A stretch of DNA of 64,000 bases from Candidatus Micrarchaeia archaeon. Lineage in GTDB: Archaea; Micrarchaeota; Micrarchaeia; Norongarragalinales; Norongarragalinaceae. A program made the translations under genes and the position numbers. Shown piece by piece: positions 1 through 64,000 of the stretch. The stretch covers positions 13,793 to 77,792 of the forward strand of contig JBAZPG010000004.1 of assembly GCA_041648335.1 (NCBI GenBank), written 5' to 3'. Every line of letters starts with the position of its first letter. Positions within the stretch are counted from its first letter, which is position 1. The notes under the pieces were generated by a model. It was not told where the DNA came from, did no database searches, and worked only from the letters and a program-made list of their open reading frames with translations.

Positions 1-330
1 TACAAGCAGGACCACCCGCGCTTCTGCCTGGACGTAACCGGGGACATGCGTGCGTTGGCGAAAATCGTTCTCGAGTCCGACAAGACCGGGGGGATAATCC
101 TCGGCGGCGGCGCGGCAAAGCACCACGCAATCGGCGCCCAACTCGCACGCGGGGGTTTCGATTACGCGGTTTACGTTTCCACGGGCTCCCAGTACGACGG
201 CTCCCTGAGCGGCGCCCGAGTCACCGAGGCGGTTTCGTGGGGCAAGGTTAAGTCGCGCGCCCGCGTTGCGAACGTGGAGTGCGACGCTTCCCTTGCTTTC
301 CCGTTGATCGCGGCTGCGCTCAAGGGTTGA
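1..330 (+). CDS. dys: deoxyhypusine synthase, C-terminal fragment (5' end lies outside the window)
   Basis: Open frame from nt 1 with no stop until 330. The translation contains the GGGxxKHH motif that is conserved in deoxyhypusine synthases. Confidence 0.55.
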   Translation, partial: YKQDHPRFCLDVTGDMRALAKIVLESDKTGGIILGGGAAKHHAIGAQLARGGFDYAVYVSTGSQYDGSLSGARVTEAVSWGKVKSRARVANVECDASLAFPLIAAALKG

Positions 331-364
331 AAAAATAAAGAAAAACTAAAAGGGATTCTCGGAA

Positions 365-769
365 TTACTTGTCCTTCGAGATGTCGTAAATCGCCTTTAT
401 CGCGACGATTGCCGCGGCAGGGGCGATGAACACGCCAGCCAGGGACATCACGTTGCTCATGCTCTCCATGTAGGGGAGGATGGCGAATACGATGTTCAAG
501 CTCGACGCAGCCATCATGAACGCGATCGCCGACACGAGGAACGGAACCGTCTCCTTGTCGCTCACATTCAGGAAGCCAACTATTATGCCCAGGACAGCTA
601 AGACGAGTACTATCGTCGTGTCAGCCGTGGCAAAGAATCCCGCCAGCACGGCGAGAGCCAGACCGATTAGGAAAGCCCACGGGCCCAATTTGTTTACTGA
701 ATCCTTCACTTTTCTGGTCACCTCTTCGTTTAGCCTATTTTCGGCGAGCAACCCGCCCGCCCAAAACAC
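365..769 (-). CDS. small integral membrane protein, hypothetical
   Basis: 134-aa ORF predicted to have about four TM helices; no recognisable family. Confidence 0.4.
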   Translation of the reverse strand: MFWAGGLLAENRLNEEVTRKVKDSVNKLGPWAFLIGLALAVLAGFFATADTTIVLVLAVLGIIVGFLNVSDKETVPFLVSAIAFMMAASSLNIVFAILPYMESMSNVMSLAGVFIAPAAAIVAIKAIYDISKDK

Positions 770-819
770 GCAGAACCCATTACACTCCGCCCATTAAAAA
801 AGCGAGGTTTTTACGACAT

Positions 820-2547
820 TTAACGAACTTTTTGTTTTTCGTATAATGCGAGCGCTTCCTCTTCGGTCGTTGCCTCGGCTGGGGTCTTGTCGTAACGCAC
901 GCGCACCAGTCGCGGGAAACGCAACGCAAGCCCGCGTCCCGCGCTCTTGGCTGCGGTGTGCACCTCGCTCTGGCTCAATTCATCGGCTTTAACTTCCACC
1001 ACGATTTCGGGTTTCACCCAGGCGTGCGGCTCGATTAGCGAGTCAACTTCGTCCGGCTTCTTGGGCAGTTTGATTTTCTCGAGGCGTTCACTCAACTCTG
1101 CCAGCTGGGCTTCGCTGAAACCAGTTCCTATTTTCGCAATCGTGCGGTAGCCGCGTCCCGCGCGCACTGCGGTGAGCAATCCGCCGAGCCCGAATTCGGT
1201 GCGCTTGCCTTTCCCGTAATAATAACCGACAACGACCACGTCAAGGGTGTCAGCCAATCCCTCGGAATACGATTTCTTGAGTTTTATCCAGGCGAACTTG
1301 CGCGCCCCCGCGGCGTACGGTGCAGCGAAGTCCTTCACCATCACTCCCTCGAGCCCGGCGTCCACGCATTCCCCGAAGAATTCCTCGAGTGCCGCCGCGT
1401 CCTTTACGAGCTTGCCTTGCGACAGGCGGATCATCCCGTCCCCGCGCACCAAACCCGCGAGCGCGTTGCGCCGCTCCTTGAACGCCACGGGGGTGTAGTC
1501 GCGCCCGTCAGCGTAAAGCAAGTCGAACGCGAACACTTTGAGGGGGATTTCCTCGGATTTCGCCTTGATTCCGTGCTTGCGTTTGCGTTTCGCGGTCTCC
1601 TGGAACGCCTTGAAAGTGCCCGTGGCCTCGTCGAAGCTGATCGCCTCGCCCTCGAATATCGCCTCTTGCGCGCGCACTTGTTCGCGCACTGCCTTCACCA
1701 CGTCCGGGAACATGGCGGTGGTTTTCTCCTGGCGCCGCGAGTAAATCTCCACGCGCGAGCCGGACTTGTGTATCTGGAGGCGCAAGCCGTCGTATTTTCC
1801 CTCGGCGAAGCACTCGCCCATCTTTTTGATTATCCCCGCGGCATCAGGCAACCGTTCGGCGAGGGCTGGGCGGATGGGGTGGAACGGCTCGGCTTTGACG
1901 GCGCGTACCGCCTCCATTCCCTTCGAGTAAAGCGTCTCAGCCACGAGGCCCAAGTCCGAGGAAAGGTTGAACGCGCGTTCGAGCTCGCCGCGCAAACTCT
2001 TGTTCCCGGCTTTCGCGAACGAGAGCGCGTCGATTATCGTTGCCTCGCCCACGCCAAGGCGCAGCCGTCCGGTTACGAAGCGCGTCACCATCTTCGCCTC
2101 TTCGGGCGAGCCGTTCGAGAACAGTTCCCCGAGGAGCCGCGTCTTGGTGGTCTGGCTGCCCGTGCCCGACGCCGTGGCGATGTGCAACAGGTTGTCATGC
2201 ACTTTTGCCACCGTGAGGTTCGACGAAGCGAGCGAGTGCTGTTCGCGCTTCGCGAGCAACGCCTCGGCAGTTGCACCCAAGTCCCCGGTCTTGCGGTAGG
2301 ACGCCTTCACTTTTTTCTGGGATTGCCCGGAAACCGTTGCCAACGCGTTCACGCACAACGCCTCAGCCAAACCCAGCTCGACATCCTCGAACGCGGGCTT
2401 CACTATCCCCTGTAAAAGGTAAACTATGGCGCGCACCTCGCCGCGGGGCGCCTCCTCGAACAGCGCGCCCAAGTCGCGCGAAATGTCCAAGCGCGAGGAC
2501 TGCCCCTCGAGCTTCGAGAAAACTTCGGCAACGCGCGCGAACTCCAT
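820..2547 (-). CDS. lig: ATP-dependent DNA ligase
   Basis: 575 aa with motif I KYDGLRLQIHK (KxDGxR), an OB-fold region and an archaeal-type N-terminal DNA-binding domain. Its start abuts the stop of the upstream gene at 2548. Confidence 0.95.
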   Translation of the reverse strand: MEFARVAEVFSKLEGQSSRLDISRDLGALFEEAPRGEVRAIVYLLQGIVKPAFEDVELGLAEALCVNALATVSGQSQKKVKASYRKTGDLGATAEALLAKREQHSLASSNLTVAKVHDNLLHIATASGTGSQTTKTRLLGELFSNGSPEEAKMVTRFVTGRLRLGVGEATIIDALSFAKAGNKSLRGELERAFNLSSDLGLVAETLYSKGMEAVRAVKAEPFHPIRPALAERLPDAAGIIKKMGECFAEGKYDGLRLQIHKSGSRVEIYSRRQEKTTAMFPDVVKAVREQVRAQEAIFEGEAISFDEATGTFKAFQETAKRKRKHGIKAKSEEIPLKVFAFDLLYADGRDYTPVAFKERRNALAGLVRGDGMIRLSQGKLVKDAAALEEFFGECVDAGLEGVMVKDFAAPYAAGARKFAWIKLKKSYSEGLADTLDVVVVGYYYGKGKRTEFGLGGLLTAVRAGRGYRTIAKIGTGFSEAQLAELSERLEKIKLPKKPDEVDSLIEPHAWVKPEIVVEVKADELSQSEVHTAAKSAGRGLALRFPRLVRVRYDKTPAEATTEEEALALYEKQKVR

Positions 2548-5500
2548 TCAAGGCACCCAGCCGCTGATTATTCCAGTCAACTCGCTTTGCGCGTAAGTCG
2601 ACGGGTCGCCCTGCGCCGCGTCGAAAACGCCGCTTGCGCCCGCACCCGCATTCGCGTTCACCAAACCGAACGCCTCCCACGGCGCGGCATTCGCGAAAAC
2701 ATCCTGTAACGCCGGCGGCACGGGCGCGCACGACGCACTCAAACCGAAACGCACAACCGTGTAAAGCCGGTTATTGAAAACAAATTCTTCCACGCCCCCT
2801 GCCTTTGCCTCGCAAATTGCAACGCAGTTCCCGGAGGGAAGCGGCGAACAAACGAAATTCGCGGTCTTGGGTTCGGGCACGAGCGCGGGCAAGCTCACGA
2901 GCATTCCACTCAATTCGGCGCACGGTGCCACCGCAAGCGAGCACGCCGCCCGGCTGCCCGTGACATCCGAGTAAAAGCTGGGCACCACCACGCTTTGCGT
3001 TTCTTGTGCCTGCGCGAGCGAAGCAAGCGTCGCCTCTTCAGTTACCCGCACCCCGTCGTCCTCGCCGTGCGCGAAACCGCACAAGCGCGTTCCGCCAGCA
3101 GTCATAATCGAAGCGGAGTAATCCCACGTTGAACCGTCCGCACTCGCTGCCTTCAACTCCACTACTGCGGGTCCGCCACACGCTTCAACCGTAAACCCTT
3201 CTTCTTCCAACGCAGTCAAGCCGCCCTCGGCGAGCTGGGCAATGCCTACGAACTCGAATTCACCAAAGCCAAGCGCCCCCGCCGGCGCCCCTGCGCCCCG
3301 TTTGAACGCGCCGGCGTTCGCCGTGCGCAACGCCTCAGCCTTGAACGCCGCCATCATTTCCTTGGCAGCCGAAGCGTCGCACCAACCGCGGCTGCAGCAC
3401 AGCCAGTCCCCGCACGATTCAACGCGGGAACCCAAATCCGTTTTTCCCGGGAACAACGAAACCTGTTGCGGGTAGTCCACGCTTGCCGAAAAACTTCCGC
3501 TCTCGAACGCGGTTGACTCAGTCAGCTCGAACGCCCTGACTGCCGGCGAATCGAACTCAACGCCGTTCACGATGCGCGAGCCGAACTGTTTCTCGTCCAA
3601 AACAAACGCGAGCTTCGCCGCGCCGTCGCCTGGCGTCAACCCGCGCGGCTCAACGAGCAACGCTTCTTCTTCAACCGCAGTCACGCTTATCGGTATTTCA
3701 AGGCGCGCGTCTTTGAGGCAGGACGCGCTCACCACCAGGCGCGCGCCCGCGTCTTCGGGCGCCGCGTTGCCGTCAACCGCAAGCGGGCACGAGGGGTTGC
3801 CTGCGTCCGCGGCTTTGAACCACACCGCCCCGTTTGCATAACCGTAACACGATTCCGTGCCCGCGCTGCTCTCGAAGCGGTAGGCAAGCCCGCACTCTTC
3901 AGCCGTCAAGTCCAACGCAACCGCGTCCGCCGGATAAATCGAGTTGACTTCCAATTCGATTTCCAAGACGCGCGACTTGAGCGCGCCCGATTCGAGCCAG
4001 AAGTCCTCGTGCGCGCCAGTAGAATTCCACGCCGTACCGTTGCCTCCGGTTGCCTCTTCCGGCTTGCTCACCTGAACCGTGAAATCCTCGGTCGCGGCAT
4101 AGCATCCTGCCTTTTCAGGCGCGCGCTCCGCGTTGCCGAGTGCTTCGTCAAGCGGGTCACGCGTCCATTCGCTTCCCTTGATTGAATAGCCGCGGTAACC
4201 GAACGACACGGTTCCCGCGCCGCCGGCGCGCACCTTGAACACGCGTTCGCCCGCGTGCGCCCGCGAACGCGAATCCACCCACTTGTAGCCCCCGTTCAAC
4301 GCCGCAACCGAATCCTGCAAGAGTGCCGCGCAATATTCCCCCGCGTCGTCCAATTCAGCCGAGCTGCGTTCCACCCAGTCGCCTTTCGGGTAGTTGGTAA
4401 TCCAGGCGTCCCCGTGCACGCTCAACGCAACGCCCGCCTCGTCCGCGCCTTCCGCGGGCACGAGGTTGAACACGAGTTCGTATTCGCGTCCTTCCTCGAA
4501 CGCGTCCACGAAACCCGAGGCGTCCCGCGCGCCCACGAACTCCACGCGTGCCGTGCCGTCCGCGCGCTCGAGCTCCACCGAACGCGCGGCGCGTTCGCCC
4601 GGTTCCAAGCCGTCCACGGAAAATTCAGTCGCGGCGTAGCCGTCCGCGTCCGCGCGCACTATTGTTTCTTCAAAAGCGTCCAACTCGAAGCCATCAGCAT
4701 CCACTGAAACCTTTTCGTTGTTTTGCGTGACCTCGAACAAGGCGCGGTCAATCGAATTATTCGCGGAGTCAACCGCGTCCAGAACAAGGAACGCCTTGCC
4801 CCACGCGAGCTTCAGGCTAATGTTCTTGTCCTCGTCGAGCGTTACGCTCGCGGACGCCCGCTTCCCGTTCGCGTAAGCGGATACTGAGTATTCGCCCGCG
4901 TCGAGGCGGAACTCCGCCCGGCCGTCAAGGGCAAAAGCGTCCGCCTTCGCCTTGCCGTCCGCCGAGCGCACCGAGAGGCTCGCATTGCCCGCGTCCACCG
5001 TGACCAACAGTTTCTTGGATGATGCAGTCGAGCGCGCCACGACTTCCACGGTGCCGCCCGGTTGGAATTCGCGGCTGGTTACGGGCGCGAAGCCCGTGCC
5101 GGTTGCAACAAAGTAAAGCGATTCGTTCGAGTACGACGAGTACACTGCCTCGCCGTTCGTTTCCGTTGATGCCAGCGGGTTCGCGGGCAGCGAGTAAACC
5201 GAAATCAAGCAGGGCACGGGCGCGCCTCGCGCGTCCACTGCGCGCAGCGTGGTGTTCACCGGCTCGGCGGACAAGGAGATTTCAAGGAAGTTCGCGCCTT
5301 CGGAGAGCACGCGCGGCTCAGCGGAGCCGTCGAGCACGCCGTCGCCGACGAATACCGCGTACGCCTCGGTGCCCGCGGGCAAACCCCGAATGATTGCGCT
5401 TCCCGCTTCCACGCGCGCGGAACCCAGGAACACGCCCGCGTTGAAGTCGCGCACGAACACTTCACCGTCAACAGGCGCGCCGCTTGCGCCGGTCACGGTG

Positions 5501-5916
5501 ACAACTGCAATCGCCTCTGCGGGTTGTCCCGCTTGGCTCGCAACCGCAGCCGTGGCAAGTGAAATTGTTATTTTGTCGCGCGTGGGAATGAACGCTAAAG
5601 CTTCGGTTTCGTAGCCCTCTTTTGCCAGGCGCAAACCCACGACCGTTCCTGCTTCCGTATCAAAGTAATAAGCACCCGAGGCGTTCGTCTCCCCGCCCCC
5701 GAAATAGTCCCCTATTGAATAGTCCACGCGGACGCCTTCAAGGGGCGACGCGTTCGAGTCAACTACAATAACCGCGAATCCGCCCTGATGGAATATTGTT
5801 TCATTCAATGCCTCCGTTCCCGCCATTGCTTGGGGTTCCAGGAACGCGAAGGCCAAGGCGAGCACTAACACCACGAGAACAGCCATCACAACGCGTTCCG
5901 CAGCAATCCCAGCCAT
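2548..5916 (-). CDS. large secreted/surface protein with repeated CarbopepD_reg-like (Ig-like beta-sandwich) domains
   Basis: 1122 aa with an N-terminal signal-anchor, repeated ~80-aa beta-rich modules and a Cys-rich segment; no cytoplasmic enzyme motifs. Confidence 0.6.
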   Translation of the reverse strand: MAGIAAERVVMAVLVVLVLALAFAFLEPQAMAGTEALNETIFHQGGFAVIVVDSNASPLEGVRVDYSIGDYFGGGETNASGAYYFDTEAGTVVGLRLAKEGYETEALAFIPTRDKITISLATAAVASQAGQPAEAIAVVTVTGASGAPVDGEVFVRDFNAGVFLGSARVEAGSAIIRGLPAGTEAYAVFVGDGVLDGSAEPRVLSEGANFLEISLSAEPVNTTLRAVDARGAPVPCLISVYSLPANPLASTETNGEAVYSSYSNESLYFVATGTGFAPVTSREFQPGGTVEVVARSTASSKKLLVTVDAGNASLSVRSADGKAKADAFALDGRAEFRLDAGEYSVSAYANGKRASASVTLDEDKNISLKLAWGKAFLVLDAVDSANNSIDRALFEVTQNNEKVSVDADGFELDAFEETIVRADADGYAATEFSVDGLEPGERAARSVELERADGTARVEFVGARDASGFVDAFEEGREYELVFNLVPAEGADEAGVALSVHGDAWITNYPKGDWVERSSAELDDAGEYCAALLQDSVAALNGGYKWVDSRSRAHAGERVFKVRAGGAGTVSFGYRGYSIKGSEWTRDPLDEALGNAERAPEKAGCYAATEDFTVQVSKPEEATGGNGTAWNSTGAHEDFWLESGALKSRVLEIELEVNSIYPADAVALDLTAEECGLAYRFESSAGTESCYGYANGAVWFKAADAGNPSCPLAVDGNAAPEDAGARLVVSASCLKDARLEIPISVTAVEEEALLVEPRGLTPGDGAAKLAFVLDEKQFGSRIVNGVEFDSPAVRAFELTESTAFESGSFSASVDYPQQVSLFPGKTDLGSRVESCGDWLCCSRGWCDASAAKEMMAAFKAEALRTANAGAFKRGAGAPAGALGFGEFEFVGIAQLAEGGLTALEEEGFTVEACGGPAVVELKAASADGSTWDYSASIMTAGGTRLCGFAHGEDDGVRVTEEATLASLAQAQETQSVVVPSFYSDVTGSRAACSLAVAPCAELSGMLVSLPALVPEPKTANFVCSPLPSGNCVAICEAKAGGVEEFVFNNRLYTVVRFGLSASCAPVPPALQDVFANAAPWEAFGLVNANAGAGASGVFDAAQGDPSTYAQSELTGIISGWVP

Positions 5917-5943
5917 GAATAAACGATTACGCGTTCGGGGGCT

Positions 5944-6369
5944 TTAAAACAGTTTGACCGTGCCGTCAACCGCCAGGTGGCTCGCGTATGCGGCGCCCCC
6001 GAGCAAGGCGAGCGGCCAGCCCGCGAGGAACGCGAGGGCAGCGGAGAAGAGCGCGAGGCAGGCGAGCGAGTGCGTGAAACCCCGGTGCCTGGGCTTGAGC
6101 ACCAAAACGAGGATGCCCGCGAGCAAACCCGCGCCCAGCCCCCACGCCCAGTTTCCCGTGCGCGAGTACACGAGCGCGCCCGCTCCGAGCGCGACGCCCG
6201 CCAAGATGAAACGGAACAGTTTGCTCTTGTAGTTGTCCGCGTCGGGCGCGAGCGCTCCCAGCGCCACGACTGCCGCGGCAGTCCAGTCAAGGGGAACGCC
6301 GAGCGAGAGAGCGCTTGCGGCGAGCGCTGCCGCTGCCGCACCCGCAACCAAATGCCCGAAAGCGTTCAT
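5944..6369 (-). CDS. membrane-bound metal-dependent hydrolase (DUF457/YdjM-like)
   Basis: 141 aa, multi-TM, with the HRGFTHS and HLAVD His motifs typical of the family. Confidence 0.6.
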   Translation of the reverse strand: MNAFGHLVAGAAAAALAASALSLGVPLDWTAAAVVALGALAPDADNYKSKLFRFILAGVALGAGALVYSRTGNWAWGLGAGLLAGILVLVLKPRHRGFTHSLACLALFSAALAFLAGWPLALLGGAAYASHLAVDGTVKLF

Positions 6370-6392
6370 GTTAAACCATTGCTAAAATACGT

Positions 6393-6400
6393 TTTTATAC
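6393..6400 (+). promoter_or_regulatory. TATA-box-like element (TTTTTATA) about 22 nt upstream of the 6422 start
   Basis: AT-rich octamer in an otherwise GC-rich divergent intergenic region; spacing fits an archaeal TATA with a short leader. Confidence 0.3.
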
Positions 6401-6421
6401 CTCGCGAGGCGAAAACCCATC

Positions 6422-9400
6422 ATGGGTTTACTCGAAGGCGCGCGTGAACGCCTATCCGGCTTTTTGGGCGCGCTCAACGAACGCTATTACTCGTTAATGG
6501 ACTCCCTCCAGGAACGCGGAATCAAGGTTTACGATTGGTTCGTGAACCCCCTTGAGGAACGCGGTATTCCCTCGCTTCCCGTGCTCCTCGTGCTCCTGCT
6601 CGCGTTCGTTGCCGGGGCATTCCTCGCGTTCAACCCCCTTCAATCAACGGTTGCCCTCGAAGTCAGCGTTTACTCCCAGAACGAGCCGCTCGCGGGTGTC
6701 CCCGTAATCGTTTCAGTTGCCGGAAACGCTGCGACGGCGTTCACGGGTGCGGACGGCATTGCCCGCTTCGGAGCGCTGCCGCAGGGCGCGGATGCCCTTA
6801 TAACAATAAAGGAAACTGGTTACGGAAACTATGAGAAGCGCCTCGAACTCGCCCCGACTGATGGCGGGGCAGTTGAATTGCGCGCGAACCTCGAGGCAAT
6901 TGCGAAGCCGGCGATAACCGTGCTCGTCACCGATTCTTCGGGCACGCCGCTCGCGGGCGCCACCCTGTCTTATTCCAGTCCGGCAACGGGCGAACCGGTT
7001 GAAAAGCAAACGGACGCCTCTGGCTCCGTTCGCCTGGAATACTCGCAAAGCAACGAGATTTACTCCTTATATGTAACGCGCGACGGATTCGTCCAAGGGC
7101 GCGTAACCTGTTTTGCCTCTGGTACGGAGTGCGTAATCGAGCTCGAAGCCGAAGCGGACGCGGGCGGCGAACAAGGCGGCGCGCTCGAACCCATCGGCAC
7201 CGTAGTCGTGCGCGTGAAGAACGCGGCGGGAGAAAAAACCGAGGCTACTGTTGCGCTCCACGACGCGAACTCGCCTGCCGTGCTTGCGAGCAGCCGAACG
7301 AGCCAAGGCGTTGCGGTGTTCCGGGGAATCGCAGCGGGCACTTCGGTTTACGTTTCCGTTCAAGCCGAGGGTTACCTTAATTACAACGGCGGAACCGCTG
7401 GCGACGAGCAAACGGTTTCCAGCGCGGGCGACACCCTATTCAGCGTAATCCTCGCAACCGCGGGGAGCGCGGGCGCAAAACAGACGCGCTTCACGATTAC
7501 GGACGCGGAAGGCGCGCCGGTCCAAGGCGCTTACGTTAAACTCTATTCACTCAACGAGCCGCTTGCGTTGCTGGAGTTCCAGTCCACCGATGCCGCGGGC
7601 GACGCGATATTCGAGCTCGACGCGGACGCGCTCGCGTACGCCTCGATTTACGCTGACGGTTTCCTGCCGCGCGTGGAGCAACTCGTGGAGCCCGGCGCAT
7701 TCAAGACGTTCGCGCTCGAACCCCTTGCCCCGGGCAACAACGCCCCGGCTAAAATAACGGTGCTCGATGCGGACAACGGGCCGGTGCCGCAGGCGCGCGT
7801 GTTCATACTCGCGGGCGACGGCTTTGTTCTTGCATTGCCGTACGCGCAGACGCTCGAGGACGGTTCGGTTACTATCGACGGACTCCCGCTCGAAGGATTG
7901 CGCGCGCAGGCATCGAAGGGCGCTAGCCACGGCGAAAGCGACGAGTTCCAACCCGCGAGCGGGGAACTTGCCGAAGCGACGGTTACCTTCGCGCCGCTTT
8001 ACGGTCGCGTCCTCGCAATTGCCTCGGACGCCTCGCAGCCCGGCACGGGCGTTAACGCGCTCGTGCGCGCCTTCATCGAAGGCGAGGAAGTCGCCTCGTG
8101 CCAGTCGAACGCCACGCAATGCGAGCTGGACGTGCGCGCCAACAAACCCGTTACCTTGAAGTTCACCGCAACGAATTACGCTGAAACCATTACGCCCGCG
8201 TTCTCAGTCGCACCCGAGGAAACCGTCTCGAAGGCAGCGCAACTCGTGCCCCTCGCGCTTGCAAACCAGTTGTTCATCGTCTCGTTCGAGTTAATCGACC
8301 CAGCGAACGGACAACCGGTGCCCGAGGGCGCGCCCCTCGAGCGCGGCAAGCAATACGATGCCGTGCTCTACGCGAACCTCCCGCAAGGCGCGGACGCCTC
8401 GGGTTTCCGCCTCTCGCTCGAGGGGCCACAGGAAATCCTGTTCTATTCCGCGCCCGAAGACGCCGAGGCGTCGAGCGGCTCGAACACCCGGGAAGCGTCG
8501 TGCGACTATTGGACGCAGGACGGCGCGGTGCGTTGGGTGAACCTCGAGTTCACCGAGGGCTTCGGGGTGCGCGCTCTCTCCGCCCGCATACTCGTCTCCC
8601 CGCAAGCAACGAAAACGGACGAGCTGGCGTTCGAGTACCGCGCCTACGCCACTGACGGCGGGTTGTGGTACCGCAACCCGTTCGACGAGTCACGCAATTA
8701 TTCCGCTGGCGAAACGCCTTGCGTCGCGCCGTTCACCCGCGTCGAACGCGCGGTAACCGAGGGTTCGACTACGTGCAACGAATACGCCTGCCTTTCGCTG
8801 GTGTTCGACAACGGCGTTGAAACTCGCGGGAACGCGCTCCCGGTTGAAATAGGTGCGGCGTTCTCAACGTTTGTCGAGGCGCGCTTTTACGGCGACTACA
8901 CCTATCCTTACCTCTCGGTTGCCGCGGACGAAACAGAAATACTTTTTACAAGCGAATCGTTCCACAACGAGTCGAGCGAGCCGAATGCCGCGGAGTTCAC
9001 GCGCGAACTCGTGCTCGACGGACTGAATTCCGACGGGGGTGAAATATCCGCGCTCGCCCTTGTTGCGAGCAGGAACGCGGAAATCTCATTCGAATTGGGC
9101 TACCAGGACGGCGTGCTGCTTTCGACGACGCGTCGCATTTCAATTACGGGTGAAGGCGAACTCGTTGCCGCGGTAACACCGCAGGAACTCGAGGCGAACC
9201 AAGACAACGAACTCACGGTTACAGTGTACTCGGGAACGGGCTCTCCCGTGGAAGACGCACTCGTTGAATTACTCGACGGGGAAGGCGCACCGCTTGCGGG
9301 CGAAGAATACTACCTCGCGGGAGACGGCTCGCGCGGCAGCGGAGAGAACGGCGAATACTCTTTCGAAGTGCATCCCTCGTCGCCGGGCACCCTGCTCGTC

Positions 9401-12400
9401 TCGGTCGAACGCGAGGGCTACGCTTCCGCCGAACAGGAAATCGCCGTTGTCGCGACGGACTTCCTTTCGTTCGAACCCGACGCAGCCTCGCTCTCGGTTG
9501 ATTGCGACCCGCTCGAGCTCACGGTGTTCAACGAACTCGCGGTTGCTGCACCCGTGGAAGCGTCGTTCGCGGACAACGCCTGCGTGGTGCTCTCGGGTCC
9601 GCTCGTGACCAACAACGGAAACCACTCTTACTCTTTCACCGTGCCCGCCTCGGGTTCAACTACGCTTTTCGCGGAGCCGATAGTGAACCAGGACTGCTAT
9701 CTCGCGTTGAACTCGGTGCTCGAAGGCACGGGCTCCGCGTACTCTGGTACGGCGTACTTCCAGGTGGATTGCAGCGCGCTCGACCCGGTCGAGGAAGAAG
9801 CAATCGAGGACGACTGTTCTTCCGCGGACTGCGGCGCCTGCACCGAAACGCAGTGCATTGATTTGGAGGGTTACTGCCAACCCGCATATCTCACGCTTCC
9901 GGGAGGGAACCGTTCGTTCAACGGTTGCGTGGACGCCGAGCCAACTCCCGAAGCGTCGTGTAGCGCGGCGAACTGTTCGCTCTGCGACCAACAGGAGTGC
10001 CTCGCGCTCCAGAACCAGGGCGCCTGCCTTGCCGAGTACGCTGCGGGAGTTTACGCGCGCTGTTCTACGCTCGAGGCGTACGATTGTTCGCCTGGCAACT
10101 TCGATTTCTCGAACATACTCGCCCGCCGTCTTGCGCAATACCACGCGGACGCGTTGTTGAACCCGGCCATGGGCAAGCGCGTGATTGCCGCGAGCGCAAG
10201 CAACCAAGTCCTCATCACGAATTACGGCTACTCAATTGGTGCAACCGGTCCAGGTTGTGATAAAAAAGACAACTCAATCGTGTGCGATAAGCCCGTGAAC
10301 GCGATGTTCCCGATTAACGGGATGACTTTCTCGGTGCAGACCACGCTCGGACAGCAAATCAGCGTGCTCGCCGGGCTCGCGGATGAAGAGGATGAAGACA
10401 ATTCGTGTTTCGAGGTTAAGAAAGTGAACGGCGACTCCGCGTTCGGCATTGACGATTTGGCTGAAACCGTGCGCGGAACGCTCGGCGCGATAATGCTCAC
10501 CCCCGAGGCACCTTACGCGACCTACCTCGTGACATTCAAGGGCACGGACCCTGAGTGCGTTGATTACTCGTGGGAGAACGGCTTGCGCATGACCCCCAAG
10601 TCGAATAAGGACACGTTTACAATCGAACTCGAGCCGACTGTGTACGGCGGCGGGCAATTGGGCAGGGTAACCCTCACCTTAAACATGATTACGGAGGACG
10701 ACTCCGAGTATGAGGATTTCGCGGATGACGCCGCCAAGTACGCGTTGTTCGCAGTTCCCGCCTCGGGCACAATCTACAGCCGCGGCGCAACGGTCGAACC
10801 GGTGTTCATCACCGCGAACGCGTTCGACACGGACATTATGATTACTCACGGCGGTTCGACAACCGAGTTGGGTGAAGCGGGCATCGCATTCGTTCAAGCA
10901 AAGCTGGGCGACGCCTTCGAGTTGGATGTCAACGGCGTGAACGGCACGGGCTTTGCATTCGCTCCCGCTTCAACAACCGACACGGGCAACACCATCGCTG
11001 CGGGCGACATCGTGGGTTCGGTTTCCGCGAACGCGTTAACCGTTTTCACTAGTGTTCCTTCCACTGAGGAAGCAACTGCGGATGTGCCCGCATTGCCTTC
11101 CACGAGCGGCACAATAATCAACGGCGGAACATTCGATAACAGCGATTCAGAAACATCAACCGCCTCGAACGACGGCGTTACGGCAGAGGGTTTGGCGTGC
11201 AGTGGAACCGAGTGGTGCACCCCCGAGCAAGCCGCTTCAGCAGCCGAAGCCGCGCAAGCCGACTTGCAGGAATTATACGTTGAATTCTACGAGTCGCTCG
11301 ACCGCGTGGACTCCTCTGGCTTGGTGCAGGGGAGCGAGGAAGTGTTCAACCAGGCGCTTAACGACGCGATTGGCGACTACGCCGCGCGTTCGGCGGTTTA
11401 CCAGGCGTGTAAAGCCGCGGGAACCGACCCGCTTGCCGGACTCCAGGAGGACTGCACTGCGAACTACTTCGGTCCGGGCTTGAACGCGAACCCGTCCGGA
11501 TTCCAAACCAGCGAATATCCACAGCTTTCCGCGCCCGTTCCAGCTTCTTGGCAGGCGCCCCAGGGTTTCGGGAGCGTATACGGAAACGCGTTCACCCAAA
11601 CCGCCTGCAACTCCGAGTTAATGAATTACGGCATGGGTTCGACGCAGGCAATGGGCTCGAACTTCTGGAACTCGTTCACGGGTACGCTCACCGGACAACT
11701 CACGCCCTACTCGGGTGAAGTCGCCACCGGGCAACCCATACTCTCGTTCGACGAGGCAGTCGTGGTAATACCCATGAAAGTCGCGGGCGTGGGCATCGTG
11801 CCCTTCGTGTTCTCTTTCGACGCGGTTGAAGCCGGTTTAGCGGAAGGCGATGTTACCGGACAAGACGAGGACCGCCAACTCGTGCATATAATCGACACGA
11901 TTGACACCACGGGTTCGGTGCGCGCCGCGTCCCTCGTGACGTTCATCCACAAGCCCGACGTTTTCAGTGTACTCGACGGCGGCAGCCCCGAATCGAACGT
12001 GTTCGCGATACCCTACATCAATAACGCACAAACCGTTGTTTTCGCTGCAACGCCGAACCTGTTCACCATGAACAAGTACCCAATGACCATCGCGCCCGAG
12101 TGCGCTTTCGCCTCGTTGAATTATTGGACTGGAATTCAAAGCACGTCCGACGCGACTCAAAGCGGCGTGTTCGATGTTGCCGAACAGACTGTGGAAACAC
12201 TGGCGGTTACTTGCAACGGCGTCGTGAACACCCTAACCATTAACGCATTGACGAACAAGGTTACCGTCGGAAGCGGTGCAAACGCGTTGTTCGAGTGCCT
12301 GCTCGACGAGTCCAAGACGCTCGCGGGCACGGTAAGCGGTGACGAAACGAGCTTGACTTGCGATGGTTGCACTTGCACCCTGATTGAAGAGGCAACAGAA

Positions 12401-12457
12401 CCCGTTGAAGAAGTACCAGTTGAACCCGCGCCGGAAACGCCGCCTGTCGCAAGCTAA
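6422..12457 (+). CDS. giant surface protein (2011 aa) with CarbopepD_reg-like repeats and a Cys-rich EGF-like region
   Basis: N-terminal cytoplasmic stretch then a single TM (signal anchor). The first ~900 aa contain many beta-sandwich repeats. Residues ~1120-1230 hold a cluster of more than 25 Cys (CSSADCGACTETQC...). The C-terminal part has Thr/Gly-rich stretches. Confidence 0.7.
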   Translation: MGLLEGARERLSGFLGALNERYYSLMDSLQERGIKVYDWFVNPLEERGIPSLPVLLVLLLAFVAGAFLAFNPLQSTVALEVSVYSQNEPLAGVPVIVSVAGNAATAFTGADGIARFGALPQGADALITIKETGYGNYEKRLELAPTDGGAVELRANLEAIAKPAITVLVTDSSGTPLAGATLSYSSPATGEPVEKQTDASGSVRLEYSQSNEIYSLYVTRDGFVQGRVTCFASGTECVIELEAEADAGGEQGGALEPIGTVVVRVKNAAGEKTEATVALHDANSPAVLASSRTSQGVAVFRGIAAGTSVYVSVQAEGYLNYNGGTAGDEQTVSSAGDTLFSVILATAGSAGAKQTRFTITDAEGAPVQGAYVKLYSLNEPLALLEFQSTDAAGDAIFELDADALAYASIYADGFLPRVEQLVEPGAFKTFALEPLAPGNNAPAKITVLDADNGPVPQARVFILAGDGFVLALPYAQTLEDGSVTIDGLPLEGLRAQASKGASHGESDEFQPASGELAEATVTFAPLYGRVLAIASDASQPGTGVNALVRAFIEGEEVASCQSNATQCELDVRANKPVTLKFTATNYAETITPAFSVAPEETVSKAAQLVPLALANQLFIVSFELIDPANGQPVPEGAPLERGKQYDAVLYANLPQGADASGFRLSLEGPQEILFYSAPEDAEASSGSNTREASCDYWTQDGAVRWVNLEFTEGFGVRALSARILVSPQATKTDELAFEYRAYATDGGLWYRNPFDESRNYSAGETPCVAPFTRVERAVTEGSTTCNEYACLSLVFDNGVETRGNALPVEIGAAFSTFVEARFYGDYTYPYLSVAADETEILFTSESFHNESSEPNAAEFTRELVLDGLNSDGGEISALALVASRNAEISFELGYQDGVLLSTTRRISITGEGELVAAVTPQELEANQDNELTVTVYSGTGSPVEDALVELLDGEGAPLAGEEYYLAGDGSRGSGENGEYSFEVHPSSPGTLLVSVEREGYASAEQEIAVVATDFLSFEPDAASLSVDCDPLELTVFNELAVAAPVEASFADNACVVLSGPLVTNNGNHSYSFTVPASGSTTLFAEPIVNQDCYLALNSVLEGTGSAYSGTAYFQVDCSALDPVEEEAIEDDCSSADCGACTETQCIDLEGYCQPAYLTLPGGNRSFNGCVDAEPTPEASCSAANCSLCDQQECLALQNQGACLAEYAAGVYARCSTLEAYDCSPGNFDFSNILARRLAQYHADALLNPAMGKRVIAASASNQVLITNYGYSIGATGPGCDKKDNSIVCDKPVNAMFPINGMTFSVQTTLGQQISVLAGLADEEDEDNSCFEVKKVNGDSAFGIDDLAETVRGTLGAIMLTPEAPYATYLVTFKGTDPECVDYSWENGLRMTPKSNKDTFTIELEPTVYGGGQLGRVTLTLNMITEDDSEYEDFADDAAKYALFAVPASGTIYSRGATVEPVFITANAFDTDIMITHGGSTTELGEAGIAFVQAKLGDAFELDVNGVNGTGFAFAPASTTDTGNTIAAGDIVGSVSANALTVFTSVPSTEEATADVPALPSTSGTIINGGTFDNSDSETSTASNDGVTAEGLACSGTEWCTPEQAASAAEAAQADLQELYVEFYESLDRVDSSGLVQGSEEVFNQALNDAIGDYAARSAVYQACKAAGTDPLAGLQEDCTANYFGPGLNANPSGFQTSEYPQLSAPVPASWQAPQGFGSVYGNAFTQTACNSELMNYGMGSTQAMGSNFWNSFTGTLTGQLTPYSGEVATGQPILSFDEAVVVIPMKVAGVGIVPFVFSFDAVEAGLAEGDVTGQDEDRQLVHIIDTIDTTGSVRAASLVTFIHKPDVFSVLDGGSPESNVFAIPYINNAQTVVFAATPNLFTMNKYPMTIAPECAFASLNYWTGIQSTSDATQSGVFDVAEQTVETLAVTCNGVVNTLTINALTNKVTVGSGANALFECLLDESKTLAGTVSGDETSLTCDGCTCTLIEEATEPVEEVPVEPAPETPPVAS

Positions 12458-12460
12458 TCT

Positions 12461-12475
12461 TTTTTTATTTTTTCG
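12461..12475. terminator. oligo-T tract (CTTTTTTTATTTTTT) between convergent genes; archaeal intrinsic-terminator-like
   Basis: 15-nt T-rich run immediately after the stop at 12457 and before the RtcB stop at 12487. Confidence 0.45.
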
Positions 12476-12486
12476 CGCCGCGCCGC

Positions 12487-15315
12487 CTAACCCTTGATTA
12501 CGCCCATGGGCACGAGCCTCGCAACGATTCCGCAGAGTCCCGCGCGCTCCACCGCACCCACCACGTCGTCAACTTTCTTGTAGGCGCCGCCCGCCTCCTC
12601 GGCGAGCACGCCCGTTTCCACCGCACGCACGACAACACCGCGCGCCTCCATGCCCCGCTGTATTTCGATGCCGCTGTAATCGCGTAACGCCTGCGAACGG
12701 CTCTTCACGCGCCCGCTCCCGTGGCAAGTCGAACCCCAAGACTCCGCCGCGCCCGGTAAACCCTTTAGCACGTATGAAGCCGTTTCCATGCTCCCCGGAA
12801 TAATCACCGGCTGCCCTACCGCGCGGTAAGCCGCGGGAACCTCGGGGCGTCCCGCCCAGAACGCGCGCGTCGCACCCTTCCGGTGAACGCACAATTTTTT
12901 GCCGTTGTGTTCCTCGATTTTCGCGATGTTGTGGCACACGTCGTAAACGAGCGACAAGTCCATTGATTCCCAATCGCGCTTGAATACCTTCGCGAACGCC
13001 TCGCGCGTCCAGTGCGTCATCGCCTGGCGGTTCGCGAACGCGTAGTTCACCCCGCACGCCATCGCGCCGAGATAGTCGGACGCCTCCGGCGACGAGAGCG
13101 GCGCACAACACAACTCCTTGTCCGCGAGCTTGATTCCGTATTTTTCGCTCGCGCCCAGCATCACGCGGATGTAATCGTCACACACTTGATGTCCGAAACC
13201 GCGGGAGCCCGAGTGAATCGCAACGCACACCTGTCCCTCGCGCAAGCCGAACGCCTTCGCGGCTTCAACGTCGAACACTTTCTCAACGCGCTGGATTTCG
13301 AGGAAGTGGTTCCCGCTCCCGAGCGTGCCGAGCTGGGGGCGGCCGCGCTTGCGCGCCATCGCGCTCACCTTGGAGTAATCCGCGCCCCCCATTGCCCCGC
13401 CTTCCTCGCAGTGCTCCGCGTCCGCGGCTACGCCGTAGCCCTCGTCAAGCGCCCACTTCACGCCGCGTGTGACCGCCTCGCCGAGTTCGTCGTCGTCCTT
13501 GAGGCGGATGCGCCCCTTCGAGCCAACGCCCGACGGTATTCCCTCGAATAATGCGTCCACGAGTTCGCGGGCGCGCTGCTTCACCTCGCTTGCCTCGAGG
13601 TTGGTGCGCAGGAGGCGGATTCCGCAGTTGGACACTATCAATCCGTTGGCTACGAAGTTGTGGTTGTCTTCCACGGTGAAGTCGTAAACTTTTTCGATTC
13701 CTGCGGGTTCGATGGCTTCTATTTCATCCAGTATGCCGCCGTGTACTTTGATTTCCTTTGTTTTTTCTGTTGTGAACGCTTCAAAGGACGCGAAGCCGAG
13801 GTCCAGCCTCGTTCCAGTTTTCTCGTAAACGCTGCGTTGAACGAATCGCTTGTTGTAACCCAACTCGCGGGCTATTTCGTTAATCGTCAAGCCCTTTTCC
13901 TTGAGCTCCCTTGCTTTTTCGCGCGCCTGCTTTCTTTCAGTAGTGTGCCCGCGTTTCAACGCGATGTAGGCGCAGGCGATTTCCGCGGCGTTGGAGCGCT
14001 TCTCGTTGTATTCGAAGCCGATTTTCCTCCAAAGTTTTTCCAGGTTTTTTTCTTCGGCGGAGATTTCGAGCCGTAAGCGCACGGTTTCGCCTTTTTGGTT
14101 TGGTTGTTCGCTTCGTTCGGCGATTTTCGTGGTTTCAACCTCGAAATCTTCCTTCAACAGCCGCATTATTTGTATCAGGAACGCCCGACCAGATTGCTTG
14201 GCTACCGTGTTCTTGTTTTGTGCGAGTATGGGCGCGTTGAATCCGGTTTTGCAATGCGTTTTCGGCGTGGTTAGCTCGGCGCCGAAAAACCCAGCCAAGA
14301 ACAGGCGTTTCACCCATTTGGGTGCGTTCAACACCCAGTTCGGGACGCCATATTCCGCGATGGTTTTCCTTCCCAAAGGTAAACCGAGTTCCACGAGTTT
14401 CTCGCAGAACCCGCGGGAGTAAATGTGGAGTTCGCCGCAATTGGAAACGAATGTCTTGTCCCCGTATTGCGTCCTGATTTTGCCGACGCGCGTGCGCTCG
14501 AAAACGCTGCTCTTCACGCCGATTGACGCCAAGTCGCATTGCATTCTTTCCAAGTCGTTCTTGTTTCCGAACGCCTCCACACGGATTTTTCCACCTGTTT
14601 TAGAAGCACTGCCGTCGCCAAGCAGATAGCCGATAACCTTCGCGAGGACTCCCGTCGCCTCCTCCGAGAAGCCCTCGAGGTTGAACGGTTCATCGTATTC
14701 CACTCCTTCAAAGTACCTAACCGCAACCCGTTCTCCCTTGGTTAAATCGGCGAGCGGAGTCATCCCGCATTCTGTCAGGAACGGATGGTCTGCGCTGGCT
14801 TTAACCGAGAAACCCGAGTGCGTCTTTAACCCGTAAACCGCCGCGCTCTTGTGCATGAACGCGATTATTTGTTTGGGTTCGAAGCTTTTGTGCGCGTTTA
14901 GCGTTTGAAGCGAGCCACCTAACAGCATCGTCCTACCCGCATCCTCGCATTCAACGGGTTCGAACGAGGCTATTTTTTTCCAGTAACCTAGGTTCGACTC
15001 TATCCTAGCGTCACCCGAAAGGCAATTTATGTCATACCCCACTCCGCCAGGCGACACTATGCCCTCGTCGAAGTTGAAGGCAGCCACGCCGCCGATGGGG
15101 AAACCGTTTAAGGCCGTTGAAAACTTTTTTCAACAGTATCCTTCGTGCCCATCAGGCATGACCATGGCTTTGCCTTCCAAGCCGGGAAGCGAGGCGACGT
15201 TGTTTATTTGGCTTAACGTCCTATCCCGCTGCATTTGCGCGAACATCTCGTCGCTCGCGTAAACACGCACCCTGCCTTCTTCGAAGACGCAGTCCCGCGT
15301 TTTCTTGAAATCCAT
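12487..15315 (-). CDS. rtcB: RNA-splicing ligase RtcB, interrupted by a LAGLIDADG intein and by an in-frame 30-nt insertion carrying a TGA
   Basis: The N-terminal 61 aa (ORF 15130..15315, ATG at 15315) match the RtcB N-terminus (..DRTLSQINNVASLPG..MPDGHEGY). The downstream ORF continues in frame with GFPIGGVAAFNFDEGIVSPGGVGYDIN, followed by the intein and a 379-aa C-extein (CGIRLLRTN...GSGNHFLE...HRKGATRA...CHGSGR...VIKG) that aligns along its whole length with Pyrococcus RtcB. Confidence 0.85.
13627..15024 (-). mobile_element. intein (466 aa) with a LAGLIDADG homing-endonuclease domain, inserted at the Cys of the RtcB DINCG motif
   Basis: Begins CLSGDARI (block A), contains LAGLIDADG motifs IGYLLGDGS and FLAGFFGAEL, and ends ..GLIVSN followed by the +1 Cys of CGIRLL. 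Removing it restores GYDIN-CGIRLLRTN. Confidence 0.8.
15106..15135 (-). other. 30-nt in-frame insertion in rtcB (mRNA sense UGUUGAAAAAAGUUUUCAACGGCCUUAAAC) containing a UGA codon and an 8-bp/3-nt-loop hairpin
   Basis: It separates ..MPDGHEGY from GFPIGGVAAF.., which are contiguous in canonical RtcB. The sequence GUUGAAAA-AAG-UUUUCAAC is a perfect hairpin, and a 2-nt AC repeat at both junctions leaves the exact boundary ambiguous by 2 nt. Confidence 0.7.
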
Positions 15316-15406
15316 TTAGTGCCTCCTATTTTCTAGAATAAGTGTAATTCGCTATCGCGGTTTTTAACTTCTCGTTTTTGTACTGCGTGCATCGTGGCTT
15401 CCAGTG

Positions 15407-16309
15407 CTACTGTTTCCCGCAAGCGGCGACGAAGCGCGGCGCGGGGCGGTTCAAGTCGCACAACAAGATGATTTCGTTGTCCCAGACGAACGGCTGTTCG
15501 AAGACAAGGTGCACGCCCCCTTCAACCGGCTCGGCGTCGCACGGCTGCCCTTGGAAGCCGTTGAACGCGTGCAGGCGCTTCGGGAGTTCGCCGCGGCAGA
15601 ACTTCGATTTCTTGAGCGAGAATGTGCCTTCGAGTATTCCCGCCTGGTGCGCGGGCGAGAGCACGCTCCCCCGCGTTATCGCTTCTACCGTCGCGCCCTT
15701 GAAGCACAAGCCCACGCGCGCCCCCGCGCCAGCCTCGGAGACGTCGACGTCCTGCACCTGGATGCTGCGCACGTCTATCTTTTCCTTGCCCGGGTTCACG
15801 AAGAGCGAGTCGTGTATGCGCACCATGCCCCGGGCGACGAAGCCCAACGCAATCGAACCCACGCCCTTTACGTTGAATGAGGAATCGGCGAGGACTTTGG
15901 TTTCGCCGTCGTTCTTTGCGGTTGGCAGGGCGCGCACCCACTCCCCCGCCTCTTCCACGGTTTTGACTGCGTATCCTTCCACTGCCGTGCCTTTGGCGTA
16001 CGCGCTCAAGCCGTAGTCGCCCGCGAAGCACCCGCTCTTCTTTTCGAGTAAGTCGAGCGCGACGAGCGCTTCCCCGAACGCCGCGTCTCCCGCGTCGTGA
16101 GCGATTACGATGTGGTCCGCGAGTGCGAGGCAGTAGGCGAGCGAGGAGGGTTTCTCGGGCCAACGGAACGGCTCGCACAACGTGATTACCTTGCCGGCGT
16201 AAACCTCGTGCCAGAGGCGGTAGTCGGATTCCCCACCCTTCTTCGCGTTAACCTTGCAGAACTCTTCGGCTTGGTTGCCGAGAACGCAGACCGTGACATT
16301 GTCTTTCAT
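15407..16309 (-). CDS. EF-Tu/SelB-like protein with a degenerate GTPase domain (beta-barrel domain 2 retained)
   Basis: 300 aa. The central GVGSIALGFVARGMVRIHDSLFVNPG..VRSIQVQDVDVSEAGAGARVGLCFKG resembles EF-Tu domain 2. The N-terminus has VCVLGNQAEEF where a G1/P-loop would be, with no GHVDHGKT. Confidence 0.4.
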   Translation of the reverse strand: MKDNVTVCVLGNQAEEFCKVNAKKGGESDYRLWHEVYAGKVITLCEPFRWPEKPSSLAYCLALADHIVIAHDAGDAAFGEALVALDLLEKKSGCFAGDYGLSAYAKGTAVEGYAVKTVEEAGEWVRALPTAKNDGETKVLADSSFNVKGVGSIALGFVARGMVRIHDSLFVNPGKEKIDVRSIQVQDVDVSEAGAGARVGLCFKGATVEAITRGSVLSPAHQAGILEGTFSLKKSKFCRGELPKRLHAFNGFQGQPCDAEPVEGGVHLVFEQPFVWDNEIILLCDLNRPAPRFVAACGKQ

Positions 16310-16315
16310 AAGCGA

Positions 16316-16834
16316 TTATTTGCGTTGGACGGCGTTATAATCGTTTAGCCGTTGCGCTGCCAACGCGACGCCTCCGCCCGTGAGCGCGGTGGCGAACTGC
16401 ATCCAGGTGAACGCACCCGCGAGCGCGAGCGGCGCCAAGCCAGCCAGGTAGGCGAGCGCGAAGCACGCGGACAACAGCGCGGTCTTCGCGAGCGCGCCCA
16501 AGGCAACGCCTTTCGCGCCGCTAAATGCCTTTATCACCCAGGCGTAAGCCGCGTTGCCCGCCCAGATTGCGGGAATGAAGAACGCGAGGAAGGGCGTGAA
16601 CGAACCGAACAGCACGCCATAGGCGAGCGCGCCCAGCGAGGGCAGGAGCACGAACGGCGCGGCTGCGAGCCAACCCCGCTTGACTATTGCGAACGCTATC
16701 AAGGCGTTCACTGCGGTTCCGGTGGCGAACTGGTTCAATCCCAGGAACGGAACGAAGAACGCGGCGAATGCCCCGACGAATACCAGCGCGTTTTCGCGTG
16801 CGAAACTGTTTTTTCCAGCTACGGCAAAAGTCAT
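16316..16834 (-). CDS. integral membrane protein (possible ECF-type substrate-binding/BioY-like), hypothetical
   Basis: 172 aa with 5-6 TM segments. Confidence 0.35.
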   Translation of the reverse strand: MTFAVAGKNSFARENALVFVGAFAAFFVPFLGLNQFATGTAVNALIAFAIVKRGWLAAAPFVLLPSLGALAYGVLFGSFTPFLAFFIPAIWAGNAAYAWVIKAFSGAKGVALGALAKTALLSACFALAYLAGLAPLALAGAFTWMQFATALTGGGVALAAQRLNDYNAVQRK

Positions 16835-17643
16835 CAGTAACTTCCCTCCAATAATGCGCCTAATGCTATGAGTGCGACCGAGGCGAGCGCGAGGGTGGCT
16901 GTGTCCACGAGTACTTGGCGCATTCCGCCTGGGCAGTGCCTGGATTTAGTTAAGCCCGCGCTCAAAATGCCTCCGGCGATGCTCGCCACGAAGTAACCCG
17001 CGATTTCAAGCGAGCCGTGCGGCAGCAAACCCAGGAACCCGTACACGAAACCCATCACGCCGCCTGCCTTGACGGCTTCTCCGAGCACGACGCCGAGGAT
17101 GGCAGCGTTCCACACGAGGAGGTAGACACTACCGATTCCGTAGAGCAGGCAGAACGCGAGCATCAACGCCAGTACGCCTAGGTTGTGCGAGAAAAGGAAC
17201 CACGCGCGTTGAACATTAAAGGACCAGCCGGTGGTAAGTCCTTGGATTGCGCTCACTTCCTCGAGTTGCGGGGCGAAAACGCGCGCCCCCGCGTCCGCGG
17301 GGAGCAGGGCGTACCACGCGGTGAAGGCGAGCACTGCTCCGAGGAAGAAGAACGCGTAAATCTTGACGAGGCGCGAGTGCCTCGAGAGAAGCGCGCCCTC
17401 CTTCTTTACCGCGTCCACGAGCGACGAGGCGCGCACGCATTCGTCCTTCTCCTCTTCGCGCGCGAGGAGGCTCCAGAACAAAGGCACTGCGGGGAGCACG
17501 GCGAATACGAGCGCGGAGCCGCCCATCGACGGGAGGAAATATTCCACGAGGATGCCGAACGATACGAATAACGCTCCAAGCACGAGCATGGCGTGCGGTT
17601 TGCCGGCGGCCTTGTTCGGGGTAATCAGGTGGTCGAGAACCAT
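16834..17643 (-). CDS. SpoIIM-like (DUF95) membrane protein
   Basis: 269 aa, multi-TM, with the C-terminal LPHGSLEIAGYFVASIAGG motif typical of DUF95. Confidence 0.6.
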   Translation of the reverse strand: MVLDHLITPNKAAGKPHAMLVLGALFVSFGILVEYFLPSMGGSALVFAVLPAVPLFWSLLAREEEKDECVRASSLVDAVKKEGALLSRHSRLVKIYAFFFLGAVLAFTAWYALLPADAGARVFAPQLEEVSAIQGLTTGWSFNVQRAWFLFSHNLGVLALMLAFCLLYGIGSVYLLVWNAAILGVVLGEAVKAGGVMGFVYGFLGLLPHGSLEIAGYFVASIAGGILSAGLTKSRHCPGGMRQVLVDTATLALASVALIALGALLEGSY

Positions 17644-17757
17644 TTTTTATCGCTCGCTAAACAGAACGCGTTGCGTTGGTTTAAAACCTTGCCCTGCCTG
17701 CGCGCCGCCCAAACCTTTTAAGCCGCGGGAAAGAAACTTTTTTCGGAGTTACCCGGC

Positions 17758-18465
17758 TTGAACAAAACGCTGTTTTTATTTTTCCTCGTTGTTTCCCTAG
17801 GTTTGGCTTTCGCGGAATCCACGCCTTCGGGTGCCACTCCTTCGTACGGCACGGGCGGGAACGCGACTTGGGGCGGAGCGACGCCCACCGGGGTTGCGGC
17901 AAGCGGCGGCAACGTTTCCAACGTCGGCCTTTCTTCTAACACGCAAACCATGCGTTGGGTCGGCTTTTACGGTGATATTTCGGGCAACGTGGTGTTGAGG
18001 AACGCGGCGGGCGAGCAGTTCTACGCTTGGACGCAGTCCAACGCCTCGGGTTACGTGCTGGCGGCGAAGAACGCGAGCATCCTCTGGGCGACGCTCAAGG
18101 CGACCCCGCTCACGGGCGCGCAAATCGACGCCGCATTCACTTTCCTGGCTGCCAAGACGGACAGCGGCACTGCGACTTACAACACCACGAGTTTCGGGGG
18201 CACGGTCGCGGGCGTTGCGATAACCGCGGGTGTGGCGAGTTCGGGTACGACCATGTTCGGTTCGACCGGGAACACCTGGGTGCAGCAGACCTTGAACACG
18301 AGCACGGTCGGGGTTGACGACAAGTCGTCGGTGTTCATGTCGCGCATCAACAACAACCAGAACTCGTTCAACGGGACCGTGGTTGACTACCAGTTGATGG
18401 TGCCCGAGGACGAGTCCGCCAACACGGCGCCGACCGCGTATTACTTCTACCTCCAGCTTGACTGA
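17758..18465 (+). CDS. secreted glycoprotein-like protein (paralog of 20238..21224)
   Basis: Signal peptide MNKTLFLFFLVVSLGLAFA and many N-x-S/T sequons. Shares a GGNVSN motif and a C-terminal (V/A)DYQLMVP / ADFQLLLPV block with the 20238 gene. Confidence 0.5.
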   Translation: MNKTLFLFFLVVSLGLAFAESTPSGATPSYGTGGNATWGGATPTGVAASGGNVSNVGLSSNTQTMRWVGFYGDISGNVVLRNAAGEQFYAWTQSNASGYVLAAKNASILWATLKATPLTGAQIDAAFTFLAAKTDSGTATYNTTSFGGTVAGVAITAGVASSGTTMFGSTGNTWVQQTLNTSTVGVDDKSSVFMSRINNNQNSFNGTVVDYQLMVPEDESANTAPTAYYFYLQLD

Positions 18466-18546
18466 GGTTTTCCCTCTAGGAGACGGGCATATGGTTTTTA
18501 AAGCCCGTAACCCTTTATTCTTACGGTTTTGGTGGGTGGTTAGCTA

Positions 18547-20241
18547 GTGCGCAAGCTTTATGCGTTACTCGTTTTTGCAGTCCTATCGTCGTGCCTCGCT
18601 TCCGGGCAAGTGCTCGTGAATTCGCGCGACTGGCAGGATGTTTACCAGGGCGTGCTTTACGCCCAATCGTTCGGCGGCGCAACCGTCGAAGAATGCCGCT
18701 TCCTCCTGTCTTCGGACCACGCGGTGCACCAGTTCCTGAACGCCTCCAAGCCCGTGCTCTACATCGAGGGCAACCAGAATTATTACCCCGATTACGCGGG
18801 CGTGCTCTCGGACGCGGGTTTCACGCAAGTCGACGAACTGGCGCTCTCGGGGCTCCCCCTTGCAATGGAGCTCGCCGAGCGCGCGGACTGCTCGAAGTTC
18901 ATAATCGTCGGGGACGCGGCGGGTTACCACGCGGTGAGCGCTGCGCCTTACGCTTCGTTCACCCGGTCGTGCGTGCTCTTCGCGAACGCGGGCAATGCTG
19001 GCGAGATTGCATCGTTCTTGTCTGGACGCGCGGAGTCCACGATGGTTTTCGGTCCGGTTGACTCCGCGGTCGCCGGGGCGCTGGCGCCGTTGAGTCCCGA
19101 GACGGTGAGCACGGGCAGCCGCTACGGGGATAACATCGAAATCGTGTCGCGTTACCGCGCATTGAACCCCGTGGCGCAGGTTTCGTTCTCGAACGGGGAG
19201 TTCCTCGAAGCCAGTTTGTTCAGCGCATTTCCCGTAGTTCTCATCGGCCGCGATTACCCGCCGCAATCCGTGCTGGATTACTTCAACGGCGAGGGCAGCG
19301 GGGTAACCGTGGGCGTCGTGGTAGGGAACGACTTGCTGGGCGCAGCCAAGATAATCAAGGACGAGACGCCCGTTGAGGCGGTTTTCGTGAAATACGCCCA
19401 AGGGTGGGCGAAGCCGGGTTCGTTCTACTCGGAAGTCAGCGGCTTGGATTTGTTCTATTTGCCGGTTTATGATACGGGTTTGGAAGTGTCGCGTGCGGGT
19501 TACAACCTAGAGTCCCGCGAAATACAAGTCACCTTCGTCAACCCCTCCGAGTCGCTGCCGGTTTACTTCGAGTCCGCGACCACCCTGTATGCGGACGGCG
19601 TCGCGGTTGCAACGGTTTCCGACGCGGATGTCCTGCAGCTGGATGCTGGAAAAACGCTCGTCGTAGCCTACCCCGTGGCTGACGATTCGACTATAGTGAC
19701 TGCGGTGCGCGCCGGTTCGGCGTTTTCCGCGGAAGTGTTCGCCCGTTACGGCGGGGACGCCTCCGAGATGACGGATGAACTCAAGGAGACGTATCCCGTG
19801 GAGTTCGGCGAATCCGCCGACTCCTCCCTGCTCTCGCTCGGCGCGGTTTCCTATGACTCGAGTGCGTTCAAGCTTTACGTGGACTTGACTAACGAAGGCG
19901 GCGTTCCAGCGTTCGCGAACGTGCTCGTCACCGCGAAGGTGAACAACGTGGAGAACGCGTTCGAAACCATCGAGCCCGTGGAAGTGCCGGTATCAACCGA
20001 GCCCTACCGCGTTTCATTTGACTTGCGCTTGACCGAGGATGCGGCGCGCACCCTGTGGGGGAGCCCCGCGCTCGTGAGTGTTGATTACGGTGCGTCCCAA
20101 GGGTTGCTGTTGAAGCACCTTGAAGAGGAGCGCGGCGTGCAGGGCACCGCCGGTTTGAACCCGCTCCTCGTCGCCGGCGCGTTCCTGTTGGCCATCATAC
20201 TCGCGGCAGCGTACTGGTTCGGCGCAAAGAAGCGCAAGTGA
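18547..20241 (+). CDS. secreted surface protein with a C-terminal TM anchor ending KKRK
   Basis: N-terminal signal peptide; C-terminal NPLLVAGAFLLAIILAAAYWFGAKKRK. Confidence 0.5.
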   Translation: MRKLYALLVFAVLSSCLASGQVLVNSRDWQDVYQGVLYAQSFGGATVEECRFLLSSDHAVHQFLNASKPVLYIEGNQNYYPDYAGVLSDAGFTQVDELALSGLPLAMELAERADCSKFIIVGDAAGYHAVSAAPYASFTRSCVLFANAGNAGEIASFLSGRAESTMVFGPVDSAVAGALAPLSPETVSTGSRYGDNIEIVSRYRALNPVAQVSFSNGEFLEASLFSAFPVVLIGRDYPPQSVLDYFNGEGSGVTVGVVVGNDLLGAAKIIKDETPVEAVFVKYAQGWAKPGSFYSEVSGLDLFYLPVYDTGLEVSRAGYNLESREIQVTFVNPSESLPVYFESATTLYADGVAVATVSDADVLQLDAGKTLVVAYPVADDSTIVTAVRAGSAFSAEVFARYGGDASEMTDELKETYPVEFGESADSSLLSLGAVSYDSSAFKLYVDLTNEGGVPAFANVLVTAKVNNVENAFETIEPVEVPVSTEPYRVSFDLRLTEDAARTLWGSPALVSVDYGASQGLLLKHLEEERGVQGTAGLNPLLVAGAFLLAIILAAAYWFGAKKRK

Positions 20242-21224
20242 ATGCCTTGGACTTGAATCCAGCGGTTGCCGCTGTTTTAGCAGCACTCCTATTCTTGCCG
20301 TTTGCCTCCGCAGGCGGAGCCGCGGTCAGCGGGGGGAACGTATCCAACCTGCTCATCGATGCTTCGGTGCAGACGGGCGCGTGGGCGGGCGTTTACGGTT
20401 GGGTGGCTACGGGTGCGGGTGCGGTGGGTGAGACACTTTATTCGGGGAACGTATCCAACTTCACCGTGGTGTTCCCGTTGTATTGCACGGGCGGCGACAA
20501 CTTCCTGCTCGCCTCGAATTCCTCCACGCTGGATTGGAGCGCGCTCGCGAAGGGCGAACCGGCGGCGTTGGATTCGTTGCTGGGTTTCACCGGGAACGAG
20601 TCGGATTCGGCTAACCAGACGTTCAACGCGAGCGTGGACTACGCGATGGGCTCCCAGGTTTTCTTGGGGGCTAACGCGACTTACACTTTTTCGCAGTCCC
20701 TATCGCCCGGGTTCGACGAGGGGCTATTGGTGGATTCGTCGAGCGGGGCTTTCGTGTTCGTGACGCGCATTCACGCGGGCGAACTCGCGTTCTCGGGCGA
20801 ACCCGCGGACTTCCAGCTCTTGTTGCCCGTAGTCGGCGGTGTTGGTGCGAACGAATCGTATTACTTTTACGGTTCGGCGTTCAACTGCCCCGTGTCCACC
20901 GCGCCGTTGCAGCAGGGTGGGGCGGGCGGAGTGAACGTGCCCTATTCGCCGGACGGGGGCGGGGCGGGCGAGCCGACTTACGACCCGCAGAATTGGCCGG
21001 GCAAGGGTTGGGCTTCCCCGACTCCCCGGCCTTCACCCGCCGCTTCACCGTCGCCGCTTCCCGAGTTGAGCATAACCGGGGTGTTATTCGTAATGGAGGG
21101 CGGGGACATCCTGGGGTTGTCGGGTTTCGTGGCGCGCTATTGGTCGATTTTCGTTGTTGCCGCGATGTTCGCGGTGCTAATCGCGCTTGTCCTGTGGATG
21201 TTCGCCATGCGCCGCACCAACTGA
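20238..21224 (+). CDS. secreted glycoprotein-like protein with a Pro/Ser linker and C-terminal TM anchor (paralog of 17758..18465)
   Basis: Start overlaps the upstream stop (GTGA). Contains GGNVSN, the linker PTPRPSPAASPSPLPELS and a C-terminal hydrophobic helix ending RRTN. Confidence 0.5.
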   Translation: MNALDLNPAVAAVLAALLFLPFASAGGAAVSGGNVSNLLIDASVQTGAWAGVYGWVATGAGAVGETLYSGNVSNFTVVFPLYCTGGDNFLLASNSSTLDWSALAKGEPAALDSLLGFTGNESDSANQTFNASVDYAMGSQVFLGANATYTFSQSLSPGFDEGLLVDSSSGAFVFVTRIHAGELAFSGEPADFQLLLPVVGGVGANESYYFYGSAFNCPVSTAPLQQGGAGGVNVPYSPDGGGAGEPTYDPQNWPGKGWASPTPRPSPAASPSPLPELSITGVLFVMEGGDILGLSGFVARYWSIFVVAAMFAVLIALVLWMFAMRRTN

Positions 21225-24200
21225 CTTCAAGTCCGCCACGTTCACTTCAACTATGCGGCTGCCCTGCTTGCCCTGCATCGCGACGCCCACCAGGCAGTCC
21301 GCGTTCTTGTAAACCGTGTCGTTGTGCGTCACGACTATGAATTGCCCGTTCTTGCTCAACGCCTTCAACAACAACGCGAGCTTGCGCGAGTTCTCCTGGT
21401 CGAGCGCCGCGTCGGATTCGTCTAAAACGTAAACCGAGCTCGGGTTCGCGGACTGCACTGCGAACAGGAAGAGCAGGGCGATGAGGGCCTTTTCGCCGCC
21501 GCTCATCAGTTCCAGGTAGCGTATCTCCTTGTTGTCGAGTTCGACCTGAATCGTTAGTCCGCCCTCGAACGGCGCGTCCGGGTTCTCGAGGTAGAGCGAG
21601 CCGTGCCCGGTGAATATCTCGCCGAAAATGTTCTCGAACGACTTGTTGATGTGGTTGAACGTGGCCATGAACGTCTCCTTCTTCCTGCCTTCTATCTCGT
21701 TGATTATGCTGATTACCGCGTCCTTCTCCACGCCGAGTTGGGTGACGCGCTGCTTCTGTTCCTCGAGCTCGCGGAAACGTTGTCCGTACTTCTCGATTGC
21801 CGAGAGGTTCGGGTTCCCGAGTCCGGCGAGCGTCTCCTCGAGCTTCTTGCGCGCCAACGAGAGTTCCGGCTCGTGCTTCTTGGCGAGCTTCTCGCGCAGC
21901 GGTTCCACGCCCTCGTATTCCGCGAGGCGCGCCTTCGCCTCGACGAGGCGTTCGTCCACGTGCGCCTTCTGCACCTCGAGGTCCGTGCTCTCGCGGCGCA
22001 ACCCCTCGAGCGAGAACTGGCTGCCGCCTTTTTCGTTCGCCAGCGCGCCGATTTCCTTTTCGAGCCGGTTCCGCGTTTCCATGAGCTCCCCGAACTCCTT
22101 GGAGAACTCCCGGTAACGCTTCTGCTTCTCGGCGAGCGTCCCCTTGGCGGCACGTATCTCGTCGTCCGCCTTGTTCACCGCGTCCCTGCATTCCCCGAGG
22201 GCGCCCTCGGCTTCAGCGAAGCGCTTCTTCGCGGAATCGAACTCGCGTTGCGCGTACCCGCTCTTCGCCTCGGCCGCCTCCAACTCGGCGCGCGCCTTGT
22301 TCTCCGCGGTCTTCAACTCGCCGAGCTTGCGTTCGCGCTCGCGCGCGAGCCCGCCCAGGCGCGACTCCGTCTCCAAATCGATTTTCTCCTTGGCGGAAAG
22401 GTAATCGATGTTCAACTGGGAGAGGCGCTTGATCAACGCGCTCTTCTCCTCGTCCTTCCCCGCCGCGCCCTCGGCGCACTCCTTGATTTCCTTTTTCAAC
22501 TCGTTCGCCGCGCTCTTCGCGTTCGCGTTCCTCGACGTCCACTCCGCCTCGCTCTTGCGCGACTGCCCCAACTCGAGTTCGAGGGTCTTCAAGTTGAGTT
22601 CCGCACGGCTCTTCTCGCGGCGCGCTTCCGCGAGTGCATCGCGCACGCGGGACAATTCGGCGTAAACGCCCTCGCGCTCGGCTTTCGCCGCGTCCAAACG
22701 CGCGCGGAGTTTCTCGAGCGTAGCCTGTTCCGCGTAAACATTAACCGTCCGCTTCGCGCTCCCCCCGGTCACGAGCCCGCTTGCCTCCGCCAGTTCGCCC
22801 TGCATTGTCACGAGGCGCAGCTTGCGCACGAGCGGTTCCGCCGAGGCGAAGTCCTTCATCACCAGCGTGTTCCCGCACGCGTATTCCACCGCGCGGGCAA
22901 TCGAGGAATCGTATTCCAGCAAGTCGAGCAGGAACCCAACCGCACCCGGCGCCTTCGCGTGCTCCTTGTCCTCTGCCGACGGCTTTCGCGACTCGATTTT
23001 GTTAAGGGGAATGAACGACAAGCGCCCGAGGCGGTTCTTCTTCAAATACTCTACCGCCTGCCCGGCGGTCTTCACGGAATCAACAACAAGGTAGTTCAGG
23101 CGCGAGCCCAACGCGATGGTCACGGGGAGCGAGTGCTCGTCGTCGTAGGATATTAGTTCCTGGAGGATGCCGTGAACTCCCTTTACATTCTCCTTCACGC
23201 TCCGCGCCGCGGCAGTGTCCTCGCCCGCGCGTTCCCCAGCCATCTTTAAGCGGGACTCCTTCTCGACTATCTTCTCGCGGATTTCAAGGAGTTCGCCCTC
23301 GATTTTGGGTAAACCCTCGTTCAGCTTGCGTTCACTTTCGAAGAGTGCGCGTTGGCTGTTCTCCTTCTCGCGGTGCTCGCGTTCCGCTTGCTTGCGTTCC
23401 GCCTCGAGTTCGCTCTCCTTTCGCGCGTAATCCTCTTCGGGCGTGCCCTGGCGCAGGCGTTCGAGCTCGCGTTCCTTGAGTGCCTTGCGTTCGACCAATA
23501 TTGCGGATTCGCCCTGGAGTTTCTGGAGGGCGTCCTTGGTGCGCCCCATCTCCGTTTCGCACTCGCTTGCCTTGCGGCGCGCCTCCTGGAAGCCCTTCGA
23601 GAAAGCGTCCGCCTGCCCCAAGAGGGCTTTGAGTTCGCGTTCCTCTTTACCAACGATTTCCGCGAGCGACTTCGCCTCGTCGGCGAGTTCCTCCGAGCGC
23701 CGCTTCGCCCCGCCCAACTCGTCCTGGGCGCGCTGCATCGCGAGGCGTTCGTCGTCCTTGCGGCGTTCGAGGCGCGCCTCCTCGGTTTTCTTGTTGTCGA
23801 TGAGTTGCTTGTTCGCGTTGATTGCGTTGTTCAACGCGTTTATCTCGGCTTCGATTCCGCCCTCGAGGGCGCGCTTGTTCAACTCCGCGCTCGCCTGCTC
23901 TTTCTCCGCGTTCTTCGCGGTTATCCGCGCCTCGAGCTCCCTTATCTTGTGTTCCGCGGCGTTAGCCGCCGTTTCCCCGGCGAACAGCTTCTCGACGAGC
24001 GCCTCGAACTCCCTGGACAAGTCCGCGTGCGCGATTTCCGCGAGCGTGGCCTTCACGCGCTTTAACGCGGCATCCGTGTCGCGCCATTTCTCCGCCTTCT
24101 CCTTCTCGTCCTTCAACTCGCGGAGGTAACCCTCCTTCTCGTGCAAACTCACGTTCGCCTCGCCTATCTTCTGGTCCACGCGGCCGAGCTCGGCGAACGC

Positions 24201-24680
24201 CTCCTTCTTCTTCTCCTCGTACTCGCTCACGTTCGCGATTACGTCAATCAGTTCGCGGCGCTCCTTGGGGTGCATCTCGACGATGCGCTGGACTTCCCCC
24301 TGCTTGATGAAGTTGTTTAGCGAGATGCGCTTCTCGGCGAGGAACTCGTCGATTACGTACTTGTTCACGCGCTTGTCGTCCAGACGGTACTGCATCTTGC
24401 CGTCCGCCCGGATTTTGCGGGTGACGCTCCGCTTCTTGCCGTTGTCGTCGAACTCCACCGTGACCTCGGCAACGTTCGAGCCGTGCGAAATCAGGTCGCC
24501 TACCTTCTTGGCGCGCAACTGCTTGAGGCGCGAGTCCCCGAACGCGAACTGGAGGGCGTCCGTGATGTTGCTCTTCCCGCTCCCGTTCGGGCCGATCACG
24601 CAGTCCACGCCCGGCGTGAACGTGACCGTGGCGTTCTTGAACGACTTGAAGTTCTTCAGGACTACCTTATCTATGAACAT
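21177..24680 (-). CDS. smc: chromosome segregation protein SMC
   Basis: 1167 aa with N-terminal Walker A GPNGSGKSN, a long coiled-coil, a hinge region, and C-terminal signature LSGGEKALIALLFLFA plus Walker B YVLDESDAALD. Confidence 0.95.
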   Translation of the reverse strand: MFIDKVVLKNFKSFKNATVTFTPGVDCVIGPNGSGKSNITDALQFAFGDSRLKQLRAKKVGDLISHGSNVAEVTVEFDDNGKKRSVTRKIRADGKMQYRLDDKRVNKYVIDEFLAEKRISLNNFIKQGEVQRIVEMHPKERRELIDVIANVSEYEEKKKEAFAELGRVDQKIGEANVSLHEKEGYLRELKDEKEKAEKWRDTDAALKRVKATLAEIAHADLSREFEALVEKLFAGETAANAAEHKIRELEARITAKNAEKEQASAELNKRALEGGIEAEINALNNAINANKQLIDNKKTEEARLERRKDDERLAMQRAQDELGGAKRRSEELADEAKSLAEIVGKEERELKALLGQADAFSKGFQEARRKASECETEMGRTKDALQKLQGESAILVERKALKERELERLRQGTPEEDYARKESELEAERKQAEREHREKENSQRALFESERKLNEGLPKIEGELLEIREKIVEKESRLKMAGERAGEDTAAARSVKENVKGVHGILQELISYDDEHSLPVTIALGSRLNYLVVDSVKTAGQAVEYLKKNRLGRLSFIPLNKIESRKPSAEDKEHAKAPGAVGFLLDLLEYDSSIARAVEYACGNTLVMKDFASAEPLVRKLRLVTMQGELAEASGLVTGGSAKRTVNVYAEQATLEKLRARLDAAKAEREGVYAELSRVRDALAEARREKSRAELNLKTLELELGQSRKSEAEWTSRNANAKSAANELKKEIKECAEGAAGKDEEKSALIKRLSQLNIDYLSAKEKIDLETESRLGGLARERERKLGELKTAENKARAELEAAEAKSGYAQREFDSAKKRFAEAEGALGECRDAVNKADDEIRAAKGTLAEKQKRYREFSKEFGELMETRNRLEKEIGALANEKGGSQFSLEGLRRESTDLEVQKAHVDERLVEAKARLAEYEGVEPLREKLAKKHEPELSLARKKLEETLAGLGNPNLSAIEKYGQRFRELEEQKQRVTQLGVEKDAVISIINEIEGRKKETFMATFNHINKSFENIFGEIFTGHGSLYLENPDAPFEGGLTIQVELDNKEIRYLELMSGGEKALIALLFLFAVQSANPSSVYVLDESDAALDQENSRKLALLLKALSKNGQFIVVTHNDTVYKNADCLVGVAMQGKQGSRIVEVNVADLKSVGAAHGEHPQDKRD

Positions 24681-24797
24681 GGCTTTTTCCAGCGTTCCGG
24701 GTTGATGGTAGGAATCACGCGAAACGCCTTTAAAATACGTTCACCGCGTCAAAGCCCACCCTATGGTTGCCTTCCTTTTTCCATCCTTGCCGTTGGC

Positions 24798-25220
24798 TCA
24801 ATTTAGCTGCTTAACCATCAAATCGGGCGCGCACTCTTCTTTCCTCTTGCAGTGTAGGCAAACAAAAAGAGGTTGCGGGAACTCGTCTTCGCCAATCTTT
24901 CTGAAGCCCGCCGCTTCATAGAACCCCCGGGCGTGCCGGGTTATCAAGAAAATGCGTTGGGCGCCTAGTTTTTTTGCGGTTTCAATAACCTTATTCATCA
25001 GTTTTGTTCCAATGCCCTTGTTTTGATGCTTTTTGTCAACCGCAAGCAGGTCGAGCTTGTATTCATTGCCGGAACCGCGGAGAATTACGCTGCCCACGGG
25101 TTTTCCGTCCTCTATGGCCTCCCACGCTTTCAGACAGTTGTCAAAAGGGTGCACGTTCATGCCGAAGCTCTTTGCGAGCGACTCCACGAACGCAAAGTTT
25201 TTCGTTTCCCTTATTTCCAT
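24798..25220 (-). CDS. GNAT family N-acetyltransferase
   Basis: Acetyl-CoA-binding motif Q/RxxGxG/A (HQNKGIGTKLM) with a GNAT fold-length core. Confidence 0.8.
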   Translation of the reverse strand: MEIRETKNFAFVESLAKSFGMNVHPFDNCLKAWEAIEDGKPVGSVILRGSGNEYKLDLLAVDKKHQNKGIGTKLMNKVIETAKKLGAQRIFLITRHARGFYEAAGFRKIGEDEFPQPLFVCLHCKRKEECAPDLMVKQLN

Positions 25221-25426
25221 GATTTAATGTGCCTGGAGCCGGCTATTAAACTCTGGGGAATCCTGCGGTTCAGGAAAGGGGCGCGCACTCGACTATCGCC
25301 TCGTCGCCCTGCGCCGAGATGCCCCGCACCTCGAACGGCGACGCAGCGAACGCGGAAAGCAAATCCGCGTAACACAACTTGCTGACGTTTATTCTCATTT
25401 TTCCAACACCTCTTTTTTTGGGGACC

Positions 25427-25511
25427 TGCCGGGGGCGGGATTCGAACCCGCGATTGACCTTAGCCAAACCGCTCGACAGGCAGTCCCCTTAACCTGCTCG
25501 GGCACCCCGGC
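25427..25511 (-). tRNA. tRNA, 85 nt, with a 16-nt extra arm but a GUC-containing anticodon loop; identity unresolved (possibly Asp-like with a non-canonical insertion)
   Basis: Minus-strand sense GCCGGGG-UG-..-ACUGC-CUGUCGA-GCGGU-UUGGCUAAGGUCAAUC-GCGGG-UUCGAAU-CCCGC-CCCCGGC-A. It has a perfect 7-bp acceptor and T arm. The only pairable anticodon stem gives loop CUGUCGA, and no CCA is encoded. Confidence 0.55.
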
Positions 25512-25540
25512 GCAAAACCTTTTTATATTCCCTCCGGCAC

Positions 25541-25578
25541 TCCTTCCCTTGACAGGCAGTTCCCTTCCGCCCGTTCGG
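25541..25578 (-). repeat. degenerate (~80% identity) partial copy of the 5' half of the adjacent tRNA, located 5' of it
   Basis: GGTGCCCGAACGGGCGGAAGGGAACTGCCTGTCAAGGG aligns with tRNA positions 6-43, GGTGCCCGAGCAGGTTAAGGGGACTGCCTGTCGAGCGG. Confidence 0.5.
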
Positions 25579-25694
25579 GCACCTTTTTCTTTTTTTGTTA
25601 CGGTTTAAAACCAAGGCTCGACCCGTGGCTGCCACTGCTTCCACTCCCCGTTCGGGCAAGAACGCTTTTAACCCCAAAAAGCGTATCCCTTGTC

Positions 25695-26240
25695 ATGGAT
25701 GCGGACGAGGAAGCCGTGCGCTCGCTCAAGCGCTTCTTTTCGGAGCGCGACTCGCGTTCCCTGGAGAGCCAGGCGGCTAGTTTGGCGCGCGAGGCGCTCG
25801 TTCGCACGGATTCCGTGCTCGTGGACTTGTCTATTCTCGCTTTCGTGTTATCCAAGCTCTCGAACAAGCAGCACATCATTGAGTCCCGTTCCTGGGGTCC
25901 CGCATCCGGACGCATCTTGAGCCACCTGGAGGAAGCCGCACTCCAGTTCAAGGGCGGGGCGCGCGTGAAGGCAGGGGAAAGCGTGCGCGCGGCGCTAAAC
26001 GACGTGGACGCCCTCGGATTGGCTGAGGGACGTTTTGTTTCGAGCATGGTGGAGAAGGGGCGCATCAAGGCGGCAGCCCAGATGTACGCGCACGGCGCCT
26101 CCCTGGGGGCAGTCGCCTCGTTTACAGGGGCTTCGAAGTCGGATTTGGCTGATTACGTGGGGAACACCAACATCCCGGACAAGTACTCCTCGATGCCGGT
26201 GCGCGAGCGGCTGGAAGCCGCACGGAAGGTTTTCTCATGA
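25695..26240 (+). CDS. hypothetical protein (181 aa), translationally coupled to the downstream PIN-like gene
   Basis: Stop overlaps the downstream ATG (ATGA at 26237-26240); no recognisable motif. Confidence 0.4.
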   Translation: MDADEEAVRSLKRFFSERDSRSLESQAASLAREALVRTDSVLVDLSILAFVLSKLSNKQHIIESRSWGPASGRILSHLEEAALQFKGGARVKAGESVRAALNDVDALGLAEGRFVSSMVEKGRIKAAAQMYAHGASLGAVASFTGASKSDLADYVGNTNIPDKYSSMPVRERLEAARKVFS

Positions 26241-26902
26241 ACATCGTGTGCGACAGCTCCACGCTAATCTCGCTGGGCTCCACCGGGGTGCTGGACTGCC
26301 TGGAGTTCCTCACCCAGAAGACCGGCGCGTCGTTCATCATTCCCCCCGCGGTCGAGCGCGAGATAATCGGGCACGCCCTCCGCATTGACAAGTACCGCTT
26401 CTCCGGACTCCGTCTAAAGAGCCTGGTGCGCCGCGGCGTGCTCAAGGTAGTCGCCCTGCCCCCGCTGACTCGCGAGGGGCACCGCATACTCGACGAGGCG
26501 AACAACGCGTTCAAGGAGCGCGGGCGCGCATTCCAAATCCTGCAGGAAGGCGAGGCGGAGTGCATCGCCCTGTTGTCGTTCGTGCCCGCGGCTGCGCTCG
26601 CGGTGGACGAGAAAACCACGCGCCTGTTGCTCGAGGACCCCGCGGGTTTGGCGCGCGTAATCCAAGCCGATGCCGGGGAGCGCGTGGAGGCGGACCAGGG
26701 CGCGCTTGCCGCGCTCGCAAAGCGCCGCGGCAATACGCCGATAATCCGTTCCACCGAGATTCTCGCGGTTGCCGTAGAAAAGGGCTTTTTCGATTCCTTC
26801 GGGCAAGACAAGGCCGAAGCGTTGAAGGCGGGAGTGAACGCGTTGCGGCGGGCGGGTTGCAGCATCAGCCACCGCGAGTTGGACGAGTACGAAAGCCTTT
26901 AA
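26237..26902 (+). CDS. PIN-like domain protein (221 aa)
   Basis: N-terminal MNIVCDSSTLISL (PIN Asp-1), then acidic positions AVEREI, GEAECIALL and AVDEKT in PIN-like spacing. It is longer than a typical VapC. Confidence 0.45.
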   Translation: MNIVCDSSTLISLGSTGVLDCLEFLTQKTGASFIIPPAVEREIIGHALRIDKYRFSGLRLKSLVRRGVLKVVALPPLTREGHRILDEANNAFKERGRAFQILQEGEAECIALLSFVPAAALAVDEKTTRLLLEDPAGLARVIQADAGERVEADQGALAALAKRRGNTPIIRSTEILAVAVEKGFFDSFGQDKAEALKAGVNALRRAGCSISHRELDEYESL

Positions 26903-26928
26903 TCCCTTTCCAGCCAAAATTCTTGGAC

Positions 26929-27000
26929 AAGGGCTGGTAGATCAACGGTAGATCGCACGCTCCGCAAGCGTGAGGTTGCGGGTTCAAATCCCGTCCAGTC
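26929..27000 (+). tRNA. tRNA-Ala (anticodon CGC)
   Basis: Acceptor GGGCUGG/CCAGUCC with the G3:U70 alanine identity pair, D stem GAUC/GAUC, anticodon stem CACGC/GCGUG, loop UCCGCAA, T arm GCGGG-UUCAAAU-CCCGU, discriminator A. Position 33 is C rather than U, and no CCA is encoded. Confidence 0.8.
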
Positions 27001-27007
27001 CACTCGC

Positions 27008-27970
27008 GTGAAAAACAAGAAGAACATTTTCCTGTTTGCGAATGTTGTTTTAGCCGTCGCGCTCTTCTATTTGTTCTTCAAGGGCTTGGATTACGCGGCG
27101 TTGGGCGCGATACTCGGGCGCGCGCGCTTCGAGTGGATTCTTGCCGCAGCCGTGCTATACTATACCCTCCAGTTCTCCACTGCCCTGCGCCTGAAGTGGC
27201 TGAGCGACGAGCTCGTGCGCCCGGTGGGCGTTTTGGGTGTTTTCAAGGCGCATCTCGCGGGGCTGCTGTTCAGCGACTATACCCCGGGACGTGCGGGTTA
27301 CGCTTACTTCGTGGTGCGCGCCCGCGAGTGGGGGTTGAAGGCGCGCCAGGGCGTCCGCGTGTTCGGCGTCTCGCTCGCCTCGGACTTCTTCACGCGGGGC
27401 GTTTTCGCTGCGTTGAGCATTTACTACTTGTTCGATTCGCGGGAGGCGTTGCTCGCGTGCGCCGCCCTTCTAGTCGTTGGTTCGCTCGGGTTTCTGTGGG
27501 CGTTAACCGCGCCCCGCAAGCCCATCGCGCGCCTCCTTGCTTTGCTGCCGTCCACGGGTGCCGGGGAATTCTACGCGAGCGTGTTCAAGAAACGCATCTC
27601 CTCTCTGCTCGTCTACCTCAACGTTGGCGTGAGTTTCACCGGGGCGTTCGTGCGCGGCTTGGAGTGGATGTGCCTCGCCGCTGCCTTGGGGCATCCGTTC
27701 GCTTGGAGTGAACTATTCGTGTTCGCGGCGTTCAACTCCGTGTTGACTGCGTTGTCTTTCGTTCCGTTGAGTGTTGCCGGCCTCGGTTTGCAGGAGGGTG
27801 CGGGTGCGTTGTTCTTTTCGGCCGCACTCGGTGTTGATTTGGCTTTTGCGGGCGCGCTCATGCTCCTCGTGCGGTTCACCGAGGCGGGTTGCAACCTCGC
27901 GGGGTTGGCGGGTTTGGTTGCCCCAAGCGGGAAAACAAAGTCAACCAAAATTACGAAGAAGCGCAGCTGA
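27008..27970 (+). CDS. flippase-like domain membrane protein (UPF0104 / lysyl-PG synthase TM-region family)
   Basis: 320 aa, about 8 TM segments, N-terminal pattern typical of UPF0104. GTG start 8 nt after the tRNA-Ala. Confidence 0.5.
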   Translation: MKNKKNIFLFANVVLAVALFYLFFKGLDYAALGAILGRARFEWILAAAVLYYTLQFSTALRLKWLSDELVRPVGVLGVFKAHLAGLLFSDYTPGRAGYAYFVVRAREWGLKARQGVRVFGVSLASDFFTRGVFAALSIYYLFDSREALLACAALLVVGSLGFLWALTAPRKPIARLLALLPSTGAGEFYASVFKKRISSLLVYLNVGVSFTGAFVRGLEWMCLAAALGHPFAWSELFVFAAFNSVLTALSFVPLSVAGLGLQEGAGALFFSAALGVDLAFAGALMLLVRFTEAGCNLAGLAGLVAPSGKTKSTKITKKRS

Positions 27971-28054
27971 GCCGCTGGAAAAATAAACCCCGTTTGCCGA
28001 ACCGCTGCTGTTTTCAGTAGTCGTTTTTGTTTTTGCGGTTTTATTGCTTCGGGT

Positions 28055-28756
28055 TCACTCGGCTTTCGCGGGCTTCTCGCGCGGCACGCATTCTTCCTTG
28101 AAGATTATCTTCTTGACTTCAGGGATGAATTCGGTGGCCTGCACGTAGAAGCGCGTCTTGAGCACGAGGTACTCGCGCGAGAACTTGTCCACCTTCTCGG
28201 GCACGTCCACCGTTCCCACGCCCGCCTCGTAAGCTACTTTTGCGTCGGGCAGCAGGTCGTCTGCGAGCGCGGTGAACTTGTCGCCGGGCTTCTCAAGCAC
28301 GTCGAGCACCTTGTACTCGTAAACGATTTCGCGGTCCGCGAGCGGGTGGTTGAAGTCCACGCGCACCCGTCCCCCGGAGACGCTCTGGACGCGGGCGCGC
28401 CTTCCGTCCAACTCGACGGGCATGCCCACGAACGGCTGCACCTTCTGCTCCTGGAATTTTGCCAGCGGCACCAGGCGGACTTCCTCGCTGTTCTTCCTGC
28501 CGAACGCCTTCTCGGGCGCCAGCGTCAGCGTCTTTTCATCGCCCTTCTTCGCCTTGAATAACTCTTCCTCCAAACCCTGGAGTATCTGGTGTTTTCCAAG
28601 GGGCACGAGCACCGGGCCGTACTTCACGCGCGGGTCGAACGTGCCGGCCTCGCGGGCGCGCTTCTCACTCGTAGTATCAAACACGACGCCGTCGTCCTTG
28701 GTTGCACCCGTGAAATCGATTTTAACGAAGTCCCCTTCCTTTGGCATTGAATACAT
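28055..28756 (-). CDS. FKBP-type peptidyl-prolyl cis-trans isomerase (archaeal long type)
   Basis: N-terminal FKBP domain GDFVKIDFTG..DGVVFDTT with an insert-in-flap, and a C-terminal extension. Confidence 0.85.
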   Translation of the reverse strand: MYSMPKEGDFVKIDFTGATKDDGVVFDTTSEKRAREAGTFDPRVKYGPVLVPLGKHQILQGLEEELFKAKKGDEKTLTLAPEKAFGRKNSEEVRLVPLAKFQEQKVQPFVGMPVELDGRRARVQSVSGGRVRVDFNHPLADREIVYEYKVLDVLEKPGDKFTALADDLLPDAKVAYEAGVGTVDVPEKVDKFSREYLVLKTRFYVQATEFIPEVKKIIFKEECVPREKPAKAE

Positions 28757-28767
28757 TCACCTGTTTT

Positions 28768-29415
28768 TTAGTTCGTAGAGTTACCGCTGGTTTCGTTTAC
28801 AGTATTATTTCCATCCGCTTCGGGCTTTAAAGTTTCGCTTTCAAAGTCCGCAGCCGCCTGTTCGATTATCAGGCGCGCCACGCCGTCCGCGTCGATTTCC
28901 GCGTACACGCCCACCGGCACCTCGTCGCCGACTTCGACACCGAGTGCGTCCACGTATGCGGGCTGCCCGTTCAGGTTGACGGGTTGCAAGTCGCGGGTTT
29001 CGTTCGAGTCGAGCGTGTACAACGTGATTTTTGCAGCAAAATTAAGGCGCGCCACGCGCATCAAGAGCGCGTCGCACAACGGTTCGAGGGCGTCGCGTGC
29101 GTCCGCCATTGAGGCGTTCTCGTTGATTTGCGCGGCGTACGCGTTCTCGGACACCTTGTACACGAGCGTGAAGCCCGGCAGCGCTTCGAGCGCCGCCTGG
29201 GCTTGCGTGGAGTTGCACGAGAACGCGTATATCTGGTTCTCCAACTTCGTCACGGTGCCCGTGCCTTGGCCGCCGCCCTTGAACGCCGCCTGCGCGGCTG
29301 GCGAGGGTGTTGGTTTTGCCGAATCCGAAGAATACATGAGCACCGAGAACGTGCCAACGATGAACGTCAGTATTATCATTACCCCGAAGGCAACCATCAA
29401 CGTCTGTTTTTTCAT
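28768..29415 (-). CDS. secreted or membrane-anchored hypothetical protein
   Basis: 215 aa with one N-terminal TM helix. Confidence 0.4.
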   Translation of the reverse strand: MKKQTLMVAFGVMIILTFIVGTFSVLMYSSDSAKPTPSPAAQAAFKGGGQGTGTVTKLENQIYAFSCNSTQAQAALEALPGFTLVYKVSENAYAAQINENASMADARDALEPLCDALLMRVARLNFAAKITLYTLDSNETRDLQPVNLNGQPAYVDALGVEVGDEVPVGVYAEIDADGVARLIIEQAAADFESETLKPEADGNNTVNETSGNSTN

Positions 29416-29441
29416 GAATAACCACCACTAGCTATTTTCAA

Positions 29442-29948
29442 TCAGTAATAATGTATTCTTATTTGTTTAAGGAGTTTTTGGCGTTCGAGTATGGCTTCCA
29501 TCCAGTGGTTGCCGCCCCATACATTTGCCTTCCTAATTTTTTCCTTGCTGGACGGTATCAAGCGCGATAGCACCGTTGCTGCGGCTTCGTGCATTGCTTT
29601 CTGGGACAGTTTCAGCACGCGGCCGTCCGTGGTCTTGGTTTGCCTCAACGTGCCAAACTTTTTGGCGAGTTCGCTCCCGTGTTTTTCCAAGTCCTCGTCG
29701 GTCACGCCCGCCTCTTTGAGAACGTCTAGGACATGCTCTTCGTTGCTGTTGAACAGGTTTCCCGGTGCGGAGTAAGCAAACTTACCCTTGCCGTCACTCC
29801 AACGGAGCCCTTTTCTGCTCGCGGTTGACCGCCCGCGGGCATTAGTCCACTCGAGTTCGTCTAACAGGAAGCCACGCGTCCTCTCGATTAACTCGTATCT
29901 TTGTTTGAATCCGAAAGCGAGTTGTCCGCCTTGTTCTTCCCTCAACAT
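29442..29948 (-). CDS. hypothetical protein
   Basis: 168 aa, hydrophilic; no motif recognised. Confidence 0.3.
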   Translation of the reverse strand: MLREEQGGQLAFGFKQRYELIERTRGFLLDELEWTNARGRSTASRKGLRWSDGKGKFAYSAPGNLFNSNEEHVLDVLKEAGVTDEDLEKHGSELAKKFGTLRQTKTTDGRVLKLSQKAMHEAAATVLSRLIPSSKEKIRKANVWGGNHWMEAILERQKLLKQIRIHYY

Positions 29949-29952
29949 TTCA

Positions 29953-31287
29953 TCACTTGGGCGCGTACTTCAACAGTTTCTTGCGGAGCTCCTCGCCCGC
30001 CTTGTTGTCGAGCGTTACCGTGTTATCGCGTATCTCCATCAGGTTCTTGGATTGCATTGCGAACTTGTTGGGCGCCAAATCCTTGTACAATAAGACGCCC
30101 GAACCCACGATGGAGTGCGGACCCACCTTCACGCCGGGCATTATGGTGGCGTTGCTTCCCGTCTTGCAGTTGTCCGCCATTATCACGCCGAGTTTGTTCG
30201 TGCCCGAATCCATCTTCCCCTTGCCGAGCACCTCGACTTGGATGTGCGCCTCGTCGAACCGGAAGTTCGCGGTAATCGTGCCCGCCCCGAGCGAACAGTT
30301 GTCGCCCAACACGGAATCCCCGACGTACGCGGAGTGCGTCCAGCAGTTCTCGCCGATGACCGAGTACTTCACCTCGGTGGAGTAGCCGATGACGCTCTTC
30401 GCGCCGATTGAGGAGTGCCCGCGTACGAGCGCGTTGTTCCCAATCACCGCGTTGTCCCCGATGTAACACGGTCCCTCGATGACTGCGTTCTCGAATACGC
30501 GCACGCCCTCACCGATGTGCACGTGCTCGCCTTTTATCACGGCGCGCTCGGAGATGCGCGCGCTCTTCGCCGTGAACGCCTTTTGTTTGTCCAGGAAGTA
30601 TTCGTTCAAGCGCAACAAGTCCCACGGGAGCTTGTACGAGCCGAAGAAGCCCTTGTAGGATAGGGCGCGCACGTCGCCGCCCGCGTCAATCATCTTTTGT
30701 ATTGCCTCTTCGTACTGTGAGTCGGATTCGGGCACCGCAGCCAGGTGCCTGAAGATGTCCGAGTTGAGTATGTAAACGCCGATTACCGCGTTCTTGGACG
30801 GCTCTTTCCCCTTGTCGGGCTTCTCCACTATGCGGCGCACGCGGTCGCCCTTCAAGTCGAGTATCCCGAACTTCCACGTCTCCTCGGTGGGTTGCGAGGC
30901 GAATACTGCGTCGCACGACGTTGCTTTCGCGAGCATCGCCTTGAGCAAGCCGGGTTCGAACACGTCGTCCGCGTTCACCACCACGAACTTATCCGTCTTG
31001 CCGAGCGCGCCGCGCGCGCAAGCGAGCGCGTCCGCCATTCCCTTCGCTTCCTTCTGGAGCGCGTAGGATATTTTTACGCCGTGGCTTTTCGCGCCGAAGT
31101 AGTCCTTGATTTGTTCGGCGTTGTGCCCGACTACGCACACCGCTTCCTTGAACCCGGCTGCGGCGAGCTCTTCCACAACGTACTCCATGAGCGGCTTGCC
31201 GAGTAGTTTGAACATGGGTTTCGGCTTGTTCACTGCCAACGGGAACACGCGCTTCCCGTTCCCGGCTGCGAGTATGACTGCCTTCAT
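29953..31287 (-). CDS. bifunctional sugar-1-phosphate nucleotidyltransferase / acetyltransferase (GlmU-like; N-terminal NTP-transferase plus C-terminal left-handed beta-helix)
   Basis: N-terminal MKAVILAAGNGKR nucleotidyltransferase fold and C-terminal hexapeptide repeats; 4-nt overlap with the upstream gene. Confidence 0.85.
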   Translation of the reverse strand: MKAVILAAGNGKRVFPLAVNKPKPMFKLLGKPLMEYVVEELAAAGFKEAVCVVGHNAEQIKDYFGAKSHGVKISYALQKEAKGMADALACARGALGKTDKFVVVNADDVFEPGLLKAMLAKATSCDAVFASQPTEETWKFGILDLKGDRVRRIVEKPDKGKEPSKNAVIGVYILNSDIFRHLAAVPESDSQYEEAIQKMIDAGGDVRALSYKGFFGSYKLPWDLLRLNEYFLDKQKAFTAKSARISERAVIKGEHVHIGEGVRVFENAVIEGPCYIGDNAVIGNNALVRGHSSIGAKSVIGYSTEVKYSVIGENCWTHSAYVGDSVLGDNCSLGAGTITANFRFDEAHIQVEVLGKGKMDSGTNKLGVIMADNCKTGSNATIMPGVKVGPHSIVGSGVLLYKDLAPNKFAMQSKNLMEIRDNTVTLDNKAGEELRKKLLKYAPK

Positions 31288-32612
31288 TTTAACGCCGCCT
31301 CCACGAGTGCGCGTCCGGCGCGCGCCAATTCCTCCAAACGCTTTTGAGTATAAGCTTCGCAGTTCACCTTCAAGTAGGGTTCGGTGCCGCTCGGGCGCAC
31401 GAGGAGCCAGGCGCCGTCCGCGAAATCAACCCGCACCCCGTCTATCTCCGTCGCTTTCCCTCCGAGTGCGCGGACTCCCCCGGCAACCGCACGCATCGCT
31501 TTTGCCTTTTCCTGGTTGGAACACGCTAAACGCGTCTTGTCGAAGAAAACGCGGGGAATGCCGGAAAATTCTTTTTTAACCGCGTTCACGTCGCGTTTCG
31601 AGAGCAGCAACGCGGCAGGGTAAACCGTTGAAGAAAAGAAACCGAAGCGGGGCACGAGGTAGTGCCCGCACTCCTCGACGCCCAGCGCCGCTCCTCGGTT
31701 GCGCACGGCGCGCGCGATTACCGTGTCCCCGACTACGGTGCGGTAGAGCGTTCCCCCCGCCTGCTCGATTGCCTTCTCAACGAAGCGCCCGGTTTCCACC
31801 GAGCCCACGACCTCTTTTTTTACCGAGTCCGAGAGCACGCTCGCGGCCACGGCTGCATTGCCTTCTTGGAAGCCCAGGAAGCCGTTGCGGTCCAGGAACA
31901 CGATGCGGTCGTTGTCGCCGTCCAGGCACAACCCCGCGTCCGCCTTGTTCTCGCGGCTGAACGCGATTGTTTTCGCGAGCGTGTCCGGCTTGGGTTCGAG
32001 CGGGCGGTCGCACTTCGTAACATCCGGAGTGCAATTTACTTCGAGGACTTCGTGCCCGTGCGAACGCAAGAGCGCAGGCAGGTGTTCGGAATCAGGGCCG
32101 CACGCGCAGTCCACTGTCAAACGCATTTTCTTCAAGGGCTTCGGGCACAACCGCGCGAGGCGCGCGTAATACTCGCTTGCGCCATCCGCACGCGCCTCTT
32201 TACCCGCGGCGTTCTTCGCGCGCTTCGAGGGCGCGGCGTACTCGCGTTCGATTGCCTCTTGGTCGGTTGCCATTCCAAGCGCGTCGCAATACTTGAACCC
32301 GTTGTACTCGGGCGGGTTGTGGCTCGCGGTAATCATCACGCCCGCATCGAACCCGAGTTCGCGCGTCAAAAAATAGAGTCCCGGAGTGGAGAGCACGCCC
32401 AGGCGCGTCACGCCAAGCCCCGCTTCGAGCAATTCATCGACTGTTTTCTCTTCCAAGTCCGGACCGCTGCGGCGGGTGTCGCGCGCAACGCAAACACGCT
32501 TCCCTTCGCCTACGACTGCGGCGAACGCGTGGCTCAAACGCTCCACTAGTTCGTCGTTGACTTCAGTTCCGACGACGCCGCGGACTCCCGACGTTCCGAA
32601 TAGCTTGTTCAC
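31284..32612 (-). CDS. glmM: phosphoglucosamine mutase / phosphomannomutase (alpha-D-phosphohexomutase family)
   Basis: Active-site TASHNPPEYNGFKY, Mg-binding DGDNDR, and sugar-binding GVEECGH. Confidence 0.9.
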   Translation of the reverse strand: MNKLFGTSGVRGVVGTEVNDELVERLSHAFAAVVGEGKRVCVARDTRRSGPDLEEKTVDELLEAGLGVTRLGVLSTPGLYFLTRELGFDAGVMITASHNPPEYNGFKYCDALGMATDQEAIEREYAAPSKRAKNAAGKEARADGASEYYARLARLCPKPLKKMRLTVDCACGPDSEHLPALLRSHGHEVLEVNCTPDVTKCDRPLEPKPDTLAKTIAFSRENKADAGLCLDGDNDRIVFLDRNGFLGFQEGNAAVAASVLSDSVKKEVVGSVETGRFVEKAIEQAGGTLYRTVVGDTVIARAVRNRGAALGVEECGHYLVPRFGFFSSTVYPAALLLSKRDVNAVKKEFSGIPRVFFDKTRLACSNQEKAKAMRAVAGGVRALGGKATEIDGVRVDFADGAWLLVRPSGTEPYLKVNCEAYTQKRLEELARAGRALVEAALK

Positions 32613-33727
32613 TTCCTCTTCTTGCTCCCTTTAAGCAGGTAATACGCGCTCCCGAGAACCAGCGCCAAGCCCCCGAGAAGGAGCAGCGAGTTGTAATCGC
32701 TTGCCGGTTCCGGCGCGACGCCAGGGCTGGGCGACGGGCTCGGCGAAGGCGTTGCCGCAACGGCTTCCACGCAGGCGCCGTCCACGCACGCGCACGCCTT
32801 CTCCTTGTTCGCTATGCTTGCGCCCAGGCAGTAATACTCGAAGAGCGAGTCCCCTGCCGCGCAGTAGTCGGCGAACTCGTTCGCCTCCGTTGACACCGTG
32901 CCCTTTTCGTCGTAGAACAATCCGCCGTCACTGTCCGCGCAACTCGGGTTTATGGTGCACGCGCCCTGCGAACAGCCGTCGGTGCACTCCGTGCCTTGGG
33001 CTGCGCACCCGCCCTCGGTGCACGAGTAATCCAACAGCCAGTTGTTGACGCAGCCGTTCCTGCCGCTTATCGTGATTGAATCGCACCCATCCTCAACGTC
33101 AACGCATTCGGGTTCACAGCACGCAAGGTAGTTCACGCGGTTCGTGCTCGAGGGAATCCAGCCCGCAGGCGACTCCAACAGCACGGTTCCCAGTGCGTAA
33201 CCGCCTGCCGCTTCCGCAAGCACCACGAACTCGTTGGATGCGGCGGCGTCTTCCGCGCCGAACGCGTAGGCGCGCGGCGAACTGACCGTGACCACGCTGG
33301 CGTTCACTTCCACGCCGTCCATTTTCAGGAGGCGTGAACCGTACGTAAATGAAAGCGTTTCGAAAACGTCGCGCGTGCTCGAGTATTCCCCGCAGTAATA
33401 ATCCACCACCCCGTTTTCGGCTTCGGTAACCGAGGACTCGCTCTCGCCGTTCGCCTGTTTCACGAACGCTTCTCCGAGGTGGTCGCCGCCGATGCTAGAG
33501 TAATCCTGGCGTATCAACACGAAAACGTTCTTGCCGATGTTCCCGAACGCCATCGCCTGATCGGGGTTGATGGAGTTGAACCGGATGACGCCGCCCTGCA
33601 AGTCCCACGCGTAAGCGGGAATCAGGAACGCCGCCTCGTCGTAACCAACGTAGAATGTGTTCGCGCAATCCGCGAGCGCGCTCGCGAGGCACGATGCGGC
33701 AACCATCAACAAAAGAACCTTGTTCAT
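32609..33727 (-). CDS. Cys-rich secreted surface protein with a Pro/Ser linker and a C-terminal TM anchor ending KKRK
   Basis: Signal peptide; C-terminal ..ATPSPSPSPSPGVAPEPASDYNSLLLLGGLALVLGSAYYLLKGSKKRK. Confidence 0.5.
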   Translation of the reverse strand: MNKVLLLMVAASCLASALADCANTFYVGYDEAAFLIPAYAWDLQGGVIRFNSINPDQAMAFGNIGKNVFVLIRQDYSSIGGDHLGEAFVKQANGESESSVTEAENGVVDYYCGEYSSTRDVFETLSFTYGSRLLKMDGVEVNASVVTVSSPRAYAFGAEDAAASNEFVVLAEAAGGYALGTVLLESPAGWIPSSTNRVNYLACCEPECVDVEDGCDSITISGRNGCVNNWLLDYSCTEGGCAAQGTECTDGCSQGACTINPSCADSDGGLFYDEKGTVSTEANEFADYCAAGDSLFEYYCLGASIANKEKACACVDGACVEAVAATPSPSPSPSPGVAPEPASDYNSLLLLGGLALVLGSAYYLLKGSKKRK

Positions 33728-34294
33728 TTACTCTCCCTCCTTGCGTGTCACGCGGCTTTCGCCGGGCTCGTTCGCATCCTGGTACTTGCTGCCCAATTCC
33801 TTGTGGCCGTAAGCCTTGTCCGCGGGCGTTGTCAGTTCCCCGAACGATAGCTGGGCGATTCCCATTCCCGGGTAGAGCGCCACGGGGATTTTGCCCACGT
33901 TGCTCAACTCGAGCGTGAGCCGTCCGTTCCAGCCCGGGTCCACTTTTCCCGCGGTCGCGTGGATTATGATGCCCAGTCGCCCCAGCGAGCTCTTGCCTCC
34001 CAGCAACCCGAACAAGTCCGCGGGCAGGCGCACGCGTTCCACCAGGCACCCGAGCACGAACTCGTGGGGGTGGAGCACGAACGGCTCGCCCTCTGCTATC
34101 TTCACGAGTTCGGTGTAATCGCGGTTCTTGTCGCGCGGGTCGATGAACGCGTTGTGCATGTTCTTGAACACCCGGAACTCGCTGGACAAATGCAGGTCCA
34201 CACTCGACGGCTGGATGCACTTCCAGTCGAGCGGCTCGATTTCGATGCGCCCCGACTCGAGCGCCTCGCGAATACTCCGGTCACTCAAAAACAT
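33728..34294 (-). CDS. dcd: dCTP deaminase
   Basis: Begins MFLSDRSIREALESGRIEIEPL.. with a conserved dCTP deaminase/dUTPase-fold core. The annotated start is the internal Met of the longer ORF. Confidence 0.85.
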   Translation of the reverse strand: MFLSDRSIREALESGRIEIEPLDWKCIQPSSVDLHLSSEFRVFKNMHNAFIDPRDKNRDYTELVKIAEGEPFVLHPHEFVLGCLVERVRLPADLFGLLGGKSSLGRLGIIIHATAGKVDPGWNGRLTLELSNVGKIPVALYPGMGIAQLSFGELTTPADKAYGHKELGSKYQDANEPGESRVTRKEGE

Positions 34295-35424
34295 CAAACA
34301 GCCAACTCCGCGTACATTTCCTCGTAAGCGCGCGCGGTCTCGTCCCACGTGAATTTTTCGAGCACGCGCTTCCTGCCCTTGGCGCCGAGGCGCATCCTCA
34401 AGTTTTTGTCCCCCAAGAGTGTTTTAATCCTTTCTTTGAGCGCCTTCGCGCTCGCCTTCTTGCACACGAAACCAGCATCCCCGATGACTTCGGGTATACC
34501 CCCCGCGTCCGTCCCGACCACGGGTTTGCCCGCGGCCATCGCCTCGGCGAGCACCATCCCGAACGGCTCCCATACGCTCGGCAACGCGAACACGTCGCAC
34601 GCCCCGTAAATCCCGGCGAGGTACTTGTCCGAGACGTGCCCCGTGCAGAACACCGCGTTCACACCCTCGCGCTTGGCTTGCGCCTTCAACTCCTTTTCGA
34701 GCGGACCGCGCCCGAGCACCACGAGCGTGGCGTCCAAGCCCTTCATCGCGTCAATCAAATACGAGAGCCCCTTCTGTTTGACGAGGCGGCAGGTGGTCAA
34801 CACCATCTGTCCCTCAATGCGGTTGTCTTCGCGGAACTTCCTCCCGCTCACGCGCGGGTTGAACAAGTCGTGGTCCACCCCGTTGTAAGCCACACGCGTG
34901 CGCGGCCACAACTCGCTCGGCACGGTCTCCCTGATGGTAGCCCTACTCACTCCCGCGATGCAGGTGCACGCCTTCATCGTGCTCTTCCCGATGACATCGT
35001 CGTAGAACTGCCCCAACGCGTCCGTTGCCGCGTCAATGCCCACCGTGCGCGCGTTGTGGATGGTGATTCCAAGTTTCTTCTTCAAGTGCCTCTTGACGAG
35101 CGTGACGTCCGCGCTCCCGTACACGAACCGGTTGTGGATGTGCACCAAATCAACCTTCTTCGCCTCGCGCGCCAAATCCAGCAGCGAGAACGGGGTGACG
35201 GGCACGGGCGGGGGCAGTGGGTGCGGCAAATCGTTGAGCACCCACGCGGGTGTCCGCACGATGCGCACCCCCTCCACGGTCTCTTCGGCTTTCGTGCCCT
35301 TCAGGCGTGCCGTCAAGACGGTTACGTCGTGGTTCTTGGCGAGTCGGCGGCTCACCTCGTAAACGTGCTTCTCGGTTCCACCCTGGTAGGGCGGGTAGAA
35401 CGGGTTGAGCATCAACAGCTTCAT
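34294..35424 (-). CDS. glycosyltransferase family 4 (GT-B, group 1)
   Basis: C-terminal E-x7-E region (..EPFGMVLAEAMAAGKPVVGTDAGG..) typical of GT4. Confidence 0.85.
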   Translation of the reverse strand: MKLLMLNPFYPPYQGGTEKHVYEVSRRLAKNHDVTVLTARLKGTKAEETVEGVRIVRTPAWVLNDLPHPLPPPVPVTPFSLLDLAREAKKVDLVHIHNRFVYGSADVTLVKRHLKKKLGITIHNARTVGIDAATDALGQFYDDVIGKSTMKACTCIAGVSRATIRETVPSELWPRTRVAYNGVDHDLFNPRVSGRKFREDNRIEGQMVLTTCRLVKQKGLSYLIDAMKGLDATLVVLGRGPLEKELKAQAKREGVNAVFCTGHVSDKYLAGIYGACDVFALPSVWEPFGMVLAEAMAAGKPVVGTDAGGIPEVIGDAGFVCKKASAKALKERIKTLLGDKNLRMRLGAKGRKRVLEKFTWDETARAYEEMYAELAV

Positions 35425-35936
35425 TTCAACCGCCTCGCGACGAGTTCGCGCGCGAAATAGCCGAACGCCAACGAACCGACAACCAAAAGCACCACGCCCG
35501 ACGGGTCGAGAGCCGCGGCGTTGCGTACGACCTCGTTAGTCGATTCCGCGAACGCCTTGTCCGTTGCGCTCCCGAGCACGGGTGCGGGCGCCTGCGTTGG
35601 AATCGTGGGGAACAACCGGTAAACGCCCGCGATTATTGCGAGCGCGCTTGCCCCCAACAGGAAGAGGACACGCGAGCCCCCCGGCTGGACTACGCTCCGT
35701 CCTTTCTCGGTCAAGTCGAAGTAAACCCACTTGCCGTTCGCGCGGCGCGCCACGAGCCCTGCCTTGAGCATTTTCTCCAAATGCTGCCCGGTCGCTTGGA
35801 CGCTCGTCTTCGACTCGCGCGAGAGCTCGCTCGCGGTCTTGCCGCGTTCGCACAGCGACTTGAGCATGGAGACGCGGGCATCGCTCGCGAGCGCCTTGAA
35901 CGACTCCAAATCCAGGACTACTTCACCCAACTTCAA
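35421..35936 (-). CDS. winged-HTH (ArsR-like) regulator fused to a C-terminal TM region
   Basis: wHTH SMLKSLCERGKTASELSRESKTSVQATGQHLEKMLKAGLVAR followed by two hydrophobic helices. The N-terminal Arg-rich extension of the ORF is discounted. Confidence 0.45.
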   Translation of the reverse strand: MKLGEVVLDLESFKALASDARVSMLKSLCERGKTASELSRESKTSVQATGQHLEKMLKAGLVARRANGKWVYFDLTEKGRSVVQPGGSRVLFLLGASALAIIAGVYRLFPTIPTQAPAPVLGSATDKAFAESTNEVVRNAAALDPSGVVLLVVGSLAFGYFARELVARRLK

Positions 35937-36429
35937 CCACCGTTTCGCTTGCGGGCTTGCGTTTGCCCTCGGGTTTCTCCGCCGGAACGCCGACGGGCAC
36001 GAGCACCACGGGCTCGAATTCTTTCGGAATCGCGAGCGCCTTGCGCACCCCTTCGGCATCGAACGCCCCGCACCACACCGAACCCAAACCCAGCGCGTGC
36101 GCGGCGAGCAGCAAATTCTCCACGGACGCGCTCACGTCCATCAAACTGAATCGCTCGGCTTTCTCGCCGAAGCGCGCCAACCCGTCCGCATGCGTGCAAC
36201 CTATAACTATTAACGGCATTTCGGGTTTGAACCCGCGACGCGTTACCGCGCACAATTCCTCGATTTTCCCCTTGTTAGTTACGAAATAGAAGCGGCGCGA
36301 TTCCGCGTTCATGGCGCTGGGCGCCCAACGCACGGCTTCCTTTAGCTCGTCGAGCGCGCCCTCGGGGAGCGCGTCGGCGTTAAACGCGCGTATGCTCCTC
36401 CGCCCGTTTATCGCTTCCGTGACGCGCAT
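35923..36429 (-). CDS. nitroreductase family protein
   Basis: RRSIRAF motif and a nitroreductase-fold core, 168 aa. Confidence 0.8.
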   Translation of the reverse strand: MRVTEAINGRRSIRAFNADALPEGALDELKEAVRWAPSAMNAESRRFYFVTNKGKIEELCAVTRRGFKPEMPLIVIGCTHADGLARFGEKAERFSLMDVSASVENLLLAAHALGLGSVWCGAFDAEGVRKALAIPKEFEPVVLVPVGVPAEKPEGKRKPASETVVEVG

Positions 36430-36860
36430 TCCAACAACTCCTTGCGTTTTTCAGTCATTTTCTCAATCATTATGCCTATTAGTTCAGCCCGGCTTAGGGT
36501 CTTTGCCGTCACTGGAACCGAGTTTGTTTCTATGTGCGCCTTTATTTCTTTCATCTGCGCGATTCCCTGCGAGTCGGAGGGCACGGTGTGATTCATTATT
36601 TCTGCAATACTCACGAAGTGTTCGCCGGTTGTGTTCGGGTCCTTCAAAACACGGGCCAGCATGGGGGTGGCGTGCCCCAATGCAATCAAGCCTTCCTTGT
36701 CCCCGGTTTTCAAGAATTGTTCCAAAGCGCTAGTCAAGTTGTTGATGGCTTCGGAACGCCTTTCGCCTCCTAATTTTTGGGATAAACTGGTTGCCGCGTC
36801 AACCCTATTCGTCAAGTCCGCTTCCCTTTGTTTCAAAACAGTAACCGGACGTTTGAACAC
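36408..36860 (-). CDS. hypothetical protein
   Basis: 150-aa helical protein; no motif. Confidence 0.3.
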   Translation of the reverse strand: MFKRPVTVLKQREADLTNRVDAATSLSQKLGGERRSEAINNLTSALEQFLKTGDKEGLIALGHATPMLARVLKDPNTTGEHFVSIAEIMNHTVPSDSQGIAQMKEIKAHIETNSVPVTAKTLSRAELIGIMIEKMTEKRKELLECASRKR

Positions 36861-36867
36861 TTCAGAT

Positions 36868-37278
36868 TCACTTCCAACCGCGGTTGGCTACGAGGCGCTC
36901 CTTGAGGCGGCTGCGCGCGTAGAAAGCCACGACGAGCACCGCGAACCCAGCCGCGATTATCGCGGCGTTCTCGGCGAGCATGAACTGGCAGGCGCACAGC
37001 GAGTAAACCAGGTATTCGACGAACGCGCCGAGGACAACGAGCCACAACAGGCGGAGCTCGATTAGGTATTCCGCGAACAAGCCCTGCTTCTTAATCGCAG
37101 CCACGGGGTAGAAGTACATGAAGCTCGCGGCAGCCAACAGGAGCACGCCGGGGAAGAACGTCTTCGTGGACGCGGGGTAGAACAACTCCGCAGCCAGCGC
37201 CACGAGGAACACGCCCGCCAAGTGCAGGGCAAGGTAAGTGTTCTCTTTTTCCGATAGCCAGTCAATCAAACCGCGCAT
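36868..37278 (-). CDS. small membrane protein, hypothetical
   Basis: 136 aa, 4 TM. Confidence 0.35.
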   Translation of the reverse strand: MRGLIDWLSEKENTYLALHLAGVFLVALAAELFYPASTKTFFPGVLLLAAASFMYFYPVAAIKKQGLFAEYLIELRLLWLVVLGAFVEYLVYSLCACQFMLAENAAIIAAGFAVLVVAFYARSRLKERLVANRGWK

Positions 37279-37434
37279 AAAAACACCCCGTAAAAACTAT
37301 TGTAAAAATAACCCGCAGCGGGCTTAAAAGCGTTGCCCGACGCCCCGCCAAGCAACGCCTTTTTTTACTCCGCCGCCAACAAGGGAATCGGATGATGACC
37401 AAGAACTAACAAACTCTGACTTCGTGATGAGTGA

Positions 37435-37448
37435 CGGACGGTCTGACA
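37435..37448. repeat. left copy of a perfect 14-bp direct repeat (CGGACGGTCTGACA) flanking a low-GC cassette
   Basis: The identical 14-mer recurs at 38634..38647, and the intervening ~1.2 kb is markedly AT-richer than the flanks. Confidence 0.55.
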
Positions 37449-37481
37449 ACGATTCATTAGCTTGATCAACAGTGAGGAAAA

Positions 37482-37844
37482 ATGGAAAAAACAGAATTTG
37501 AGGAATGGTTTAAACAATTGGGAAATGCGTGGTGCGCTAGAGACCCCGAAAAAGCCGCAAGCCTCTTCTCCAAGAATGTAGAATATTATGAATCGGTTTT
37601 TGAACCCCCGTGCAACTGGGACAAAGTCCTTGAACTGTGGCTTGCCGTGCCAAAAAACCAGAAGGATATTACTTACGATTTTGAAATAATATCTACTGCG
37701 GGTAATCTTGCTGTTTGTAACTGGAAAGTGTCGAGAACGATGCTTCCGGATAATAAACTACAGAGAATAAACGGAATTTTTATAATTCGGCTAAATCAAG
37801 CCGGTCTTTGCGATTACTTTAAGCAATGGCGCTCGGTGCACTAA
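37482..37844 (+). CDS. NTF2-like / SnoaL-like small protein, hypothetical
   Basis: 120 aa, low-GC codon usage, alpha+beta cone-like pattern. Confidence 0.35.
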   Translation: MEKTEFEEWFKQLGNAWCARDPEKAASLFSKNVEYYESVFEPPCNWDKVLELWLAVPKNQKDITYDFEIISTAGNLAVCNWKVSRTMLPDNKLQRINGIFIIRLNQAGLCDYFKQWRSVH

Positions 37845-38095
37845 CTTATTGAACCGAACGCAGTTTCGCGGCAAAAACCTATTTCCGCGAAAACGAGCTG
37901 GCTCTGAATGTGCGAGCGCTCAGGCAATCCCCCAAGCGTGCCTCTGACTTGCGGTTATCTTACGTTTGCCGCCGCGATTGTAAGATAATTGGTTTTCCGT
38001 TTTTCCACTGCTTAGGCGCACATCTTGCTTGCCTAGACTAAATGCAGCAGCGCTAATTCACTTTTTATACTTTTAAAAAGAATCAACGATTACTG

Positions 38096-38599
38096 ATGTA
38101 CATGAAAAAAGCGATTCTGCTGTTCGGTCCGTCCGGGGTTGGAAAAAGTACGGTGGCAGCCATGATTTGCAAAAACCATGGTTTCAAGCACTGCGACGCG
38201 GACGAATTCAAATGGCGTTATTCTCACAAGAGGTCAAAGAAACGAACCGAAATAGGCGAAGCCGAAGCATTCGCGTACGCCAAACAACTTATTCACGCAA
38301 AAGAAAATCTGGTCGTCGAAGCACTGCCCGATAAATATCTTAAAAAACTGGCGGGGCTTTTGAAGCGCGGCGGATACAAAGTGCTCGAAATCTCGCTTTG
38401 CGCATCCGTGAAGCAATGCGTGAGAAATAACGCTTCGAGAAAAAGAAAAAATTACGATGCGAAGGTAATCCGCGCAGTTTACCGAGACCTCTCTAGAAAC
38501 AGAGGCCTAGTCGTCAATACCGAGGGCTTGTCCGCTTGGCAGACGTATAACTTGATAAAAAAGGCGCTCGATAAGCGCCCGTCATTTCCGCAGAAATGA
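38096..38599 (+). CDS. P-loop NTPase / small-molecule kinase-like protein (AAA_33 / zeta-toxin-like fold)
   Basis: Walker A GPSGVGKST near the N-terminus; 167 aa; low GC. Confidence 0.55.
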   Translation: MYMKKAILLFGPSGVGKSTVAAMICKNHGFKHCDADEFKWRYSHKRSKKRTEIGEAEAFAYAKQLIHAKENLVVEALPDKYLKKLAGLLKRGGYKVLEISLCASVKQCVRNNASRKRKNYDAKVIRAVYRDLSRNRGLVVNTEGLSAWQTYNLIKKALDKRPSFPQK

Positions 38600-38633
38600 A
38601 CCGCCCTCCGTCGGTCAAGTGTTGTTCCCCTAG

Positions 38634-38647
38634 CGGACGGTCTGACA
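38634..38647. repeat. right copy of the 14-bp direct repeat (CGGACGGTCTGACA), followed by a low-complexity GAAA/CTTT inverted-repeat tract
   Basis: See the left copy; downstream GAAACTTTCTTTTCTTTCCGAAGAAAAGAAACTTTC carries dyad symmetry. Confidence 0.55.
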
Positions 38648-38757
38648 GAAACTTTCTTTTCTTTCCGAAGAAAAGAAACTTTCATGAAAGAAAAGAAGGG
38701 TTTGACTTTTCATGAAAAGAAAAAACAGCGATTCTTTCGTGAAATAAAAGAAGGGGT

Positions 38758-39729
38758 CTACCGTATCTCGCCCACGAGCTCTTCGAGTATGTCCTCGAGG
38801 GTTACCACGCCCGCGAACTCGCCTTTCTCGTCCACCACGACCGCGATGTTCCTGCCGAGCGACTGGAGGGTGGCGAACGCGTTGTGGAGTTTGTCGGTCG
38901 TATGCAACAGCACGGGTTTCGTGCACACCTTGTCCACCGTCCAGTCGGGGTGCTCGTAGAACGCCCGGACGAGCGCCTTGAACGAAATCGTGCCCACTAT
39001 CTTCTTCTGGGGGGTGAGCACCGGGAAGCGCGAGTAAACGCTCCACACCGCCTTCTTGTGCGCCTCGGCAACGGACTGTTCGGAAGACAGCATCACCGCG
39101 CTTGACTTCGGTGTCATCGCCCTTGAAACCGGGCGGTCGTTGAATTCGAGCACGTTCTCGATGAGTTCGCGCTCCTTCTCGGATATCCCCTTGTGTTTGG
39201 CGCCGAGCTTGACTGCCGAACGGACTTCGGCTTCGGTGAACTGCTCTATACCCGTAGCCGTCGAGTAAACGCCGGGGATGAGGCGGTTGATGGACTCGAA
39301 GAGCACCACCAACGGGAAGGAAAGCCAGTAGAACGCCTCGATTGCCTTAGCCGAGGACAACGCGATTTTTTCCCCGTACGTGGTGGCCGCGCTTTTCGGC
39401 GCGATGTCCCCGAAAGTCAACAACAGGAAACTCATAAGCCCGATTGCGATACCCACCCCTGCCTCCCCGAACAAGCCCGTGGATATGCTCGTCGCGAGTG
39501 CGGAGGCGGCCACGTTCGCGATGTTGCCTCCGATTAAGAGCGAAATTACCACTCGGCGGCGTTTGGAACGCAACCGCGCCAGGCTCTCCGCCCCGGGCGC
39601 CGCTTCCTCCACCAGGGAATGCAGCCGGACGGACGAGAGCGAGAGGAACGCCACTTCGGTTGCGGCGAAGAACGCGGACGCGGCAACCAACGCGGCAAGC
39701 AGCGCGGCCTGCGCATAAAAATCAAGCAT
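38758..39729 (-). CDS. CNNM/CorB-family membrane protein (DUF21 transmembrane domain plus a CBS pair)
   Basis: N-terminal DUF21 multi-TM region and C-terminal tandem CBS domains (..VVDEKGEFAGVVTLEDILEELVGEI). Confidence 0.85.
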   Translation of the reverse strand: MLDFYAQAALLAALVAASAFFAATEVAFLSLSSVRLHSLVEEAAPGAESLARLRSKRRRVVISLLIGGNIANVAASALATSISTGLFGEAGVGIAIGLMSFLLLTFGDIAPKSAATTYGEKIALSSAKAIEAFYWLSFPLVVLFESINRLIPGVYSTATGIEQFTEAEVRSAVKLGAKHKGISEKERELIENVLEFNDRPVSRAMTPKSSAVMLSSEQSVAEAHKKAVWSVYSRFPVLTPQKKIVGTISFKALVRAFYEHPDWTVDKVCTKPVLLHTTDKLHNAFATLQSLGRNIAVVVDEKGEFAGVVTLEDILEELVGEIR

Positions 39730-39794
39730 GATGGAAAAGACGCGAAGGCGGTTTAAAACGATTGGCGCGCTTTACAAAAAGCCTAAAAACATTG

Positions 39795-40499
39795 TTAGAG
39801 GCGCGCCGCGCCTAACGCGCACAACGCTGCAACGAGCAGGGGCTGGTGCGCCAGGTAAATCGCGAGCGAGTGCCTGCCCGCCAGGCACAACGCCCCCGCG
39901 TAAAAAGGCTTCTCGAATAACGCGAAAGCGCGCCTGCCGCCCCGATAGAATATTTTTCCGGCGGCAACGCCGAACAGGAATACGCCGAACCACGGGAACA
40001 ACGGTTCGTAGTCAACCGAGGAAAAGCCCGCGGGCGCAACGCCCAGCCACAAGAACAGTTGGGTTTCGGGTTGGATTGTTGCCAAGGGAACGGCGAGCGC
40101 GATAATCACGCAACCCAAAACAACCAAGGCAACGGGAGGCAGGCGCAAGGCGAACGCGCCCGCGAGTATTATCGACGCGCCTATCAAGTGTAAAACCCCG
40201 AAGACAACGAACGCTTCGGGAATGAAGTAAAACGTTGTTGCGGTGACGAGCAAGCCGCACGCGAATATTTTCGCGCCGCGCGCCGCCAGGCGTTTGCCTT
40301 GCGTGGACGCGAGGTGCGTGCTCAAGCCGGCGAGGAAAACGAATGCGGCAACCGTGGCGAACGCCCACAACTGGTTCGCAGGCAACGCGGGGTCAAAGCT
40401 CGCGATGCCGAAATAAGCGAGGGCGTAGAGCCAGTTGAATGCGAGCATGGACGCCACCGCGGCGCCGCGCGCGAAGTCCACCTCCCAGAATCGGGGCAT
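39795..40499 (-). CDS. DUF1624-like acyltransferase-family membrane protein
   Basis: 234 aa, multi-TM, with an N-terminal RFWEVDFARG motif. Confidence 0.45.
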   Translation of the reverse strand: MPRFWEVDFARGAAVASMLAFNWLYALAYFGIASFDPALPANQLWAFATVAAFVFLAGLSTHLASTQGKRLAARGAKIFACGLLVTATTFYFIPEAFVVFGVLHLIGASIILAGAFALRLPPVALVVLGCVIIALAVPLATIQPETQLFLWLGVAPAGFSSVDYEPLFPWFGVFLFGVAAGKIFYRGGRRAFALFEKPFYAGALCLAGRHSLAIYLAHQPLLVAALCALGAARL

Positions 40500-40535
40500 T
40501 CACCAATTAAGAAAACGCAGGTTAAAATGATTGGC

Positions 40536-40552
40536 TGCGTTCAATTGATTTG
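40536..40552. repeat. left copy of an imperfect 17-bp direct repeat (TGCGTTCAATTGATTTG) bounding a 4.2-kb low-GC segment
   Basis: Matches 44770..44786 (TGCGTTCAGTTTATTTC) at 14 of 17 positions. GC content drops sharply between the two copies. Confidence 0.4.
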
Positions 40553-40712
40553 ACAAAATCACATCATCCTCCCGAGGTAGGGTGTGGTATATTTCAATAG
40601 GTTAGTTGTGGACTATTATTGAACGACGTTGCATAATTTTAATATTTACCTACGAATCTATTTGACCGAAAAACATATATTACTCTTTTATCATTAATAT
40701 TGATAGATTTGT

Positions 40713-41030
40713 ATGGTTATGGCTAAAGAAGATCCGAACGAAATACTTCAGGCTCTGCTGAGGATAGAGCATCGCCTCGAGGACATGGGGGCATTACTGC
40801 GCCTGGGTCAGCGCGGACAAATCGAGCAAATCAAACAAGAATTCTTGAGTAGTGGTGTACGTAAATCAGTTTATGAGTTATGCAACGGGAACTGCTCCGT
40901 CAACGAGATGGCTGCCAAGTTGCACAAAAAGGGACCCAACATAAGCCGGGCCCTTGGAGAGCTTGAGGCTGCTGGATTGATACGGCAAATTAGGGCTGGC
41001 AGGCACGTTAGCTACGAGCGCCTGATTTGA
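40713..41030 (+). CDS. winged-HTH (ArsR/MarR-like) DNA-binding protein
   Basis: SVNEMAAKLHKKGPNISRALGELEAAGLIRQIRAGRHVSY is a recognition helix plus wing; 105 aa, low GC. Confidence 0.55.
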   Translation: MVMAKEDPNEILQALLRIEHRLEDMGALLRLGQRGQIEQIKQEFLSSGVRKSVYELCNGNCSVNEMAAKLHKKGPNISRALGELEAAGLIRQIRAGRHVSYERLI

Positions 41031-41031
41031 G

Positions 41032-41259
41032 GTGGGGAATATGAGTGAAGAAATATTAGCCCGCATAGACCGGCGTTTAGAACAACTGGTTAAGATATCT
41101 GCGTTGAATGTCGGCAAGGATTCAACTTTGACTGATAGGATAGTATTGCTCTACAAGATTGATTTCGGACCGAAAGAAATTGCAGAAATTCTTGGAACAA
41201 ATCCTAACGTGGTTAATGTTCGATTATCCGAAGCGCGAAAACGAGGCGAGATAAAATGA
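41032..41259 (+). CDS. small HTH protein, sigma-70 region-4-like (paralog 1 of 3)
   Basis: 75 aa ending PKEIAEILGTNPNVVNVRLSEARKRG; overlaps the next gene by ATGA. Confidence 0.5.
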   Translation: MGNMSEEILARIDRRLEQLVKISALNVGKDSTLTDRIVLLYKIDFGPKEIAEILGTNPNVVNVRLSEARKRGEIK

Positions 41260-41474
41260 AAATCAAATCCGAATTGGATGTATTAAACGAGATTTCAAGG
41301 AAACTAGATGTCCTAATAATCACGCTAACTTGTCAAGGCAAGTCCGAAGACGAAGTAACTCAGATATTCATGAGATCTGGGCTCAGCTGTCCTGAACTTT
41401 CTACGATAACTGGTATAAGTGTTGCTGCAATCCAAAAACGTATTGAACGCGCACGAAAACGGGTGAAAAAATGA
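41256..41474 (+). CDS. small HTH protein, sigma-70 region-4-like (paralog 2 of 3)
   Basis: 72 aa ending PELSTITGISVAAIQKRIERARKRV; overlaps the next ATG by ATGA. Confidence 0.5.
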   Translation: MKIKSELDVLNEISRKLDVLIITLTCQGKSEDEVTQIFMRSGLSCPELSTITGISVAAIQKRIERARKRVKK

Positions 41475-41638
41475 GTGACGAAGATATTGCCAAGGAGCTA
41501 GCAGACATAAAGAAATTGTTTATACTCAACTTAATGTCCGCGGGCGTAAATTCAACAGATATCGCTAAGACCCTCGGAGTAACAAAGGGGCGATTAAGTC
41601 AAATAGTAAAGCGGCCATCCAAGAAATCAACGGATTGA
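41471..41638 (+). CDS. small HTH protein, sigma-70 region-4-like (paralog 3 of 3; 55 aa, below the ORF-track length cutoff)
   Basis: Hand-translated: MSDEDIAKELADIKKLFILNLMSAGVNSTDIAKTLGVTKGRLSQIVKRPSKKSTD. It has the same HTH pattern and is translationally coupled. Confidence 0.4.
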   Translation: MSDEDIAKELADIKKLFILNLMSAGVNSTDIAKTLGVTKGRLSQIVKRPSKKSTD

Positions 41639-41680
41639 TCCTAAAAATAATGGTACAACCATAAACTCGATACAACTGGT

Positions 41681-42472
41681 TTGATAAATATGAATTCTAG
41701 CGCTCCTTTGGATGCAGATACGCTAAAGAAAAACTGCGCACATTATGCTGGTCTTCATTCCAAAGCAATCGACGTTTTGAGAAAAGCCAACGGAAAAATC
41801 GATTATAAAAAAATTGCCGAAATTCTGAGTCTTTCTAAAACTAGAGTTAGTAGCCTATTGAAGTCAGCCGAGCGATTTGGGCTCGCAAGAAAAGAGGAAA
41901 AATTATACAAAAAGTTGCCAGGTATTCTTCAGCATATGCCTAAGCGGACCACTAAAAAAACGAGTTTCAGATCCGTATCGGAGGTTATGGTTGGGGCAAC
42001 TAAAAAAGCAAGCTCATTTAAGCGTAAACCGTACATCGGTTTTAGAACCAAAACGCAAGATGAGGGCAGGATGGCTAACGCATATATTTGGGTGTATATA
42101 ACAGAAAATCTCCTGCGAGACCTCATACGGAATGTATTTTCATCAGAAAAAGACTGGTGGAACAAGCAGGTTAATGGCGCAATTAAAAAAGAAGTACGTG
42201 ACGCTATAGCCAAATACCCTTATGACGGAGCTAAAAGAAAAGATGAACTGGAATATACTCACTTGGGGCAGCTTAAAGAGATAATAACCTCAAAAATGAA
42301 TTGGAATCTATTTTTATCTCATCTCAATGAAACTGATAAAAATAGTTTTAATGCTACGGTGGAAAAAGCTATCCCCTATAGAAATTCAATTGCTCATTGC
42401 ACTCGCCTGACCTCAGAGGATTTTAAATTTGTTGAACTGAGATTCAAGGACATTTTGAAAATGATAAAATAG
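41681..42472 (+). CDS. HTH-HEPN fusion protein (N-terminal wHTH; C-terminal HEPN-like domain with an R-x4-H motif)
   Basis: N-terminal ..KKIAEILSLSKTRVSSLLKSAERFGLARK; C-terminal ..KAIPYRNSIAHCTRLTSEDF containing RNSIAH (Rx4H), reminiscent of Abi_2/Swt1-type HEPN. Confidence 0.5.
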   Translation: MINMNSSAPLDADTLKKNCAHYAGLHSKAIDVLRKANGKIDYKKIAEILSLSKTRVSSLLKSAERFGLARKEEKLYKKLPGILQHMPKRTTKKTSFRSVSEVMVGATKKASSFKRKPYIGFRTKTQDEGRMANAYIWVYITENLLRDLIRNVFSSEKDWWNKQVNGAIKKEVRDAIAKYPYDGAKRKDELEYTHLGQLKEIITSKMNWNLFLSHLNETDKNSFNATVEKAIPYRNSIAHCTRLTSEDFKFVELRFKDILKMIK

Positions 42473-42670
42473 GCAAAGATATTCTTTCTTCGGAAACAAC
42501 AAATCTTTTTTGGTATCCGACAAACCTGCGCACCTCAAGCAGCTAACCTGATCGCTCAAAAGAGTGGCTACACCCTATCTTTCCCGCTTATTTCCGCACT
42601 GAAGCGTTTTGCTCCGATTTTCAGTGGCAACGACCCCTAAGCACCTTTTTAATGCGTCTTCGGGTTTACT

Positions 42671-43552
42671 ATGCGGGGGACTGGCGTGCTAAAGGAAGCT
42701 AAACCGTTTGTTAAATGGGCTGGAGGCAAGCGCCAGCTTTTGGACGAACTCACCCGGGGCCTTCCGTCCTTTGAAAATTATCACGAACCGTTTTTGGGTG
42801 GTGCCGCGTTCTTTTTCAGGTTGGAGGCAGAAGACAGGATAAACACGGCTTTCTTGAGCGACTCCAACGAGGAACTAATCAACGCTTACTCGATAATCAA
42901 AAGTGACGTTTTCGGGTTGATGGCGGAACTATCTTCCCCGATTTACGCGAACAATGAAGCCGCTTACTACAAAATGCGGGCCTCCAAGCCTTCTTCAAAG
43001 GTAGCGCGCGCGGCGCGTTTCATTTACCTGAACAAGACCGCGTTCAACGGGTTGTACCGCGTTAATTCGAAGGGCGGTTTCAACGTTCCCTTCGGGCGTT
43101 ACGATAACCCGAAGATACTCGACAGCGAAAATCTGTTGCTGGTTCACCGCGCCTTGCAAAAAGACGAGCTTTACTGCGGCGACTTCGCGGTTGTGTTGAA
43201 GAATGCGAAACGCGGTGATTTGGTTTACTTTGACCCGCCCTATCATCCAATATCCAAGACCGCGCACTTCACGAGCTACACTAAGGACAAGTTCTCTGAG
43301 GTGGATCAAACGAAGCTCATGAAAACCGTCAAGGCGCTCGATTCGCGTGGCTGTTTCGTGTTATTGAGCAACTCGTACTCCGACTTTACCGCCGAACTTT
43401 ACGCGGAGTTCGAGCCGGAAGTGATTTTTGCAAGCAGGATGATAAACTGCAAGGGAGACCGTCGAGGCAAAGTGCAGGAGTTACTTGTCCGGAATTGGGA
43501 GCCCAAGGTAGCCCAGAGGAAGCTCGTTGAAGAAATAGTCGCAATCAACTGA
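42671..43552 (+). CDS. DNA adenine methyltransferase, Dam/D12 class (N6-adenine MTase)
   Basis: N-terminal KPFVKWAGGKRQLL (AdoMet-binding motif I region), catalytic DPPY, and FNGLYRVN. Confidence 0.9.
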   Translation: MRGTGVLKEAKPFVKWAGGKRQLLDELTRGLPSFENYHEPFLGGAAFFFRLEAEDRINTAFLSDSNEELINAYSIIKSDVFGLMAELSSPIYANNEAAYYKMRASKPSSKVARAARFIYLNKTAFNGLYRVNSKGGFNVPFGRYDNPKILDSENLLLVHRALQKDELYCGDFAVVLKNAKRGDLVYFDPPYHPISKTAHFTSYTKDKFSEVDQTKLMKTVKALDSRGCFVLLSNSYSDFTAELYAEFEPEVIFASRMINCKGDRRGKVQELLVRNWEPKVAQRKLVEEIVAIN

Positions 43553-44008
43553 TTTGATGTACGCTAAAACATCCGCGTATTCCTTCTTTTTGAACCAGTC
43601 GTTTAAGACGTAAACATACTTGACTTTCAATTTCGGTTCGACGAGCTTCTTGTACTGCTTTAACTTGAAGTCGCAGGTCTGGAGCTTCTCGTCCACCGAA
43701 CCCGCGACCGTCTGGAACTTGGTTTCAACTATGAAAAGCGTCTCGTTCACCAGAACGAGCACGGCGTCGTCCGGCAGGAGCTTCTTGGAAATCAGTTTTC
43801 CAACATTTACGCCCATCGGCGCCAACAAGCCCGAATAAAGCCTGTTTTTCTTGTAAAGGCGCGCCACATCCTTGCCCTTGAAGGTTACGGTGTCGTCGCT
43901 GACCGCGTAACCCTTGATTTTCGAGATGACCGTAGCAAAGTCGGTTCTCTTCTCGAAGTGGAGCCCGTGAAGCGTAGTTTTGCTACCGCCCTTTCCTCCG
44001 CGAATCAT
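43481..44008 (-). CDS. putative PD-(D/E)xK nuclease; candidate restriction endonuclease partnered with the Dam-like MTase
   Basis: A PDD..(x18)..IVETK arrangement is compatible with a PD-(D/E)xK core. It lies convergent to the MTase and overlaps its 3' end by ~70 nt. The start is set at the internal Met (MIRGGKGG) because the upstream part of the ORF looks non-coding. Confidence 0.3.
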   Translation of the reverse strand: MIRGGKGGSKTTLHGLHFEKRTDFATVISKIKGYAVSDDTVTFKGKDVARLYKKNRLYSGLLAPMGVNVGKLISKKLLPDDAVLVLVNETLFIVETKFQTVAGSVDEKLQTCDFKLKQYKKLVEPKLKVKYVYVLNDWFKKKEYADVLAYIKSVDCDYFFNELPLGYLGLPIPDK

Positions 44009-44146
44009 AATACTAACAATATTGCCGGGTATTTTAGGTTTTAGCGGCTTCAGGTTTTGCTCTTTAAACCCCGTTTTGGGCGAGTTAAAGGAGAATAGCG
44101 CCGGATTTAGGAGTAGTTTTAAATCCGTCTTGGTTTTAGTTGTTTT

Positions 44147-44704
44147 ATGCCCGCGCCAAATAAGAAGTACGACTACTGCGATCCCATCCAGTTGAATTTG
44201 AAGAACAAAACGCGAGAAGAATTTAGACGGAGTATAGTAACCTGCTTTCTTTTGGAAAACAAGGGGTATTGGGACGATGAAGTCCAGCATGTTATGCATT
44301 ACACTTATTTTGTAGAAACAATAGCCGATGGTTCAAGAATTTACTTAAAGCGTCCCGCGCGTTTAAACAAGGGAATGGATTTTCAAGTAAATGCAGAAAA
44401 TTTTCTTAAATATGAAAACGGTAATAACAAACCACCCAGCCACAAGGACATAATAAAGGACCTAAAAAATAAAAAAAAAGAAGCTCCTAAAAAATTTGCG
44501 CAATTGATGAAGTTAATTGCGCGGGTCTATAATTGCGAAGAGCCAGATGAAGTTCTGTCCGGCAGTAATCTAAAATTTAATTCGGGTGCAACCATAGAAT
44601 TGTTGTTGAAATTATTGAAATGGTTGTTTATCGAACAGGATATGACTTACTGGAGTTATGATGGCCGCGAAATGCTTAAACGAGGAATAGACGAACTGGC
44701 GTGA
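44147..44704 (+). CDS. hypothetical basic protein (185 aa), low GC
   Basis: Coding-like Lys/Glu/Asn-rich composition in the AT-rich island; no motif. Confidence 0.35.
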   Translation: MPAPNKKYDYCDPIQLNLKNKTREEFRRSIVTCFLLENKGYWDDEVQHVMHYTYFVETIADGSRIYLKRPARLNKGMDFQVNAENFLKYENGNNKPPSHKDIIKDLKNKKKEAPKKFAQLMKLIARVYNCEEPDEVLSGSNLKFNSGATIELLLKLLKWLFIEQDMTYWSYDGREMLKRGIDELA

Positions 44705-44769
44705 ACGCGATTTTCATATATTTTATGCGCAGATCTGACCGTGAGCGGAGAATTCATTTAGCGCAAAGT

Positions 44770-44786
44770 TGCGTTCAGTTTATTTC
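44770..44786. repeat. right copy of the imperfect 17-bp direct repeat (TGCGTTCAGTTTATTTC)
   Basis: See 40536..40552. Confidence 0.4.
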
Positions 44787-45003
44787 GGCGAGCTTGCGCT
44801 TGACTTCCTCGTAATCCTCGTGGAGCCGGCGGTCTCTTTTCAGGGGGTCCATGCGGACCTTGGCTTCGAGTTCGATGAGTTTCGCCTTCAAACCCGACTT
44901 CCTGCGTTCCAAATCCTTTTTGCTCAAACCCATAAACGAATCGCCTCTCTACTAACTTGACGAGGAAGCGGAAGGTTTTAAGCGCGCCGCTTGGACGCCT
45001 AAG

Positions 45004-46170
45004 TTAAAACGGGATGTCGTCTTCGCTAGGTTTTCCTTTATTTTTCCTTGCAACCAATTGCCTGAAAATCCGCGAGGCGGCGCCTTGTTTGTATTTTTCG
45101 CGTTTTTCTTTCGCTTTTTTTCGCGCGTCCTCCAGCGTCGGTTTCTCGAGCGGAACTACAGAAGCATGTAAATTTTCGTAGTCTTTCAACTGTCCGTCAT
45201 AGTCTTTCAACAAATGGCGTTCGTAAGCTTCTTCGATTCTTTTGATTGTTTCTTTGGGCAGTTGCTGGAAGTGCGGGGTTATCTCGTGCGCGTCATCGAA
45301 TATTACCTGGCGCAATTCTGCGGCCAAGTGGTTTTCTTCGGTTGAACCGCCGGTCGAGTAATCCCAGCCAATTTCGCCCGGACGCCGGTTAGGTGCATTT
45401 CCCTTCTTGCCTTCTTCCTTCAAGTATGTGCCCGCAAGTGCTTTGGTTACGCGCGCGGTTCTCTCGCTTGGTTCCATTTTTTTCAACCAACCGGAAAGTA
45501 CGCAAACGCCGTTCTGCCGAGCGATGCGCGAGCGTTTGTCATTCAACAAGTTCAAGGCGTATTCCACGCCTTCGGGCGCACCCAAACGTACTAATGTCCT
45601 GACGGCATCGCTGCGGGTATTTTTGTTAGGGTCTTCGAGAAAGGGCAGCAGATGGCGTACGAGGTGCGGGTCACCCGAGAAGGCAATGGATTGGATTAAC
45701 TTGCTTCTCACGAAACTGCTTTTTTGGTCCGGCGCATGTAATGCTTGACAGGCGCCGAACGCGATTTCCGGGTAGTGCATAAATGCAGCTAATTTTTCGG
45801 CGGCGATGGCGCGCACCCAGTGGCTTCGGTCCCCGGTTGCTACCTTCAAGAGTTCTTCGCCCGCCGTCTGGCTCTTACGTCCACTCAATTTTTCCAGGTT
45901 GGCCAGCGCGCGCACTGCGGTTCCGCGGACTTCAAAGCGAGGGTCCCCGCGGATTAATTGGATTAACTTTCCATGGGCTTCCGGGGCGTCGATTGAGCCG
46001 AGAGCTGCCGCGAGTTTTACCCGTTTTTCCACGCCCGCGTTTTCAAACGAGGAGACGAGTTTAGCAAGGATTCCCGCTGGAATTTCATTCGAGATTATTC
46101 TTTGGCGGGGGTATTCAAATCGCGAACTAACATTATCCACCTTACTCCTTTGTTGCATCCATTTCGGCAT
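45004..46170 (-). CDS. HEAT-repeat (PBS-lyase-type) protein
   Basis: Multiple DPxxxVRxxAxxALxxxG repeats (DPRFEVRGTAVRALANL, DRSHWVRAIAAEKLA, DPNKNTRSDAVRTLVRLG). Confidence 0.7.
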   Translation of the reverse strand: MPKWMQQRSKVDNVSSRFEYPRQRIISNEIPAGILAKLVSSFENAGVEKRVKLAAALGSIDAPEAHGKLIQLIRGDPRFEVRGTAVRALANLEKLSGRKSQTAGEELLKVATGDRSHWVRAIAAEKLAAFMHYPEIAFGACQALHAPDQKSSFVRSKLIQSIAFSGDPHLVRHLLPFLEDPNKNTRSDAVRTLVRLGAPEGVEYALNLLNDKRSRIARQNGVCVLSGWLKKMEPSERTARVTKALAGTYLKEEGKKGNAPNRRPGEIGWDYSTGGSTEENHLAAELRQVIFDDAHEITPHFQQLPKETIKRIEEAYERHLLKDYDGQLKDYENLHASVVPLEKPTLEDARKKAKEKREKYKQGAASRIFRQLVARKNKGKPSEDDIPF

Positions 46171-46224
46171 GATGCTCCTTGTTCCGCGGTGCTTTTATTT
46201 ATTGTGCGACGGTGCGGATTGGCT

Positions 46225-46755
46225 TCACCGGCTGAGCGCCCACCAGAGCATGACGAGCATGGCGAATTTGGCTGCGAAAACCGCGAGCCAGAGGCGCGCG
46301 ATCTTGATGTCCGTCATTTCGAGGAAGGCGAGGGCGATTTCGTCCGGGAAAGGCATCGCGAACACGAACAAGCCCGCCGCCGGGAGCACGAGCTTGAACT
46401 TGCGGCACTGCCAGCGGATTCGGTAGACTAGCTTGCGTGCGTTCGCTTCGAGCGTGTCCCGCATCGCCGAGAACAGGAACGCGTCAACCGTGGCTGCGGT
46501 GGCGGCTGCCACGGCGGCGACCACGAGTGCGTTCTCGGCGCGCATCAACTCGAATACCACCACCATTGCGAACGGGGTGGTCGAGCCGAACGTGTAAAAA
46601 GCGCCGGCGAGGCACGCGCCCAGCAAGCCCAGCGTCAGCAGGTAGCCGGAGACGATGCGGTCGAACCCGAGGAGGACGAGGGCGGCGCTTGCAACCACGA
46701 AGCCGGTCGCGACGAGGAACCGCTTGTCGAAGGATAAGTGTTTTGCGAATAACAT
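46225..46755 (-). CDS. integral membrane protein, hypothetical
   Basis: 176 aa, 4-5 TM. Confidence 0.4.
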   Translation of the reverse strand: MLFAKHLSFDKRFLVATGFVVASAALVLLGFDRIVSGYLLTLGLLGACLAGAFYTFGSTTPFAMVVVFELMRAENALVVAAVAAATAATVDAFLFSAMRDTLEANARKLVYRIRWQCRKFKLVLPAAGLFVFAMPFPDEIALAFLEMTDIKIARLWLAVFAAKFAMLVMLWWALSR

Positions 46756-46958
46756 GCCTGACTCGTCTTATGGCGTGGGGCGTTAAAAACGCTGTTCACG
46801 CTTGGATTTTCTGGAAGCAATACGTCCCGATGGCGAGCATCACGAGGAGTTCCTCGATGCGTCCGGCGCGCTCGGCCTTGCTTGAGTGCGAGCGAGTTTT
46901 TTAAACCGTTTTTTCGGGAAGCCAAAAGCAATAAAACCGCGCGCGTTTCAACGAGTAC

Positions 46959-47921
46959 ATGGTTTTCCTGGAACTCGCCACGCTCCTCGTGGGCGTCGCA
47001 TTCCTGTCGAAGTCCGCGGAACTCGTGGTCGAGCACGCCGAGCGGCTCGCGCGCTTCCTCGGGATAGGCCAGCTCGCCGTGGGCTTTTTACTCGTCTCCA
47101 CGCTCACCACGCTCCCCGAGCTCTCGGTTTCAGTGATTTCGTCGAGCGCGGGCGAGGGTGCGATTGCGGCGGGGAACGCGTTCGGTTCCATCGTGTGCAA
47201 CATCCTGTTGATACTCGGCTTGGGCGGCGTGCTCTACGGGTTCAAAGTGAACCGCGCGGACGCGAGGGACGCGGGGCTCACCCTCCTGGTTACCACCGTG
47301 CTCGCGCTCTACATGCTTTTCAGCAGCGCGGTCCGCGGCGAGGCAATCGGTTTCGGGGAAGGCGTGCTCTTGCTCCTCGTTTTCGTGCTTTACGCGCTCG
47401 TGATTTTGAGGCGCGAACCCGCGGCGTCAAGCAAGGAGACTGTTTCCCGCGAGGAGGCGGTGCGCTCGTTCCTGTTCTTCGCCGGCGGCATCTTCGTGGT
47501 GTTGTTCAGCGCGAGCGTCGTGGTTGGTGCAGCCGTGGCGTTGGCCGCATCCGCGGGGATAGCCGAGAGCTTCATCGGCGCCACCATAATCGCGCTGGGC
47601 ACCTCGCTCCCAGAGTTGAGCATCGTTCTCTCGGCGTTCAAAGCCAAGCGTTACGGGTTGGGTTTGGGGAACGTCATTGGCGCGAACATGTTGAACGCCA
47701 CCCTCGTGCTCGGGGCTGCGGCGATAATCTCGCCCTTGTCCGTGCTCGCGCTCCCCGTGTTCACTTCCGTTTTGTTGTTCGCGGTGCTCGCGAGCGTGGC
47801 GTTGTTGTATGCGGTTGCAGTGGGCGGGCGCGTGGGCAGGCGTGGCGGCGCCGCGTTCCTCGCCCTTTATGTAATCTATCTGGTTGCCACGTTCGCGTTG
47901 CAGTTCGCTCCCGCGGCTTAG
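46959..47921 (+). CDS. Na+/Ca2+ exchanger family (CaCA, YrbG-like) transporter
   Basis: Two alpha-repeat regions (GNAFGSIVCNILLILG, GTSLPELSIVLSAFKAK..NVIGANMLN), 10 TM. Confidence 0.85.
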   Translation: MVFLELATLLVGVAFLSKSAELVVEHAERLARFLGIGQLAVGFLLVSTLTTLPELSVSVISSSAGEGAIAAGNAFGSIVCNILLILGLGGVLYGFKVNRADARDAGLTLLVTTVLALYMLFSSAVRGEAIGFGEGVLLLLVFVLYALVILRREPAASSKETVSREEAVRSFLFFAGGIFVVLFSASVVVGAAVALAASAGIAESFIGATIIALGTSLPELSIVLSAFKAKRYGLGLGNVIGANMLNATLVLGAAAIISPLSVLALPVFTSVLLFAVLASVALLYAVAVGGRVGRRGGAAFLALYVIYLVATFALQFAPAA

Positions 47922-48727
47922 AACAAGGTTGCCGCGTACGCCGCGAGCACGAGGAACATTCCCACTTTCGAGGCGCGTTGGCTGTCCCGGTAGCCTCCCA
48001 TCTGGTAGAGTTTGTGGCACGAGTAAGCGAGGGCGAGCGCGCCCAAGCCCGCCAAATCCAATGCGAGCATGTTCTGTCCGACTATCACCGGGAGGGCGGC
48101 GGTGAGCGAGGCGCCCACGTAACAGGCGTTCACGATTTGCTTGGCGTTCGCTTCGCCTATCACCATCGGGAGCGAGAGTTTGAAACCCGTGTCGCCGCGG
48201 CGGTCCTCGAGGTCCTTGGTTATCTCGCGTCCGGCGTTAGCCAGGAACGCGGCGACCGCGAGGAAGCCCGCAATCGAGTAGTTCCCCGAGGGCAGCGCGC
48301 CGTAAACTATGACTGCGCCCGTGCCCGCGGCAGCCACCCAGTTCCCGAGCCACTTCACCTTGCGGAAGAACGCGGAGTAGGCGTAGAGGAGGGCGGCGAA
48401 GAACACCGCGTAAATCGCGGTGTCCAGCGAGAGGAGTCCGGCGAAGAATATTCCCGCGGCGAACAAGAGCATGGCGAACGCGTACGCCGTATTTTCGGGG
48501 ACGCGGCGCGAGGGAATCGGGCGGTTCGGTTTGTGTCGTGCGTCAACATCGCGGTCGAAGTAATCGTTAATTGCCTGTCCGCCCGCGCACACGAGGAACG
48601 CGGACGAAGCCAAGAGGGCGACGGGGACGTCCAATGCCGGGACGCCGGCGGCGAGCGAGTAGCCTAGCCAGGCGCCGAAGCCCGCCATCAGCGAGTTCAA
48701 CGGACGCATGAGTTCCAGATAAGGCAT
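47918..48727 (-). CDS. UbiA-family prenyltransferase (for example a DGGGP synthase-like enzyme)
   Basis: NDYFDRDVD Asp-rich motif 1, a second D-rich motif, multi-TM; 4-nt overlap with the upstream gene. Confidence 0.8.
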   Translation of the reverse strand: MPYLELMRPLNSLMAGFGAWLGYSLAAGVPALDVPVALLASSAFLVCAGGQAINDYFDRDVDARHKPNRPIPSRRVPENTAYAFAMLLFAAGIFFAGLLSLDTAIYAVFFAALLYAYSAFFRKVKWLGNWVAAAGTGAVIVYGALPSGNYSIAGFLAVAAFLANAGREITKDLEDRRGDTGFKLSLPMVIGEANAKQIVNACYVGASLTAALPVIVGQNMLALDLAGLGALALAYSCHKLYQMGGYRDSQRASKVGMFLVLAAYAATLF

Positions 48728-48931
48728 ATCCGCCTAAGGGCGGGAGCGTTTAAAACCTTGCCCGTGGGGTTGGGGGTTTATTAATTTTTTCGCGGCAAAG
48801 AGCTTTCAAGAGCCGTAATGCTGGACTTGACTTTCACATTGTCAATACTGGACTTGCTCGTGCTGGTAGCGTTGAGCATAGCCGCCTGGGAAGTCCTCGA
48901 GAACGGCGGGCTGTTTTGAGTCCCGCTTACT

Positions 48932-49849
48932 TCAGTCCCCGCACGCGCAATCCTCGTGTAATACTGTGCTGTACGTGCCCTCCTGGCCGTGCGCCCGTAT
49001 CACTTCCGCTGAGTAACCTTCCTTTGTCAACAGGAGGTTGGGCACGAATCCGTCTTCAAACCCGTTTTCCGAGAGCGCGAGCGGCACTTTGATTATTCCC
49101 TTTGAGTCCGAAAACAATTCGGGTGCAACTCCGTCGTCCAGGTTCGTTGCGCGCACTCCCTCCAGCGGTTCGCCGTCCGGTCCGTAAACCGCGAGCAACC
49201 GGTAACTTATTCCGAGCTCCAAAACGAAATCTGCTTCCGTTACCCACTCGCTAACCCACCGGTCCCACTGGCTTTCTCCAACGAAGTAACCGGTTGACGG
49301 GCTCACGAGTACATTGTAATCCGCCTCGTTTATGCTGTCGAACGCTGCGATTCCATCCGCGTCAGTGTATTCGAGGTATTCGGCGTTACATTCCTGGTAT
49401 TGTGAACAGCTTATTTGGGATATTGCCACCGCTAGGTTCGCCACGGGTTGCCCGTCTTCGTCAATGAAGCGCAGGGACAAGTCCTTTGTCAGCGAAGGTT
49501 GTGCGTTCGGGTTTGCCAACAAAAAGCCCAAATATGCCAGCACGCCCAGAAAAACCACAGCCAACGCGAGCGCCTTGAAAGAGGAAAAGAGCTTCACGAG
49601 GTGCGGCGTTGCGGTTTCGTGCCGTTTCAAACCCAGTCCCTCGTTTAACAGGTATTTCCCGAAAATCAATGAGGTTACGCCCAAGGCAATCGGGACGAGC
49701 ATCCCGATGAATATTTTGCTTGCCAGCGCGCCGCCCGTCTCCCTCGGGCTTAACGACCAGAAAACAATCAACGCCACTCCCAAGCAGGCTATGCCGAACA
49801 CGAACGCGGTGAACGCGCCGCACAACCTTACGAGTTTCTTCAATTCCAT
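48932..49849 (-). CDS. membrane-anchored extracellular protein with a CarbopepD_reg-like domain, hypothetical
   Basis: Two N-terminal TM helices followed by a beta-rich ectodomain. Confidence 0.4.
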   Translation of the reverse strand: MELKKLVRLCGAFTAFVFGIACLGVALIVFWSLSPRETGGALASKIFIGMLVPIALGVTSLIFGKYLLNEGLGLKRHETATPHLVKLFSSFKALALAVVFLGVLAYLGFLLANPNAQPSLTKDLSLRFIDEDGQPVANLAVAISQISCSQYQECNAEYLEYTDADGIAAFDSINEADYNVLVSPSTGYFVGESQWDRWVSEWVTEADFVLELGISYRLLAVYGPDGEPLEGVRATNLDDGVAPELFSDSKGIIKVPLALSENGFEDGFVPNLLLTKEGYSAEVIRAHGQEGTYSTVLHEDCACGD

Positions 49850-49861
49850 ATCCGAACACCT

Positions 49862-50245
49862 CTAACTCGTCCACAAACCGTGCACGTTGCACAGCACGCG
49901 GGCGCGCAGCTTCCTCGCGTCCTTCACCGTGAACGACACTTCGGGCGCCTCGCCGGGGTAGAGGCGTTTCGTCTCGAGGATGCGTTCGCCTTGGATGAGC
50001 TGGATGAATTCAAGGTAGTGGTTGTCGAGCATCGGGTGAGCTGTTGAGCCGACGCGCACGGTGACTTGGTTTCCCTTGACTTCCACGAGCGGCACGTGCT
50101 TCTCGCGTCCCTCTTGCAGGTAAGTTTGCTCGGGGAGAAATTCCATGGGCTTCCCGCAGCACACGAGTTCGCCTTGGTGTGCCTCGATTACGCTGACTAC
50201 GTTTCCGCACACGCTGCACTTGTAAACCCCGTTCTTTTCCGCCAT
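49862..50245 (-). CDS. dfx: desulfoferrodoxin (2Fe superoxide reductase)
   Basis: N-terminal desulforedoxin-like CSVCGN..CCG and C-terminal SOR centre ligands (H..H..CNVHGLW). Confidence 0.9.
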   Translation of the reverse strand: MAEKNGVYKCSVCGNVVSVIEAHQGELVCCGKPMEFLPEQTYLQEGREKHVPLVEVKGNQVTVRVGSTAHPMLDNHYLEFIQLIQGERILETKRLYPGEAPEVSFTVKDARKLRARVLCNVHGLWTS

Positions 50246-50254
50246 GATTAGTTA

Positions 50255-51877
50255 TCAACCTCGCTTGCATTCGCCAATTGAATCCAAATCTATTTCGAAG
50301 GCAACGCACGGCGCAGCCAACCCGAAGTTCTCGAGCACCTGCGGGTGCACTTCGCCCACGAAGCCGACGCGTTTTCCCTTCATGATTACCTCGGCTTGCC
50401 TTCCCTTCATGAACTTCTTTTCAGTCGAGGGCTTGAAAACCGTTTGCACGCCCAACGCCCGCGCCAGGTGCGCGAGAGTTGCCGTTGCCTCCGCCAGGTC
50501 CGCGTTCGCGTGGCACGAAGCCGCGCACGCGTGCCTCCGCGTGAGGGTGCCCTCGCGTCCCCCGCGTTCCACGGTTTCGCCGACCTCGAACACGCGCTGG
50601 GGATAGGCGCGGTGGGTGTTCTCCGACAATAAGCCCAGTAGCGAGGGGAGGAGCGAACTGCGCACGCAACCGTATTCGCTGCTCATCGGGTTCCGGATGC
50701 GCACGATTTCCTTTTCCGAGAACGCCTTGGCCGCCGTTTCCGCGGAACAGAGCACGCCCGTGCTCGCCTCCACGAAGCCCGCAGCCGCGAGCGCGTCGCG
50801 TGCCGCGTTATCCTGGAGCGTTTCCGCGGCTAAGCCGCCGCGCGTGAACGCCTTGGGTGGCTTGGGCGTGAACTCGTTGTAACCGTAACCGAGCGCGAGT
50901 TCTTCCACCAAATCCACGGGGTGGAGGAAGTCCGCGCGGTAACGCGGAATGAAACAACGGAGCACGCCCGCCTTGTGCGTTGCCTCCAAGCGCTGTTTGG
51001 CGAGGAGCGCCGTTGCGTCGCTCGCTTCGAGCTTGACGCCCAGCGCGCGGTTGGCATCGTCAAGCGAGAGCAGCATCTCGTGCGGCTTCACCTCGGGGGC
51101 AAGGCGTCCGTCGCACTCCACTGCCTCGATTTTACAGCCCGCGTCCTGGAACTCGTGGCACAGTATGTTGAGCGCGGTGTTGCACGCCTCCCAATCCGTG
51201 CCCGTGACATCGAAAAGCAAGTCGGTTGTCCAGAGCGTGACCGCGGTGCGCTGGGAGTTGATTATCGGGGGCAGCGACAGCACGCCTTTCGCGTCGCAGA
51301 ACAACGGGTAATGCTTTCCATCCAAGCAATAGGCGTACTCGCGCCCCTTGTCGTGCTCCTTCATTATCCGCGAGATGGACGCTTCCTCGCGCCAACCGAG
51401 CGGCTGGAACGTTTGCTTTGCGTCAACCGCCTTGTAAACCAAATCGCCTTCCACGGTGGACGCGTCGTGTATACCCACCGCGACCTTGCGCCTGCGGCGC
51501 CCGTGAGTCAACACGAGTTTCTCCTGCAATTGCATCAATTCGGCAATGCTTTCCGCGTCGAACTTTGCGCCGCGCGCGAACGCCGCCAACGCGTACGGAC
51601 GGATTTTCTTCACGCTTTCTTCCACCGTGAGCCGCGTCTTGGATTTTGTGAGCTTGAGTTTCGCGAGCCCCGCCTCGGTCCCGAGGCGCCCTTTGAGCGC
51701 ACGGAGCACCCCCCACCTGCCCAGCAAGTCCGGGCGGTCTCCGGTAACCTCGAGCGAGAGGAGTTCCCCGTTGCTCTCCACGCCCGCCTTGATTTGGGGG
51801 AGCGCTTCGAGGAGTTCGCTTTCGCTGGCGCCGGATTCGCGCAACAGCCACTCCTTCGACATTTGCACGGAAACCAT
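50255..51877 (-). CDS. pheT: phenylalanine--tRNA ligase beta subunit (archaeal type)
   Basis: 540 aa with B3/B4 and B5 domains and a class II-like C-terminal core, adjacent to pheS. Confidence 0.95.
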   Translation of the reverse strand: MVSVQMSKEWLLRESGASESELLEALPQIKAGVESNGELLSLEVTGDRPDLLGRWGVLRALKGRLGTEAGLAKLKLTKSKTRLTVEESVKKIRPYALAAFARGAKFDAESIAELMQLQEKLVLTHGRRRRKVAVGIHDASTVEGDLVYKAVDAKQTFQPLGWREEASISRIMKEHDKGREYAYCLDGKHYPLFCDAKGVLSLPPIINSQRTAVTLWTTDLLFDVTGTDWEACNTALNILCHEFQDAGCKIEAVECDGRLAPEVKPHEMLLSLDDANRALGVKLEASDATALLAKQRLEATHKAGVLRCFIPRYRADFLHPVDLVEELALGYGYNEFTPKPPKAFTRGGLAAETLQDNAARDALAAAGFVEASTGVLCSAETAAKAFSEKEIVRIRNPMSSEYGCVRSSLLPSLLGLLSENTHRAYPQRVFEVGETVERGGREGTLTRRHACAASCHANADLAEATATLAHLARALGVQTVFKPSTEKKFMKGRQAEVIMKGKRVGFVGEVHPQVLENFGLAAPCVAFEIDLDSIGECKRG

Positions 51878-51880
51878 TCT

Positions 51881-53299
51881 TCAGCGTCCCCTCAAGTAAT
51901 CCAAATCACGCGACATCAATTCGCGAATGTCCTTTGCCTCGAGCTCGACCATGGCGAGGCGGTCGATTCCCAAACCCCAGGCGAGCACGGGCGTTTTCAC
52001 GCCGAGCGCAGCGAGCATCTCGGGGCGGAACATCCCTGCGCCTCCTACCTCCGCCCAGCCCTTGCCGGGAATGTTCGCGTGCATCTCCACGCTCGGCTCG
52101 GTGAACGGGAAATACGAGGGCGCGAACTTGATTTCGCGGGCGCCGAACACTTCGGCTGCGAAGTCCTTCAGGTAGCCGAGGAGCTCGCGGAACGACAAAC
52201 CCTCCTCAACGACGATGCCCTCGCATTGGTTGAATTCGATGAAGTGCTTCCAATCAATCTCGTCCGGACGGAACACGCGTCCGATGGAGAAAATGCGCGC
52301 GGGCGGTTTCACGCCTTTCGCGAGTTCGCGCGCGCTCACCGCAGTGGTTTGCGAACGCATTACGAGGCGCGCCGCGATTTCCGGGTCCCACTTGTAACCC
52401 CAGCCCTTGGAGCCCGCGAGTCCGCGCTCGTGCGCCTTTTTTACGAGCGAGAGAGTAGCCGAGTCGAGTATCTCGCCGCGGCACGGGTCGTCCACCTGGA
52501 ATACGTCGTGGATTTCGCGTGCGGGGTGGTCTTGCGCCATGAACAACGCGTCCATGTTCCAGAACTCGAGTTCCACGAGGGGACCGCGTGCCTCCTGGAA
52601 ACCCATTGCCGCCAGCTTGCCGCGTATTCGGTTCAAGAACTCCTTGTAAGCGTGCTTCTTTCCGTAGTCCGCTGAATCGTTTAGCGTGGCTAGGTCGTAT
52701 TCCGCGTACTTCTTTTTGCGCCAGTCGCCCGACTTCAAATCCTCGGGAGTGAGGCGCGTTGCCTTAGCTTCGCCCGTTGCCTGCGTTGCCTTTGACGTGG
52801 CGCGCGCACTGAACCTCTTTTCGACGCGCTGGATTGCGAGCTTGCGCGCGAACAACTCGGCGAACACCTCGTGCGCAGGCAGCGCAGCCGAGGGATTCAA
52901 TAAGAATTCCTCGATTTTCGACACGGGTGCATCCAGGCGTTCGAGGCGCCCCGCTTTTATTTCAAGCCACTTCTTCTTCTTCGCCCACTGCAACGCCACC
53001 GAGGTTTCCTGCGCGTTCAAGCCCGCTGCTTCCGCGGCTTCCTTGATTCCCGCGCTCTCGCCCACCGCCTGCCAGAGGCGGCGCTCGGGCAATCCGCGTT
53101 TTACGCAATTCAGTCCTTCGGGCGTGAGCTCGGCCCGAGCTTCCTCGGCGCGGGCGACTTCAGCGTAGCCCTCTTCCTTGAGGGTTTCGAGCGCGCTCAT
53201 CACGGTTTCGGGAGCCAAGCGCACGGCTGCGGCGATTTCGCGGGCATCCGCGTATTCGTGCGTGAGCGCTTTCAATACGATAAGGCTTTTTTCGTTCAT
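51881..53299 (-). CDS. pheS: phenylalanine--tRNA ligase alpha subunit (archaeal type)
   Basis: 472 aa with N-terminal winged-helix domains and C-terminal class II motifs 1-3 (..FRPEMLAALG.., GLGIDRLAM). Confidence 0.95.
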   Translation of the reverse strand: MNEKSLIVLKALTHEYADAREIAAAVRLAPETVMSALETLKEEGYAEVARAEEARAELTPEGLNCVKRGLPERRLWQAVGESAGIKEAAEAAGLNAQETSVALQWAKKKKWLEIKAGRLERLDAPVSKIEEFLLNPSAALPAHEVFAELFARKLAIQRVEKRFSARATSKATQATGEAKATRLTPEDLKSGDWRKKKYAEYDLATLNDSADYGKKHAYKEFLNRIRGKLAAMGFQEARGPLVELEFWNMDALFMAQDHPAREIHDVFQVDDPCRGEILDSATLSLVKKAHERGLAGSKGWGYKWDPEIAARLVMRSQTTAVSARELAKGVKPPARIFSIGRVFRPDEIDWKHFIEFNQCEGIVVEEGLSFRELLGYLKDFAAEVFGAREIKFAPSYFPFTEPSVEMHANIPGKGWAEVGGAGMFRPEMLAALGVKTPVLAWGLGIDRLAMVELEAKDIRELMSRDLDYLRGR

Positions 53300-53353
53300 T
53301 GCCCGGGTTCCCCGATTTCTTTTTTAATCACACGGTGTTAATAAAAAAGGCTT

Positions 53354-53581
53354 ATGGACAACGCGATACCGCCTTCGTGCGCGAACAAAACGGGTTCTTG
53401 GCGCTCCAGGAAACCCGTGGTGGACGAATCCAAGTGCGTGGGCTGCAAGACGTGCGAGCGGGGCTGCCCGGACTCGTGCATCCGCGTGGTTGACGGCAAG
53501 GCGAAAGTGGATTACGATTACTGCAAGGGCTGCGGCATCTGCGCGCACGAGTGCCCGGTTAAATGCATCAAGATGGAGTGA
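53354..53581 (+). CDS. porD: pyruvate/2-oxoacid:ferredoxin oxidoreductase delta subunit (2x[4Fe-4S] ferredoxin)
   Basis: Two CxxCxxCxxxCP motifs in 75 aa. Confidence 0.85.
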   Translation: MDNAIPPSCANKTGSWRSRKPVVDESKCVGCKTCERGCPDSCIRVVDGKAKVDYDYCKGCGICAHECPVKCIKME

Positions 53582-53586
53582 ACTAA

Positions 53587-54015
53587 GTGTTATTCTGGTT
53601 GCTGTGGTTCGGTTTGCTTCTTTTCCTAGCGGGCACTTGGCTCGGGGTGTACTCGTGGAACGGGCCCCGCCTGGGTGCGGTCGCGTCCGACAAGGGCAGG
53701 AAGTGCTGGACTTGCTCGGTTGCCTTGAGCGCCACCGGGCTCGCCGTCCTCCTCGCGAGCCTCCTGTTGTTGAGCGGTTTCACCTTCAAGCGTTACGCTT
53801 CCTCTTCCCTGTCCGAGTTCTGGGGTGCCGTGCTCGTGATGGGTTTGGGCGCGCTCCTCTCCCTTGTCCTCTCCGGACGCCAGGGCGCGCGCTTCCCTGA
53901 CGAGTCGCGCGCGGGCTTGTTCTACGCTGGACTCGCCCTACTCGCGTTGGGTTTCGCCGCATTGCTGTGGCTCATGCTTCCTAACCAATTGTTGTGCGGG
54001 GTGGCTTCAGCGTGA
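53587..54015 (+). CDS. hydrophobic membrane protein embedded in the POR operon, hypothetical
   Basis: 142 aa, 4 TM. Its stop overlaps the GTG start of porA (GTGA at 54012-54015). Confidence 0.4.
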   Translation: MLFWLLWFGLLLFLAGTWLGVYSWNGPRLGAVASDKGRKCWTCSVALSATGLAVLLASLLLLSGFTFKRYASSSLSEFWGAVLVMGLGALLSLVLSGRQGARFPDESRAGLFYAGLALLALGFAALLWLMLPNQLLCGVASA

Positions 54016-55127
54016 AAGAGATAGCCGAGGGCGGCATTCTGTTGGCGCGGACTGCCGCGCGCTGCAAGCTCGACGTGGTAGCCGCGTTCCCGATTACGCC
54101 TTCGACGCACATCCCCCAGGAGCTCTCGCGCATCCAACCCGAACACGGCTACGATTTCGTCCCCGTTGAGTCGGAGTTCTCGGCGTTGAGCGTGCTCATA
54201 GGCGCATCGGCAACCGGTGCCCGGACGTTCACCGCAACGAGCAGCCAAGGACTCCTCTTGATGCACGAGGCGCTGTTCAACGCCTCGGGAATGCGCCTCC
54301 CGCTCGTAATGGTGGTTGCGAACCGAGCCATCGGCGCGCCCCTGAACATCTGGAACGACTGGCAGGACTCAATCTCGCAACGCGATGCCGGTTGGATTCA
54401 ATTATACTGCAAGAACAACCAGGAAGCGGTTGACACGCTCATCCAGTCGTTCAAGACCGCGGAAGCGTGCGAGATTCCGGTGATGGTGTGCCTGGACGGA
54501 TTCTATTTGACGCACGAAGTGTCCCCGGTGGACGTGCCCTCGCAGGAGGAAATCGCTTCGTTCCTCCCGAAGCGCGCGCCCCGCAAGGTCCTTGACCCGG
54601 CGGCTCCGTGCGCGCAAGGCGCTTACGCTACCCCCGAGTATTACCAGGAATTCAGGCGCGAGTTGCACGAGGCGCTCGAGGCGTCGGCAAAGCAAATCGA
54701 GGCGAACGCCGCCGAGTTCGCGAAGGCGTTCAACCGCCCCCAAATTGCATTCGTCGAGGAGACGGGCAAAACGGGCGGGCTCGCGGTAGTCACCATGGGC
54801 AGCTTGGCCGAACAATGCGAGATGCAGGCGGAAGCAGGGGAATTCGACTTGGTGCGCTTGAAGTGCCTGCGCCCGTTCCCGCGTGAAGCGCTCGCACGCG
54901 CCCTCAAGGGACGCAAGCGCATACTCGTAATCGAGAAGAGTTTCAGCGCGGGGAACGAGGGCGCGTTGGCAATCGAGGTTAAATCGTTATTGAAGGACTT
55001 GAATTCGGATGCAATCGTTACCGGAGCGGTGACCGGCTTGGGCGGCAGGGACGTGTCCGTGCGCATAGTGCACGAACTCGCCGAGAAAGCCGCGAAAGCA
55101 GAAGAGAGCTCGCGCGTTTGGGTGTAA
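54012..55127 (+). CDS. porA: pyruvate/2-oxoacid:ferredoxin oxidoreductase alpha subunit
   Basis: VAAFPITPSTHIPQELS and further POR-alpha core motifs. The start is placed at the GTG (MKEIAEGG...), preferred over the track's upstream GTG. Confidence 0.9.
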   Translation: MKEIAEGGILLARTAARCKLDVVAAFPITPSTHIPQELSRIQPEHGYDFVPVESEFSALSVLIGASATGARTFTATSSQGLLLMHEALFNASGMRLPLVMVVANRAIGAPLNIWNDWQDSISQRDAGWIQLYCKNNQEAVDTLIQSFKTAEACEIPVMVCLDGFYLTHEVSPVDVPSQEEIASFLPKRAPRKVLDPAAPCAQGAYATPEYYQEFRRELHEALEASAKQIEANAAEFAKAFNRPQIAFVEETGKTGGLAVVTMGSLAEQCEMQAEAGEFDLVRLKCLRPFPREALARALKGRKRILVIEKSFSAGNEGALAIEVKSLLKDLNSDAIVTGAVTGLGGRDVSVRIVHELAEKAAKAEESSRVWV

Positions 55128-55130
55128 AAA

Positions 55131-56006
55131 ATGGAATACTTCCTCAAAGGACACACGGCTTGCGCCGGTTGCGGTTGCGCGCTCACCGTCCGCCACGTCT
55201 TGGAAACGCTCGGCAAGGACATCGTGGTAGTCAACGCTACGGGTTGCATGGAAATCATCTCGACGCCCTACCCCCGCAACAACTGGAACGTTCCCTACAT
55301 CCACAGCTTGTTCGAGAACGTGCCCGCGGTGGGTGCGGGAGTGAGCCGCGCACTCAAGAAGCTCGGCAAGAAGGCAATCGTGGTGTGCATCGGAGGCGAC
55401 GGCGCCACTTATGACATCGGCTTCGGCGCGTTGAGCGGCGCCATGGAACGCAACGAGGACCTGCTTTACATTTGCTATGACAACGAGGCGTACTCGAACA
55501 CCGGGCTCCAGCGCAGCGGCGCCACCCCGTTCGCCTCCGCGACCACGACTTCGCCCGCGGAAGTGGGTGGCAAGGGCGAGTGGAAGAAGAACATCTCGTT
55601 CATCGCCGCCGCACACGCCATACCCTACGTTGCCTCGGCGAGCATCGCGTTCCTCCCTGACTTGCAAGCCAAGCTCAAGAAGGCCGCGTCCATGAAGGGC
55701 TTCCGTTTCATCAGCATCCACGCCCCCTGCACCGTGGGTTGGCGCATCCCCACCGACAAGACCCTCGAGGTGTCGCGCCTCGCGGTGGAGTGCGGGCTCT
55801 GGAACCTGTTCGAAATAGAGAACGGAGTATTCAAACTCTCGCGTCCGCTCGGCTCGAAGCCGGTGGAGGAATACCTCAAGATGCAGGGCAGGTTCGCGCA
55901 CGTCACTCCCGAGCAAATCAAGACGATTGAAACGCACGCCGGCGAGGCGAAGCTCGAACTCGAGAAGCTCGAGAAATCCGGCTTGAACTTCACGCGCCTA
56001 CTTTGA
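55131..56006 (+). CDS. porB: pyruvate/2-oxoacid:ferredoxin oxidoreductase beta subunit (TPP-binding)
   Basis: N-terminal CAGCGC [4Fe-4S] ligand cluster and TPP-binding GDG..N motif. Confidence 0.9.
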   Translation: MEYFLKGHTACAGCGCALTVRHVLETLGKDIVVVNATGCMEIISTPYPRNNWNVPYIHSLFENVPAVGAGVSRALKKLGKKAIVVCIGGDGATYDIGFGALSGAMERNEDLLYICYDNEAYSNTGLQRSGATPFASATTTSPAEVGGKGEWKKNISFIAAAHAIPYVASASIAFLPDLQAKLKKAASMKGFRFISIHAPCTVGWRIPTDKTLEVSRLAVECGLWNLFEIENGVFKLSRPLGSKPVEEYLKMQGRFAHVTPEQIKTIETHAGEAKLELEKLEKSGLNFTRLL

Positions 56007-56780
56007 GCGCGAAATCAGTTTGGCGTGCAAGTCCGTCTTCAAACCGAGCACTTCGTGGGCGAGCTGGGTGCCGCCAATCACGTCGGGTATCACGATGTAG
56101 TCCGCGCCCGCCTGGTGGAGTTTGCTCACCGCGTTCTTGTTGAACGCCCGCGAAGCAATCTTCAAGTAAGGGTTCAACTCGCGTGCCGTAAGTGAGAGGA
56201 AGACGTTGGACGAGTCGCTCTCGAGCGCGGCAACGAGCCGCTGGGCGCGTGTTACCCCTGCCTTCTCAAGCGTCTTGAAGTCGAGTGCGTCCCCTTGGAG
56301 CACGAGGCAGCCGTCCCCGCGCGCCGCCTCGATGGGTGCATCGTCCTTATCAACAACAACGAACGGTTGCCGGTTCTCCTGGAGCACCCCGCAGAAAGTC
56401 CTGCCGAGCGCGCCGTAACCGCAAACAATGAAGTGCCCCTTCAAGCCGTCTATTTTCCTTGCCATTCTCTTCTTCCCTCCGAACTCGGATTCCAAAAAGC
56501 GTTGCATTCCCGCGGAAACCAGGAGCACGAGTGCCCCCATGGTTGCCAAGCCCACGAGCGCGCGGATCGCCTTGGTTTCCAGCCGCGCGACACCCGAGCA
56601 GTCAACGTAAACCGCGGTGCACGCCGTCTCCAAGGCGGCATCCCCGAAGCTCCGCTTCTCCACGGTTATGTAATCCAAAATCGCCAGCGAGTAAATCGCT
56701 AGCAAAACGAATAGCAGTAAAGCGTAATTCTTGCGGGCTACCTTCACCCCGCTGACGCCTGCCAACGGGTGTGCTGCCAA
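55998..56780 (-). CDS. potassium channel-like protein with a TrkA-N/RCK NAD-binding domain
   Basis: N-terminal TM helices, then a Rossmann GxGxxG (IVCGYGALG) RCK domain. Confidence 0.7.
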   Translation of the reverse strand: MAAHPLAGVSGVKVARKNYALLLFVLLAIYSLAILDYITVEKRSFGDAALETACTAVYVDCSGVARLETKAIRALVGLATMGALVLLVSAGMQRFLESEFGGKKRMARKIDGLKGHFIVCGYGALGRTFCGVLQENRQPFVVVDKDDAPIEAARGDGCLVLQGDALDFKTLEKAGVTRAQRLVAALESDSSNVFLSLTARELNPYLKIASRAFNKNAVSKLHQAGADYIVIPDVIGGTQLAHEVLGLKTDLHAKLISRSK

Positions 56781-56781
56781 A

Positions 56782-57087
56782 TCAAACCACTATGCAGTGT
56801 TCGCAACCCGTGCCCAGCGCCCAAACGAGCACGATGAACCCAACCAACAAGAGGGCTACGCCCAACCAACCCGCCCAAGTGAACGCCTTGACTATCGCGG
56901 CGATTTTCTCGAGCAAGCCCGGCGACTTTACGCCGGAATCCTTCTTCTTGCCTTTCGCCTGGCGGATGGCTTCGTTCGAGTCGCCTTCGCTCCAGCCCGA
57001 CTCTAACAGGGACTTCTTGACGTCGTCGTCCGAGAAACCCTCGCCCAAGCTCTTCTTCGCGTACTCAACCGCACTCGAATCAACCAT
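56782..57087 (-). CDS. small C-terminally anchored membrane protein, hypothetical
   Basis: 101 aa with one C-terminal TM. Confidence 0.3.
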   Translation of the reverse strand: MVDSSAVEYAKKSLGEGFSDDDVKKSLLESGWSEGDSNEAIRQAKGKKKDSGVKSPGLLEKIAAIVKAFTWAGWLGVALLLVGFIVLVWALGTGCEHCIVV

Positions 57088-57240
57088 AATTCAAAATCAC
57101 TCGATTAACCTCAAGTCGCGGGCGCTTTTAAAATGCTTCGTCAGCTGACTCTCTTCCGTTCACAGGACGCCCCGAAGGGCGTTCTCACAAATACCTATAT
57201 TTTCGTCATCCGAAGCCTTGACCGCGGGAAGATTTTACAA

Positions 57241-57350
57241 AACCATCCCGTTGCCATGAATATTCCCGGACAGATTTCCAAGAAACCCGTTCGTTGCTGT
57301 CTAGCCCCGGACAAGTTTCAAACGAAACTTCTTTGGAAAGAAGTTTCATC
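57241..57350. repeat. two adjacent degenerate ~40-nt copies of the tRNA-Gln 3' end plus its flank, followed by a perfect 11-bp-stem hairpin
   Basis: Copies at 57241..57279 and 57280..57319 resemble 57351..57390 (the flank AAGAAACCCGTTCCGTTGTTGCA plus the tRNA 3' end TAGCCCCGGACAGATTC). The hairpin GAAACTTCTTT-GG-AAAGAAGTTTC lies at 57324..57347. Confidence 0.5.
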
Positions 57351-57373
57351 AAGAAACCCGTTCCGTTGTTGCA

Positions 57374-57446
57374 TAGCCCCGGACAGATTCGAACTGTCGT
57401 CTCCGGCTCCAGAGGCCAGCATACTTGACCACTATACTACGGGGCT
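57374..57446 (-). tRNA. tRNA-Gln (anticodon CUG)
   Basis: Acceptor AGCCCCG/CGGGGCU, anticodon stem CUGGC/GCCGG with loop CUCUGGA, T arm GACAG-UUCGAAU-CUGUC, discriminator A. No CCA is encoded. Confidence 0.8.
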
Positions 57447-57474
57447 AACTGCAATAATAAGCGATTCAAAGGTA

Positions 57475-58101
57475 TTAATTGCTTTCCCGTGACGGACACA
57501 ACGCGCGCACCACGCACTTTCCGCAACGCGGTTTGCGCGCCACGCACACGCGCCTCCCGTGCTCCACGAGCAGCTCGTTCAACGCCCACCATTTGCCGCG
57601 GGGGAAGAGCGCCATCAAGTCGCGTTCGATTCCCGCCTGCGTGTTTCGCAGCGTGAAACCGAGGCGCCGGCTCAACCGCCAGACGTGCGTGTCCACTGCC
57701 ACGCCTTCCACGCGCTGGAACGCGAGCGACAAAACGATGTTCGCCGTCTTGCGCCCGACGCCCGGCAGCGCCACGAGTTCGGACATCGAGCGTGGAACAA
57801 GACCGCCGTGCTTCTCAACTATCGCCTTGGCTGCGCCCTTCAAGTGCCGCGCCTTCTGGCGGTAGTAACCCGTGGAACGCACGAGTTTTTCAAGTTCGCT
57901 CGCATTCGCGCGCGAGAAATCCGCGGGCGTCTTGAAGCGCGCGAACAACGCGGGCATTACTTTGTCGACGCGCGCGTCCGTGCACTGGGCGGATAAAATC
58001 GTTGCGACGAGCAAGTGGAATGCATCCCCCTTGCCGAGGGAAGGCTCGCCGTATTCTTTATCGAGTCGGGCGAGCACCCGCAACGCCTTGGCGCGCTTCA
58101 C
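57475..58101 (-). CDS. nth: endonuclease III (HhH-GPD DNA glycosylase with a [4Fe-4S] cluster)
   Basis: HhH motif LPGVGRKTANIVL, catalytic-Asp region VDTHV, C-terminal C-x6-C-x2-C-x5-C. The Arg-rich N-terminal extension of the ORF is discounted, so the start is approximate. Confidence 0.85.
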   Translation of the reverse strand: MKRAKALRVLARLDKEYGEPSLGKGDAFHLLVATILSAQCTDARVDKVMPALFARFKTPADFSRANASELEKLVRSTGYYRQKARHLKGAAKAIVEKHGGLVPRSMSELVALPGVGRKTANIVLSLAFQRVEGVAVDTHVWRLSRRLGFTLRNTQAGIERDLMALFPRGKWWALNELLVEHGRRVCVARKPRCGKCVVRALCPSRESN

Positions 58102-58583
58102 CGCTTCTTCCCTTTCCCGAAAGCCAGCCGGATGCGCGCCTTGACTTCCTTCGAGCCGCGGTGCTCGCGCCTGATTTCCGCGAGGCACTTCGCCACGAGG
58201 CGCTTGTTCTTCCAGCGCGCGACTTCCGCGAGCACGGCGTCCAAATCCGTTTTGCTCACCTTGCCCACCAGTTCGACAACGCGGCGCTGGAGTGCGGGGT
58301 CGCTCTTCCCAGCCATCATCGACAACAACGGGAGGATTCTGCTCGACGGCTCGCTGCTCCCGCGTGCGGGGCGCGCGAACTCGAACACGAAAACGGATTC
58401 CACCGGCGTGCCGAGCACGCGGCACAACCGCGCCGCCTGCTCGAGCGAGGGCATGCCGCCCTTGTCGATGCGTTTGGTTTCGCGTTCGGAGACGCCCGCA
58501 GCCGAGGCGAGTTCGGCTATAGCGTATTTTTTCTTTTCGCGTTCCGCGCGCAACAAGCTCTTTTTACCGGTAACCTTCAACAC
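58098..58583 (-). CDS. XRE-family HTH (HTH_3) regulator with a C-terminal extension
   Basis: YAIAELASAAGVSERETKRIDKGGMPSLEQAARLCRVLG matches the HTH_3 pattern. The start is approximate, and the stop abuts the nth start. Confidence 0.4.
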   Translation of the reverse strand: MLKVTGKKSLLRAEREKKKYAIAELASAAGVSERETKRIDKGGMPSLEQAARLCRVLGTPVESVFVFEFARPARGSSEPSSRILPLLSMMAGKSDPALQRRVVELVGKVSKTDLDAVLAEVARWKNKRLVAKCLAEIRREHRGSKEVKARIRLAFGKGKKR

Positions 58584-58621
58584 GATTTTGCCCCACCGAA
58601 CCCGTAACCGCGGGCGCACTT

Positions 58622-59257
58622 TTAACGCTTTTGACGCGGCTTGATTTTGTTAGCAACCAGTTTCGCCAGTTTGGCGTGGCTCTCCTTGGTTAAGTGTACC
58701 CCGTCTTTCCCGACTTTCAAGCCGCTCGCGTCAACGAACCCGCATTTGTTTTTCTTGGCTATTTTGGAGTAAACTGCGCTCAATCTCTTCGACTTTTCAG
58801 TTCCGCCGGCGTACCTTTCTTTCGTGTAATCAGTTGTTTCATCTATTACCGCGGGCGAGATGATTAGCACTTTCCGTTTTTTAGCCCCGCACTGCGACTT
58901 CCTAGTCAACGCGACTTTCACGAAGTAAGTCTCTAACAGCCCGCCTATTTCTTCGGGTGTGTTGTCGAATTCTTCCTTTAGCTCGGTAGTGCCGAGAAGG
59001 AGTATTACCCATTCGAGCGGGTCATGAGAGTCCAAGCAGGGAACGAAATAATCGCTTCCGCGCCTGCCTTCCTTGTTCGGCCGGGCATATACTGAGTGTA
59101 ACGTCCTGCTGTTCAAACCCTCCTCAATTACTTCGAAGTCTGACCCGAGCAGTTTTTTTAATACTTTCGGGAACCTCACTTCTTCAGAAAAACGTTTGAA
59201 CCTAGTGTTTGGAATGCAGCCCCAAACGTTCGAGTCGCCGAAGCAAAGTATTCTAAC
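58622..59257 (-). CDS. SGNH/GDSL hydrolase (arylesterase/lipase-like); no canonical start codon found upstream of the GDS motif
   Basis: The in-frame upstream translation reads ..VRILCFGDSNVWGCIP.., an N-terminal GDSL block. Between the preceding stop (TAA) and FGDSN there is no ATG/GTG/TTG, only ATA/GTT codons. Confidence 0.6.
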   Translation of the reverse strand, partial: VRILCFGDSNVWGCIPNTRFKRFSEEVRFPKVLKKLLGSDFEVIEEGLNSRTLHSVYARPNKEGRRGSDYFVPCLDSHDPLEWVILLLGTTELKEEFDNTPEEIGGLLETYFVKVALTRKSQCGAKKRKVLIISPAVIDETTDYTKERYAGGTEKSKRLSAVYSKIAKKNKCGFVDASGLKVGKDGVHLTKESHAKLAKLVANKIKPRQKR

Positions 59258-59339
59258 GGTCAGATCGTTCCACCGAACCCGTAACCCCGCGCTCGTTTTT
59301 AACCGTTCACTTTAAAACCGCGCAGCGGTTAACCGCCTG

Positions 59340-60419
59340 ATGAAAGCGGACAACAAGGGCGTGCTCGTTTATTCACTGGACCCCTCGGTTAAAGGCGTGG
59401 AGCCGCGCGCGCGCTTCGAGCGCACCAAACGCTTCGACAGCCGCTTTACCCTCGCGAAACAATACGACGGCGGCGCCCCGGCGTTCGAGAAGGGCTGGCT
59501 TTACTCGTTCGTGGGCGGCGAAGAAGCGAGCGGTTTCATCGCGCTCGGCTTCGACGGCTCGAACTCGTTCCTGTTCAACGAGCTCCGCGCGAACGGGAAG
59601 ACTTTCCGTTTGGGCGAGGGTTTGCACGCGGCGCGCTTTGACTCCCGCCGCGGCAGTGCGCGCATACGCGAGCCCGGCGTCGAGTTGGATTGGAGCGGGG
59701 CAAACGCTTGTTACCGCGTGCGCTTCAAGTGCCGCAAGGATGCTAACGAGCTAGAACTCGTTTATTCGTTCAAGAGGATTAAGCAATCAATCGGGGGCTA
59801 CCGCGCGGTTTTCGAGGAGTACGGCGGGGTACTGGGTTACTTTATTTTCTCGCCGTGCCACGGGAAACTCGAAATCAAGGTGAAGGGGGACGCCGAGGTT
59901 TTCTCGAAGGGTTTGTCCTGCCTCGCGAACAAAACCGTCGAATCGGATTTCGCCTATTGCGAGAACGTGCGTTCCCTCGTGCCTTTCGCCTCGATGGGTT
60001 GGCATTGGACGCTGTTGTGCTGCCGCGACCCAGCCGGGCGTCCGGAGAAAATCGTTGGTTTCATGGACATGTTCTTCGGGAAGGCGCCCGGCATCCCGCT
60101 CAACTTGCAATTGTATTCGGTGGACTTGGCTACGGGGCGTCTTGACGTGTATGGCAACCCCCGTGTGCGTTACTCGCACGGCGCGATTCCCTCGTTGGCA
60201 GTTGAAAGCAGGGATAAGGCGCTCTCGCTCGCGGTCCGCAAGGTGAACGCGGGCGCCGAACAGGAAATCCGCGGGAAAAAACTCGCGGGCGTCCTGGAGA
60301 CCGCGGACATCGATTACCGCGCCTACCCCTCGAAGGGCGTCGTGAAATTCAACGGCAAACGGCGCGCCGCGACGGGCACGAGCGAGTATGCGGGCTTCAG
60401 GAAGGGCTACTGGCTATAA
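59340..60419 (+). CDS. hypothetical protein (359 aa)
   Basis: Long ORF with typical coding composition; no motif recognised. Confidence 0.4.
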   Translation: MKADNKGVLVYSLDPSVKGVEPRARFERTKRFDSRFTLAKQYDGGAPAFEKGWLYSFVGGEEASGFIALGFDGSNSFLFNELRANGKTFRLGEGLHAARFDSRRGSARIREPGVELDWSGANACYRVRFKCRKDANELELVYSFKRIKQSIGGYRAVFEEYGGVLGYFIFSPCHGKLEIKVKGDAEVFSKGLSCLANKTVESDFAYCENVRSLVPFASMGWHWTLLCCRDPAGRPEKIVGFMDMFFGKAPGIPLNLQLYSVDLATGRLDVYGNPRVRYSHGAIPSLAVESRDKALSLAVRKVNAGAEQEIRGKKLAGVLETADIDYRAYPSKGVVKFNGKRRAATGTSEYAGFRKGYWL

Positions 60420-60446
60420 ATAAGCCGCGTGCCCAGTTGAATCCAG

Positions 60447-61301
60447 GTGTCTGTTTTGCTTTTGTCACGGGTTGAAGGGGAACGCGCGCGTCCGACAAGT
60501 AGTCCTGTTTTTTCTAAAATTTACAAAGACAGGCTGGACGAGCACCTGAACCAGCAAATGAGTGGCGTAATCAGCGGTTGGACCCCAAGTCCGCGCGAGC
60601 CGCTAAATTTCCAGACTATTCACGAGGAATTGAAACTGCCCAAAAGTTTATCTGTCCGCGCCGAACAATACTGCATTTGGCGGCTGCGGGGCTACTTGCG
60701 CGGCACGGGAAAACTTCCGGCGTGGTATGCTAAGTTGTCGTCCAAGGCGCGCGCCAGGATTCCGGATGCGGTGCTGTTCGGGTTGCGTGACTCGAAGCAT
60801 CCGAATGCCGTGCGGCTTTTAGGCGAAACGCTGGATCGTGCGGAAGAAATGTTGCCAGTGGACGCGAAAAGCAAGGCTAGCGCCTACAAAAATCTGTGCG
60901 AACGGGTACACTATTTTTTTGCGCGCGGACCCGGCAGGCCTGACGAACGGGGGGATTTGACGAAAACCTCGTTTTCCGTGTTATCCAAGTTAACCGAACA
61001 CAAAGAACCCACAATCCGTTTTGAAGCCAAAGAAATAATACGAATGATTGCCGCCCATCATCCGAAAATTCAACAAAGCTTGCCTAATTTGTTCGACCTG
61101 ATTGCGGGAACGCCCTATAGCCATACTACCGAGCCTCACATTGTTTCCCGCAACAATATCGTGCACTCACCAGAATACAATAAAATATTGTTAGCCGCGT
61201 TAAGAGAGGTAACCCTCGAAGGCGAGGTTTCCGAAGATACGCACATATTGGAAGCCCGTTTCAACAAAAAAGTTTTGCACGCGCACGGGCTACTCAACTA
61301 G
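60447..61301 (+). CDS. hypothetical protein, possibly alpha-helical repeat; start uncertain
   Basis: 284-aa ORF; N-terminal ~35 aa doubtful. Confidence 0.3.
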   Translation: MSVLLLSRVEGERARPTSSPVFSKIYKDRLDEHLNQQMSGVISGWTPSPREPLNFQTIHEELKLPKSLSVRAEQYCIWRLRGYLRGTGKLPAWYAKLSSKARARIPDAVLFGLRDSKHPNAVRLLGETLDRAEEMLPVDAKSKASAYKNLCERVHYFFARGPGRPDERGDLTKTSFSVLSKLTEHKEPTIRFEAKEIIRMIAAHHPKIQQSLPNLFDLIAGTPYSHTTEPHIVSRNNIVHSPEYNKILLAALREVTLEGEVSEDTHILEARFNKKVLHAHGLLN

Positions 61302-61317
61302 TAACCGGGGCCTGCGT

Positions 61318-62139
61318 TCAACGCCGCTTGGGCGCGGGGCGCTTGCCTTTCTTCAACAATGCCGCGGCAGCCGTCCAGTCGCCCGGATGCCACGGGGTCC
61401 CTGCGCGCGTTCCCCGCATATATAAGTCGCCTGTTTCGCGCGGGTTCTTCACAGGGTTGAACATCTTTAACACGCGGTTCAACGGGTGCCCCCTCGGGAG
61501 GGCGTCAGCAAACTCGAATAAATTGTGCGCGGCTTTCGAACGGACCGCGGGGTTCGCGTGCCGCAAACCCGCGCTTCCCAGCAACTTCAAAATCGCGGCG
61601 TGCGCTTCCGCTTCGGGCAACGGCGTTTCCCTTGGCTCGGGGGCAACCGCCTGCGTTGCACGCTCTTTAATTCGTTTGACTATTTGTTTTCGCGCTTCCT
61701 CGATTGCGGAGCGCGCCTCGTCCGCCTCGCCTTCTTTCGGAGTCAGGTAACCCAAGTGTTCGGGTTTGTGCCCCAATTCGCCGAGCGCTTGCGCGAGTAT
61801 GCCCCGCGTGTCCTCGCTGAACGGGTGGGTCGCGCGGAACAACTCCCCGATTTTGTCCGTCAAGCCGCGCGCCTTGTTCTCCGCTGCAGCGCGGGCGAAG
61901 GTCTCCCTGACCCCGCGGTTGCTGTCATTCAAGCCGCGTTCGATGACTCCCACGGCGTAAGGGTGCGGACGGTTGATTAACGCTAAACCCACGGCTTCCC
62001 GCACCGCTGGGTCCGGGTGCTCCACGAAGCGCGCGATGCGTTCGACGAACCGGCCGTTGTCCTCCTCCTGCCGGGATACCAGCTCGATTCGTTTCAATGC
62101 TTTTGCAGTGTGCGGCGTTCCAGTCGGCATGCTTTTCAC
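61318..62139 (-). CDS. HEAT-repeat (PBS-lyase-type) protein
   Basis: DPAVREAVGLALIN, NRGVRETFARAAAEN and further HEAT-like repeats. Confidence 0.65.
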   Translation of the reverse strand: MKSMPTGTPHTAKALKRIELVSRQEEDNGRFVERIARFVEHPDPAVREAVGLALINRPHPYAVGVIERGLNDSNRGVRETFARAAAENKARGLTDKIGELFRATHPFSEDTRGILAQALGELGHKPEHLGYLTPKEGEADEARSAIEEARKQIVKRIKERATQAVAPEPRETPLPEAEAHAAILKLLGSAGLRHANPAVRSKAAHNLFEFADALPRGHPLNRVLKMFNPVKNPRETGDLYMRGTRAGTPWHPGDWTAAAALLKKGKRPAPKRR

Positions 62140-62381
62140 TCCTTCAACGCATTCAGTTTAACTACGAGGGTGCTTATCTGCTTCCCGTTCAACCCGTGCG
62201 CCAAGCATCCTTCTTCAAGGGTTTCGCCGCGCGCCATCGCGCAACCAACGCACCCGAGCCCGGCTTCGGCGAGGAGGCGTGCCCCATCCAGTCCCGTTAC
62301 CTCGAGCACTTTTGAAATCAGCCAGTTCTTTTCAACCATTTCGATTAACCCAATTCGGGCGTTCCGGTTATTTAACTTCAC
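62136..62381 (-). CDS. DUF1858-like redox disulfide protein (hybrid-cluster-protein-associated CxxC domain)
   Basis: 81 aa with GCVGCAMA motif; overlaps the upstream HEAT gene by 4 nt. Confidence 0.55.
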   Translation of the reverse strand: MKLNNRNARIGLIEMVEKNWLISKVLEVTGLDGARLLAEAGLGCVGCAMARGETLEEGCLAHGLNGKQISTLVVKLNALKE

Positions 62382-62402
62382 TCGCGGCTCGTTAAATTTG
62401 TT

Positions 62403-62852
62403 TTACTCGGGTTTGAGGTTGCCTTCGAGTGCCTTGAGTTGTTTCGCGGTGGTGGTGATCCAGGCGGGTGGTTGCCCGAGGTGCTCGCCTTTCACTAGTG
62501 CTTGGTAAAACGTGATGAATGCTTTCGGGTTGTCGACAGGGTTTACGTGTTGGCGGGCGATTACTGCCAGGTTATCGGGGTGCTCGTTCTTGATTGCTTC
62601 AGCAATTGCACCGATTGCTCGAGCGGCGTAATCGCGCACAAGTGAGTCAGGGTCGTTTATTCCTTTTTCTGGTGCGGTTAATGGTTCGAGTCCGTCGTAG
62701 TGTCCTATTGCGCCGATTACTGCGGCAGCGTTTGCACGTATTACCGCCCACCGTTCGTTATTTGTATCGGAGTAGCTTAATTTTTTTACCTCGCTTTGAA
62801 ATCGCTCGTATTGCGAGTGCCCGGGTTCCATTGGTCGGATGCGGGGAGTCAT
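62403..62852 (-). CDS. small HEAT-repeat protein, member of a tandem paralog array (1 of 3)
   Basis: Ends ..FYQALVKGEHLGQPPAWITTTAKQLKALEGNLKPE; N-terminal PMEPGHSQYERFQS; start immediately follows the stop of the upstream paralog. Confidence 0.6.
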   Translation of the reverse strand: MTPRIRPMEPGHSQYERFQSEVKKLSYSDTNNERWAVIRANAAAVIGAIGHYDGLEPLTAPEKGINDPDSLVRDYAARAIGAIAEAIKNEHPDNLAVIARQHVNPVDNPKAFITFYQALVKGEHLGQPPAWITTTAKQLKALEGNLKPE

Positions 62853-63493
62853 TTCAGGTTGCCTTCCAACGCTTTCAGTTGTTTCGCGTAAGTAGTAATC
62901 CAGGCGGGCGGTTGCCCGAGGTGCTCGCCGTTCATTAGTGCTTGGTAAAACTTGAAGAAGGCTTTCCAGTGTTCGTTGGGGTTGATGTGGTTCGCGGCGA
63001 TTGCGAGAATGTGGTCGGGATGAGTTATCTTAATTTTTTCGGCGATTGTAATGAGTGCCAGACGGAGGTTCTCAAGTATGCCCTGATTGTATGGTTCGTT
63101 TAAGGCAAAGTGTATGTTTAGTTTTTCGGTTATGACGGGTATTACATTGATTACTAGTTTGTTATTGGGCTGTTCTGTGCTGGTTTTTTCTAATATTTCT
63201 CTGAGCGCATCCGTAGCGATGGCGCGTACTTGATAATCTGAATCGTTTATTCCTTGTTCTTTGGCGGTTAGAAGGGGTATCATATCTGGGTGTCCGATGT
63301 CCCTGAATTTTATTATGGCTGCCGTGCGTTTTTTCCTATCTAGTTCCTCTACCCATTTTATTGCGGCTGCCGCGTCGGCTGCCGTGCGCGTTTTCCAGAC
63401 GTCGTGGTAAGTTAAGTCCATCCTCGCCTTTTGGAAGGCATTGTATTGTGGGTGTTCGCGGTCCATTGGTTGGATGCTTGGTGCGGGTTTCAT
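62849..63493 (-). CDS. small HEAT-repeat protein, tandem paralog (2 of 3)
   Basis: Ends ..FYQALMNGEHLGQPPAWITTYAKQLKALEGNLK. Start set at the ATG (MKPAPSIQPMDREHPQY) that directly follows the upstream stop. Confidence 0.6.
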   Translation of the reverse strand: MKPAPSIQPMDREHPQYNAFQKARMDLTYHDVWKTRTAADAAAAIKWVEELDRKKRTAAIIKFRDIGHPDMIPLLTAKEQGINDSDYQVRAIATDALREILEKTSTEQPNNKLVINVIPVITEKLNIHFALNEPYNQGILENLRLALITIAEKIKITHPDHILAIAANHINPNEHWKAFFKFYQALMNGEHLGQPPAWITTYAKQLKALEGNLK

Positions 63494-63984
63494 TTTAGGT
63501 TGCCTTCCAGCGCTTTCAGTTGTTTCGCGGTGGTGGTGAGCCAAGCGGGCGGTTGCCCGCGGTGCTCGCCTTTCGCTAGTGACTCGTAAAATTTGCTGAA
63601 TGCTTTCGGGTTGTCGATGGGGTTAATGTGTTGGCGGGCGATTACCGCGTGGTGTTCGGGTTGCTCGTCCTTGATTGCTTCAATGATTGCGTTGATTGCT
63701 TTGGCCGCGTATTCGCGCGTCGTTCCATCTAATTCGTAGTTTATTGCTTTTTCGATTAGCGGTTTGATTCCATCTGGGTGACCGATTTTGCCGATTGCTT
63801 GGACGATTTTCCAGCGCACAGCGGTGTATGGCTCGTTTAGTGCTTTTTCTAGTGGTTTGATTCCGGCCGGGTGTCCTATTCTGTCGATTGTTTCGACGCC
63901 TTCCTCGCGGATATATGCTTCGGGGTGGCTTAATTTTTCTACCGCACTTTGGAATCGCTCGTATTGCGGGTGTCCGGGTTTCAT
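63490..63984 (-). CDS. small HEAT-repeat protein, tandem paralog (3 of 3)
   Basis: Ends ..FYESLAKGEHRGQPPAWLTTTAKQLKALEGNLK; N-terminal MKPGHPQYERFQSAVEKL; repeated DGIKPL/IGHPDGIKPL units. Confidence 0.6.
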   Translation of the reverse strand: MKPGHPQYERFQSAVEKLSHPEAYIREEGVETIDRIGHPAGIKPLEKALNEPYTAVRWKIVQAIGKIGHPDGIKPLIEKAINYELDGTTREYAAKAINAIIEAIKDEQPEHHAVIARQHINPIDNPKAFSKFYESLAKGEHRGQPPAWLTTTAKQLKALEGNLK

Positions 63985-64000
63985 CGGTTGAATTTCTTTG

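Follow-up and report, generated by a model that had tools for sequence, protein, structure and literature searches.

Similar C-terminal tails on two unrelated secreted proteins of a Micrarchaeota genome: probable membrane anchors

Two secreted proteins encoded by a Candidatus Micrarchaeia MAG (DPANN; 60% GC) end in tails of similar design, and these tails are probably ordinary type I (bitopic, N-out/C-in) stop-transfer anchors, not a new cleavable sorting signal. The genes lie in a 64 kb stretch of DNA, here called the window, which together with 16 kb of flanks covers ~80 kb of a 533 kb contig. The comparison sample consists of ~550 kb of DNA from ~30 other Micrarchaeota (~590 kb for the tail HMM scan).

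The proposed role of the tails is a simple one. Sec would export each protein by its N-terminal signal peptide, and translocation would end when the hydrophobic helix of ~20 residues at the C-terminus stops transfer and shifts laterally into the membrane. The Asn that opens the tail would serve as the helix N-cap at the exit from a flexible Gly- or Pro/Ser-rich stalk, the Tyr/Trp cluster would be located at the cytoplasmic membrane interface, and the Lys/Arg end would remain cytoplasmic and set the orientation according to the positive-inside rule. The outcome would be an ectodomain on a stalk, tethered to the surface of a small DPANN cell. Both the type I topology and the retention of the helix in the mature protein are predicted from sequence. 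The likeness of the tails would then reflect the same physical rules, the same membrane, and the Ala/Gly/Leu-rich composition of a 60% GC genome, and the identity of the KKRK ends, the commonest kind of basic end, would be chance on top of this. As plain anchors, the tails would be a small descriptive addition only: Micrarchaeota, whose surfaces mediate host contact, would tether many unannotatable surface proteins by a stalk and a C-terminal helix, and the combination of Asn cap, aromatic belt, and Lys/Arg end may aid the annotation of DPANN surface proteomes.

The two proteins and their tails

The features are collected in Table 1.

Table 1. Coordinates of the two tail-bearing proteins, their parts, and neighbouring genes in the window
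Feature	Position	Strand	Description
Protein 1	18547..20241	+	564 aa, secreted, no assignable fold, predicted C-terminal anchor; ORF read
Protein 1 signal peptide	18547..18606	+	MRKLYALLVFAVLSSCLASGQ, from GTG start; read from sequence
Tail 1	20158..20238	+	N538-PLLVAGAFLLAIILAAAYWF-GAKKRK564: putative Asn cap, TM helix, aromatic belt, basic C-terminus
Protein 2	32609..33727	-	372 aa, secreted, Cys-rich, PS-rich stalk, predicted C-terminal anchor
Protein 2 signal peptide	33671..33727	-	MNKVLLLMVAASCLASALA; read from sequence
Pro/Ser-rich stalk linker	32693..32752	-	TPSPSPSPSPGVAPEPASDY, directly before tail 2
Tail 2	32612..32692	-	N346-SLLLLGGLALVLGSAYYLL-KGSKKRK372: putative Asn cap, TM helix, aromatic belt, basic C-terminus
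Comparator, third anchored protein	20238..21224	+	Secreted, PS-linker, predicted C-terminal anchor; same operon as protein 1
Comparator, secreted paralogue	17758..18465	+	Matches 20238..21224 ectodomain (BLASTP E=9e-14); without linker, without anchor
SpoIIM-family 6-TM membrane protein	16834..17643	-	Pfam PF01944, E=1.5e-14; divergent from secreted-protein operon

Protein 1 matches no family in Pfam or NCBIfam scans, and its AF2 model is poor (pLDDT 43.6). In its signal peptide, which like that of protein 2 was read directly from the ORF sequence, LSSC fits the lipobox pattern, and the junction of ASG and Q may be an SPase I site. The JGI gene call (P0001, 543 aa) begins downstream of this signal peptide; the long start is backed by P0002, the sole homologue found (32% identity), in which a signal peptide is also present upstream of a conserved V[IL]VNS. 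Protein 1 ends in GTAGLNPLLVAGAFLLAIILAAAYWFGAKKRK, the tail from the Asn being NPLLVAGAFLLAIILAAAYWFGAKKRK, and the AF2 tail helix (residues 539-563) follows directly after N538. Protein 2 is identical to the NCBI MAG protein WC607_02170 (hypothetical protein, Candidatus Micrarchaeia archaeon), and it ends in TPSPSPSPSPGVAPEPASDYNSLLLLGGLALVLGSAYYLLKGSKKRK, with NSLLLLGGLALVLGSAYYLLKGSKKRK as the tail from the Asn. Its AF2 model is also poor (pLDDT 31), and the tail helix, which spans residues 346-370 and starts at N346, is the only part with pLDDT >50. Both AF2 models were too poor for fold searches, and the tail helices alone were used. SCLAS is common to the two signal peptides.

Hydropathy scans and AF2 place one hydrophobic helix of ~20 residues near the C-terminus of each protein, and the mature chain is otherwise free of TM segments. 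That the AF2 helix opens at the Asn in both tails counts for the anchor reading. A K/R cluster follows on the C-terminal side of both helices (GAKKRK and KGSKKRK) and is kept in kind in all orthologues.

The original prediction described two otherwise dissimilar secreted proteins with similar tails, and this description holds: the ORFs and tails are as given, and by BLASTP the ectodomains have nothing in common (best E=0.16). Both tails are exactly 27 residues long from Asn to stop, with 11 of 27 residues identical in an ungapped alignment and the AY[YW] element shifted by two residues between them. The local score of tail 1 with tail 2 is 53, compared with a mean of 25.5 (sd 5.5; P=3e-4) for shuffles that preserved composition and zones, and the pair tops the 178 inter-family comparisons made among archaeal C-terminal anchors (mean 26, sd 7.8), a P value and a rank that apply to a pair picked for its likeness when the prediction was made. 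Both results count against the anchor reading. The identical KKRK contributes ~15 of the 53 points, and the remaining score of 38 is within the range of other pairs. At the DNA level, the tails share 42 of 84 bases (50%, chance level), and thus recent gene conversion between them is ruled out; this lack of DNA similarity and the score without KKRK count for the anchor reading.

A six-frame scan of the window for a hydrophobic C-terminus whose final 8 residues include three or more K/R returned just proteins 1 and 2 and an ArsR-type regulator. The presence of only two tail carriers in ~80 kb of their own genome counts for plain anchors, as does the differing tail of the third anchored protein, which ends in ARYWSIFVVAAMFAVLIALVLWMFAMRRTN without the Asn cap and without KKRK. 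The latter tail has a local score of 35 with tail 1 and 18 with tail 2.

Conservation in orthologues

Orthologues of both proteins have lost the Asn, the LL, and the AY[YW], which again counts for the anchor reading. P0002, the orthologue of protein 1, ends in VVFYMAIAIIIILAIGLVILIRKKRKSES, in which the TM segment and RKKRKSES are present without NPLL and without AYW. The orthologues of protein 2 are P0004 (87%), L037 4592..5932 (35%), L030 7359..8606 (29%), and L004 3..866 (28%). Cap sequences among protein 2 orthologues read DYNTWM.., DYGFYA.., DGNGFV.., and DY-SLQ.., and five aligned tails contain zero invariant columns. The candidate motif N-[SP]-LL is missing from P0002, L037, and L004. 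Constant across the orthologue tails are the hydrophobic helix, the aromatic cluster, and the K/R end. Conservation is highest in the juxtamembrane and cytoplasmic part, the portion that a sortase-type enzyme would discard. AYYLLKGSKKRK is kept at 12 of 12 positions between P0003 and P0004, and the helix core differs at 8 positions. The signatures of true sorting signals (PGF, PEP, LPXTG) are the most conserved element of those signals. The basic ends of orthologues vary in length and sequence (AKRK, KHRKK, KKTKKRKKRKK).

Comparison with known sorting signals and anchors

The tails had been said to carry a signature unlike known ones, and the searches agree: the PGF, PEF, PEP, GlyGly, and LPXTG signatures are absent from both tails when whole proteins and tails alone are compared with NCBIfam and Pfam, and no CTERM model from either collection matches the window tails at E<=10. 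These negatives are weak, since a PEF-type control tail (L055) escaped the NCBIfam scan as well. Membership in known CTERM sorting domains is rejected, the only matches being partial ones of the helix and basic part to TIGR01167 (LPXTG_anchor). Scanned alone, tail 1 reaches 13.9 bits over its TM and tail part only and tail 2 reaches 18.0 bits over model positions 10-34 only; tail 2, P0004, and L014, at 18-21 bits when scanned alone, exceed the 15.9 cutoff, and a whole-protein score of 8.7 bits (E=3) falls below it. The alignments begin only at model position 6-10, and the sequence before the helices (EEERGVQGTAGL and SPGVAPEPASDY) contains no LPXTG or variant. The tripartite layout of polar cap, TM helix, and basic cluster, which had been likened to that of exosortase/archaeosortase substrates and is also that of sortase-type substrates, is present, and a match confined to the helix and basic tail indicates that this layout is generic to C-terminal anchors.

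An LPXTG sorting signal, like the window tails, places polar residues, a hydrophobic helix, and a K/R tail at the extreme C-terminus, and the classic signals of protein A (..EENPFIG..) and M6 (..ANPFFT..) also open the helix with Asn-Pro. Unlike that system, the window tails have no pentapeptide, no sortase gene is seen in the accessible sequence, and Micrarchaeota have no peptidoglycan for attachment. The substrates of archaeosortases (PGF-CTERM/ArtA, PEF-CTERM, and relatives) are likewise secreted by archaea and end in a tripartite C-terminus, often behind a Thr/Ser/Pro-rich linker; they differ in that the window tails have neither PGF nor PEF, the candidate signature is not kept in orthologues, and the accessible DNA contains no archaeosortase gene. 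Loki-CTERM (NF033507) shows that a tripartite tail restricted to one phylum has been defined before, from recurrence alone, and the existence of this lineage-specific model in NCBIfam counts against the anchor reading. Unlike its members, the window tails do not match it; the only match is to a non-Micrarchaeal control (L065 12346..13497) at 15.9 bits, below the cutoff.

Archaeosortases have been described only for a subset of Euryarchaeota (PMC6098224), and archaea without them use C-terminal TM anchors, as in the Sulfolobales protein SlaB (PMC6098224). Such type I anchors resemble the window proteins in their signal peptide, ectodomain, stalk, single C-terminal helix, and short basic end, as well as in belonging to an organism without a known archaeosortase (PMC6098224). 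The differences are that SlaB has no sequence relationship to the window proteins, that helix retention in the latter is a prediction, and that the sampled Micrarchaeota anchors have an Asn cap unusually often.

Search for a processing enzyme

A search for an archaeosortase, exosortase, or rhomboid-like gene, as suggested with the original prediction, returned no candidate in the accessible sequence. The window and its 16 kb flanks contain no exosortase, archaeosortase, sortase, rhomboid, or CPBP gene, which counts for the anchor reading; sortase (PF04203) is absent from this 64 kb plus 16 kb of the 533 kb contig, and the exosortase/archaeosortase family (PF09721) is absent from the window multi-TM proteins and from the Pfam tables of ~60 kb. 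The ~550 kb of Micrarchaeota DNA likewise yielded no candidate from its multi-TM ORFs (10 multi-TM ORFs of loci). A literature search found no paper that ties sortases, archaeosortases, or CTERM signals to Micrarchaeota or DPANN.

The neighbouring SpoIIM-family protein (PF01944) is not a sortase-type enzyme. Its orthologue in L004 adjoins SMC, and the secreted-protein operon is missing there.

Recurrence in Micrarchaeota and other archaea

Tails consisting of N-[SAPTG]-hydrophobic, an aromatic cluster, and a K/R end are found again in other Micrarchaeota on secreted proteins that are unrelated, with six similar tail families in ~550 kb from ~30 of them; examples are L014 ENYNALLLGAGG.., L016 AANAPWFAG.., L020 INTWVF.., L026 GNSLFLW.., and L030 GNGFVLP... 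An N-[SAPTG]-hydrophobic-hydrophobic helix start, a pattern defined post hoc, is present in 6 of 9 sampled anchored secreted Micrarchaeota families, a finding that counts against the anchor reading. This cap motif is found at 6/12 C-terminal anchors versus 12/286 (~4%) of the remaining TM helices encoded there. In addition, the tail shared by L014 and L007 is identical at 22 of 26 positions (85%) versus 43% over the aligned C-terminal ~400 residues; judged from these sequences, the constraint on this tail exceeds what a passive anchor would need, which also counts against that reading.

Other occurrences count for it. N-[AP]-hydrophobic starts are also present on other TM helices of the same genome and on one signal peptide (ENALVF, ENAAII, ENALVV, LNPAVA), and aromatic residues followed by K/R also end other sampled archaeal anchors: AAYLTIKRR (a PEF-type tail), GYVKKRKRKRG, and VYFKKRH.

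When an HMM of nine Micrarchaeal tails was applied to ~590 kb of Micrarchaeota DNA, its only match beyond the training set was one Asn-less anchor (L021); because the nine tails were chosen by eye, a leave-one-out test of this HMM was judged circular. A tail profile compared with 5.8 billion proteins yielded 92 word-sharing candidates, none at E<=10, from a word index unsuited to a short low-complexity query. Among 1.84 billion representative proteins, a 35-position tail profile found the two queries and a spurious fasciclin-repeat protein (P0006). As a profile of this length cannot reach significance at 1.84 billion, this null does not count against recurrence.

Alternative explanations

The original prediction went beyond the description of the tails to propose a lineage-specific sorting signal with a cognate enzyme, and this part is not borne out. 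A Micrarchaeota-specific signal would present [DE]-x-N-[SAPT]-hydrophobic at the outer helix face, and a membrane enzyme would cleave and/or re-anchor the protein (e.g. to lipid or the S-layer), as ArtA does for PGF-CTERM. Consistent with this idea are the tripartite layout, the similar tails on unrelated secreted proteins of several Micrarchaeota (L014, L016, L020, L026, L030), the enrichment of the cap motif at C-terminal anchors, the tight conservation of the L014/L007 tail, the absence of any known CTERM model that claims the tails, and the lineage-specific precedent of Loki-CTERM. It is nonetheless unlikely: orthologues of both proteins keep the helix and basic end but not the Asn and its neighbours, the tail of the operon neighbour differs, two carriers are all that ~80 kb contains, the nine-tail HMM added one Asn-less anchor, a low-power profile search of 1.8 billion representatives found the query proteins only, and no accessible sequence provides a candidate enzyme. 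With similarly low probability, [DE]-x-N-[SAPT]-hydrophobic, a small-residue-rich helix, [AG]-[YWF]-[YWF], and a K/R end could together be a Micrarchaeota-wide sorting domain that marks processed or re-anchored surface proteins of these host-dependent DPANN. Were a sorting signal real, it would be a new protein-sorting system in a phylum with none known, and it would point to an undiscovered processing enzyme.

Plain anchors could also be related by descent, if a short anchor module was copied between the organism's own genes long ago by recombination or exon-like shuffling. The score of 53 between tails 1 and 2 exceeds what either reaches against most tails in its own set of orthologues (21-37), the two share their length and the ending G-[AS]-KKRK, and SCLAS is present in both signal peptides. 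Yet the DNA identity is at chance level, homology cannot be proved from a stretch as short as 27 residues with biased composition, and the orthologues already bear C-terminal anchors, indicating that the anchors are ancestral to each family and not recently acquired. Common descent of the tails is thus quite improbable. Least probable is a functional motif at the juxtamembrane and cytoplasmic end (AYYLLKGSKKRK / AYWFGAKKRK), which would act beyond topology as a docking site for a partner or as a lipid-headgroup clamp. The complete conservation of AYYLLKGSKKRK between P0003 and P0004 next to a changing helix core, together with the KKRK-like ends in P0002, L004, and L016, would fit such a motif. 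Against it, the tail beyond the membrane has just 4-7 residues, the positive-inside rule by itself leads one to expect K/R runs behind a TM helix, and the ends of orthologues range widely, from AKRK to KKTKKRKKRKK.

Two secreted proteins with similar C-terminal ends

The DNA of the window is archaeal, with a GC content of 60%, and encodes two secreted proteins, proteins 1 and 2, with N-terminal signal peptides (MRKLYALLVFAVLSSCLASGQ and MNKVLLLMVAASCLASALA, respectively) and ectodomains that are unrelated by BLASTP (best E=0.16). Protein 1 ends in ...GTAGL-NPLLVAGAFLLAIILAAAYWFGAKKRK (tail 1) and protein 2 in ...TPSPSPSPSPGVAPEPASDY-NSLLLLGGLALVLGSAYYLLKGSKKRK (tail 2); in both, the span from the Asn to the stop is 27 residues. 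The ORFs, signal peptides, tails, and BLASTP result thus confirm, as written, the original prediction of near-identical tails on two dissimilar secreted proteins. Protein 2 is a 100% match to an NCBI MAG entry, 'hypothetical protein WC607_02170 [Candidatus Micrarchaeia archaeon]', and is placed on an ENA contig of 533,585 bp (ERZ27249422, k141_467856), of which the window takes up positions ~348,205..412,204. A six-frame scan of the window reveals no third ORF with such an end other than that of an ArsR-type regulator, whose C-terminus is a helix, and no further carriers (secreted proteins with such a tail) are present in the ~16 kb flanks of the same genome.

The JGI gene call of protein 1 (P0001, 543 aa) begins at Val22, which leaves the signal peptide out. 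The longer GTG start is backed by the orthologue P0002, which has a signal peptide upstream of a conserved V[IL]VNS. An SCLAS motif is common to the N-termini of both carriers; of the two local sequences, LSSC matches the lipobox pattern [LVI][ASTVI][GAS]C and AASC comes close to it. Lipobox proteins are prevalent in DPANN (PMC12462473). Proteins 1 and 2 might carry a lipid anchor N-terminally together with a helix anchor C-terminally; alternatively, the SCLAS region may be no more than an SPase I site (ASG|Q, ASA|L).

Protein 1 lies within a three-gene operon, flanked by two paralogues (BLASTP E=9e-14), one an anchor-less secreted protein and the other bearing a C-terminal helix after a PS-rich linker. 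The latter's tail (...YWSIFVVAAMFAVLIALVLWMFAMRRTN) ends in RRTN and is quite unlike tails 1 and 2. The operon thus combines free and anchored paralogues and unlike tails, so that anchoring within it is modular and anchor sequences vary. The whole operon is missing in the relative L004, between SMC and the SpoIIM-like gene.

Coordinates of features in the window and, where a locus (L) is named, within sampled archaeal loci
Feature	Position	Strand	Remarks
Very large secreted protein	2548..5916	-	1122 aa
Very large secreted protein	6422..12457	+	2011 aa
RtcB RNA ligase	12487..15087	-	
SpoIIM-like neighbour	16834..17643		6-TM
Anchor-less secreted protein of operon	17758..18465	+	
Protein 1	18547..20241	+	564 aa ORF
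Signal peptide omitted from P0001	18547..18609		
SCLAS region, protein 1	18547..18606	+	MRKLYALLVFAVLSSCLASG
Anchored paralogue of operon	20238..21224	+	
Protein 2	32609..33727	-	372 aa ORF
SCLAS region, protein 2	33671..33727	-	MNKVLLLMVAASCLASA
ArsR/SmtB-type regulator	35421..36131	-	
Low-GC island	~36000..48000		
Tandem small paralogous ORFs	61318..63984	-	
Protein 2 orthologue, P0004			87% identity; tail DYNTWMLLVGAALILAGAYYLLKGSKKRK
Protein 2 orthologue, L037	4592..5932		35% identity; tail PDYGFYAMVAALAILLGAVAWWMAKRK
Protein 2 orthologue, L030	7359..8606		29% identity; tail DGNGFVLPALAIIIALAAAYLWLNKPPAGKHRKK
Protein 2 orthologue, L004	3..866		28% identity; tail EDYSLQAALAITALLAAAYVYYAKPFKKTKKRKKRKK
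ORF with C-terminal helix, L037	2575..3096	+	173 aa
Coiled-coil-rich secreted protein, L014	18282..21494	-	1070 aa
Coiled-coil-rich secreted protein, L007	17173..18399	-	408 aa, cut by contig end
Non-Micrarchaeal PEF-type or Loki-CTERM-like tail, L055	13378..14175	-	PEF-type
Non-Micrarchaeal PEF-type or Loki-CTERM-like tail, L096	13887..14984	+	
Non-Micrarchaeal PEF-type or Loki-CTERM-like tail, L065	12346..13497	-	

Conservation and similarity of the tails

Homologues are very rare, with one for protein 1 and four for protein 2. The sole homologue of protein 1, P0002 (32% identity), has the tail ARIDVVFYMAIAIIIILAIGLVILIRKKRKSES, which retains a helix and RKKRK without NPLL and without AYW. 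An alignment of five protein 2 family tails contains zero invariant columns; the elements kept are a K/R run and a hydrophobic helix whose cytoplasmic end bears an aromatic cluster, and the Asn and 'LL' are lost. Thus, the N-[SP]-LL signature, which had been proposed as part of a sorting-like signal, is not maintained in the orthologues of either protein.

Ungapped, tails 1 and 2 are identical at 11 of 27 positions. A local BLOSUM62 alignment of the two scores 53, against a mean of 25.5 (sd 5.5; P=3e-4) for shuffles in which the composition of the cap (the Asn-led start of the helix), core, and basic zones is kept. The pair, which was itself picked for its likeness, ranks first of 178 inter-family pairs of C-terminal anchors in the collected DNA (mean 26, sd 7.8), with the next-best pairs close behind at 50, 46, 45, and 44. 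When the identical KKRK is left out, the score is 38, within the ordinary range. The two tails are unusually alike, and the bulk of the excess is the common four-residue basic end, KKRK, which is also present at the ends of P0002 (RKKRKSES), L004 (KKRKKRKK), and one non-Micrarchaeal anchor (KKRKRKRG).

Sorting domains and processing enzymes

Scans of whole proteins 1 and 2 against NCBIfam and Pfam detect no C-terminal sorting domain, the sole match being LPXTG_anchor in protein 2 (8.7 bits, E=3); the NCBIfam negatives are not strong, because a control tail, that of L055 (the only PEF-type tail scanned), likewise has no NCBIfam match at E<=10. With tails scanned alone, LPXTG_anchor (TIGR01167, cutoff 15.9 bits) scores 18.0 bits for tail 2, 20.9 for the P0004 tail, 19.4 for the L014 tail, and 13.9 for tail 1. 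Every match is confined to model positions ~10-34, the helix and basic tail, leaving the LPXTG motif uncovered, and no LPXTG, PGF, PEF, or PEP motif is present upstream of the tails. The tails therefore resemble the rear part of a sortase signal, which is generic, and have no known front half. PEF-type tails (VPEFALTF..., VPEFPSW...) and one Loki-CTERM-like tail (15.9 bits, under its model's cutoff) are found in non-Micrarchaeal archaeal loci of the sample.

There is no exosortase/archaeosortase, rhomboid, or CPBP protein among the multi-TM proteins of the window, and Pfam annotation of the window and of 16 kb adjoining it lists no sortase-like protein, nor do further window ORFs show one. Ten multi-TM ORFs of Micrarchaeota loci include T2SS-F, EamA, GT2, DUF92, M48, and Yip1 families and one unmatched ORF, with none of sortase type. 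Because the search spans only a limited portion of the genome, it yields no evidence for a cognate enzyme but does not prove that one is lacking. Archaeosortases are described from a subset of Euryarchaeota, and archaea that do not have them, as in the case of Sulfolobales SlaB, use C-terminal TM anchors (reviewed in PMC6098224). A literature search found no papers linking sortase-type systems to DPANN.

Recurrence of the anchor pattern in Micrarchaeota

Relatives were sampled by an SMC query of genome contigs, yielding 24 Micrarchaeota loci, and by a GlmU-like query of metagenome contigs, yielding 80 loci (about ten from close relatives, the remainder from other archaea). Within ~550 kb of Micrarchaeota DNA, nine families pair a signal peptide with one C-terminal helix. 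In six of them, members show an N-[SAPTG]-hydrophobic-hydrophobic helix start, an aromatic cluster, and a K/R end: T1 (tail 1), the T2 (tail 2) family, L014/L007 (ENYNALLLGAGGALVLIALAAFFLRNKQEE), L016 (AANAPWFAGLLVLLAGAGYWYYRRGGKRKGL), L020 (INTWVF...GYYLLKQQTK), and L026 (GNSLFLWIVVIGLLVGGWVYFNSTKKKGKEH). The pattern is absent from L005, L021, and the anchored paralogue of the operon. By a scripted count, the cap pattern is present in 6 of 12 C-terminal anchors versus 12 of 286 other TM helices (Fisher p=1.5e-5, inflated because the pattern was defined post hoc and the counts include orthologues), an enrichment that is real enough to record. An HMM trained on nine tails retrieves nothing new beyond one Asn-less anchor, L021. 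L014 and L007, from two Norongarragalinales MAGs, encode a large coiled-coil-rich secreted protein.

A role of the Asn as an N-cap fits, since N-[AP]-hydrophobic starts are also present on internal helices of this genome and on one signal peptide (ENALVF, ENAAII, ENALVV, LNPAVA), and since AlphaFold begins the helix at the Asn in both tails. In classic LPXTG substrates, the helix begins with Asn-Pro, after and independent of the sortase motif. Non-Micrarchaeal archaeal anchors in the sample have the same kind of ending as the tails (AAYLTIKRR, GYVKKRKRKRG, VYFKKRH); the AY[YW]..KKRK half of the predicted motif is therefore generic.

Interpretation of the tails

The most economical account, and probably the correct one, is that tails 1 and 2 are ordinary type I stop-transfer anchors. 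A flexible stalk would lead to the Asn as helix cap and to a helix of ~20 residues, Ala/Gly/Leu-rich as expected of a GC-rich genome, followed by an aromatic belt and a K/R end placed by the positive-inside rule. That the tails instead form a C-terminal sorting signal is unlikely, even with the enrichment of the cap across the phylum and the precedent of lineage-specific CTERM domains in its favor. The L014/L007 tail, NAL[LV]LG..GALVLIALA.FFLRNK, also speaks for such a signal, being identical at 22 of 26 positions versus 43% over the aligned C-terminal ~400 residues, which points to constraint beyond the needs of a passive anchor. In sortase-type signals, however, the signature is the part conserved best and the rest, helix and tail, can be discarded, whereas P0003 and P0004 display the reverse, with AYYLLKGSKKRK unchanged and 8 changes in the helix core.

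Two further readings are minor alternatives. Recent copying is ruled out because the tails are identical at 42 of 84 positions in DNA; homology via ancient transfer of a module is quite improbable. A specific cytoplasmic function for the basic end is very doubtful indeed.

Other features of the window

The C-terminus of the ArsR/SmtB-type winged-helix regulator (Pfam HTH_5, NCBIfam HTH_metalloreg) is formed by a hydrophobic helix and a basic end (...VVLLVVGSLAFGYFARELVARRLK), and the regulator may be a membrane-tethered transcription factor. The 173-aa ORF of L037 has a similar C-terminal helix and may be its orthologue. The low-GC island (0.46-0.54 vs ~0.60) probably serves defence or is mobile; it contains genes for a D12-class DNA methyltransferase, a Swt1-like HEPN protein, an AAA_33 kinase-like protein, a SnoaL-like ORF, and HEAT-repeat proteins, and the ENA and Logan assemblies of one population carry different sets of genes there. 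RtcB is split by an intein (Pfam Intein_splicing and RtcB), and NrdD, just past the right end of the window, has an intein that matches LAGLIDADG faintly. The tandem small paralogous ORFs have near-identical C-termini (...GEHLGQPPAWITT.AKQLKALEGNLK) and, per Pfam, weak HEAT-like repeats. A C-terminal anchor is absent from both very large secreted proteins; the longer has CarboxypepD_reg, Big_1, and MG-like Ig domains and is 35% identical to an orthologue in L004.

Follow-up and report, generated by a model that had tools for sequence, protein, structure and literature searches.

Results

The tRNA gene

The window, by which we mean the whole 64-kb stretch of DNA that was analysed, belongs to Candidatus Micrarchaeia (DPANN), in agreement with the archaeal host assumed in the initial annotation. 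It carries a minus-strand tRNA gene of 85 nt, running 25511→25427, which is embedded in a short region of partial copies, direct repeats and putative transcription signals (Table 1). ARAGORN labels the gene (25427-25511, minus strand) tRNA-Asp(gtc), and with its intron mode on, also at a lowered threshold, it returns one identical call. With the Rfam model RF00005, whose gathering score is 29, the gene reaches 54.8 bits, which places it in the tRNA family; the alignment spans the whole model (1-71), treating the extra arm as an insertion.

Table 1. Features of the tRNA locus and its surroundings in the window
Feature	Position	Strand	Evidence
Lineage-specific GNAT acetyltransferase	24798..25220	-	Pfam, NCBIfam
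Conserved 42-aa ORF, with the tRNA inside its 5' leader	25270..25398	-	Gene called in L001-L007
Right flanking direct repeat CAAAAAAAGAGGTG, including the GAGGTG ribosome-binding site of the small ORF	25407..25420	-	Alignment
tRNA gene, class II, anticodon GUC, A73, no encoded CCA	25427..25511	-	ARAGORN and Rfam
Variable region UUGGCUAAGGUCAAUC, 16 nt	25452..25467	-	ARAGORN drawing; hairpin in fold
Anticodon GUC in loop CUGUCGA (U33, G37, A38)	25475..25477	-	ARAGORN, anticodon at tRNA position 35; sequence reading
BRE-like GCAAAACC then TATA TTTTTATATT, directed away from the tRNA (predicted only)	25512..25529	+	Sequence reading
Partial copy of tRNA positions 6-40, not a tRNA itself	25548..25583	-	Alignment; repeat families D2 and D3
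Left flanking direct repeat CAAAAAAAGAAAAAGGTG	25580..25597	-	Alignment to right repeat
Oligo-T run T5CT7 (predicted only)	25584..25596	+	Sequence reading
TATA-like TTTTAAA, promoter of the small ORF	25604..25610	-	Conserved in L003 and L004 as TTTTTAAAG
Third 12-mer TGCCCGAACGGG	25647..25658	-	Repeat family D1; BLAST

Read directly, the gene has a perfect acceptor stem (GCCGGGG/CCCCGGC), a 3-bp D stem (CCC/GGG) extended by G13.A22, an anticodon stem (ACUGC/GCGGU) closing a 7-nt loop, and the T arm GCGGG-UUCGAAU-CCCGC. The variable region forms a 4-5 bp hairpin with the loop UAAG, followed by an unpaired A-U and C48; the minimum-free-energy fold shows the acceptor, variable and T arms. The invariant and tertiary residues are complete, comprising U8, A14, G18G19, A21, U33, a purine at 37, G53-C61, U54U55C56, A58 and an R15-Y48 Levitt pair (G15-C48), and both G9 and the discriminator A73 are present. 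The gene is class II by its variable region of more than 10 nt with a helix of its own (positions 44-48), together with the 3-bp D stem and G13.A22. ARAGORN, Rfam and direct reading thus bear out the earlier description of the fold, with its GUC anticodon and class-II arm, and also the statement that no Leu or Ser anticodon can be placed in any 7-nt loop, since ARAGORN finds GUC alone. Placing a CGA (Ser) anticodon would leave the stem with three mismatches, and 9-nt loops bring no improvement. The same sequence, letter for letter, occurs in one ENA contig and one Logan contig, two assemblies that may derive from shared reads.

The earlier suggestion that a tRNA-Asp gene might be interrupted by an intron or insertion in its variable region is unsupported. 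The 16 extra nucleotides form an unbulged hairpin of 4-5 bp that follows a complete anticodon stem, requiring no excision, and therefore neither the bulge-helix-bulge of intron-containing archaeal tRNAs nor a relaxed variant of it is present; the intron mode of ARAGORN left the intron-less call unchanged.

The upstream copy and associated repeats

A duplicate of part of the tRNA upstream of the gene had also been reported. The duplicate is real, with a local alignment score of 35 against 13.5 +/- 2.1 in shuffled sequences, none of 2000 of which reached 35; its extent, however, is 25548-25583, covering tRNA positions 6-40, and it does not end at 25580. It contains the D arm, the 5' strand of the anticodon stem and the anticodon loop with its GUC, is identical to the tRNA at 29 of 36 positions (81%) with one gap, and sits upstream, 37-72 nt from the 5' end of the tRNA. 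ARAGORN at an 80% threshold calls no gene within the copy. The 36-nt spacer was considered as a decayed tRNA 3' half and rejected, its similarity to that half being non-significant (p = 0.42), and BLAST found no further matches to the tRNA in the 64-kb window.

The 12-mer TGCCCGAACGGG recurs exactly at 25570-25581 and at 10 of 12 positions within the tRNA (25493-25504), giving spacings of 77 and 77 nt. Full tandem repeats of 77-nt units were also sought, and nothing significant emerged beyond the 36-nt and 12-nt pieces. The A-rich repeats flanking the region align at 14 positions with a 4-nt gap, a marginal match of low complexity (p about 0.04 by shuffling), and the right-hand one aligns with the conserved leader of the relatives L003 and L004. 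The tRNA itself is flawless, while the adjacent copy has diverged by ~20%. If the two share one duplication, this difference suggests purifying selection on the full gene, and hence function.

Neighbouring genes and related genomes

The small ORF downstream has 50% identity to its counterparts in L003 and L004, with 20 invariant columns. Three related lineages (L003, L004-L007 and the outgroup L134) retain the adjacent tRNA-Ala(CGC) and lack the GUC tRNA at the syntenic position. Because L003 is a sister of L004, at 85% identity, and the outgroup shows rearrangement here, gain in this lineage is only weakly polarised over loss in the relatives. Searches for closer relatives with a 181-aa protein, the GNAT and the SMC protein found none closer than 61-63% identity. 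The GNAT gene is horizontally acquired: it is absent from L003, L004 and L134, has a GC content of 49% compared with 61% in its neighbours, is bracketed by an exact 12-nt direct repeat (family D4), and has a homologue, 78% identical, in an organism of 43% GC.

Transcription signals

For tRNA-Ala and tRNA-Gln of this genome the TATA box ends 26-27 nt before +1. For the GUC tRNA the nearest A/T box ends 8 nt before +1, with a BRE that faces the other strand, an arrangement different from that of an independent promoter. The TTTTAAA element further upstream would appear to be the sole one from whose position copy, tRNA and ORF could be transcribed together. On the plus strand, GCAAAACC and TTTTTATATT are laid out like the BRE and TATA of tRNA-Ala and tRNA-Gln, and the T5CT7 run is predicted to end a plus-strand RNA of ~35-45 nt that would be antisense to the 5'-half copy. 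The predicted duplex of this antisense RNA with the tRNA has an energy of -61.7 kcal/mol, compared with -32 +/- 3.9 for shuffles; neither the leader-plus-tRNA transcript nor the putative antisense RNA folds better than shuffled sequence.

Body and anticodon

This is a real, intron-less and structurally intact class-II tRNA gene in which body and anticodon disagree, and the earlier bracket of 'noncanonical tRNA or pseudo-tRNA' is still the right one. A73, G1-C72, C10:G25 and the long arm are the identity features of an archaeal Leu-type or a bacterial Tyr-type tRNA.

Bacterial tRNA-Tyr typically has C10:G25, and archaeal tRNA-Leu examples have G:C at 10:25. Archaeal leucine identity consists of A73 and a large variable region with A47c/G47d, and archaeal LeuRS reads A73 and the arm while ignoring the anticodon (PMC9976931). 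The GUC tRNA has both elements, the AG occupying positions 3-4 of the UAAG loop, and its U47h equivalent is A-U rather than U-U. Further likenesses to archaeal tRNA-Leu are the 4-nt loop ending in AG within a long arm, the unpaired nucleotides before C48, A73 with G1-C72, a D loop of the form GAGC...GG...AA with G13.A22, G37 and an intron-less gene. It differs in the 10:25 pair, which is C:G here, and in the anticodon: archaeal tRNA-Leu has NAG or YAA, and no alternative fold of the GUC tRNA offers a Leu anticodon. The label 'Leu-type' comes from identity rules and not from a paralogue, because tRNA genes of this genome were available from ~74 kb only.

The anticodon, in contrast, is that of archaeal tRNA-Asp, with GUC in the same CUGUCGA loop. 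All archaeal tRNA-Asp genes that we recovered are class I, with a variable loop of 4-5 nt, G10, a GUGUAG or GUAUAG D arm and G73, and many have an intron at 37/38; the GUC tRNA has a 16-nt arm, C10 and A73. The intron-bearing genes among those from the genome scan likewise combine the 37/38 intron with a class-I body, G10, a GUGUAG-type D arm and G73. No other tRNA-Asp was found in ~74 kb of this genome, and there are no tRNA genes in the 10 kb to the left of the window. GAC codes for the conserved Asp in the KYDG motif of the ligase and in the Walker B motif of the SMC protein, which indicates a standard code.

Similarity searches brought in a third family. The best full-length match is an actinobacterial tRNA-Tyr(GUA), from Miltoncostaea oceani (NZ_CP064357; 75.6% by BLAST, 66/85 in a global alignment), although this ranking is biased because the databases that can be searched by similarity are almost wholly bacterial. 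The two share class II, UGCCCGAGC, a GGC variable stem, G34, U35, A73 and G1-C72, and differ at C36 and G37, where the tRNA-Tyr has A36 and A37. Over the D-arm 20-mer, 19 of 20 bases agree with a tRNA-Leu(UAA) from a contig of a giant virus (in a pattern with one free position), and the Pyrococcus horikoshii tRNA-Leu sequence used here is 73% identical. Identities of 78%, 75% and 73% are too close to separate archaeal Leu, bacterial Tyr and some Ser tRNAs. BLAST of the tRNA gave only T-arm pieces in phages and no match in E. coli, and an isotype panel that included the Leu and Ser tRNAs of halovirus HGTV-1 was too divergent to decide.

Search for counterparts

Pattern scans of 185,579 genomes, the JGI metagenomes and IMG/VR found no class-II counterpart with a GUC anticodon; both patterns used recover the tRNA of the window. 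A loose scan of IMG/VR produced false positives, tRNA-Ser(GCU) with CTGTCGA inside the variable arm, after which the pattern gap was narrowed for the genome scan. The 105 loci then hit in genomes were intron-bearing class-I tRNA-Asp genes in archaea and tRNA-Leu(CAA) or chance matches in bacteria, none of them class II with GUC, and the JGI metagenomes gave nothing beyond a Tyr-like tRNA with an 8-nt loop and a degenerate Ser-like fragment, both bacterial. The GUC tRNA appears to be a singular peculiarity of this lineage.

Discussion

Why does a class-II tRNA body carry an aspartate anticodon in this archaeon? The explanation that we tentatively prefer, as possible and a little short of probable, is that the gene is an anticodon-shifted ('remolded' or chimeric) class-II paralogue specific to this Micrarchaeia lineage, generated through illegitimate recombination and tolerated as a by-product. 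A class-II tRNA paralogue would have arrived or arisen here, most likely by recombination of the microhomology type. The decayed copy of positions 6-40, the 12-mers phased at 77 nt and the short flanking repeats would then be products of the same process, and on this view the GNAT gene was inserted ~200 bp away in a similar manner. Transcription would start at the promoter of the small ORF, placing the tRNA within the mRNA leader, from which RNase P and tRNase Z would release it before the addition of CCA. Any charging would more likely be the work of the anticodon-blind LeuRS than of AspRS. On this explanation the tRNA would be non-essential, expressed at a low level at most, and not the working tRNA-Asp of the cell.

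Several other origins deserve weighing. One is a bacterial-type tRNA-Tyr acquired horizontally, its anticodon changed from GUA to GUC. Archaeal TyrRS needs C1-G72, so that a Tyr-derived tRNA would be orthogonal and therefore effectively inert in this host, a setting unlike that of bacterial tRNA-Tyr. The only full-length match shares GGGGUGCCCGAGC, the GGC-type variable stem, the ...AUC junction and A73, the C10:G25 pair is also tRNA-Tyr-like, and the neighbouring GNAT shows that horizontal transfer reaches the locus. We nevertheless consider this origin unlikely, given the bacterial bias of the databases, the archaeal-style G37 and A38 (A37 in tRNA-Tyr), the 19/20 fit of the giant-virus tRNA-Leu to the D arm and the small identity margins. 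A genuine tRNA-Asp that acquired a long arm, charged by AspRS through GUC and possibly the sole tRNA-Asp of a reduced genome, would fit the intact structure, the CUGUCGA loop shared with spliced archaeal tRNA-Asp genes and the lack of a second tRNA-Asp within ~74 kb, and in bacteria and eukaryotes the anticodon is the main Asp determinant. Yet G73 and G10, found in every archaeal tRNA-Asp recovered, are both missing, the relatives decode Asp without a gene at this locus, and the gene has no promoter of its own. Class II AspRS, moreover, approaches its tRNA from the variable-loop side, where the long arm would be expected to clash; we regard a true tRNA-Asp as very unlikely. It is extremely unlikely that the gene is a class-I tRNA-Asp whose variable region contains a non-canonical intron for the broad-specificity splicing endonuclease of Micrarchaeota to remove. 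Micrarchaeota are reported to carry tRNA introns in unusual places, and ARAGORN without its intron mode miscalls intron-bearing tRNA-Asp genes as long tRNAs; against this, intron mode gives the same call here, the 16 nt are a perfect unbulged hairpin whose excision would shorten the variable loop to just 2 nt, and the class-II features of the D arm (C10-C12, G13.A22, GAGC) and A73 would survive splicing.

The remaining alternatives concern function and mobility. A working mistranslating or recoding tRNA, leucylated by the anticodon-blind LeuRS so as to insert Leu at some GAY codons and possibly restrained by plus-strand antisense RNA, is in our judgement rather unlikely. It fits the A73, long arm and xxAG loop of the archaeal Leu identity set, the flawless gene beside a decayed copy, the position within a transcribed leader, and the plus-strand BRE/TATA and oligo-T signals that exactly bracket the antisense of the copy, with its -61.7 kcal/mol duplex. 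These promoter and terminator signals are, however, consensus-level predictions, no relative or database entry conserves the tRNA, and GAC is used at universally conserved Asp residues, where Asp-to-Leu swaps would do harm. The most elaborate version, a naturally maintained archaeal mistranslator in which a Leu-identity tRNA acts on Asp codons, is made from an mRNA leader and is held in check by a ~40-nt cis-encoded antisense RNA from the copy, is highly unlikely. The locus had also been likened to a recombination or integration scar. The recombination half of that proposal is supported, since short direct repeats flank both lineage-specific inserts and point to local recombination reshaping the locus; the site-specific half finds little support, as there is no integrase or mobile element. 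That the tRNA is an attachment site and the copy a leftover second att site is quite unlikely, even though a duplicated tRNA segment adjoins the gene, foreign DNA (the GNAT) has been taken up at the locus, and the GNAT homologue in L133 is flanked by a 12-nt repeat, itself preceded by a T-arm-like hairpin. An att core normally matches the 3' part of the tRNA exactly, whereas the copy, 81% identical, represents an internal 5' segment; the copies lie 36 nt apart with no element between them, no integrase occurs in the window, and a third 12-mer sits at the equal spacing of 77 nt. In the low-GC island at 40-46 kb we found restriction-modification and HEPN genes but neither an integrase nor tRNA-derived repeats, and a link to it was rejected.

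The preferred explanation, an anticodon-shifted class-II paralogue, has a parallel in alloacceptor remolding, in which duplication and anticodon change leave the body of one acceptor family with the anticodon of another (PMC4783518, PMC3923123). The GUC tRNA resembles such cases in exactly this combination. Documented remolding, however, is known from mitochondria and eukaryotic nuclei and mostly involves anticodon-dominated families, whereas the tRNA described here is archaeal and combines conflicting identity sets; we found no archaeal case in the literature in which a class-II body had shifted to Asp. Allo-tRNAs (PMC5389517) and tRNA-Ser/Leu variants with foreign anticodons are similar in joining Ser/Leu-type long-arm identity to a non-cognate anticodon, but allo-tRNAs have 8/4 or 9/3 acceptor/T arms and form families in bacteria, in contrast to the standard 7/5 cloverleaf and single instance seen here.

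Structurally intact natural tRNAs at the stage of an anticodon shift are rare, and we came across no report of one from archaea. Codon reassignment is thought to start with a foreign anticodon on the tRNAs of anticodon-blind synthetases (Leu, Ser and Ala). If the GUC tRNA is matured and leucylated, it would be a living intermediate of codon reassignment in a symbiont with a reduced genome; charging by AspRS would make it the first tRNA-Asp of class II. The mistranslator with its antisense RNA, if true, would represent a tRNA-based toxic-RNA/antisense pair or regulated codon ambiguity in a DPANN archaeon. If the tRNA is inert, it becomes an issue of annotation, in that the tRNA-Asp label given by anticodon-based callers could mask a missing or different true tRNA-Asp in the metagenome-assembled genome. 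The locus shows, finally, short-homology recombination scattering pieces of tRNA in DPANN genomes.

Structure and genomic context of the tRNA

The long-arm tRNA gene of the window is complete in every structural respect. ARAGORN makes a single call, unchanged by intron mode or a lowered threshold, and with these settings finds no second tRNA upstream. The Rfam tRNA model matches the gene end to end at 54.8 bits (gathering score 29), with the extra arm as an insertion. Read 5' to 3', its sequence is GCCGGGG-UG-CCC-GAGCAGGUUAA-GGG-G-ACUGC-CUGUCGA-GCGGU-UUGGCUAAGGUCAAUC-GCGGG-UUCGAAU-CCCGC-CCCCGGC-A; all stems are fully paired (Watson-Crick or G.U), and all invariant and tertiary nucleotides are retained (U8, A14, G18G19, A21, U33, G37, the G15-C48 pair, U54U55C56 and A58). 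The region is identical in a Logan assembly. The two calls, the perfect stems and the invariant nucleotides thus bear out the fold, GUC anticodon and 16-nt arm described in the initial annotation.

Features of the tRNA locus and related loci (window coordinates unless a locus is named)
Feature	Position	Strand	Remarks
tRNA-Asp(gtc), 85 nt	25427-25511	minus	ARAGORN
Partial copy of tRNA positions 6-40	25548-25583	minus	29/36 identical, one gap
12-mer TGCCCGAACGGG	25493-25504; 25570-25581; 25647-25658	minus	repeat family D1; first site in tRNA (10/12), second in partial copy
Putative BRE/TATA, GCAAAACC-TTTTTATATT	25512-25529	plus	
T5CT7 run	25584-25596	plus	
Conserved TATA (TTTTAAA)	25604-25610		
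Conserved small ORF, 40-42 aa	25270-25398	minus	MRIxVSKLCY...FA..PF.V.GI...I.EC; adjoins SMC in window, L003, L004
Motif GGAAGCAsTGGmAGCCACGrGT	25621-25646; L003 ~4855-4880; L004 ~4725-4750	minus (window)	intergenic, conserved
181-aa protein + DUF3368 (PIN-like) 221-aa protein	25695-26902	plus	4-nt overlap; 181-aa family without assignment
tRNA-Ala(CGC)	26931-27003		after 181-aa/DUF3368 pair
GNAT acetyltransferase	24798-25220	minus	~200 bp downstream of tRNA; lineage-specific
Direct repeat GGGCGCGCACTC	24825-24836; 25279-25290		repeat family D4
Repeat CTCCCGAGGCTT and T-arm-like hairpin	L133 164-189; 701-712		brackets homologous GNAT
Low-GC island	~40000-46000		
tRNA-Tyr-like gene	L125 852-938		bacterial; metagenome contig
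SMC split by inteins	L003 1-4547		
Further regions with inteins (SMC or RtcB)	L128 1-61; L134 17123-19927		

The other tRNAs within the window, Ala-CGC and Gln-CUG, are both ordinary, and each has a BRE/TATA element ending 26-27 nt before +1. No such element lies 26-27 nt upstream of +1 of the GUC tRNA; the sole A/T box near it, AATATAAAAA, ends 8 nt before +1 and has its BRE-like flank, GCAAAACC, on the plus-strand side. In the nearest relatives (loci L003 and L004-L007, protein identity 58-63%) the gene order is SMC, small ORF, TATA box, the divergent 181-aa/PIN-like pair and tRNA-Ala(CGC), and the syntenic locus holds neither the GUC tRNA nor the GNAT gene. The GUC tRNA is also absent from the outgroup locus L134 (SMC 46% identical), which keeps the wider synteny and tRNA-Ala. 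Because L003 and L004 are sister lineages, the polarity of gain and loss leans mainly on this outgroup, whose locus is rearranged; parsimony tentatively favours gain by the window lineage over loss.

Partial copy and tRNA lie together between the conserved TATA box and the small-ORF ribosome-binding site, and this unit would be transcribed within the leader of the small-ORF mRNA. The small ORF itself has no match in Pfam or NCBIfam. Between its promoter and the divergent one of the 181-aa gene lies, in the window, L003 and L004 alike, a conserved motif that holds two GGAAGC-like direct repeats. The 181-aa/DUF3368 arrangement looks like a toxin-antitoxin pair; it is followed by tRNA-Ala(CGC) in L003, L004 and L134 as well, and is kept in L008 and L009, where ARAGORN finds no tRNA. 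Inteins split SMC in L003 and several other Micrarchaeota, and also RtcB, both in L134 and on the contig from which the window comes.

Partial copy, repeats and probably acquired DNA

The partial copy has a local alignment score of 35, compared with 13.5 ± 2.1 in shuffles (0/2000 reached 35), and a repeat search of the window recovers it as two blocks (D2, D3). It takes in the D arm, the 5' side of the anticodon stem and the GUC-containing loop, and goes no further; the 36-nt spacer between copy and tRNA has no likeness to the tRNA 3' half (p = 0.42). The three sites of the 12-mer TGCCCGAACGGG are exactly 77 + 77 nt apart, the second and third being identical, and the third 77-nt unit is unlike the other two outside the 12-mer. 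The 12-mer has half-palindromic arms, GCCCG/CGGGC. It may bind a protein within the divergent promoter region, or be what is left of a serial duplication.

On the plus strand, GCAAAACC-TTTTTATATT resembles the BRE/TATA layout of this genome and is directed into the antisense of the partial copy, and the T5CT7 run would stop transcription ~35-45 nt on. We record here a predicted RNA of that length, complementary to tRNA positions 6-40. The predicted duplex with the tRNA reaches -61.7 kcal/mol, compared with -32 ± 3.9 for shuffles, a complementarity that follows by construction from the partial copy; the putative RNA folds no better than shuffles.

The GNAT gene has a GC content of 49% (GC3 60%), compared with 61-62% (GC3 78-84%) in its neighbours. 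Its single close homologue, with 78% amino acid identity, is in a 43%-GC contig of another organism (L133) with unrelated flanks, which points to recent horizontal transfer. The gene is bracketed by the exact 12-nt direct repeat GGGCGCGCACTC, with one copy in the small-ORF 3' end and the other in its own 3' end; both genes end ...ECAP.... The tRNA unit is flanked by the repeat CAAAAAAAG(AAAA)AGGTG, which is low-complexity and of marginal significance (p about 0.04). Both tRNA unit and GNAT look as if short-homology, illegitimate recombination had inserted them; that the locus is instead an integration scar seems to us quite improbable. Another exact repeat of 12 nt, CTCCCGAGGCTT, brackets the homologous GNAT in L133, and the first copy of this repeat comes directly after a T-arm-like hairpin, GGAGGTTCAAATCCCTCC. 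Neither ARAGORN nor Rfam detects a tRNA at this hairpin; repeat and hairpin may be the att site of a tRNA end, or may have come together by chance. Elsewhere in the window, a low-GC island (46-47%, compared with about 61%) encodes a Dam-type D12 methyltransferase, a PD-(D/E)XK nuclease-like protein and a Swt1-like HEPN protein; no integrase was found in it, and it is probably an acquired defence island.

Identity and interpretation

Is this a tRNA-Asp in disguise? The pattern CTGTCGA, 21-29 nt and GGGTTCRAATCCC matched 105 loci among 185,579 species-representative genomes. Those from archaea are tRNA-Asp genes interrupted by a canonical 37/38 intron, and their spliced loop, CUGUCGA, is the same as that of the window tRNA. 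Since ARAGORN without intron mode miscalls several of these genes as long tRNAs, the intron possibility was checked with care. Their bodies are class-I, with G10, GUGUAG-/GUAUAG-type D arms, G73 and variable loops of 4 nt. The anticodon stem of the window tRNA is closed in its encoded form, the 16 nt after it form an unbulged hairpin, and both the D arm and A73 are of class-II type. These properties contradict an intron-bearing tRNA-Asp, including the variant with an intron in the variable region that the initial annotation had listed as a possibility, and make a variable-arm intron extremely improbable.

The sole full-length database match is an actinobacterial tRNA-Tyr(GUA) (75.6% by BLAST, 66/85 by global alignment), found in collections that are overwhelmingly bacterial. 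A phage tRNA-Ser reaches 75%, and what we take to be the P. horikoshii tRNA-Leu sequence 73%; a giant-virus tRNA-Leu(UAA) matches 19/20 bases of the D-arm 20-mer, in a search whose pattern had one free position. With Tyr, Ser and Leu matches so similar, and the collections mostly bacterial, sequence identity does not assign the isotype, and identity rules are more informative. Archaeal Leu identity requires A73 and a large variable region with A47c/G47d (PMC9976931), and the window tRNA has A73 and the variable loop UAAG. Archaeal Tyr identity requires C1-G72 (PMC9976931), whereas the window tRNA carries G1-C72. Of the Asp elements of bacteria and eukaryotes (G73, G10 and the anticodon; PMC9976931), only the anticodon is present. 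By these rules the body counts, for an archaeal cell, as Leu-type, and the anticodon is Asp.

We read the window tRNA, with confidence a little short of even, as an anticodon-shifted class-II tRNA paralogue that short-homology, illegitimate recombination would have put at this locus. It lacks a promoter of its own, would be expressed at most by read-through from the small-ORF promoter, and would not be the main tRNA-Asp of the cell. The structure, the lack of an intron, the mismatch of identity elements, the restriction to this lineage, the missing promoter and the repeats are all observed; beyond them, the gene would presumably be co-transcribed and processed, be preferred by LeuRS over AspRS and be non-essential. 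The main counter-argument is selection, at which a flawless gene beside a sister copy decayed by 20% hints, and this keeps the functional rivals alive. One, that the gene is a Leu-inserting mistranslator, is decidedly unlikely; the other, a true class-II tRNA-Asp, is very doubtful. A further rival, descent from a horizontally acquired bacterial tRNA-Tyr, is in our view unlikely.

Alloacceptor tRNA remolding, also called anticodon shift (PMC4783518, PMC3923123), is the nearest known concept; natural tRNAs of Ser/Leu type that carry foreign anticodons, for example the allo-tRNAs (PMC5389517), come close as well. The window tRNA differs from both in its archaeal host, in its standard 7/5 cloverleaf, and in joining a class-II body to a class-I-family anticodon, the Asp anticodon clashing with a body whose identity elements are not those of Asp. 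A broader pattern for a class-II tRNA with GUC (CCGAG, 4-8 nt, AAGG, 7 nt, YTGTCR, 20-30 nt, GGTTCRAATCC) recovered from JGI metagenome contigs no more than a degenerate Ser-like fragment and a Tyr-like tRNA whose loop has 8 nt, both bacterial, and had no match in IMG/VR. Both this pattern and that of the genome scan recover the window tRNA, and within their limits it is a singleton: one instance of a gene that is, as far as is known, unexpressed. The Tyr-like gene (L125), with anticodon loop CUGUCAAA and called SeC(tca) by ARAGORN, may be of frameshift or suppressor type.

In both the KYDG motif of the DNA ligase and the Walker B motif of SMC the Asp codon is GAC, and Asp is matched to Asp throughout a 573-residue alignment with a Sulfolobus ligase; GAY is thus read as Asp in this cell, as in the standard code. 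Given this, a leucylated GUC tRNA, if there is any, would mistranslate.

Follow-up and report, generated by a model that had tools for sequence, protein, structure and literature searches.

A small low-GC insertion at the 3′ end of a predicted box C/D sRNA gene in a Micrarchaeota genome

The inserted segment and its cargo genes

The locus described here lies in a 64-kb stretch of a Candidatus Micrarchaeia (Micrarchaeota) genome (the window, meaning the whole stretch of DNA that was analyzed); coordinates of window features refer to its plus strand. A 14-mer (CGGACGGTCTGACA) is present in two exact copies, at 37435–37448 and 38634–38647, both on the plus strand. No third copy was found in the 64-kb window with up to two mismatches allowed. 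The edges of the 14-bp repeat are sharp, and the flanks beyond each side are unrelated. Between the copies is a segment of 1185 bp (37449–38633) with a GC content of 45.4%, compared with about 60% in the 3 kb on each side. An earlier note on this DNA had described a 14-mer pair that brackets an AT-rich two-gene segment, and both the exact copy number of two and the compositional contrast bear out that description. The right end of the segment is CCCCTAG (38627–38633), and no inverted repeat of at least 7 nt was found between the two ends.

The first cargo gene (37482–37844; GC content of 41%) encodes a SnoaL/NTF2-like protein of 120 aa (Pfam SnoaL_2, E = 4.6e-8). The second (38102–38599) encodes a small P-loop kinase of 165 aa (Pfam AAA_33, E = 1.3e-9), or 167 aa from an alternative start at 38096. 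They are separated by a structured spacer of 257 nt (37845–38101; fold z-scores of −1.9 to −2.2), which contains hairpins (e.g., TTATCTTAC/GTAAGATAA at about 37956–37990) and a TATA-like sequence (CTTTTTATAC) upstream of the kinase gene, and which has no match in Rfam. The segment was also considered as a tandem pair of elements whose middle att site (37930–37949) has decayed, but this similarity is at background level, with equally high scores in 32% of random segments, and the reading was rejected.

In sequence, the kinase is nearest to T4 PNK (PDB 1ly1, E = 1.7e-5). Its AF2 model (pLDDT 87.8) has Foldseek matches to gluconate, adenylate, and polynucleotide kinases, with no zeta toxin among the top 50 matches, and the Pfam Zeta_toxin profile gives 17 bits, which is under the cut-off of 22.3. 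The suggestion of a zeta-toxin or Fic-like addiction module does not fit these results; the kinase resembles neither zeta toxins nor Fic proteins, and the two genes do not form a conserved pair. Homologs of the two genes were never adjacent among the homolog loci examined, and no relative was found with both genes together or at native GC content. The earlier note had named relatives carrying the same genes at native GC content, without flanking repeats, as the pattern that would speak against an insertion. Instead, the nearest homologs of the cargo genes, including those of the SnoaL-like protein, are at most 66% identical and are located in unrelated contexts in low-GC archaeal contigs. No functional link between the SnoaL-like protein and the kinase is demonstrable from the sequences.

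About 2 kb from the cassette, a second low-GC island (about 40500–46200) had been described as a second insertion of this kind. The island is real, but it is not comparable, as neither a flanking direct repeat of at least 10 nt nor an RNA gene was found at its borders.

The empty site and the box C/D sRNA gene

Two syntenic Micrarchaeota relatives (L068 and L060/L039) have a single 14-mer at the orthologous locus, which joins both flanks of the window and lacks the insert. Synteny between L068 and the window is evident from memb136 (79% amino acid identity), GT4 (72%), and dCTP deaminase (66%). Positions 4622–4657 of L068 align to 37412–37448 of the window and positions 4644–4776 align to 38634–38768, such that the overlap is one 14-mer; the alignment of L060/L039 has the same empty-site pattern. 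With the insert removed, the window aligns colinearly to both relatives across the junction (GTGACGGACGGTCTGACAGAAACTTTC). The comparison that the earlier note had called for thus yielded one 14-mer copy with contiguous flanks, and this empty site upholds the note's reading of a small foreign cassette that lies between copies of a target duplication or att core and carries no recombinase. For the last point, no integrase or integrase relic was found in the insert or in the 64-kb window. With CNNM as the synteny anchor, GTDB genomes and the closest homologs (75–76% identity) had no conserved gene order and provided no empty site, and a memb136 query of metagenome contigs found no relative. One locus that emerged among those anchored by CNNM (L024) later proved informative for another reason.

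To the right of the second 14-mer copy is a T-rich hairpin with an 11-bp stem (TTTCTTTTCTT-TCCG-AAGAAAAGAAA; 38653–38678, by folding), which is also present in L068, L060, and L039. In the relatives without the insertion, this hairpin is located directly after box D of the sRNA gene described below, and it is probably the sRNA terminator. The GAAA/CTTT dyad that the earlier note had placed after the right repeat corresponds to this hairpin; it is a genuine structure, but it belongs to the host sequence rather than to the element. Further to the right are three direct repeats of about 22 nt (CTTTCATGAAAGAAAAGAAGGG; 38679–38755) with a spacing of 27–28 nt. These are also host sequence, as they are found in L068, and the repeat block ends at the CNNM stop codon (38758).

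A key fact that the earlier note overlooked is that the repeat corresponds to the 3′ end of a predicted box C/D sRNA gene (37385–37455; core 37388–37448), which was recognized by Rfam, by a model of relatives, and by its box pattern. The core has the canonical order C-D′-C′-D, with box C (ATGATGA, 37392–37398), box D′ (CTGA, 37416–37419), box C′ (GTGATGA, 37424–37430), and box D (CTGA, 37443–37446) read from the sequence. Between boxes C′ and D is a D guide of 12 nt (GTGACGGACGGT, also given as GUGACGGACGGU; 37431–37442). The left 14-mer copy consists of the last 8 nt of this guide (nucleotides 5–12), box D, and CA, so the sRNA is intact on this side, whereas the right copy is a displaced copy of the sRNA 3′ end. 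A TATA-box-like sequence (TTTTTTTA, 37360–37367) is located about 22–25 nt upstream of the sRNA 5′ end, a spacing that suits archaeal promoters, and is a candidate sRNA promoter. The SnoaL-like gene may be read through from this promoter, because the interval between the sRNA and the SnoaL ATG has no promoter-like AT box. In the DNA fold, a possible terminal stem (GAATCG/CGATTC) pairs 37385–37390 with 37450–37455. This apparent stem takes in six nucleotides of the insert, which is not what a simple integration model predicts. The complement of the D guide, which we take to resemble 16S 1398–1409 at 11 of 12 positions (mismatch at N+5), is not claimed to define the target; neither the window nor the retrieved loci contain an rRNA gene.

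The best Rfam match of the gene is sR2 (29.1 bits, E = 0.018 window-wide), below the gathering score of 42. In the Rfam scan of the window, this locus is the only non-tRNA match besides one spurious match (E = 0.92), and 10 C/D families match it in the same register. The sub-gathering score lowers the case for sR2 and not for a C/D sRNA, because the Rfam families represent lineage-specific sRNAs with other guides. Moreover, a model made from nine relatives, with the window excluded, has a single match in the window (37387–37448, 46.4 bits, E = 1.8e-13). Box C′, the D guide, and box D are common to 33 metagenome loci, 29 of which have box C upstream, with an estimated one locus or so expected by chance. 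The search pattern for those loci came from the 3′ half of the window sRNA itself, and the independent evidence is provided by the 5′ half (box C, CC, and D′). As judged from these sequence comparisons, the box C/D sRNA gene is conserved in archaea, and the 14-mer forms its 3′ end. Archaeal box C/D sRNAs in Rfam (such as sR2, sR12, and sR7) have the same box order, a D guide of 12 nt (the exact length found here), and a size of about 60 nt, and the likeness extends to a D guide that is conserved across many genomes. Compared with the species-specific Rfam C/D families, the window sRNA scores under the gathering thresholds and has a longer C-to-D′ spacer (17 nt, versus 12–13 nt in eight of the nine relatives).

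Recurrent insertion at the sRNA site and its explanation

Other archaeal metagenome contigs have insertions at this position as well, beginning at the same nucleotide. Among these, L042 has an insert of 1665 bp that carries an amidohydrolase gene, L051 has one of 893 bp with a ParE-like toxin-antitoxin pair, and L024/L025 has one of 2621 bp that encodes TrmB and an NT/HEPN pair and has a second element in tandem behind it. All three inserts have perfect repeats of 15 bp, and the cargo genes of L042, L051, and L024 are unrelated. L051 also has a remnant of about 100 bp that adjoins a partial core. The right ends of these inserts (CTCCTAG in L042, GACCCAG in L051, and GGCTCAG in L024) each abut the core, as does that of the window. 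In all four integrase-less units, the repeats are 14–15 bp, with lineage-specific nucleotides after box D (CA, CTA, or TGC). In the group-B sRNAs, the 5′ end has a GCA with which the TGC tail pairs, indicating that the tail is part of the RNA gene.

Three further contigs carry tyrosine integrase genes at this site. In L058 and L043, a Xer-like tyrosine integrase adjoins the sRNA (Phage_integrase, E = 2e-22 and 9e-18, respectively), and L044 has an N-terminal integrase fragment that is 56% identical to the L058 integrase. These genes start 61–253 nt after box D, and all are XerA-type relatives. In addition, the left end of the window insert contains a motif (AGCTTGATCAACA, also written GCCTGAGCGRCA; 37459–37471) at the same offset from the core as in other elements, with AGCCTGACCAACA in L058, and this motif is a candidate recombinase-binding site. 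The window left end matches those of L058, L056, L024, and L055 at equal offset (empirical p of about 0.001–0.002), and the left ends of L043 and L044 are without the motif. The proposed tie between these integrases and the 14–15-bp core is drawn from position and the left-end motif, because the integrase-bearing contigs of L058, L043, and L044 end before any attR. A search of IMG/VR for the attP junction of a circular form (TTCCCCTAGCGGACGGTCTGACAACGATTC), the sRNA pattern, the core-plus-CTGA pattern, and the L058 integrase had no matches, and no circular or episomal form of the element was found among these viral contigs.

Based on these patterns, the segment at 37449–38633 is probably foreign DNA that entered the box C/D sRNA gene at its 3′ end by site-specific integration, with this gene as attB. 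The locus has the direct repeats, the one-copy empty site, and the overlap of core and RNA gene 3′ end that characterize integrative elements at RNA genes. The 14-bp repeat would be the att core (also written CGGACGGTCTGA). The left copy, which completes the intact sRNA, would be attL, and the right copy, a displaced or duplicated 3′ end joined to the native hairpin, would be attR. The most likely catalyst of integration is a Xer-like tyrosine recombinase related to those whose genes adjoin the same sRNA position in other archaeal contigs. Because it carries no integrase, this copy may be a non-autonomous, trans-mobilizable cassette (CIME-like) or what an internal deletion has left of a larger element. 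The intact att sites, the lack of int, and a left-end motif common to the integrase-bearing L058 as well as to L056 and L024 are consistent with a CIME-like unit.

A chance repeat around natively AT-rich genes would require no integration. Exact direct 14-mer pairs are common in the window (143 k-mer pairs, with about 11 independent pairs within 3 kb), and the shuffle test on the 14-mer alone is not striking, as 7 of 100 shuffles yield at least two matches at up to two mismatches. The perfect pair by itself is weak evidence; it is the position that counts. When 624 pairs of 200-nt segments with a spacing of 1.1 kb were compared, a common stretch of at least 14 nt was seen in just two, namely this pair and a true tandem repeat (positional p of about 1/600), and three further perfect repeats occur at the same nucleotide elsewhere. 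The empty sites in two syntenic relatives are decisive, and chance is thereby refuted. A decayed remnant, in which an L058-like integrase-bearing element at the sRNA gene lost its integrase and most genes by internal deletion, is a variant of site-specific integration that shares its mechanism and differs in the present status of the element. This variant is a tentative but reasonable possibility: integrase-bearing elements occupy the same site elsewhere, the truncated integrase of L044 and the L051 remnant beside a partial core document decay at such sites, and no helper integrase was seen in the 64-kb window. However, four independent integrase-less units of 0.9–2.6 kb keep perfect repeats of 14–15 bp and intact cargo ORFs. 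Several units also retain the left-end motif. Together, these features look more like a recombination substrate that is being kept than like random decay, and the tandem arrays in L024 and L051 suit the accretion of mobilizable units.

Integration by other enzymes has less in its favor. A transposase with staggered cuts of 14–15 bp (casposase-like or other) would produce target-site duplications around non-autonomous transposons, and such cuts would give the same pattern of fixed repeat length and lineage-specific nucleotides after box D as observed from the same starting nucleotide in four lineages. Casposons, which favor targets at the 3′ end of tRNA or EF-2 genes, generate duplications of 14–15 bp, in agreement with this pattern. 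Nevertheless, transposition is unlikely given that terminal inverted repeats of at least 7 nt are absent, the two ends are not alike (a conserved motif on the left versus a short CYAG on the right), and the ORFs examined at the site include no Cas1, PolB, or transposase. The recombinases that adjoin the site are instead tyrosine integrases, and the group-B TGC tail belongs to the RNA gene, as expected of an attP that restores the gene. Even less probable is that an integron integrase placed one or more integron-type cassettes here as a secondary site. The units are small and cargo-only, some with toxin-antitoxin genes, and a SnoaL homolog with 64% identity (P0016) is the first cassette beside a XerA/IntI-like integrase in L012, with junctions of G|TTAGAC and GTTAGGC. 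That homolog is indeed an integron cassette, but the window boundaries lack GTTRRRY/RYYYAAC core sites, the flanks of the 14-mer do not fold, and no attC-like hairpin was found upstream of either copy (z-scores of +0.4 to +1.4) or in the 257-nt spacer, as checked by eye and folding. The attC reading of the 14-mer was rejected on these grounds. Furthermore, integron-type recombination creates no 14-bp direct repeat, and the window has neither an array nor IntI.

This locus indicates that the gene of a box C/D methylation-guide sRNA can serve as a landing pad as tRNA and tmRNA genes do, with its most conserved part, the guide and box D, as the core. Insertions recur at the sRNA site in several archaeal lineages, which makes it a hotspot; among these lineages are the genome-reduced Micrarchaeota (DPANN), in which gene acquisition is poorly understood. 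More speculatively, and with some doubt on our part, the sRNA 3′ end may act as a gene-capture platform in DPANN and other archaea, at which Xer-like integrases accrete small integrase-less cassettes. Toxin-antitoxin pairs, enzymes, and restriction-modification genes would then be gathered at a core of guide plus box D that is attI-like in function. Such a platform would represent a type of attB that has not been described before and, as a cassette system, would differ from integrons. Co-oriented cassettes, such as the one with the SnoaL-like gene, would be expressed through read-through that starts at the sRNA promoter. For genome searches, the combination of sRNA 3′ end, 14–15-bp repeat, and left-end motif provides a signature for cassettes that island- and provirus-finders miss. 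In annotation, C/D sRNA genes should be regarded as potential island boundaries, and the candidate integrase/att pair is available for experiments.

Comparison with known systems

Among the systems with similar features, casposons have 14–15-bp direct repeats at a highly specific site by the 3′ end of a conserved gene. They differ from the elements described here, which have no Cas1, PolB, or terminal inverted repeats and occupy a site linked to tyrosine integrases. Archaeal integrons were reportedly described by Ghaly et al. in 2022. Integron cassettes are likewise mobile units of about 1 kb with variable cargo, no recombinase of their own, and frequent toxin-antitoxin genes. One cargo homolog is found in the L012 integron, and expression from an upstream resident promoter is possible in both systems. 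In contrast, the window has no attC/GTTRRRY junctions and no array, and its direct repeat consists of part of an sRNA gene.

CIMEs (cis-mobilizable elements), such as those of the Streptococcus thermophilus ICESt lineages, belong with other integrase-less islands and satellites that have att sites on both sides. The shared features are small cargo-only units, intact att repeats, the lack of int/xis, the use of the attB of integrase-bearing relatives, and occasional tandem arrangement. The units here differ in their archaeal host and in having an sRNA gene as attB, and their mobilization is putative.

RNA genes, chiefly those for tRNA and tmRNA, are the classic targets of integrative elements, owing to their conservation and their tolerance of reconstitution. 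The attB sites named in a review of tyrosine recombinases in archaea are tRNA genes, intergenic sites, and protein-coding genes, and that review makes no mention of sRNA or snoRNA (PMC8371274). In the literature searched, we found no report that connects integrases or att sites with C/D sRNA genes or that describes such a gene as attB, and no description of such elements in Micrarchaeota (DPANN) hosts. The closest parallel is provided by the tyrosine-integrase elements of archaea and bacteria at tRNA and tmRNA 3′ ends (pNOB8-, SNJ2-, pT26-2-, and TKV-type; the classes of Williams 2002), which also target a small, conserved, structured RNA gene at its 3′ end. In both cases, a short identity block ends at the gene 3′ end, the gene is rebuilt at attL, and a displaced fragment remains at attR. 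The foreign composition, the integrase by attL in full-length members (L058 and L043), and the tandem accretion are shared as well. The differences are that the window copy lacks an integrase and that the target here is the gene of a box C/D methylation-guide sRNA.

The repeat pair and the sRNA gene at its left copy

Two exact copies of the 14-mer CGGACGGTCTGACA lie on the + strand of the window (37435-37448 and 38634-38647), and no third copy with two or fewer mismatches was found in these 64 kb. The identity of the two copies ends abruptly at either side. The 1,185 bp between them have a GC content of 45.4%, compared with approximately 60% in the neighbouring genes, which bears out the earlier description of an exact direct repeat bracketing an AT-rich segment. 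An exact match of this length is weak evidence when taken alone: 143 exact 14-mer pairs were counted in the same window, of which about 11 are independent and no more than 3 kb apart. The placement of this pair is unusual; among 200-nt segments lying 1.1 kb apart, only two of 624 segment pairs have at least 14 nt in common; one is the pair described here, and the other is a genuine tandem repeat. The window comes from a Candidatus Micrarchaeia (DPANN) MAG, and identical DNA is also present in a 533-kb ENA contig and a Logan contig.

Archaeal box C/D sRNA models match 37388-37448 (+), with sR2 at the top (29.1 bits in the E-value Rfam scan) and nine further C/D families in the same register. 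When the whole window was scanned with Rfam, sR2 had E = 0.018 and the only other non-tRNA match was spurious (E = 0.92). The four boxes follow one another in the canonical order on the + strand: box C (ATGATGA, 37392-98), box D' (CTGA, 37416-19), box C' (GTGATGA, 37424-30), and, after the 12-nt D guide GTGACGGACGGT (37431-42), box D (CTGA, 37443-46). The left 14-mer is thus the 3' end of the RNA gene, running from the final 8 nt of the D guide through box D to CA. ACCGTCCGTCAC, the D guide in reverse complement, may resemble ACCGCCCGUCAC, a universally conserved stretch of the 16S decoding centre (E. coli 1398-1409), with 11 of 12 positions alike; the one mismatch would fall at the predicted methylation position.

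A pattern of C', D guide, and box D (TGATGANNGACGGACGGTCTGA, 20 specified bases) retrieved 33 loci from the metagenome collection, compared with about one estimated by chance; the D guide of these loci is fixed by the pattern, and they say nothing on guide conservation. Box C lies 27-95 nt upstream in 29 of the 33. The 5' half of the sRNA (box C, CC, and D') provides independent support because it is absent from the search pattern. Moreover, when nine relatives but not the window were used to build a sequence-only model, that model had a single match in the window (37387-37448; 46.4 bits, E = 1.8e-13).

Two of the 33 loci are syntenic relatives of the window. One of these, L068, shares memb136 (the 136-aa membrane protein left of the insert), GT4, and dCTP deaminase with the window at 79, 72, and 66% amino acid identity, respectively. 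The other, L060/L039 (60% GC), shares memb136 (54%) as well as nitroreductase, ArsR, GT4, and dCTP deaminase. In both, (CA)GAAACTTTCTTTTCTTCCCGAAGAAAAGAAACTTTCATGAAAGAAAAGAAGG, the sequence 3' of the window's right 14-mer, lies directly 3' of box D. L068 4622-4657 aligns with window 37412-37448 and L068 4644-4776 with window 38634-38768, such that the two alignments overlap by one 14-mer. With 37449-38647 removed, the window aligns colinearly with both relatives through the junction. The empty-site comparison proposed in the earlier note was therefore positive, as both relatives hold one 14-mer with the window flanks joined. These alignments also assign the hairpin at 38653-38678 and the three 22-nt repeats at 38679-38755 to the host; the GAAA/CTTT dyad noticed 3' of the right repeat is real but is not part of the element. 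The approximately 22-nt unit has at least three copies with the palindrome TTTCATGAAA at a spacing of 27-28 nt. Hairpin and units (window 38653-38755) are kept in L068 (4660-4790) and L060, and may function as an array of terminators or of protein-binding sites, or as a further small RNA. When the right-hand neighbour, the CNNM/CBS gene, was used as the synteny anchor, its closest relatives (59-76% identity) lacked conserved gene order, so no empty site was obtained from that anchor. A memb136 query had no match in the metagenome collection.

In its predicted fold, the window sRNA has a perfect 6-bp terminal stem GAATCG/CGATTC (37385-37390/37450-37455), formed by a host half and a six-nt stretch at the start of the insert (37450-37455). 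No equivalent was found at the empty sites of the relatives. This stem may be due either to chance (estimated at roughly 1 in 100) or to an element end adapted to the host sRNA.

Recurrence at the same site and linked integrases

The same sRNA position is occupied in other lineages, where the repeats are perfect and start at the identical nucleotide (CGGACGG...) and the cargo is unrelated. L042 has 15-bp repeats (CGGACGGTCTGACTA) around a 1,665-bp insert with an amidohydrolase-like gene. L051 has 15-bp repeats (CGGACGGTCTGATGC) around an 893-bp insert with a ParE-like toxin pair, and an additional remnant of about 100 bp beside a partial core. The Micrarchaeota relative L024/L025, in which CNNM is 76% identical and convergent with the sRNA as in the window, has a 2,621-bp insert (45% GC; TrmB and an NT/HEPN pair) between 15-bp repeats (CGGACGGTCTGACTA), followed in tandem by a second element (Fic, Dus, and others). 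Directly before the core, the inserts end in CCCCTAG in the window and in CTCCTAG, GACCCAG, and GGCTCAG elsewhere. In addition, the locus pairs L043/L054, L058/L061, and L038/L053 are near-identical in the sRNA and upstream and diverge a few nt past box D, which suggests more occupied/empty polymorphisms at this site in other lineages.

At three more loci, a tyrosine recombinase gene co-oriented with the sRNA begins 61-253 nt past box D. The L058 integrase (396 aa; Phage_integrase, E = 2e-22) has a C-terminal zinc ribbon, and its gene is followed by a restriction-modification pair. The L043 integrase (443 aa, E = 9e-18) is 30% identical to it, and both score highest, below threshold, with an archaeal XerA/integron-integrase model. 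In L044, an N-terminal fragment of 161 aa is encoded, with 56% identity to the L058 integrase, and a TraG/HerA-like ATPase comes next. For these integrase-bearing elements, no attR was found within the contig sequence covered. The 64-kb window has neither an integrase nor an integrase relic, in agreement with the earlier report of a cassette without a recombinase.

A left-end motif is located 10-22 nt 3' of the core: AGCCTGACCAACA in L058, GCCTGAGCGRCA in L056, L055, and L024, TCTGAGCGA in L042, and AGCTTGATCAACA in the window (37459-37471). In similarity to the other left ends, that of the window exceeds 99.8% of random segments. Palindromes of TTTCCTAGGAAA are common to the L051 mini-element and the regions flanking the L058 integrase gene. 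The flanking palindromes in L058 are accompanied by CATAGGAAA-type repeats, at +60..+130 and +1445..+1520 past box D when L058 is read in reverse complement; repeats of these types occur twice in the integrase-less L051 element (2995-3010 and 3630-3645). These palindromes and repeats may be arm-type integrase-binding sites.

Cargo genes and other features of the window

The predicted two-gene content was recovered by Pfam, with a SnoaL_2/NTF2-like protein (37482-37844, E = 4.6e-8) and an AAA_33 P-loop kinase (38096/38102-38599, E = 1.3e-9). In sequence, the kinase comes nearest to T4 polynucleotide kinase, specifically to its kinase domain (PDB 1ly1; E = 1.7e-5, 26-27% identity, rmsd approximately 3 Å), and the fold matches of the cassette kinase include gluconate and adenylate kinases. 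For the SnoaL-like protein, no close solved relative was found. Kinase homologues adjoin gatB/ubiB in marine archaea, and SnoaL homologues occur beside SOD/peroxiredoxin genes, inside an integron, or near toxin-antitoxin genes. The two were never adjacent elsewhere among the homologue contexts examined, so there is no evidence for a functional pair. The suggestion of an addiction module thus found no support, with the kinase also scoring below the Zeta_toxin threshold. The SnoaL gene has a Shine-Dalgarno-like GTGAGG, but no AT-rich promoter element was found in the interval that separates the gene from the sRNA; its transcription may start at the candidate sRNA promoter (TTTTTTTA, 37360-67).

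One SnoaL homologue, P0016 (L012 4859-5937), is the first cassette beside an XerA/IntI-like integrase of about 272 aa (NCBIfam XerA_Arch, 195 bits; integrase_gron, 183 bits). Its contexts (L012; L015 900-960; L018 2007-2100) part exactly at G|TTAGAC/GTTAGGC, which are integron-type core sites. L015 has a short hairpin (GCTAACGCAATT..AATTGC..GTTAGGC) ahead of the junction, and the attI-proximal region recurs in L018 as a 94-bp copy within the third gene. This locus looks like an integron in an organism of 33-38% GC.

The earlier note also pointed to a second insertion of the same kind. A second low-GC island is present at approximately 40500-46200 (36-52% GC) and is probably foreign, but its flanks have no direct repeat of at least 10 nt and its edges no RNA gene, and it is not shown to be the same kind of insertion. 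The island encodes a HEPN_Swt1/PDC-M34B-like protein (41681-42472), a D12 N6-adenine methyltransferase (42671-43552) convergent with a putative 272-aa restriction enzyme (43481-44299), a MarR/CasR-like HTH protein, three small HTH ORFs, a 185-aa ORF, and a HEAT-repeat protein. The Logan contig stops within the methyltransferase gene (43506). Elsewhere in the window, tRNA-Asp(GTC) (25427-25511, - strand; 85 nt) carries about 13 inserted nt close to the variable region when aligned with Rfam; these may represent a non-canonically placed intron or a variable arm of unusual length. In 62430-63640, several direct repeats that are long and exact (up to at least 22 nt), spaced 440, 641, and 1,081 nt apart, suggest a gene with internally repeated domains.

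Proposed integration at an RNA gene and its alternatives

The simplest reading of the window insertion is classical site-specific integration at the 3' end of an RNA gene. An attP carrying the terminal 14-15 nt of the sRNA would recombine with the chromosomal sRNA gene; attL would then be the restored sRNA gene, and attR the displaced sRNA 3' end, still beside its T-rich hairpin. The constant repeat length led us to consider staggered-cut transposition, with a casposon-like 14-15-bp duplication, as an alternative. The insert ends share no inverted repeat of 7 nt or more, neither Cas1 nor a transposase was found among the ORFs examined at this site, and the recombinases linked to the site are tyrosine integrases. 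An integron origin, which the position of a SnoaL homologue at the head of the integron-like array in L012 might favour, is not supported at the window junctions. Under site-specific integration, the window copy, having no integrase, may be either a trans-mobilisable (CIME-like) cassette or a deletion remnant.

The logic of RNA-gene-targeted integration is already known. The attB sites given in a 2021 review on archaeal tyrosine recombinases are tRNA genes, intergenic regions, and genes that code for proteins, with sRNA/snoRNA genes absent (PMC8371274), and full-text searches on C/D sRNAs with integrases or att sites, and searches on DPANN mobile elements, found no description of such targeting. 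On these grounds, we rate as new the target class, a C/D sRNA gene, and, in Micrarchaeota and related archaea, the set of miniature cassettes without an integrase. Where the sRNA belongs to "group B", the TGC after box D pairs with GCA at the sRNA 5' end, and the end of the repeat is therefore the end of the RNA gene. The repeats of tRNA-targeting elements likewise end where the RNA gene ends.
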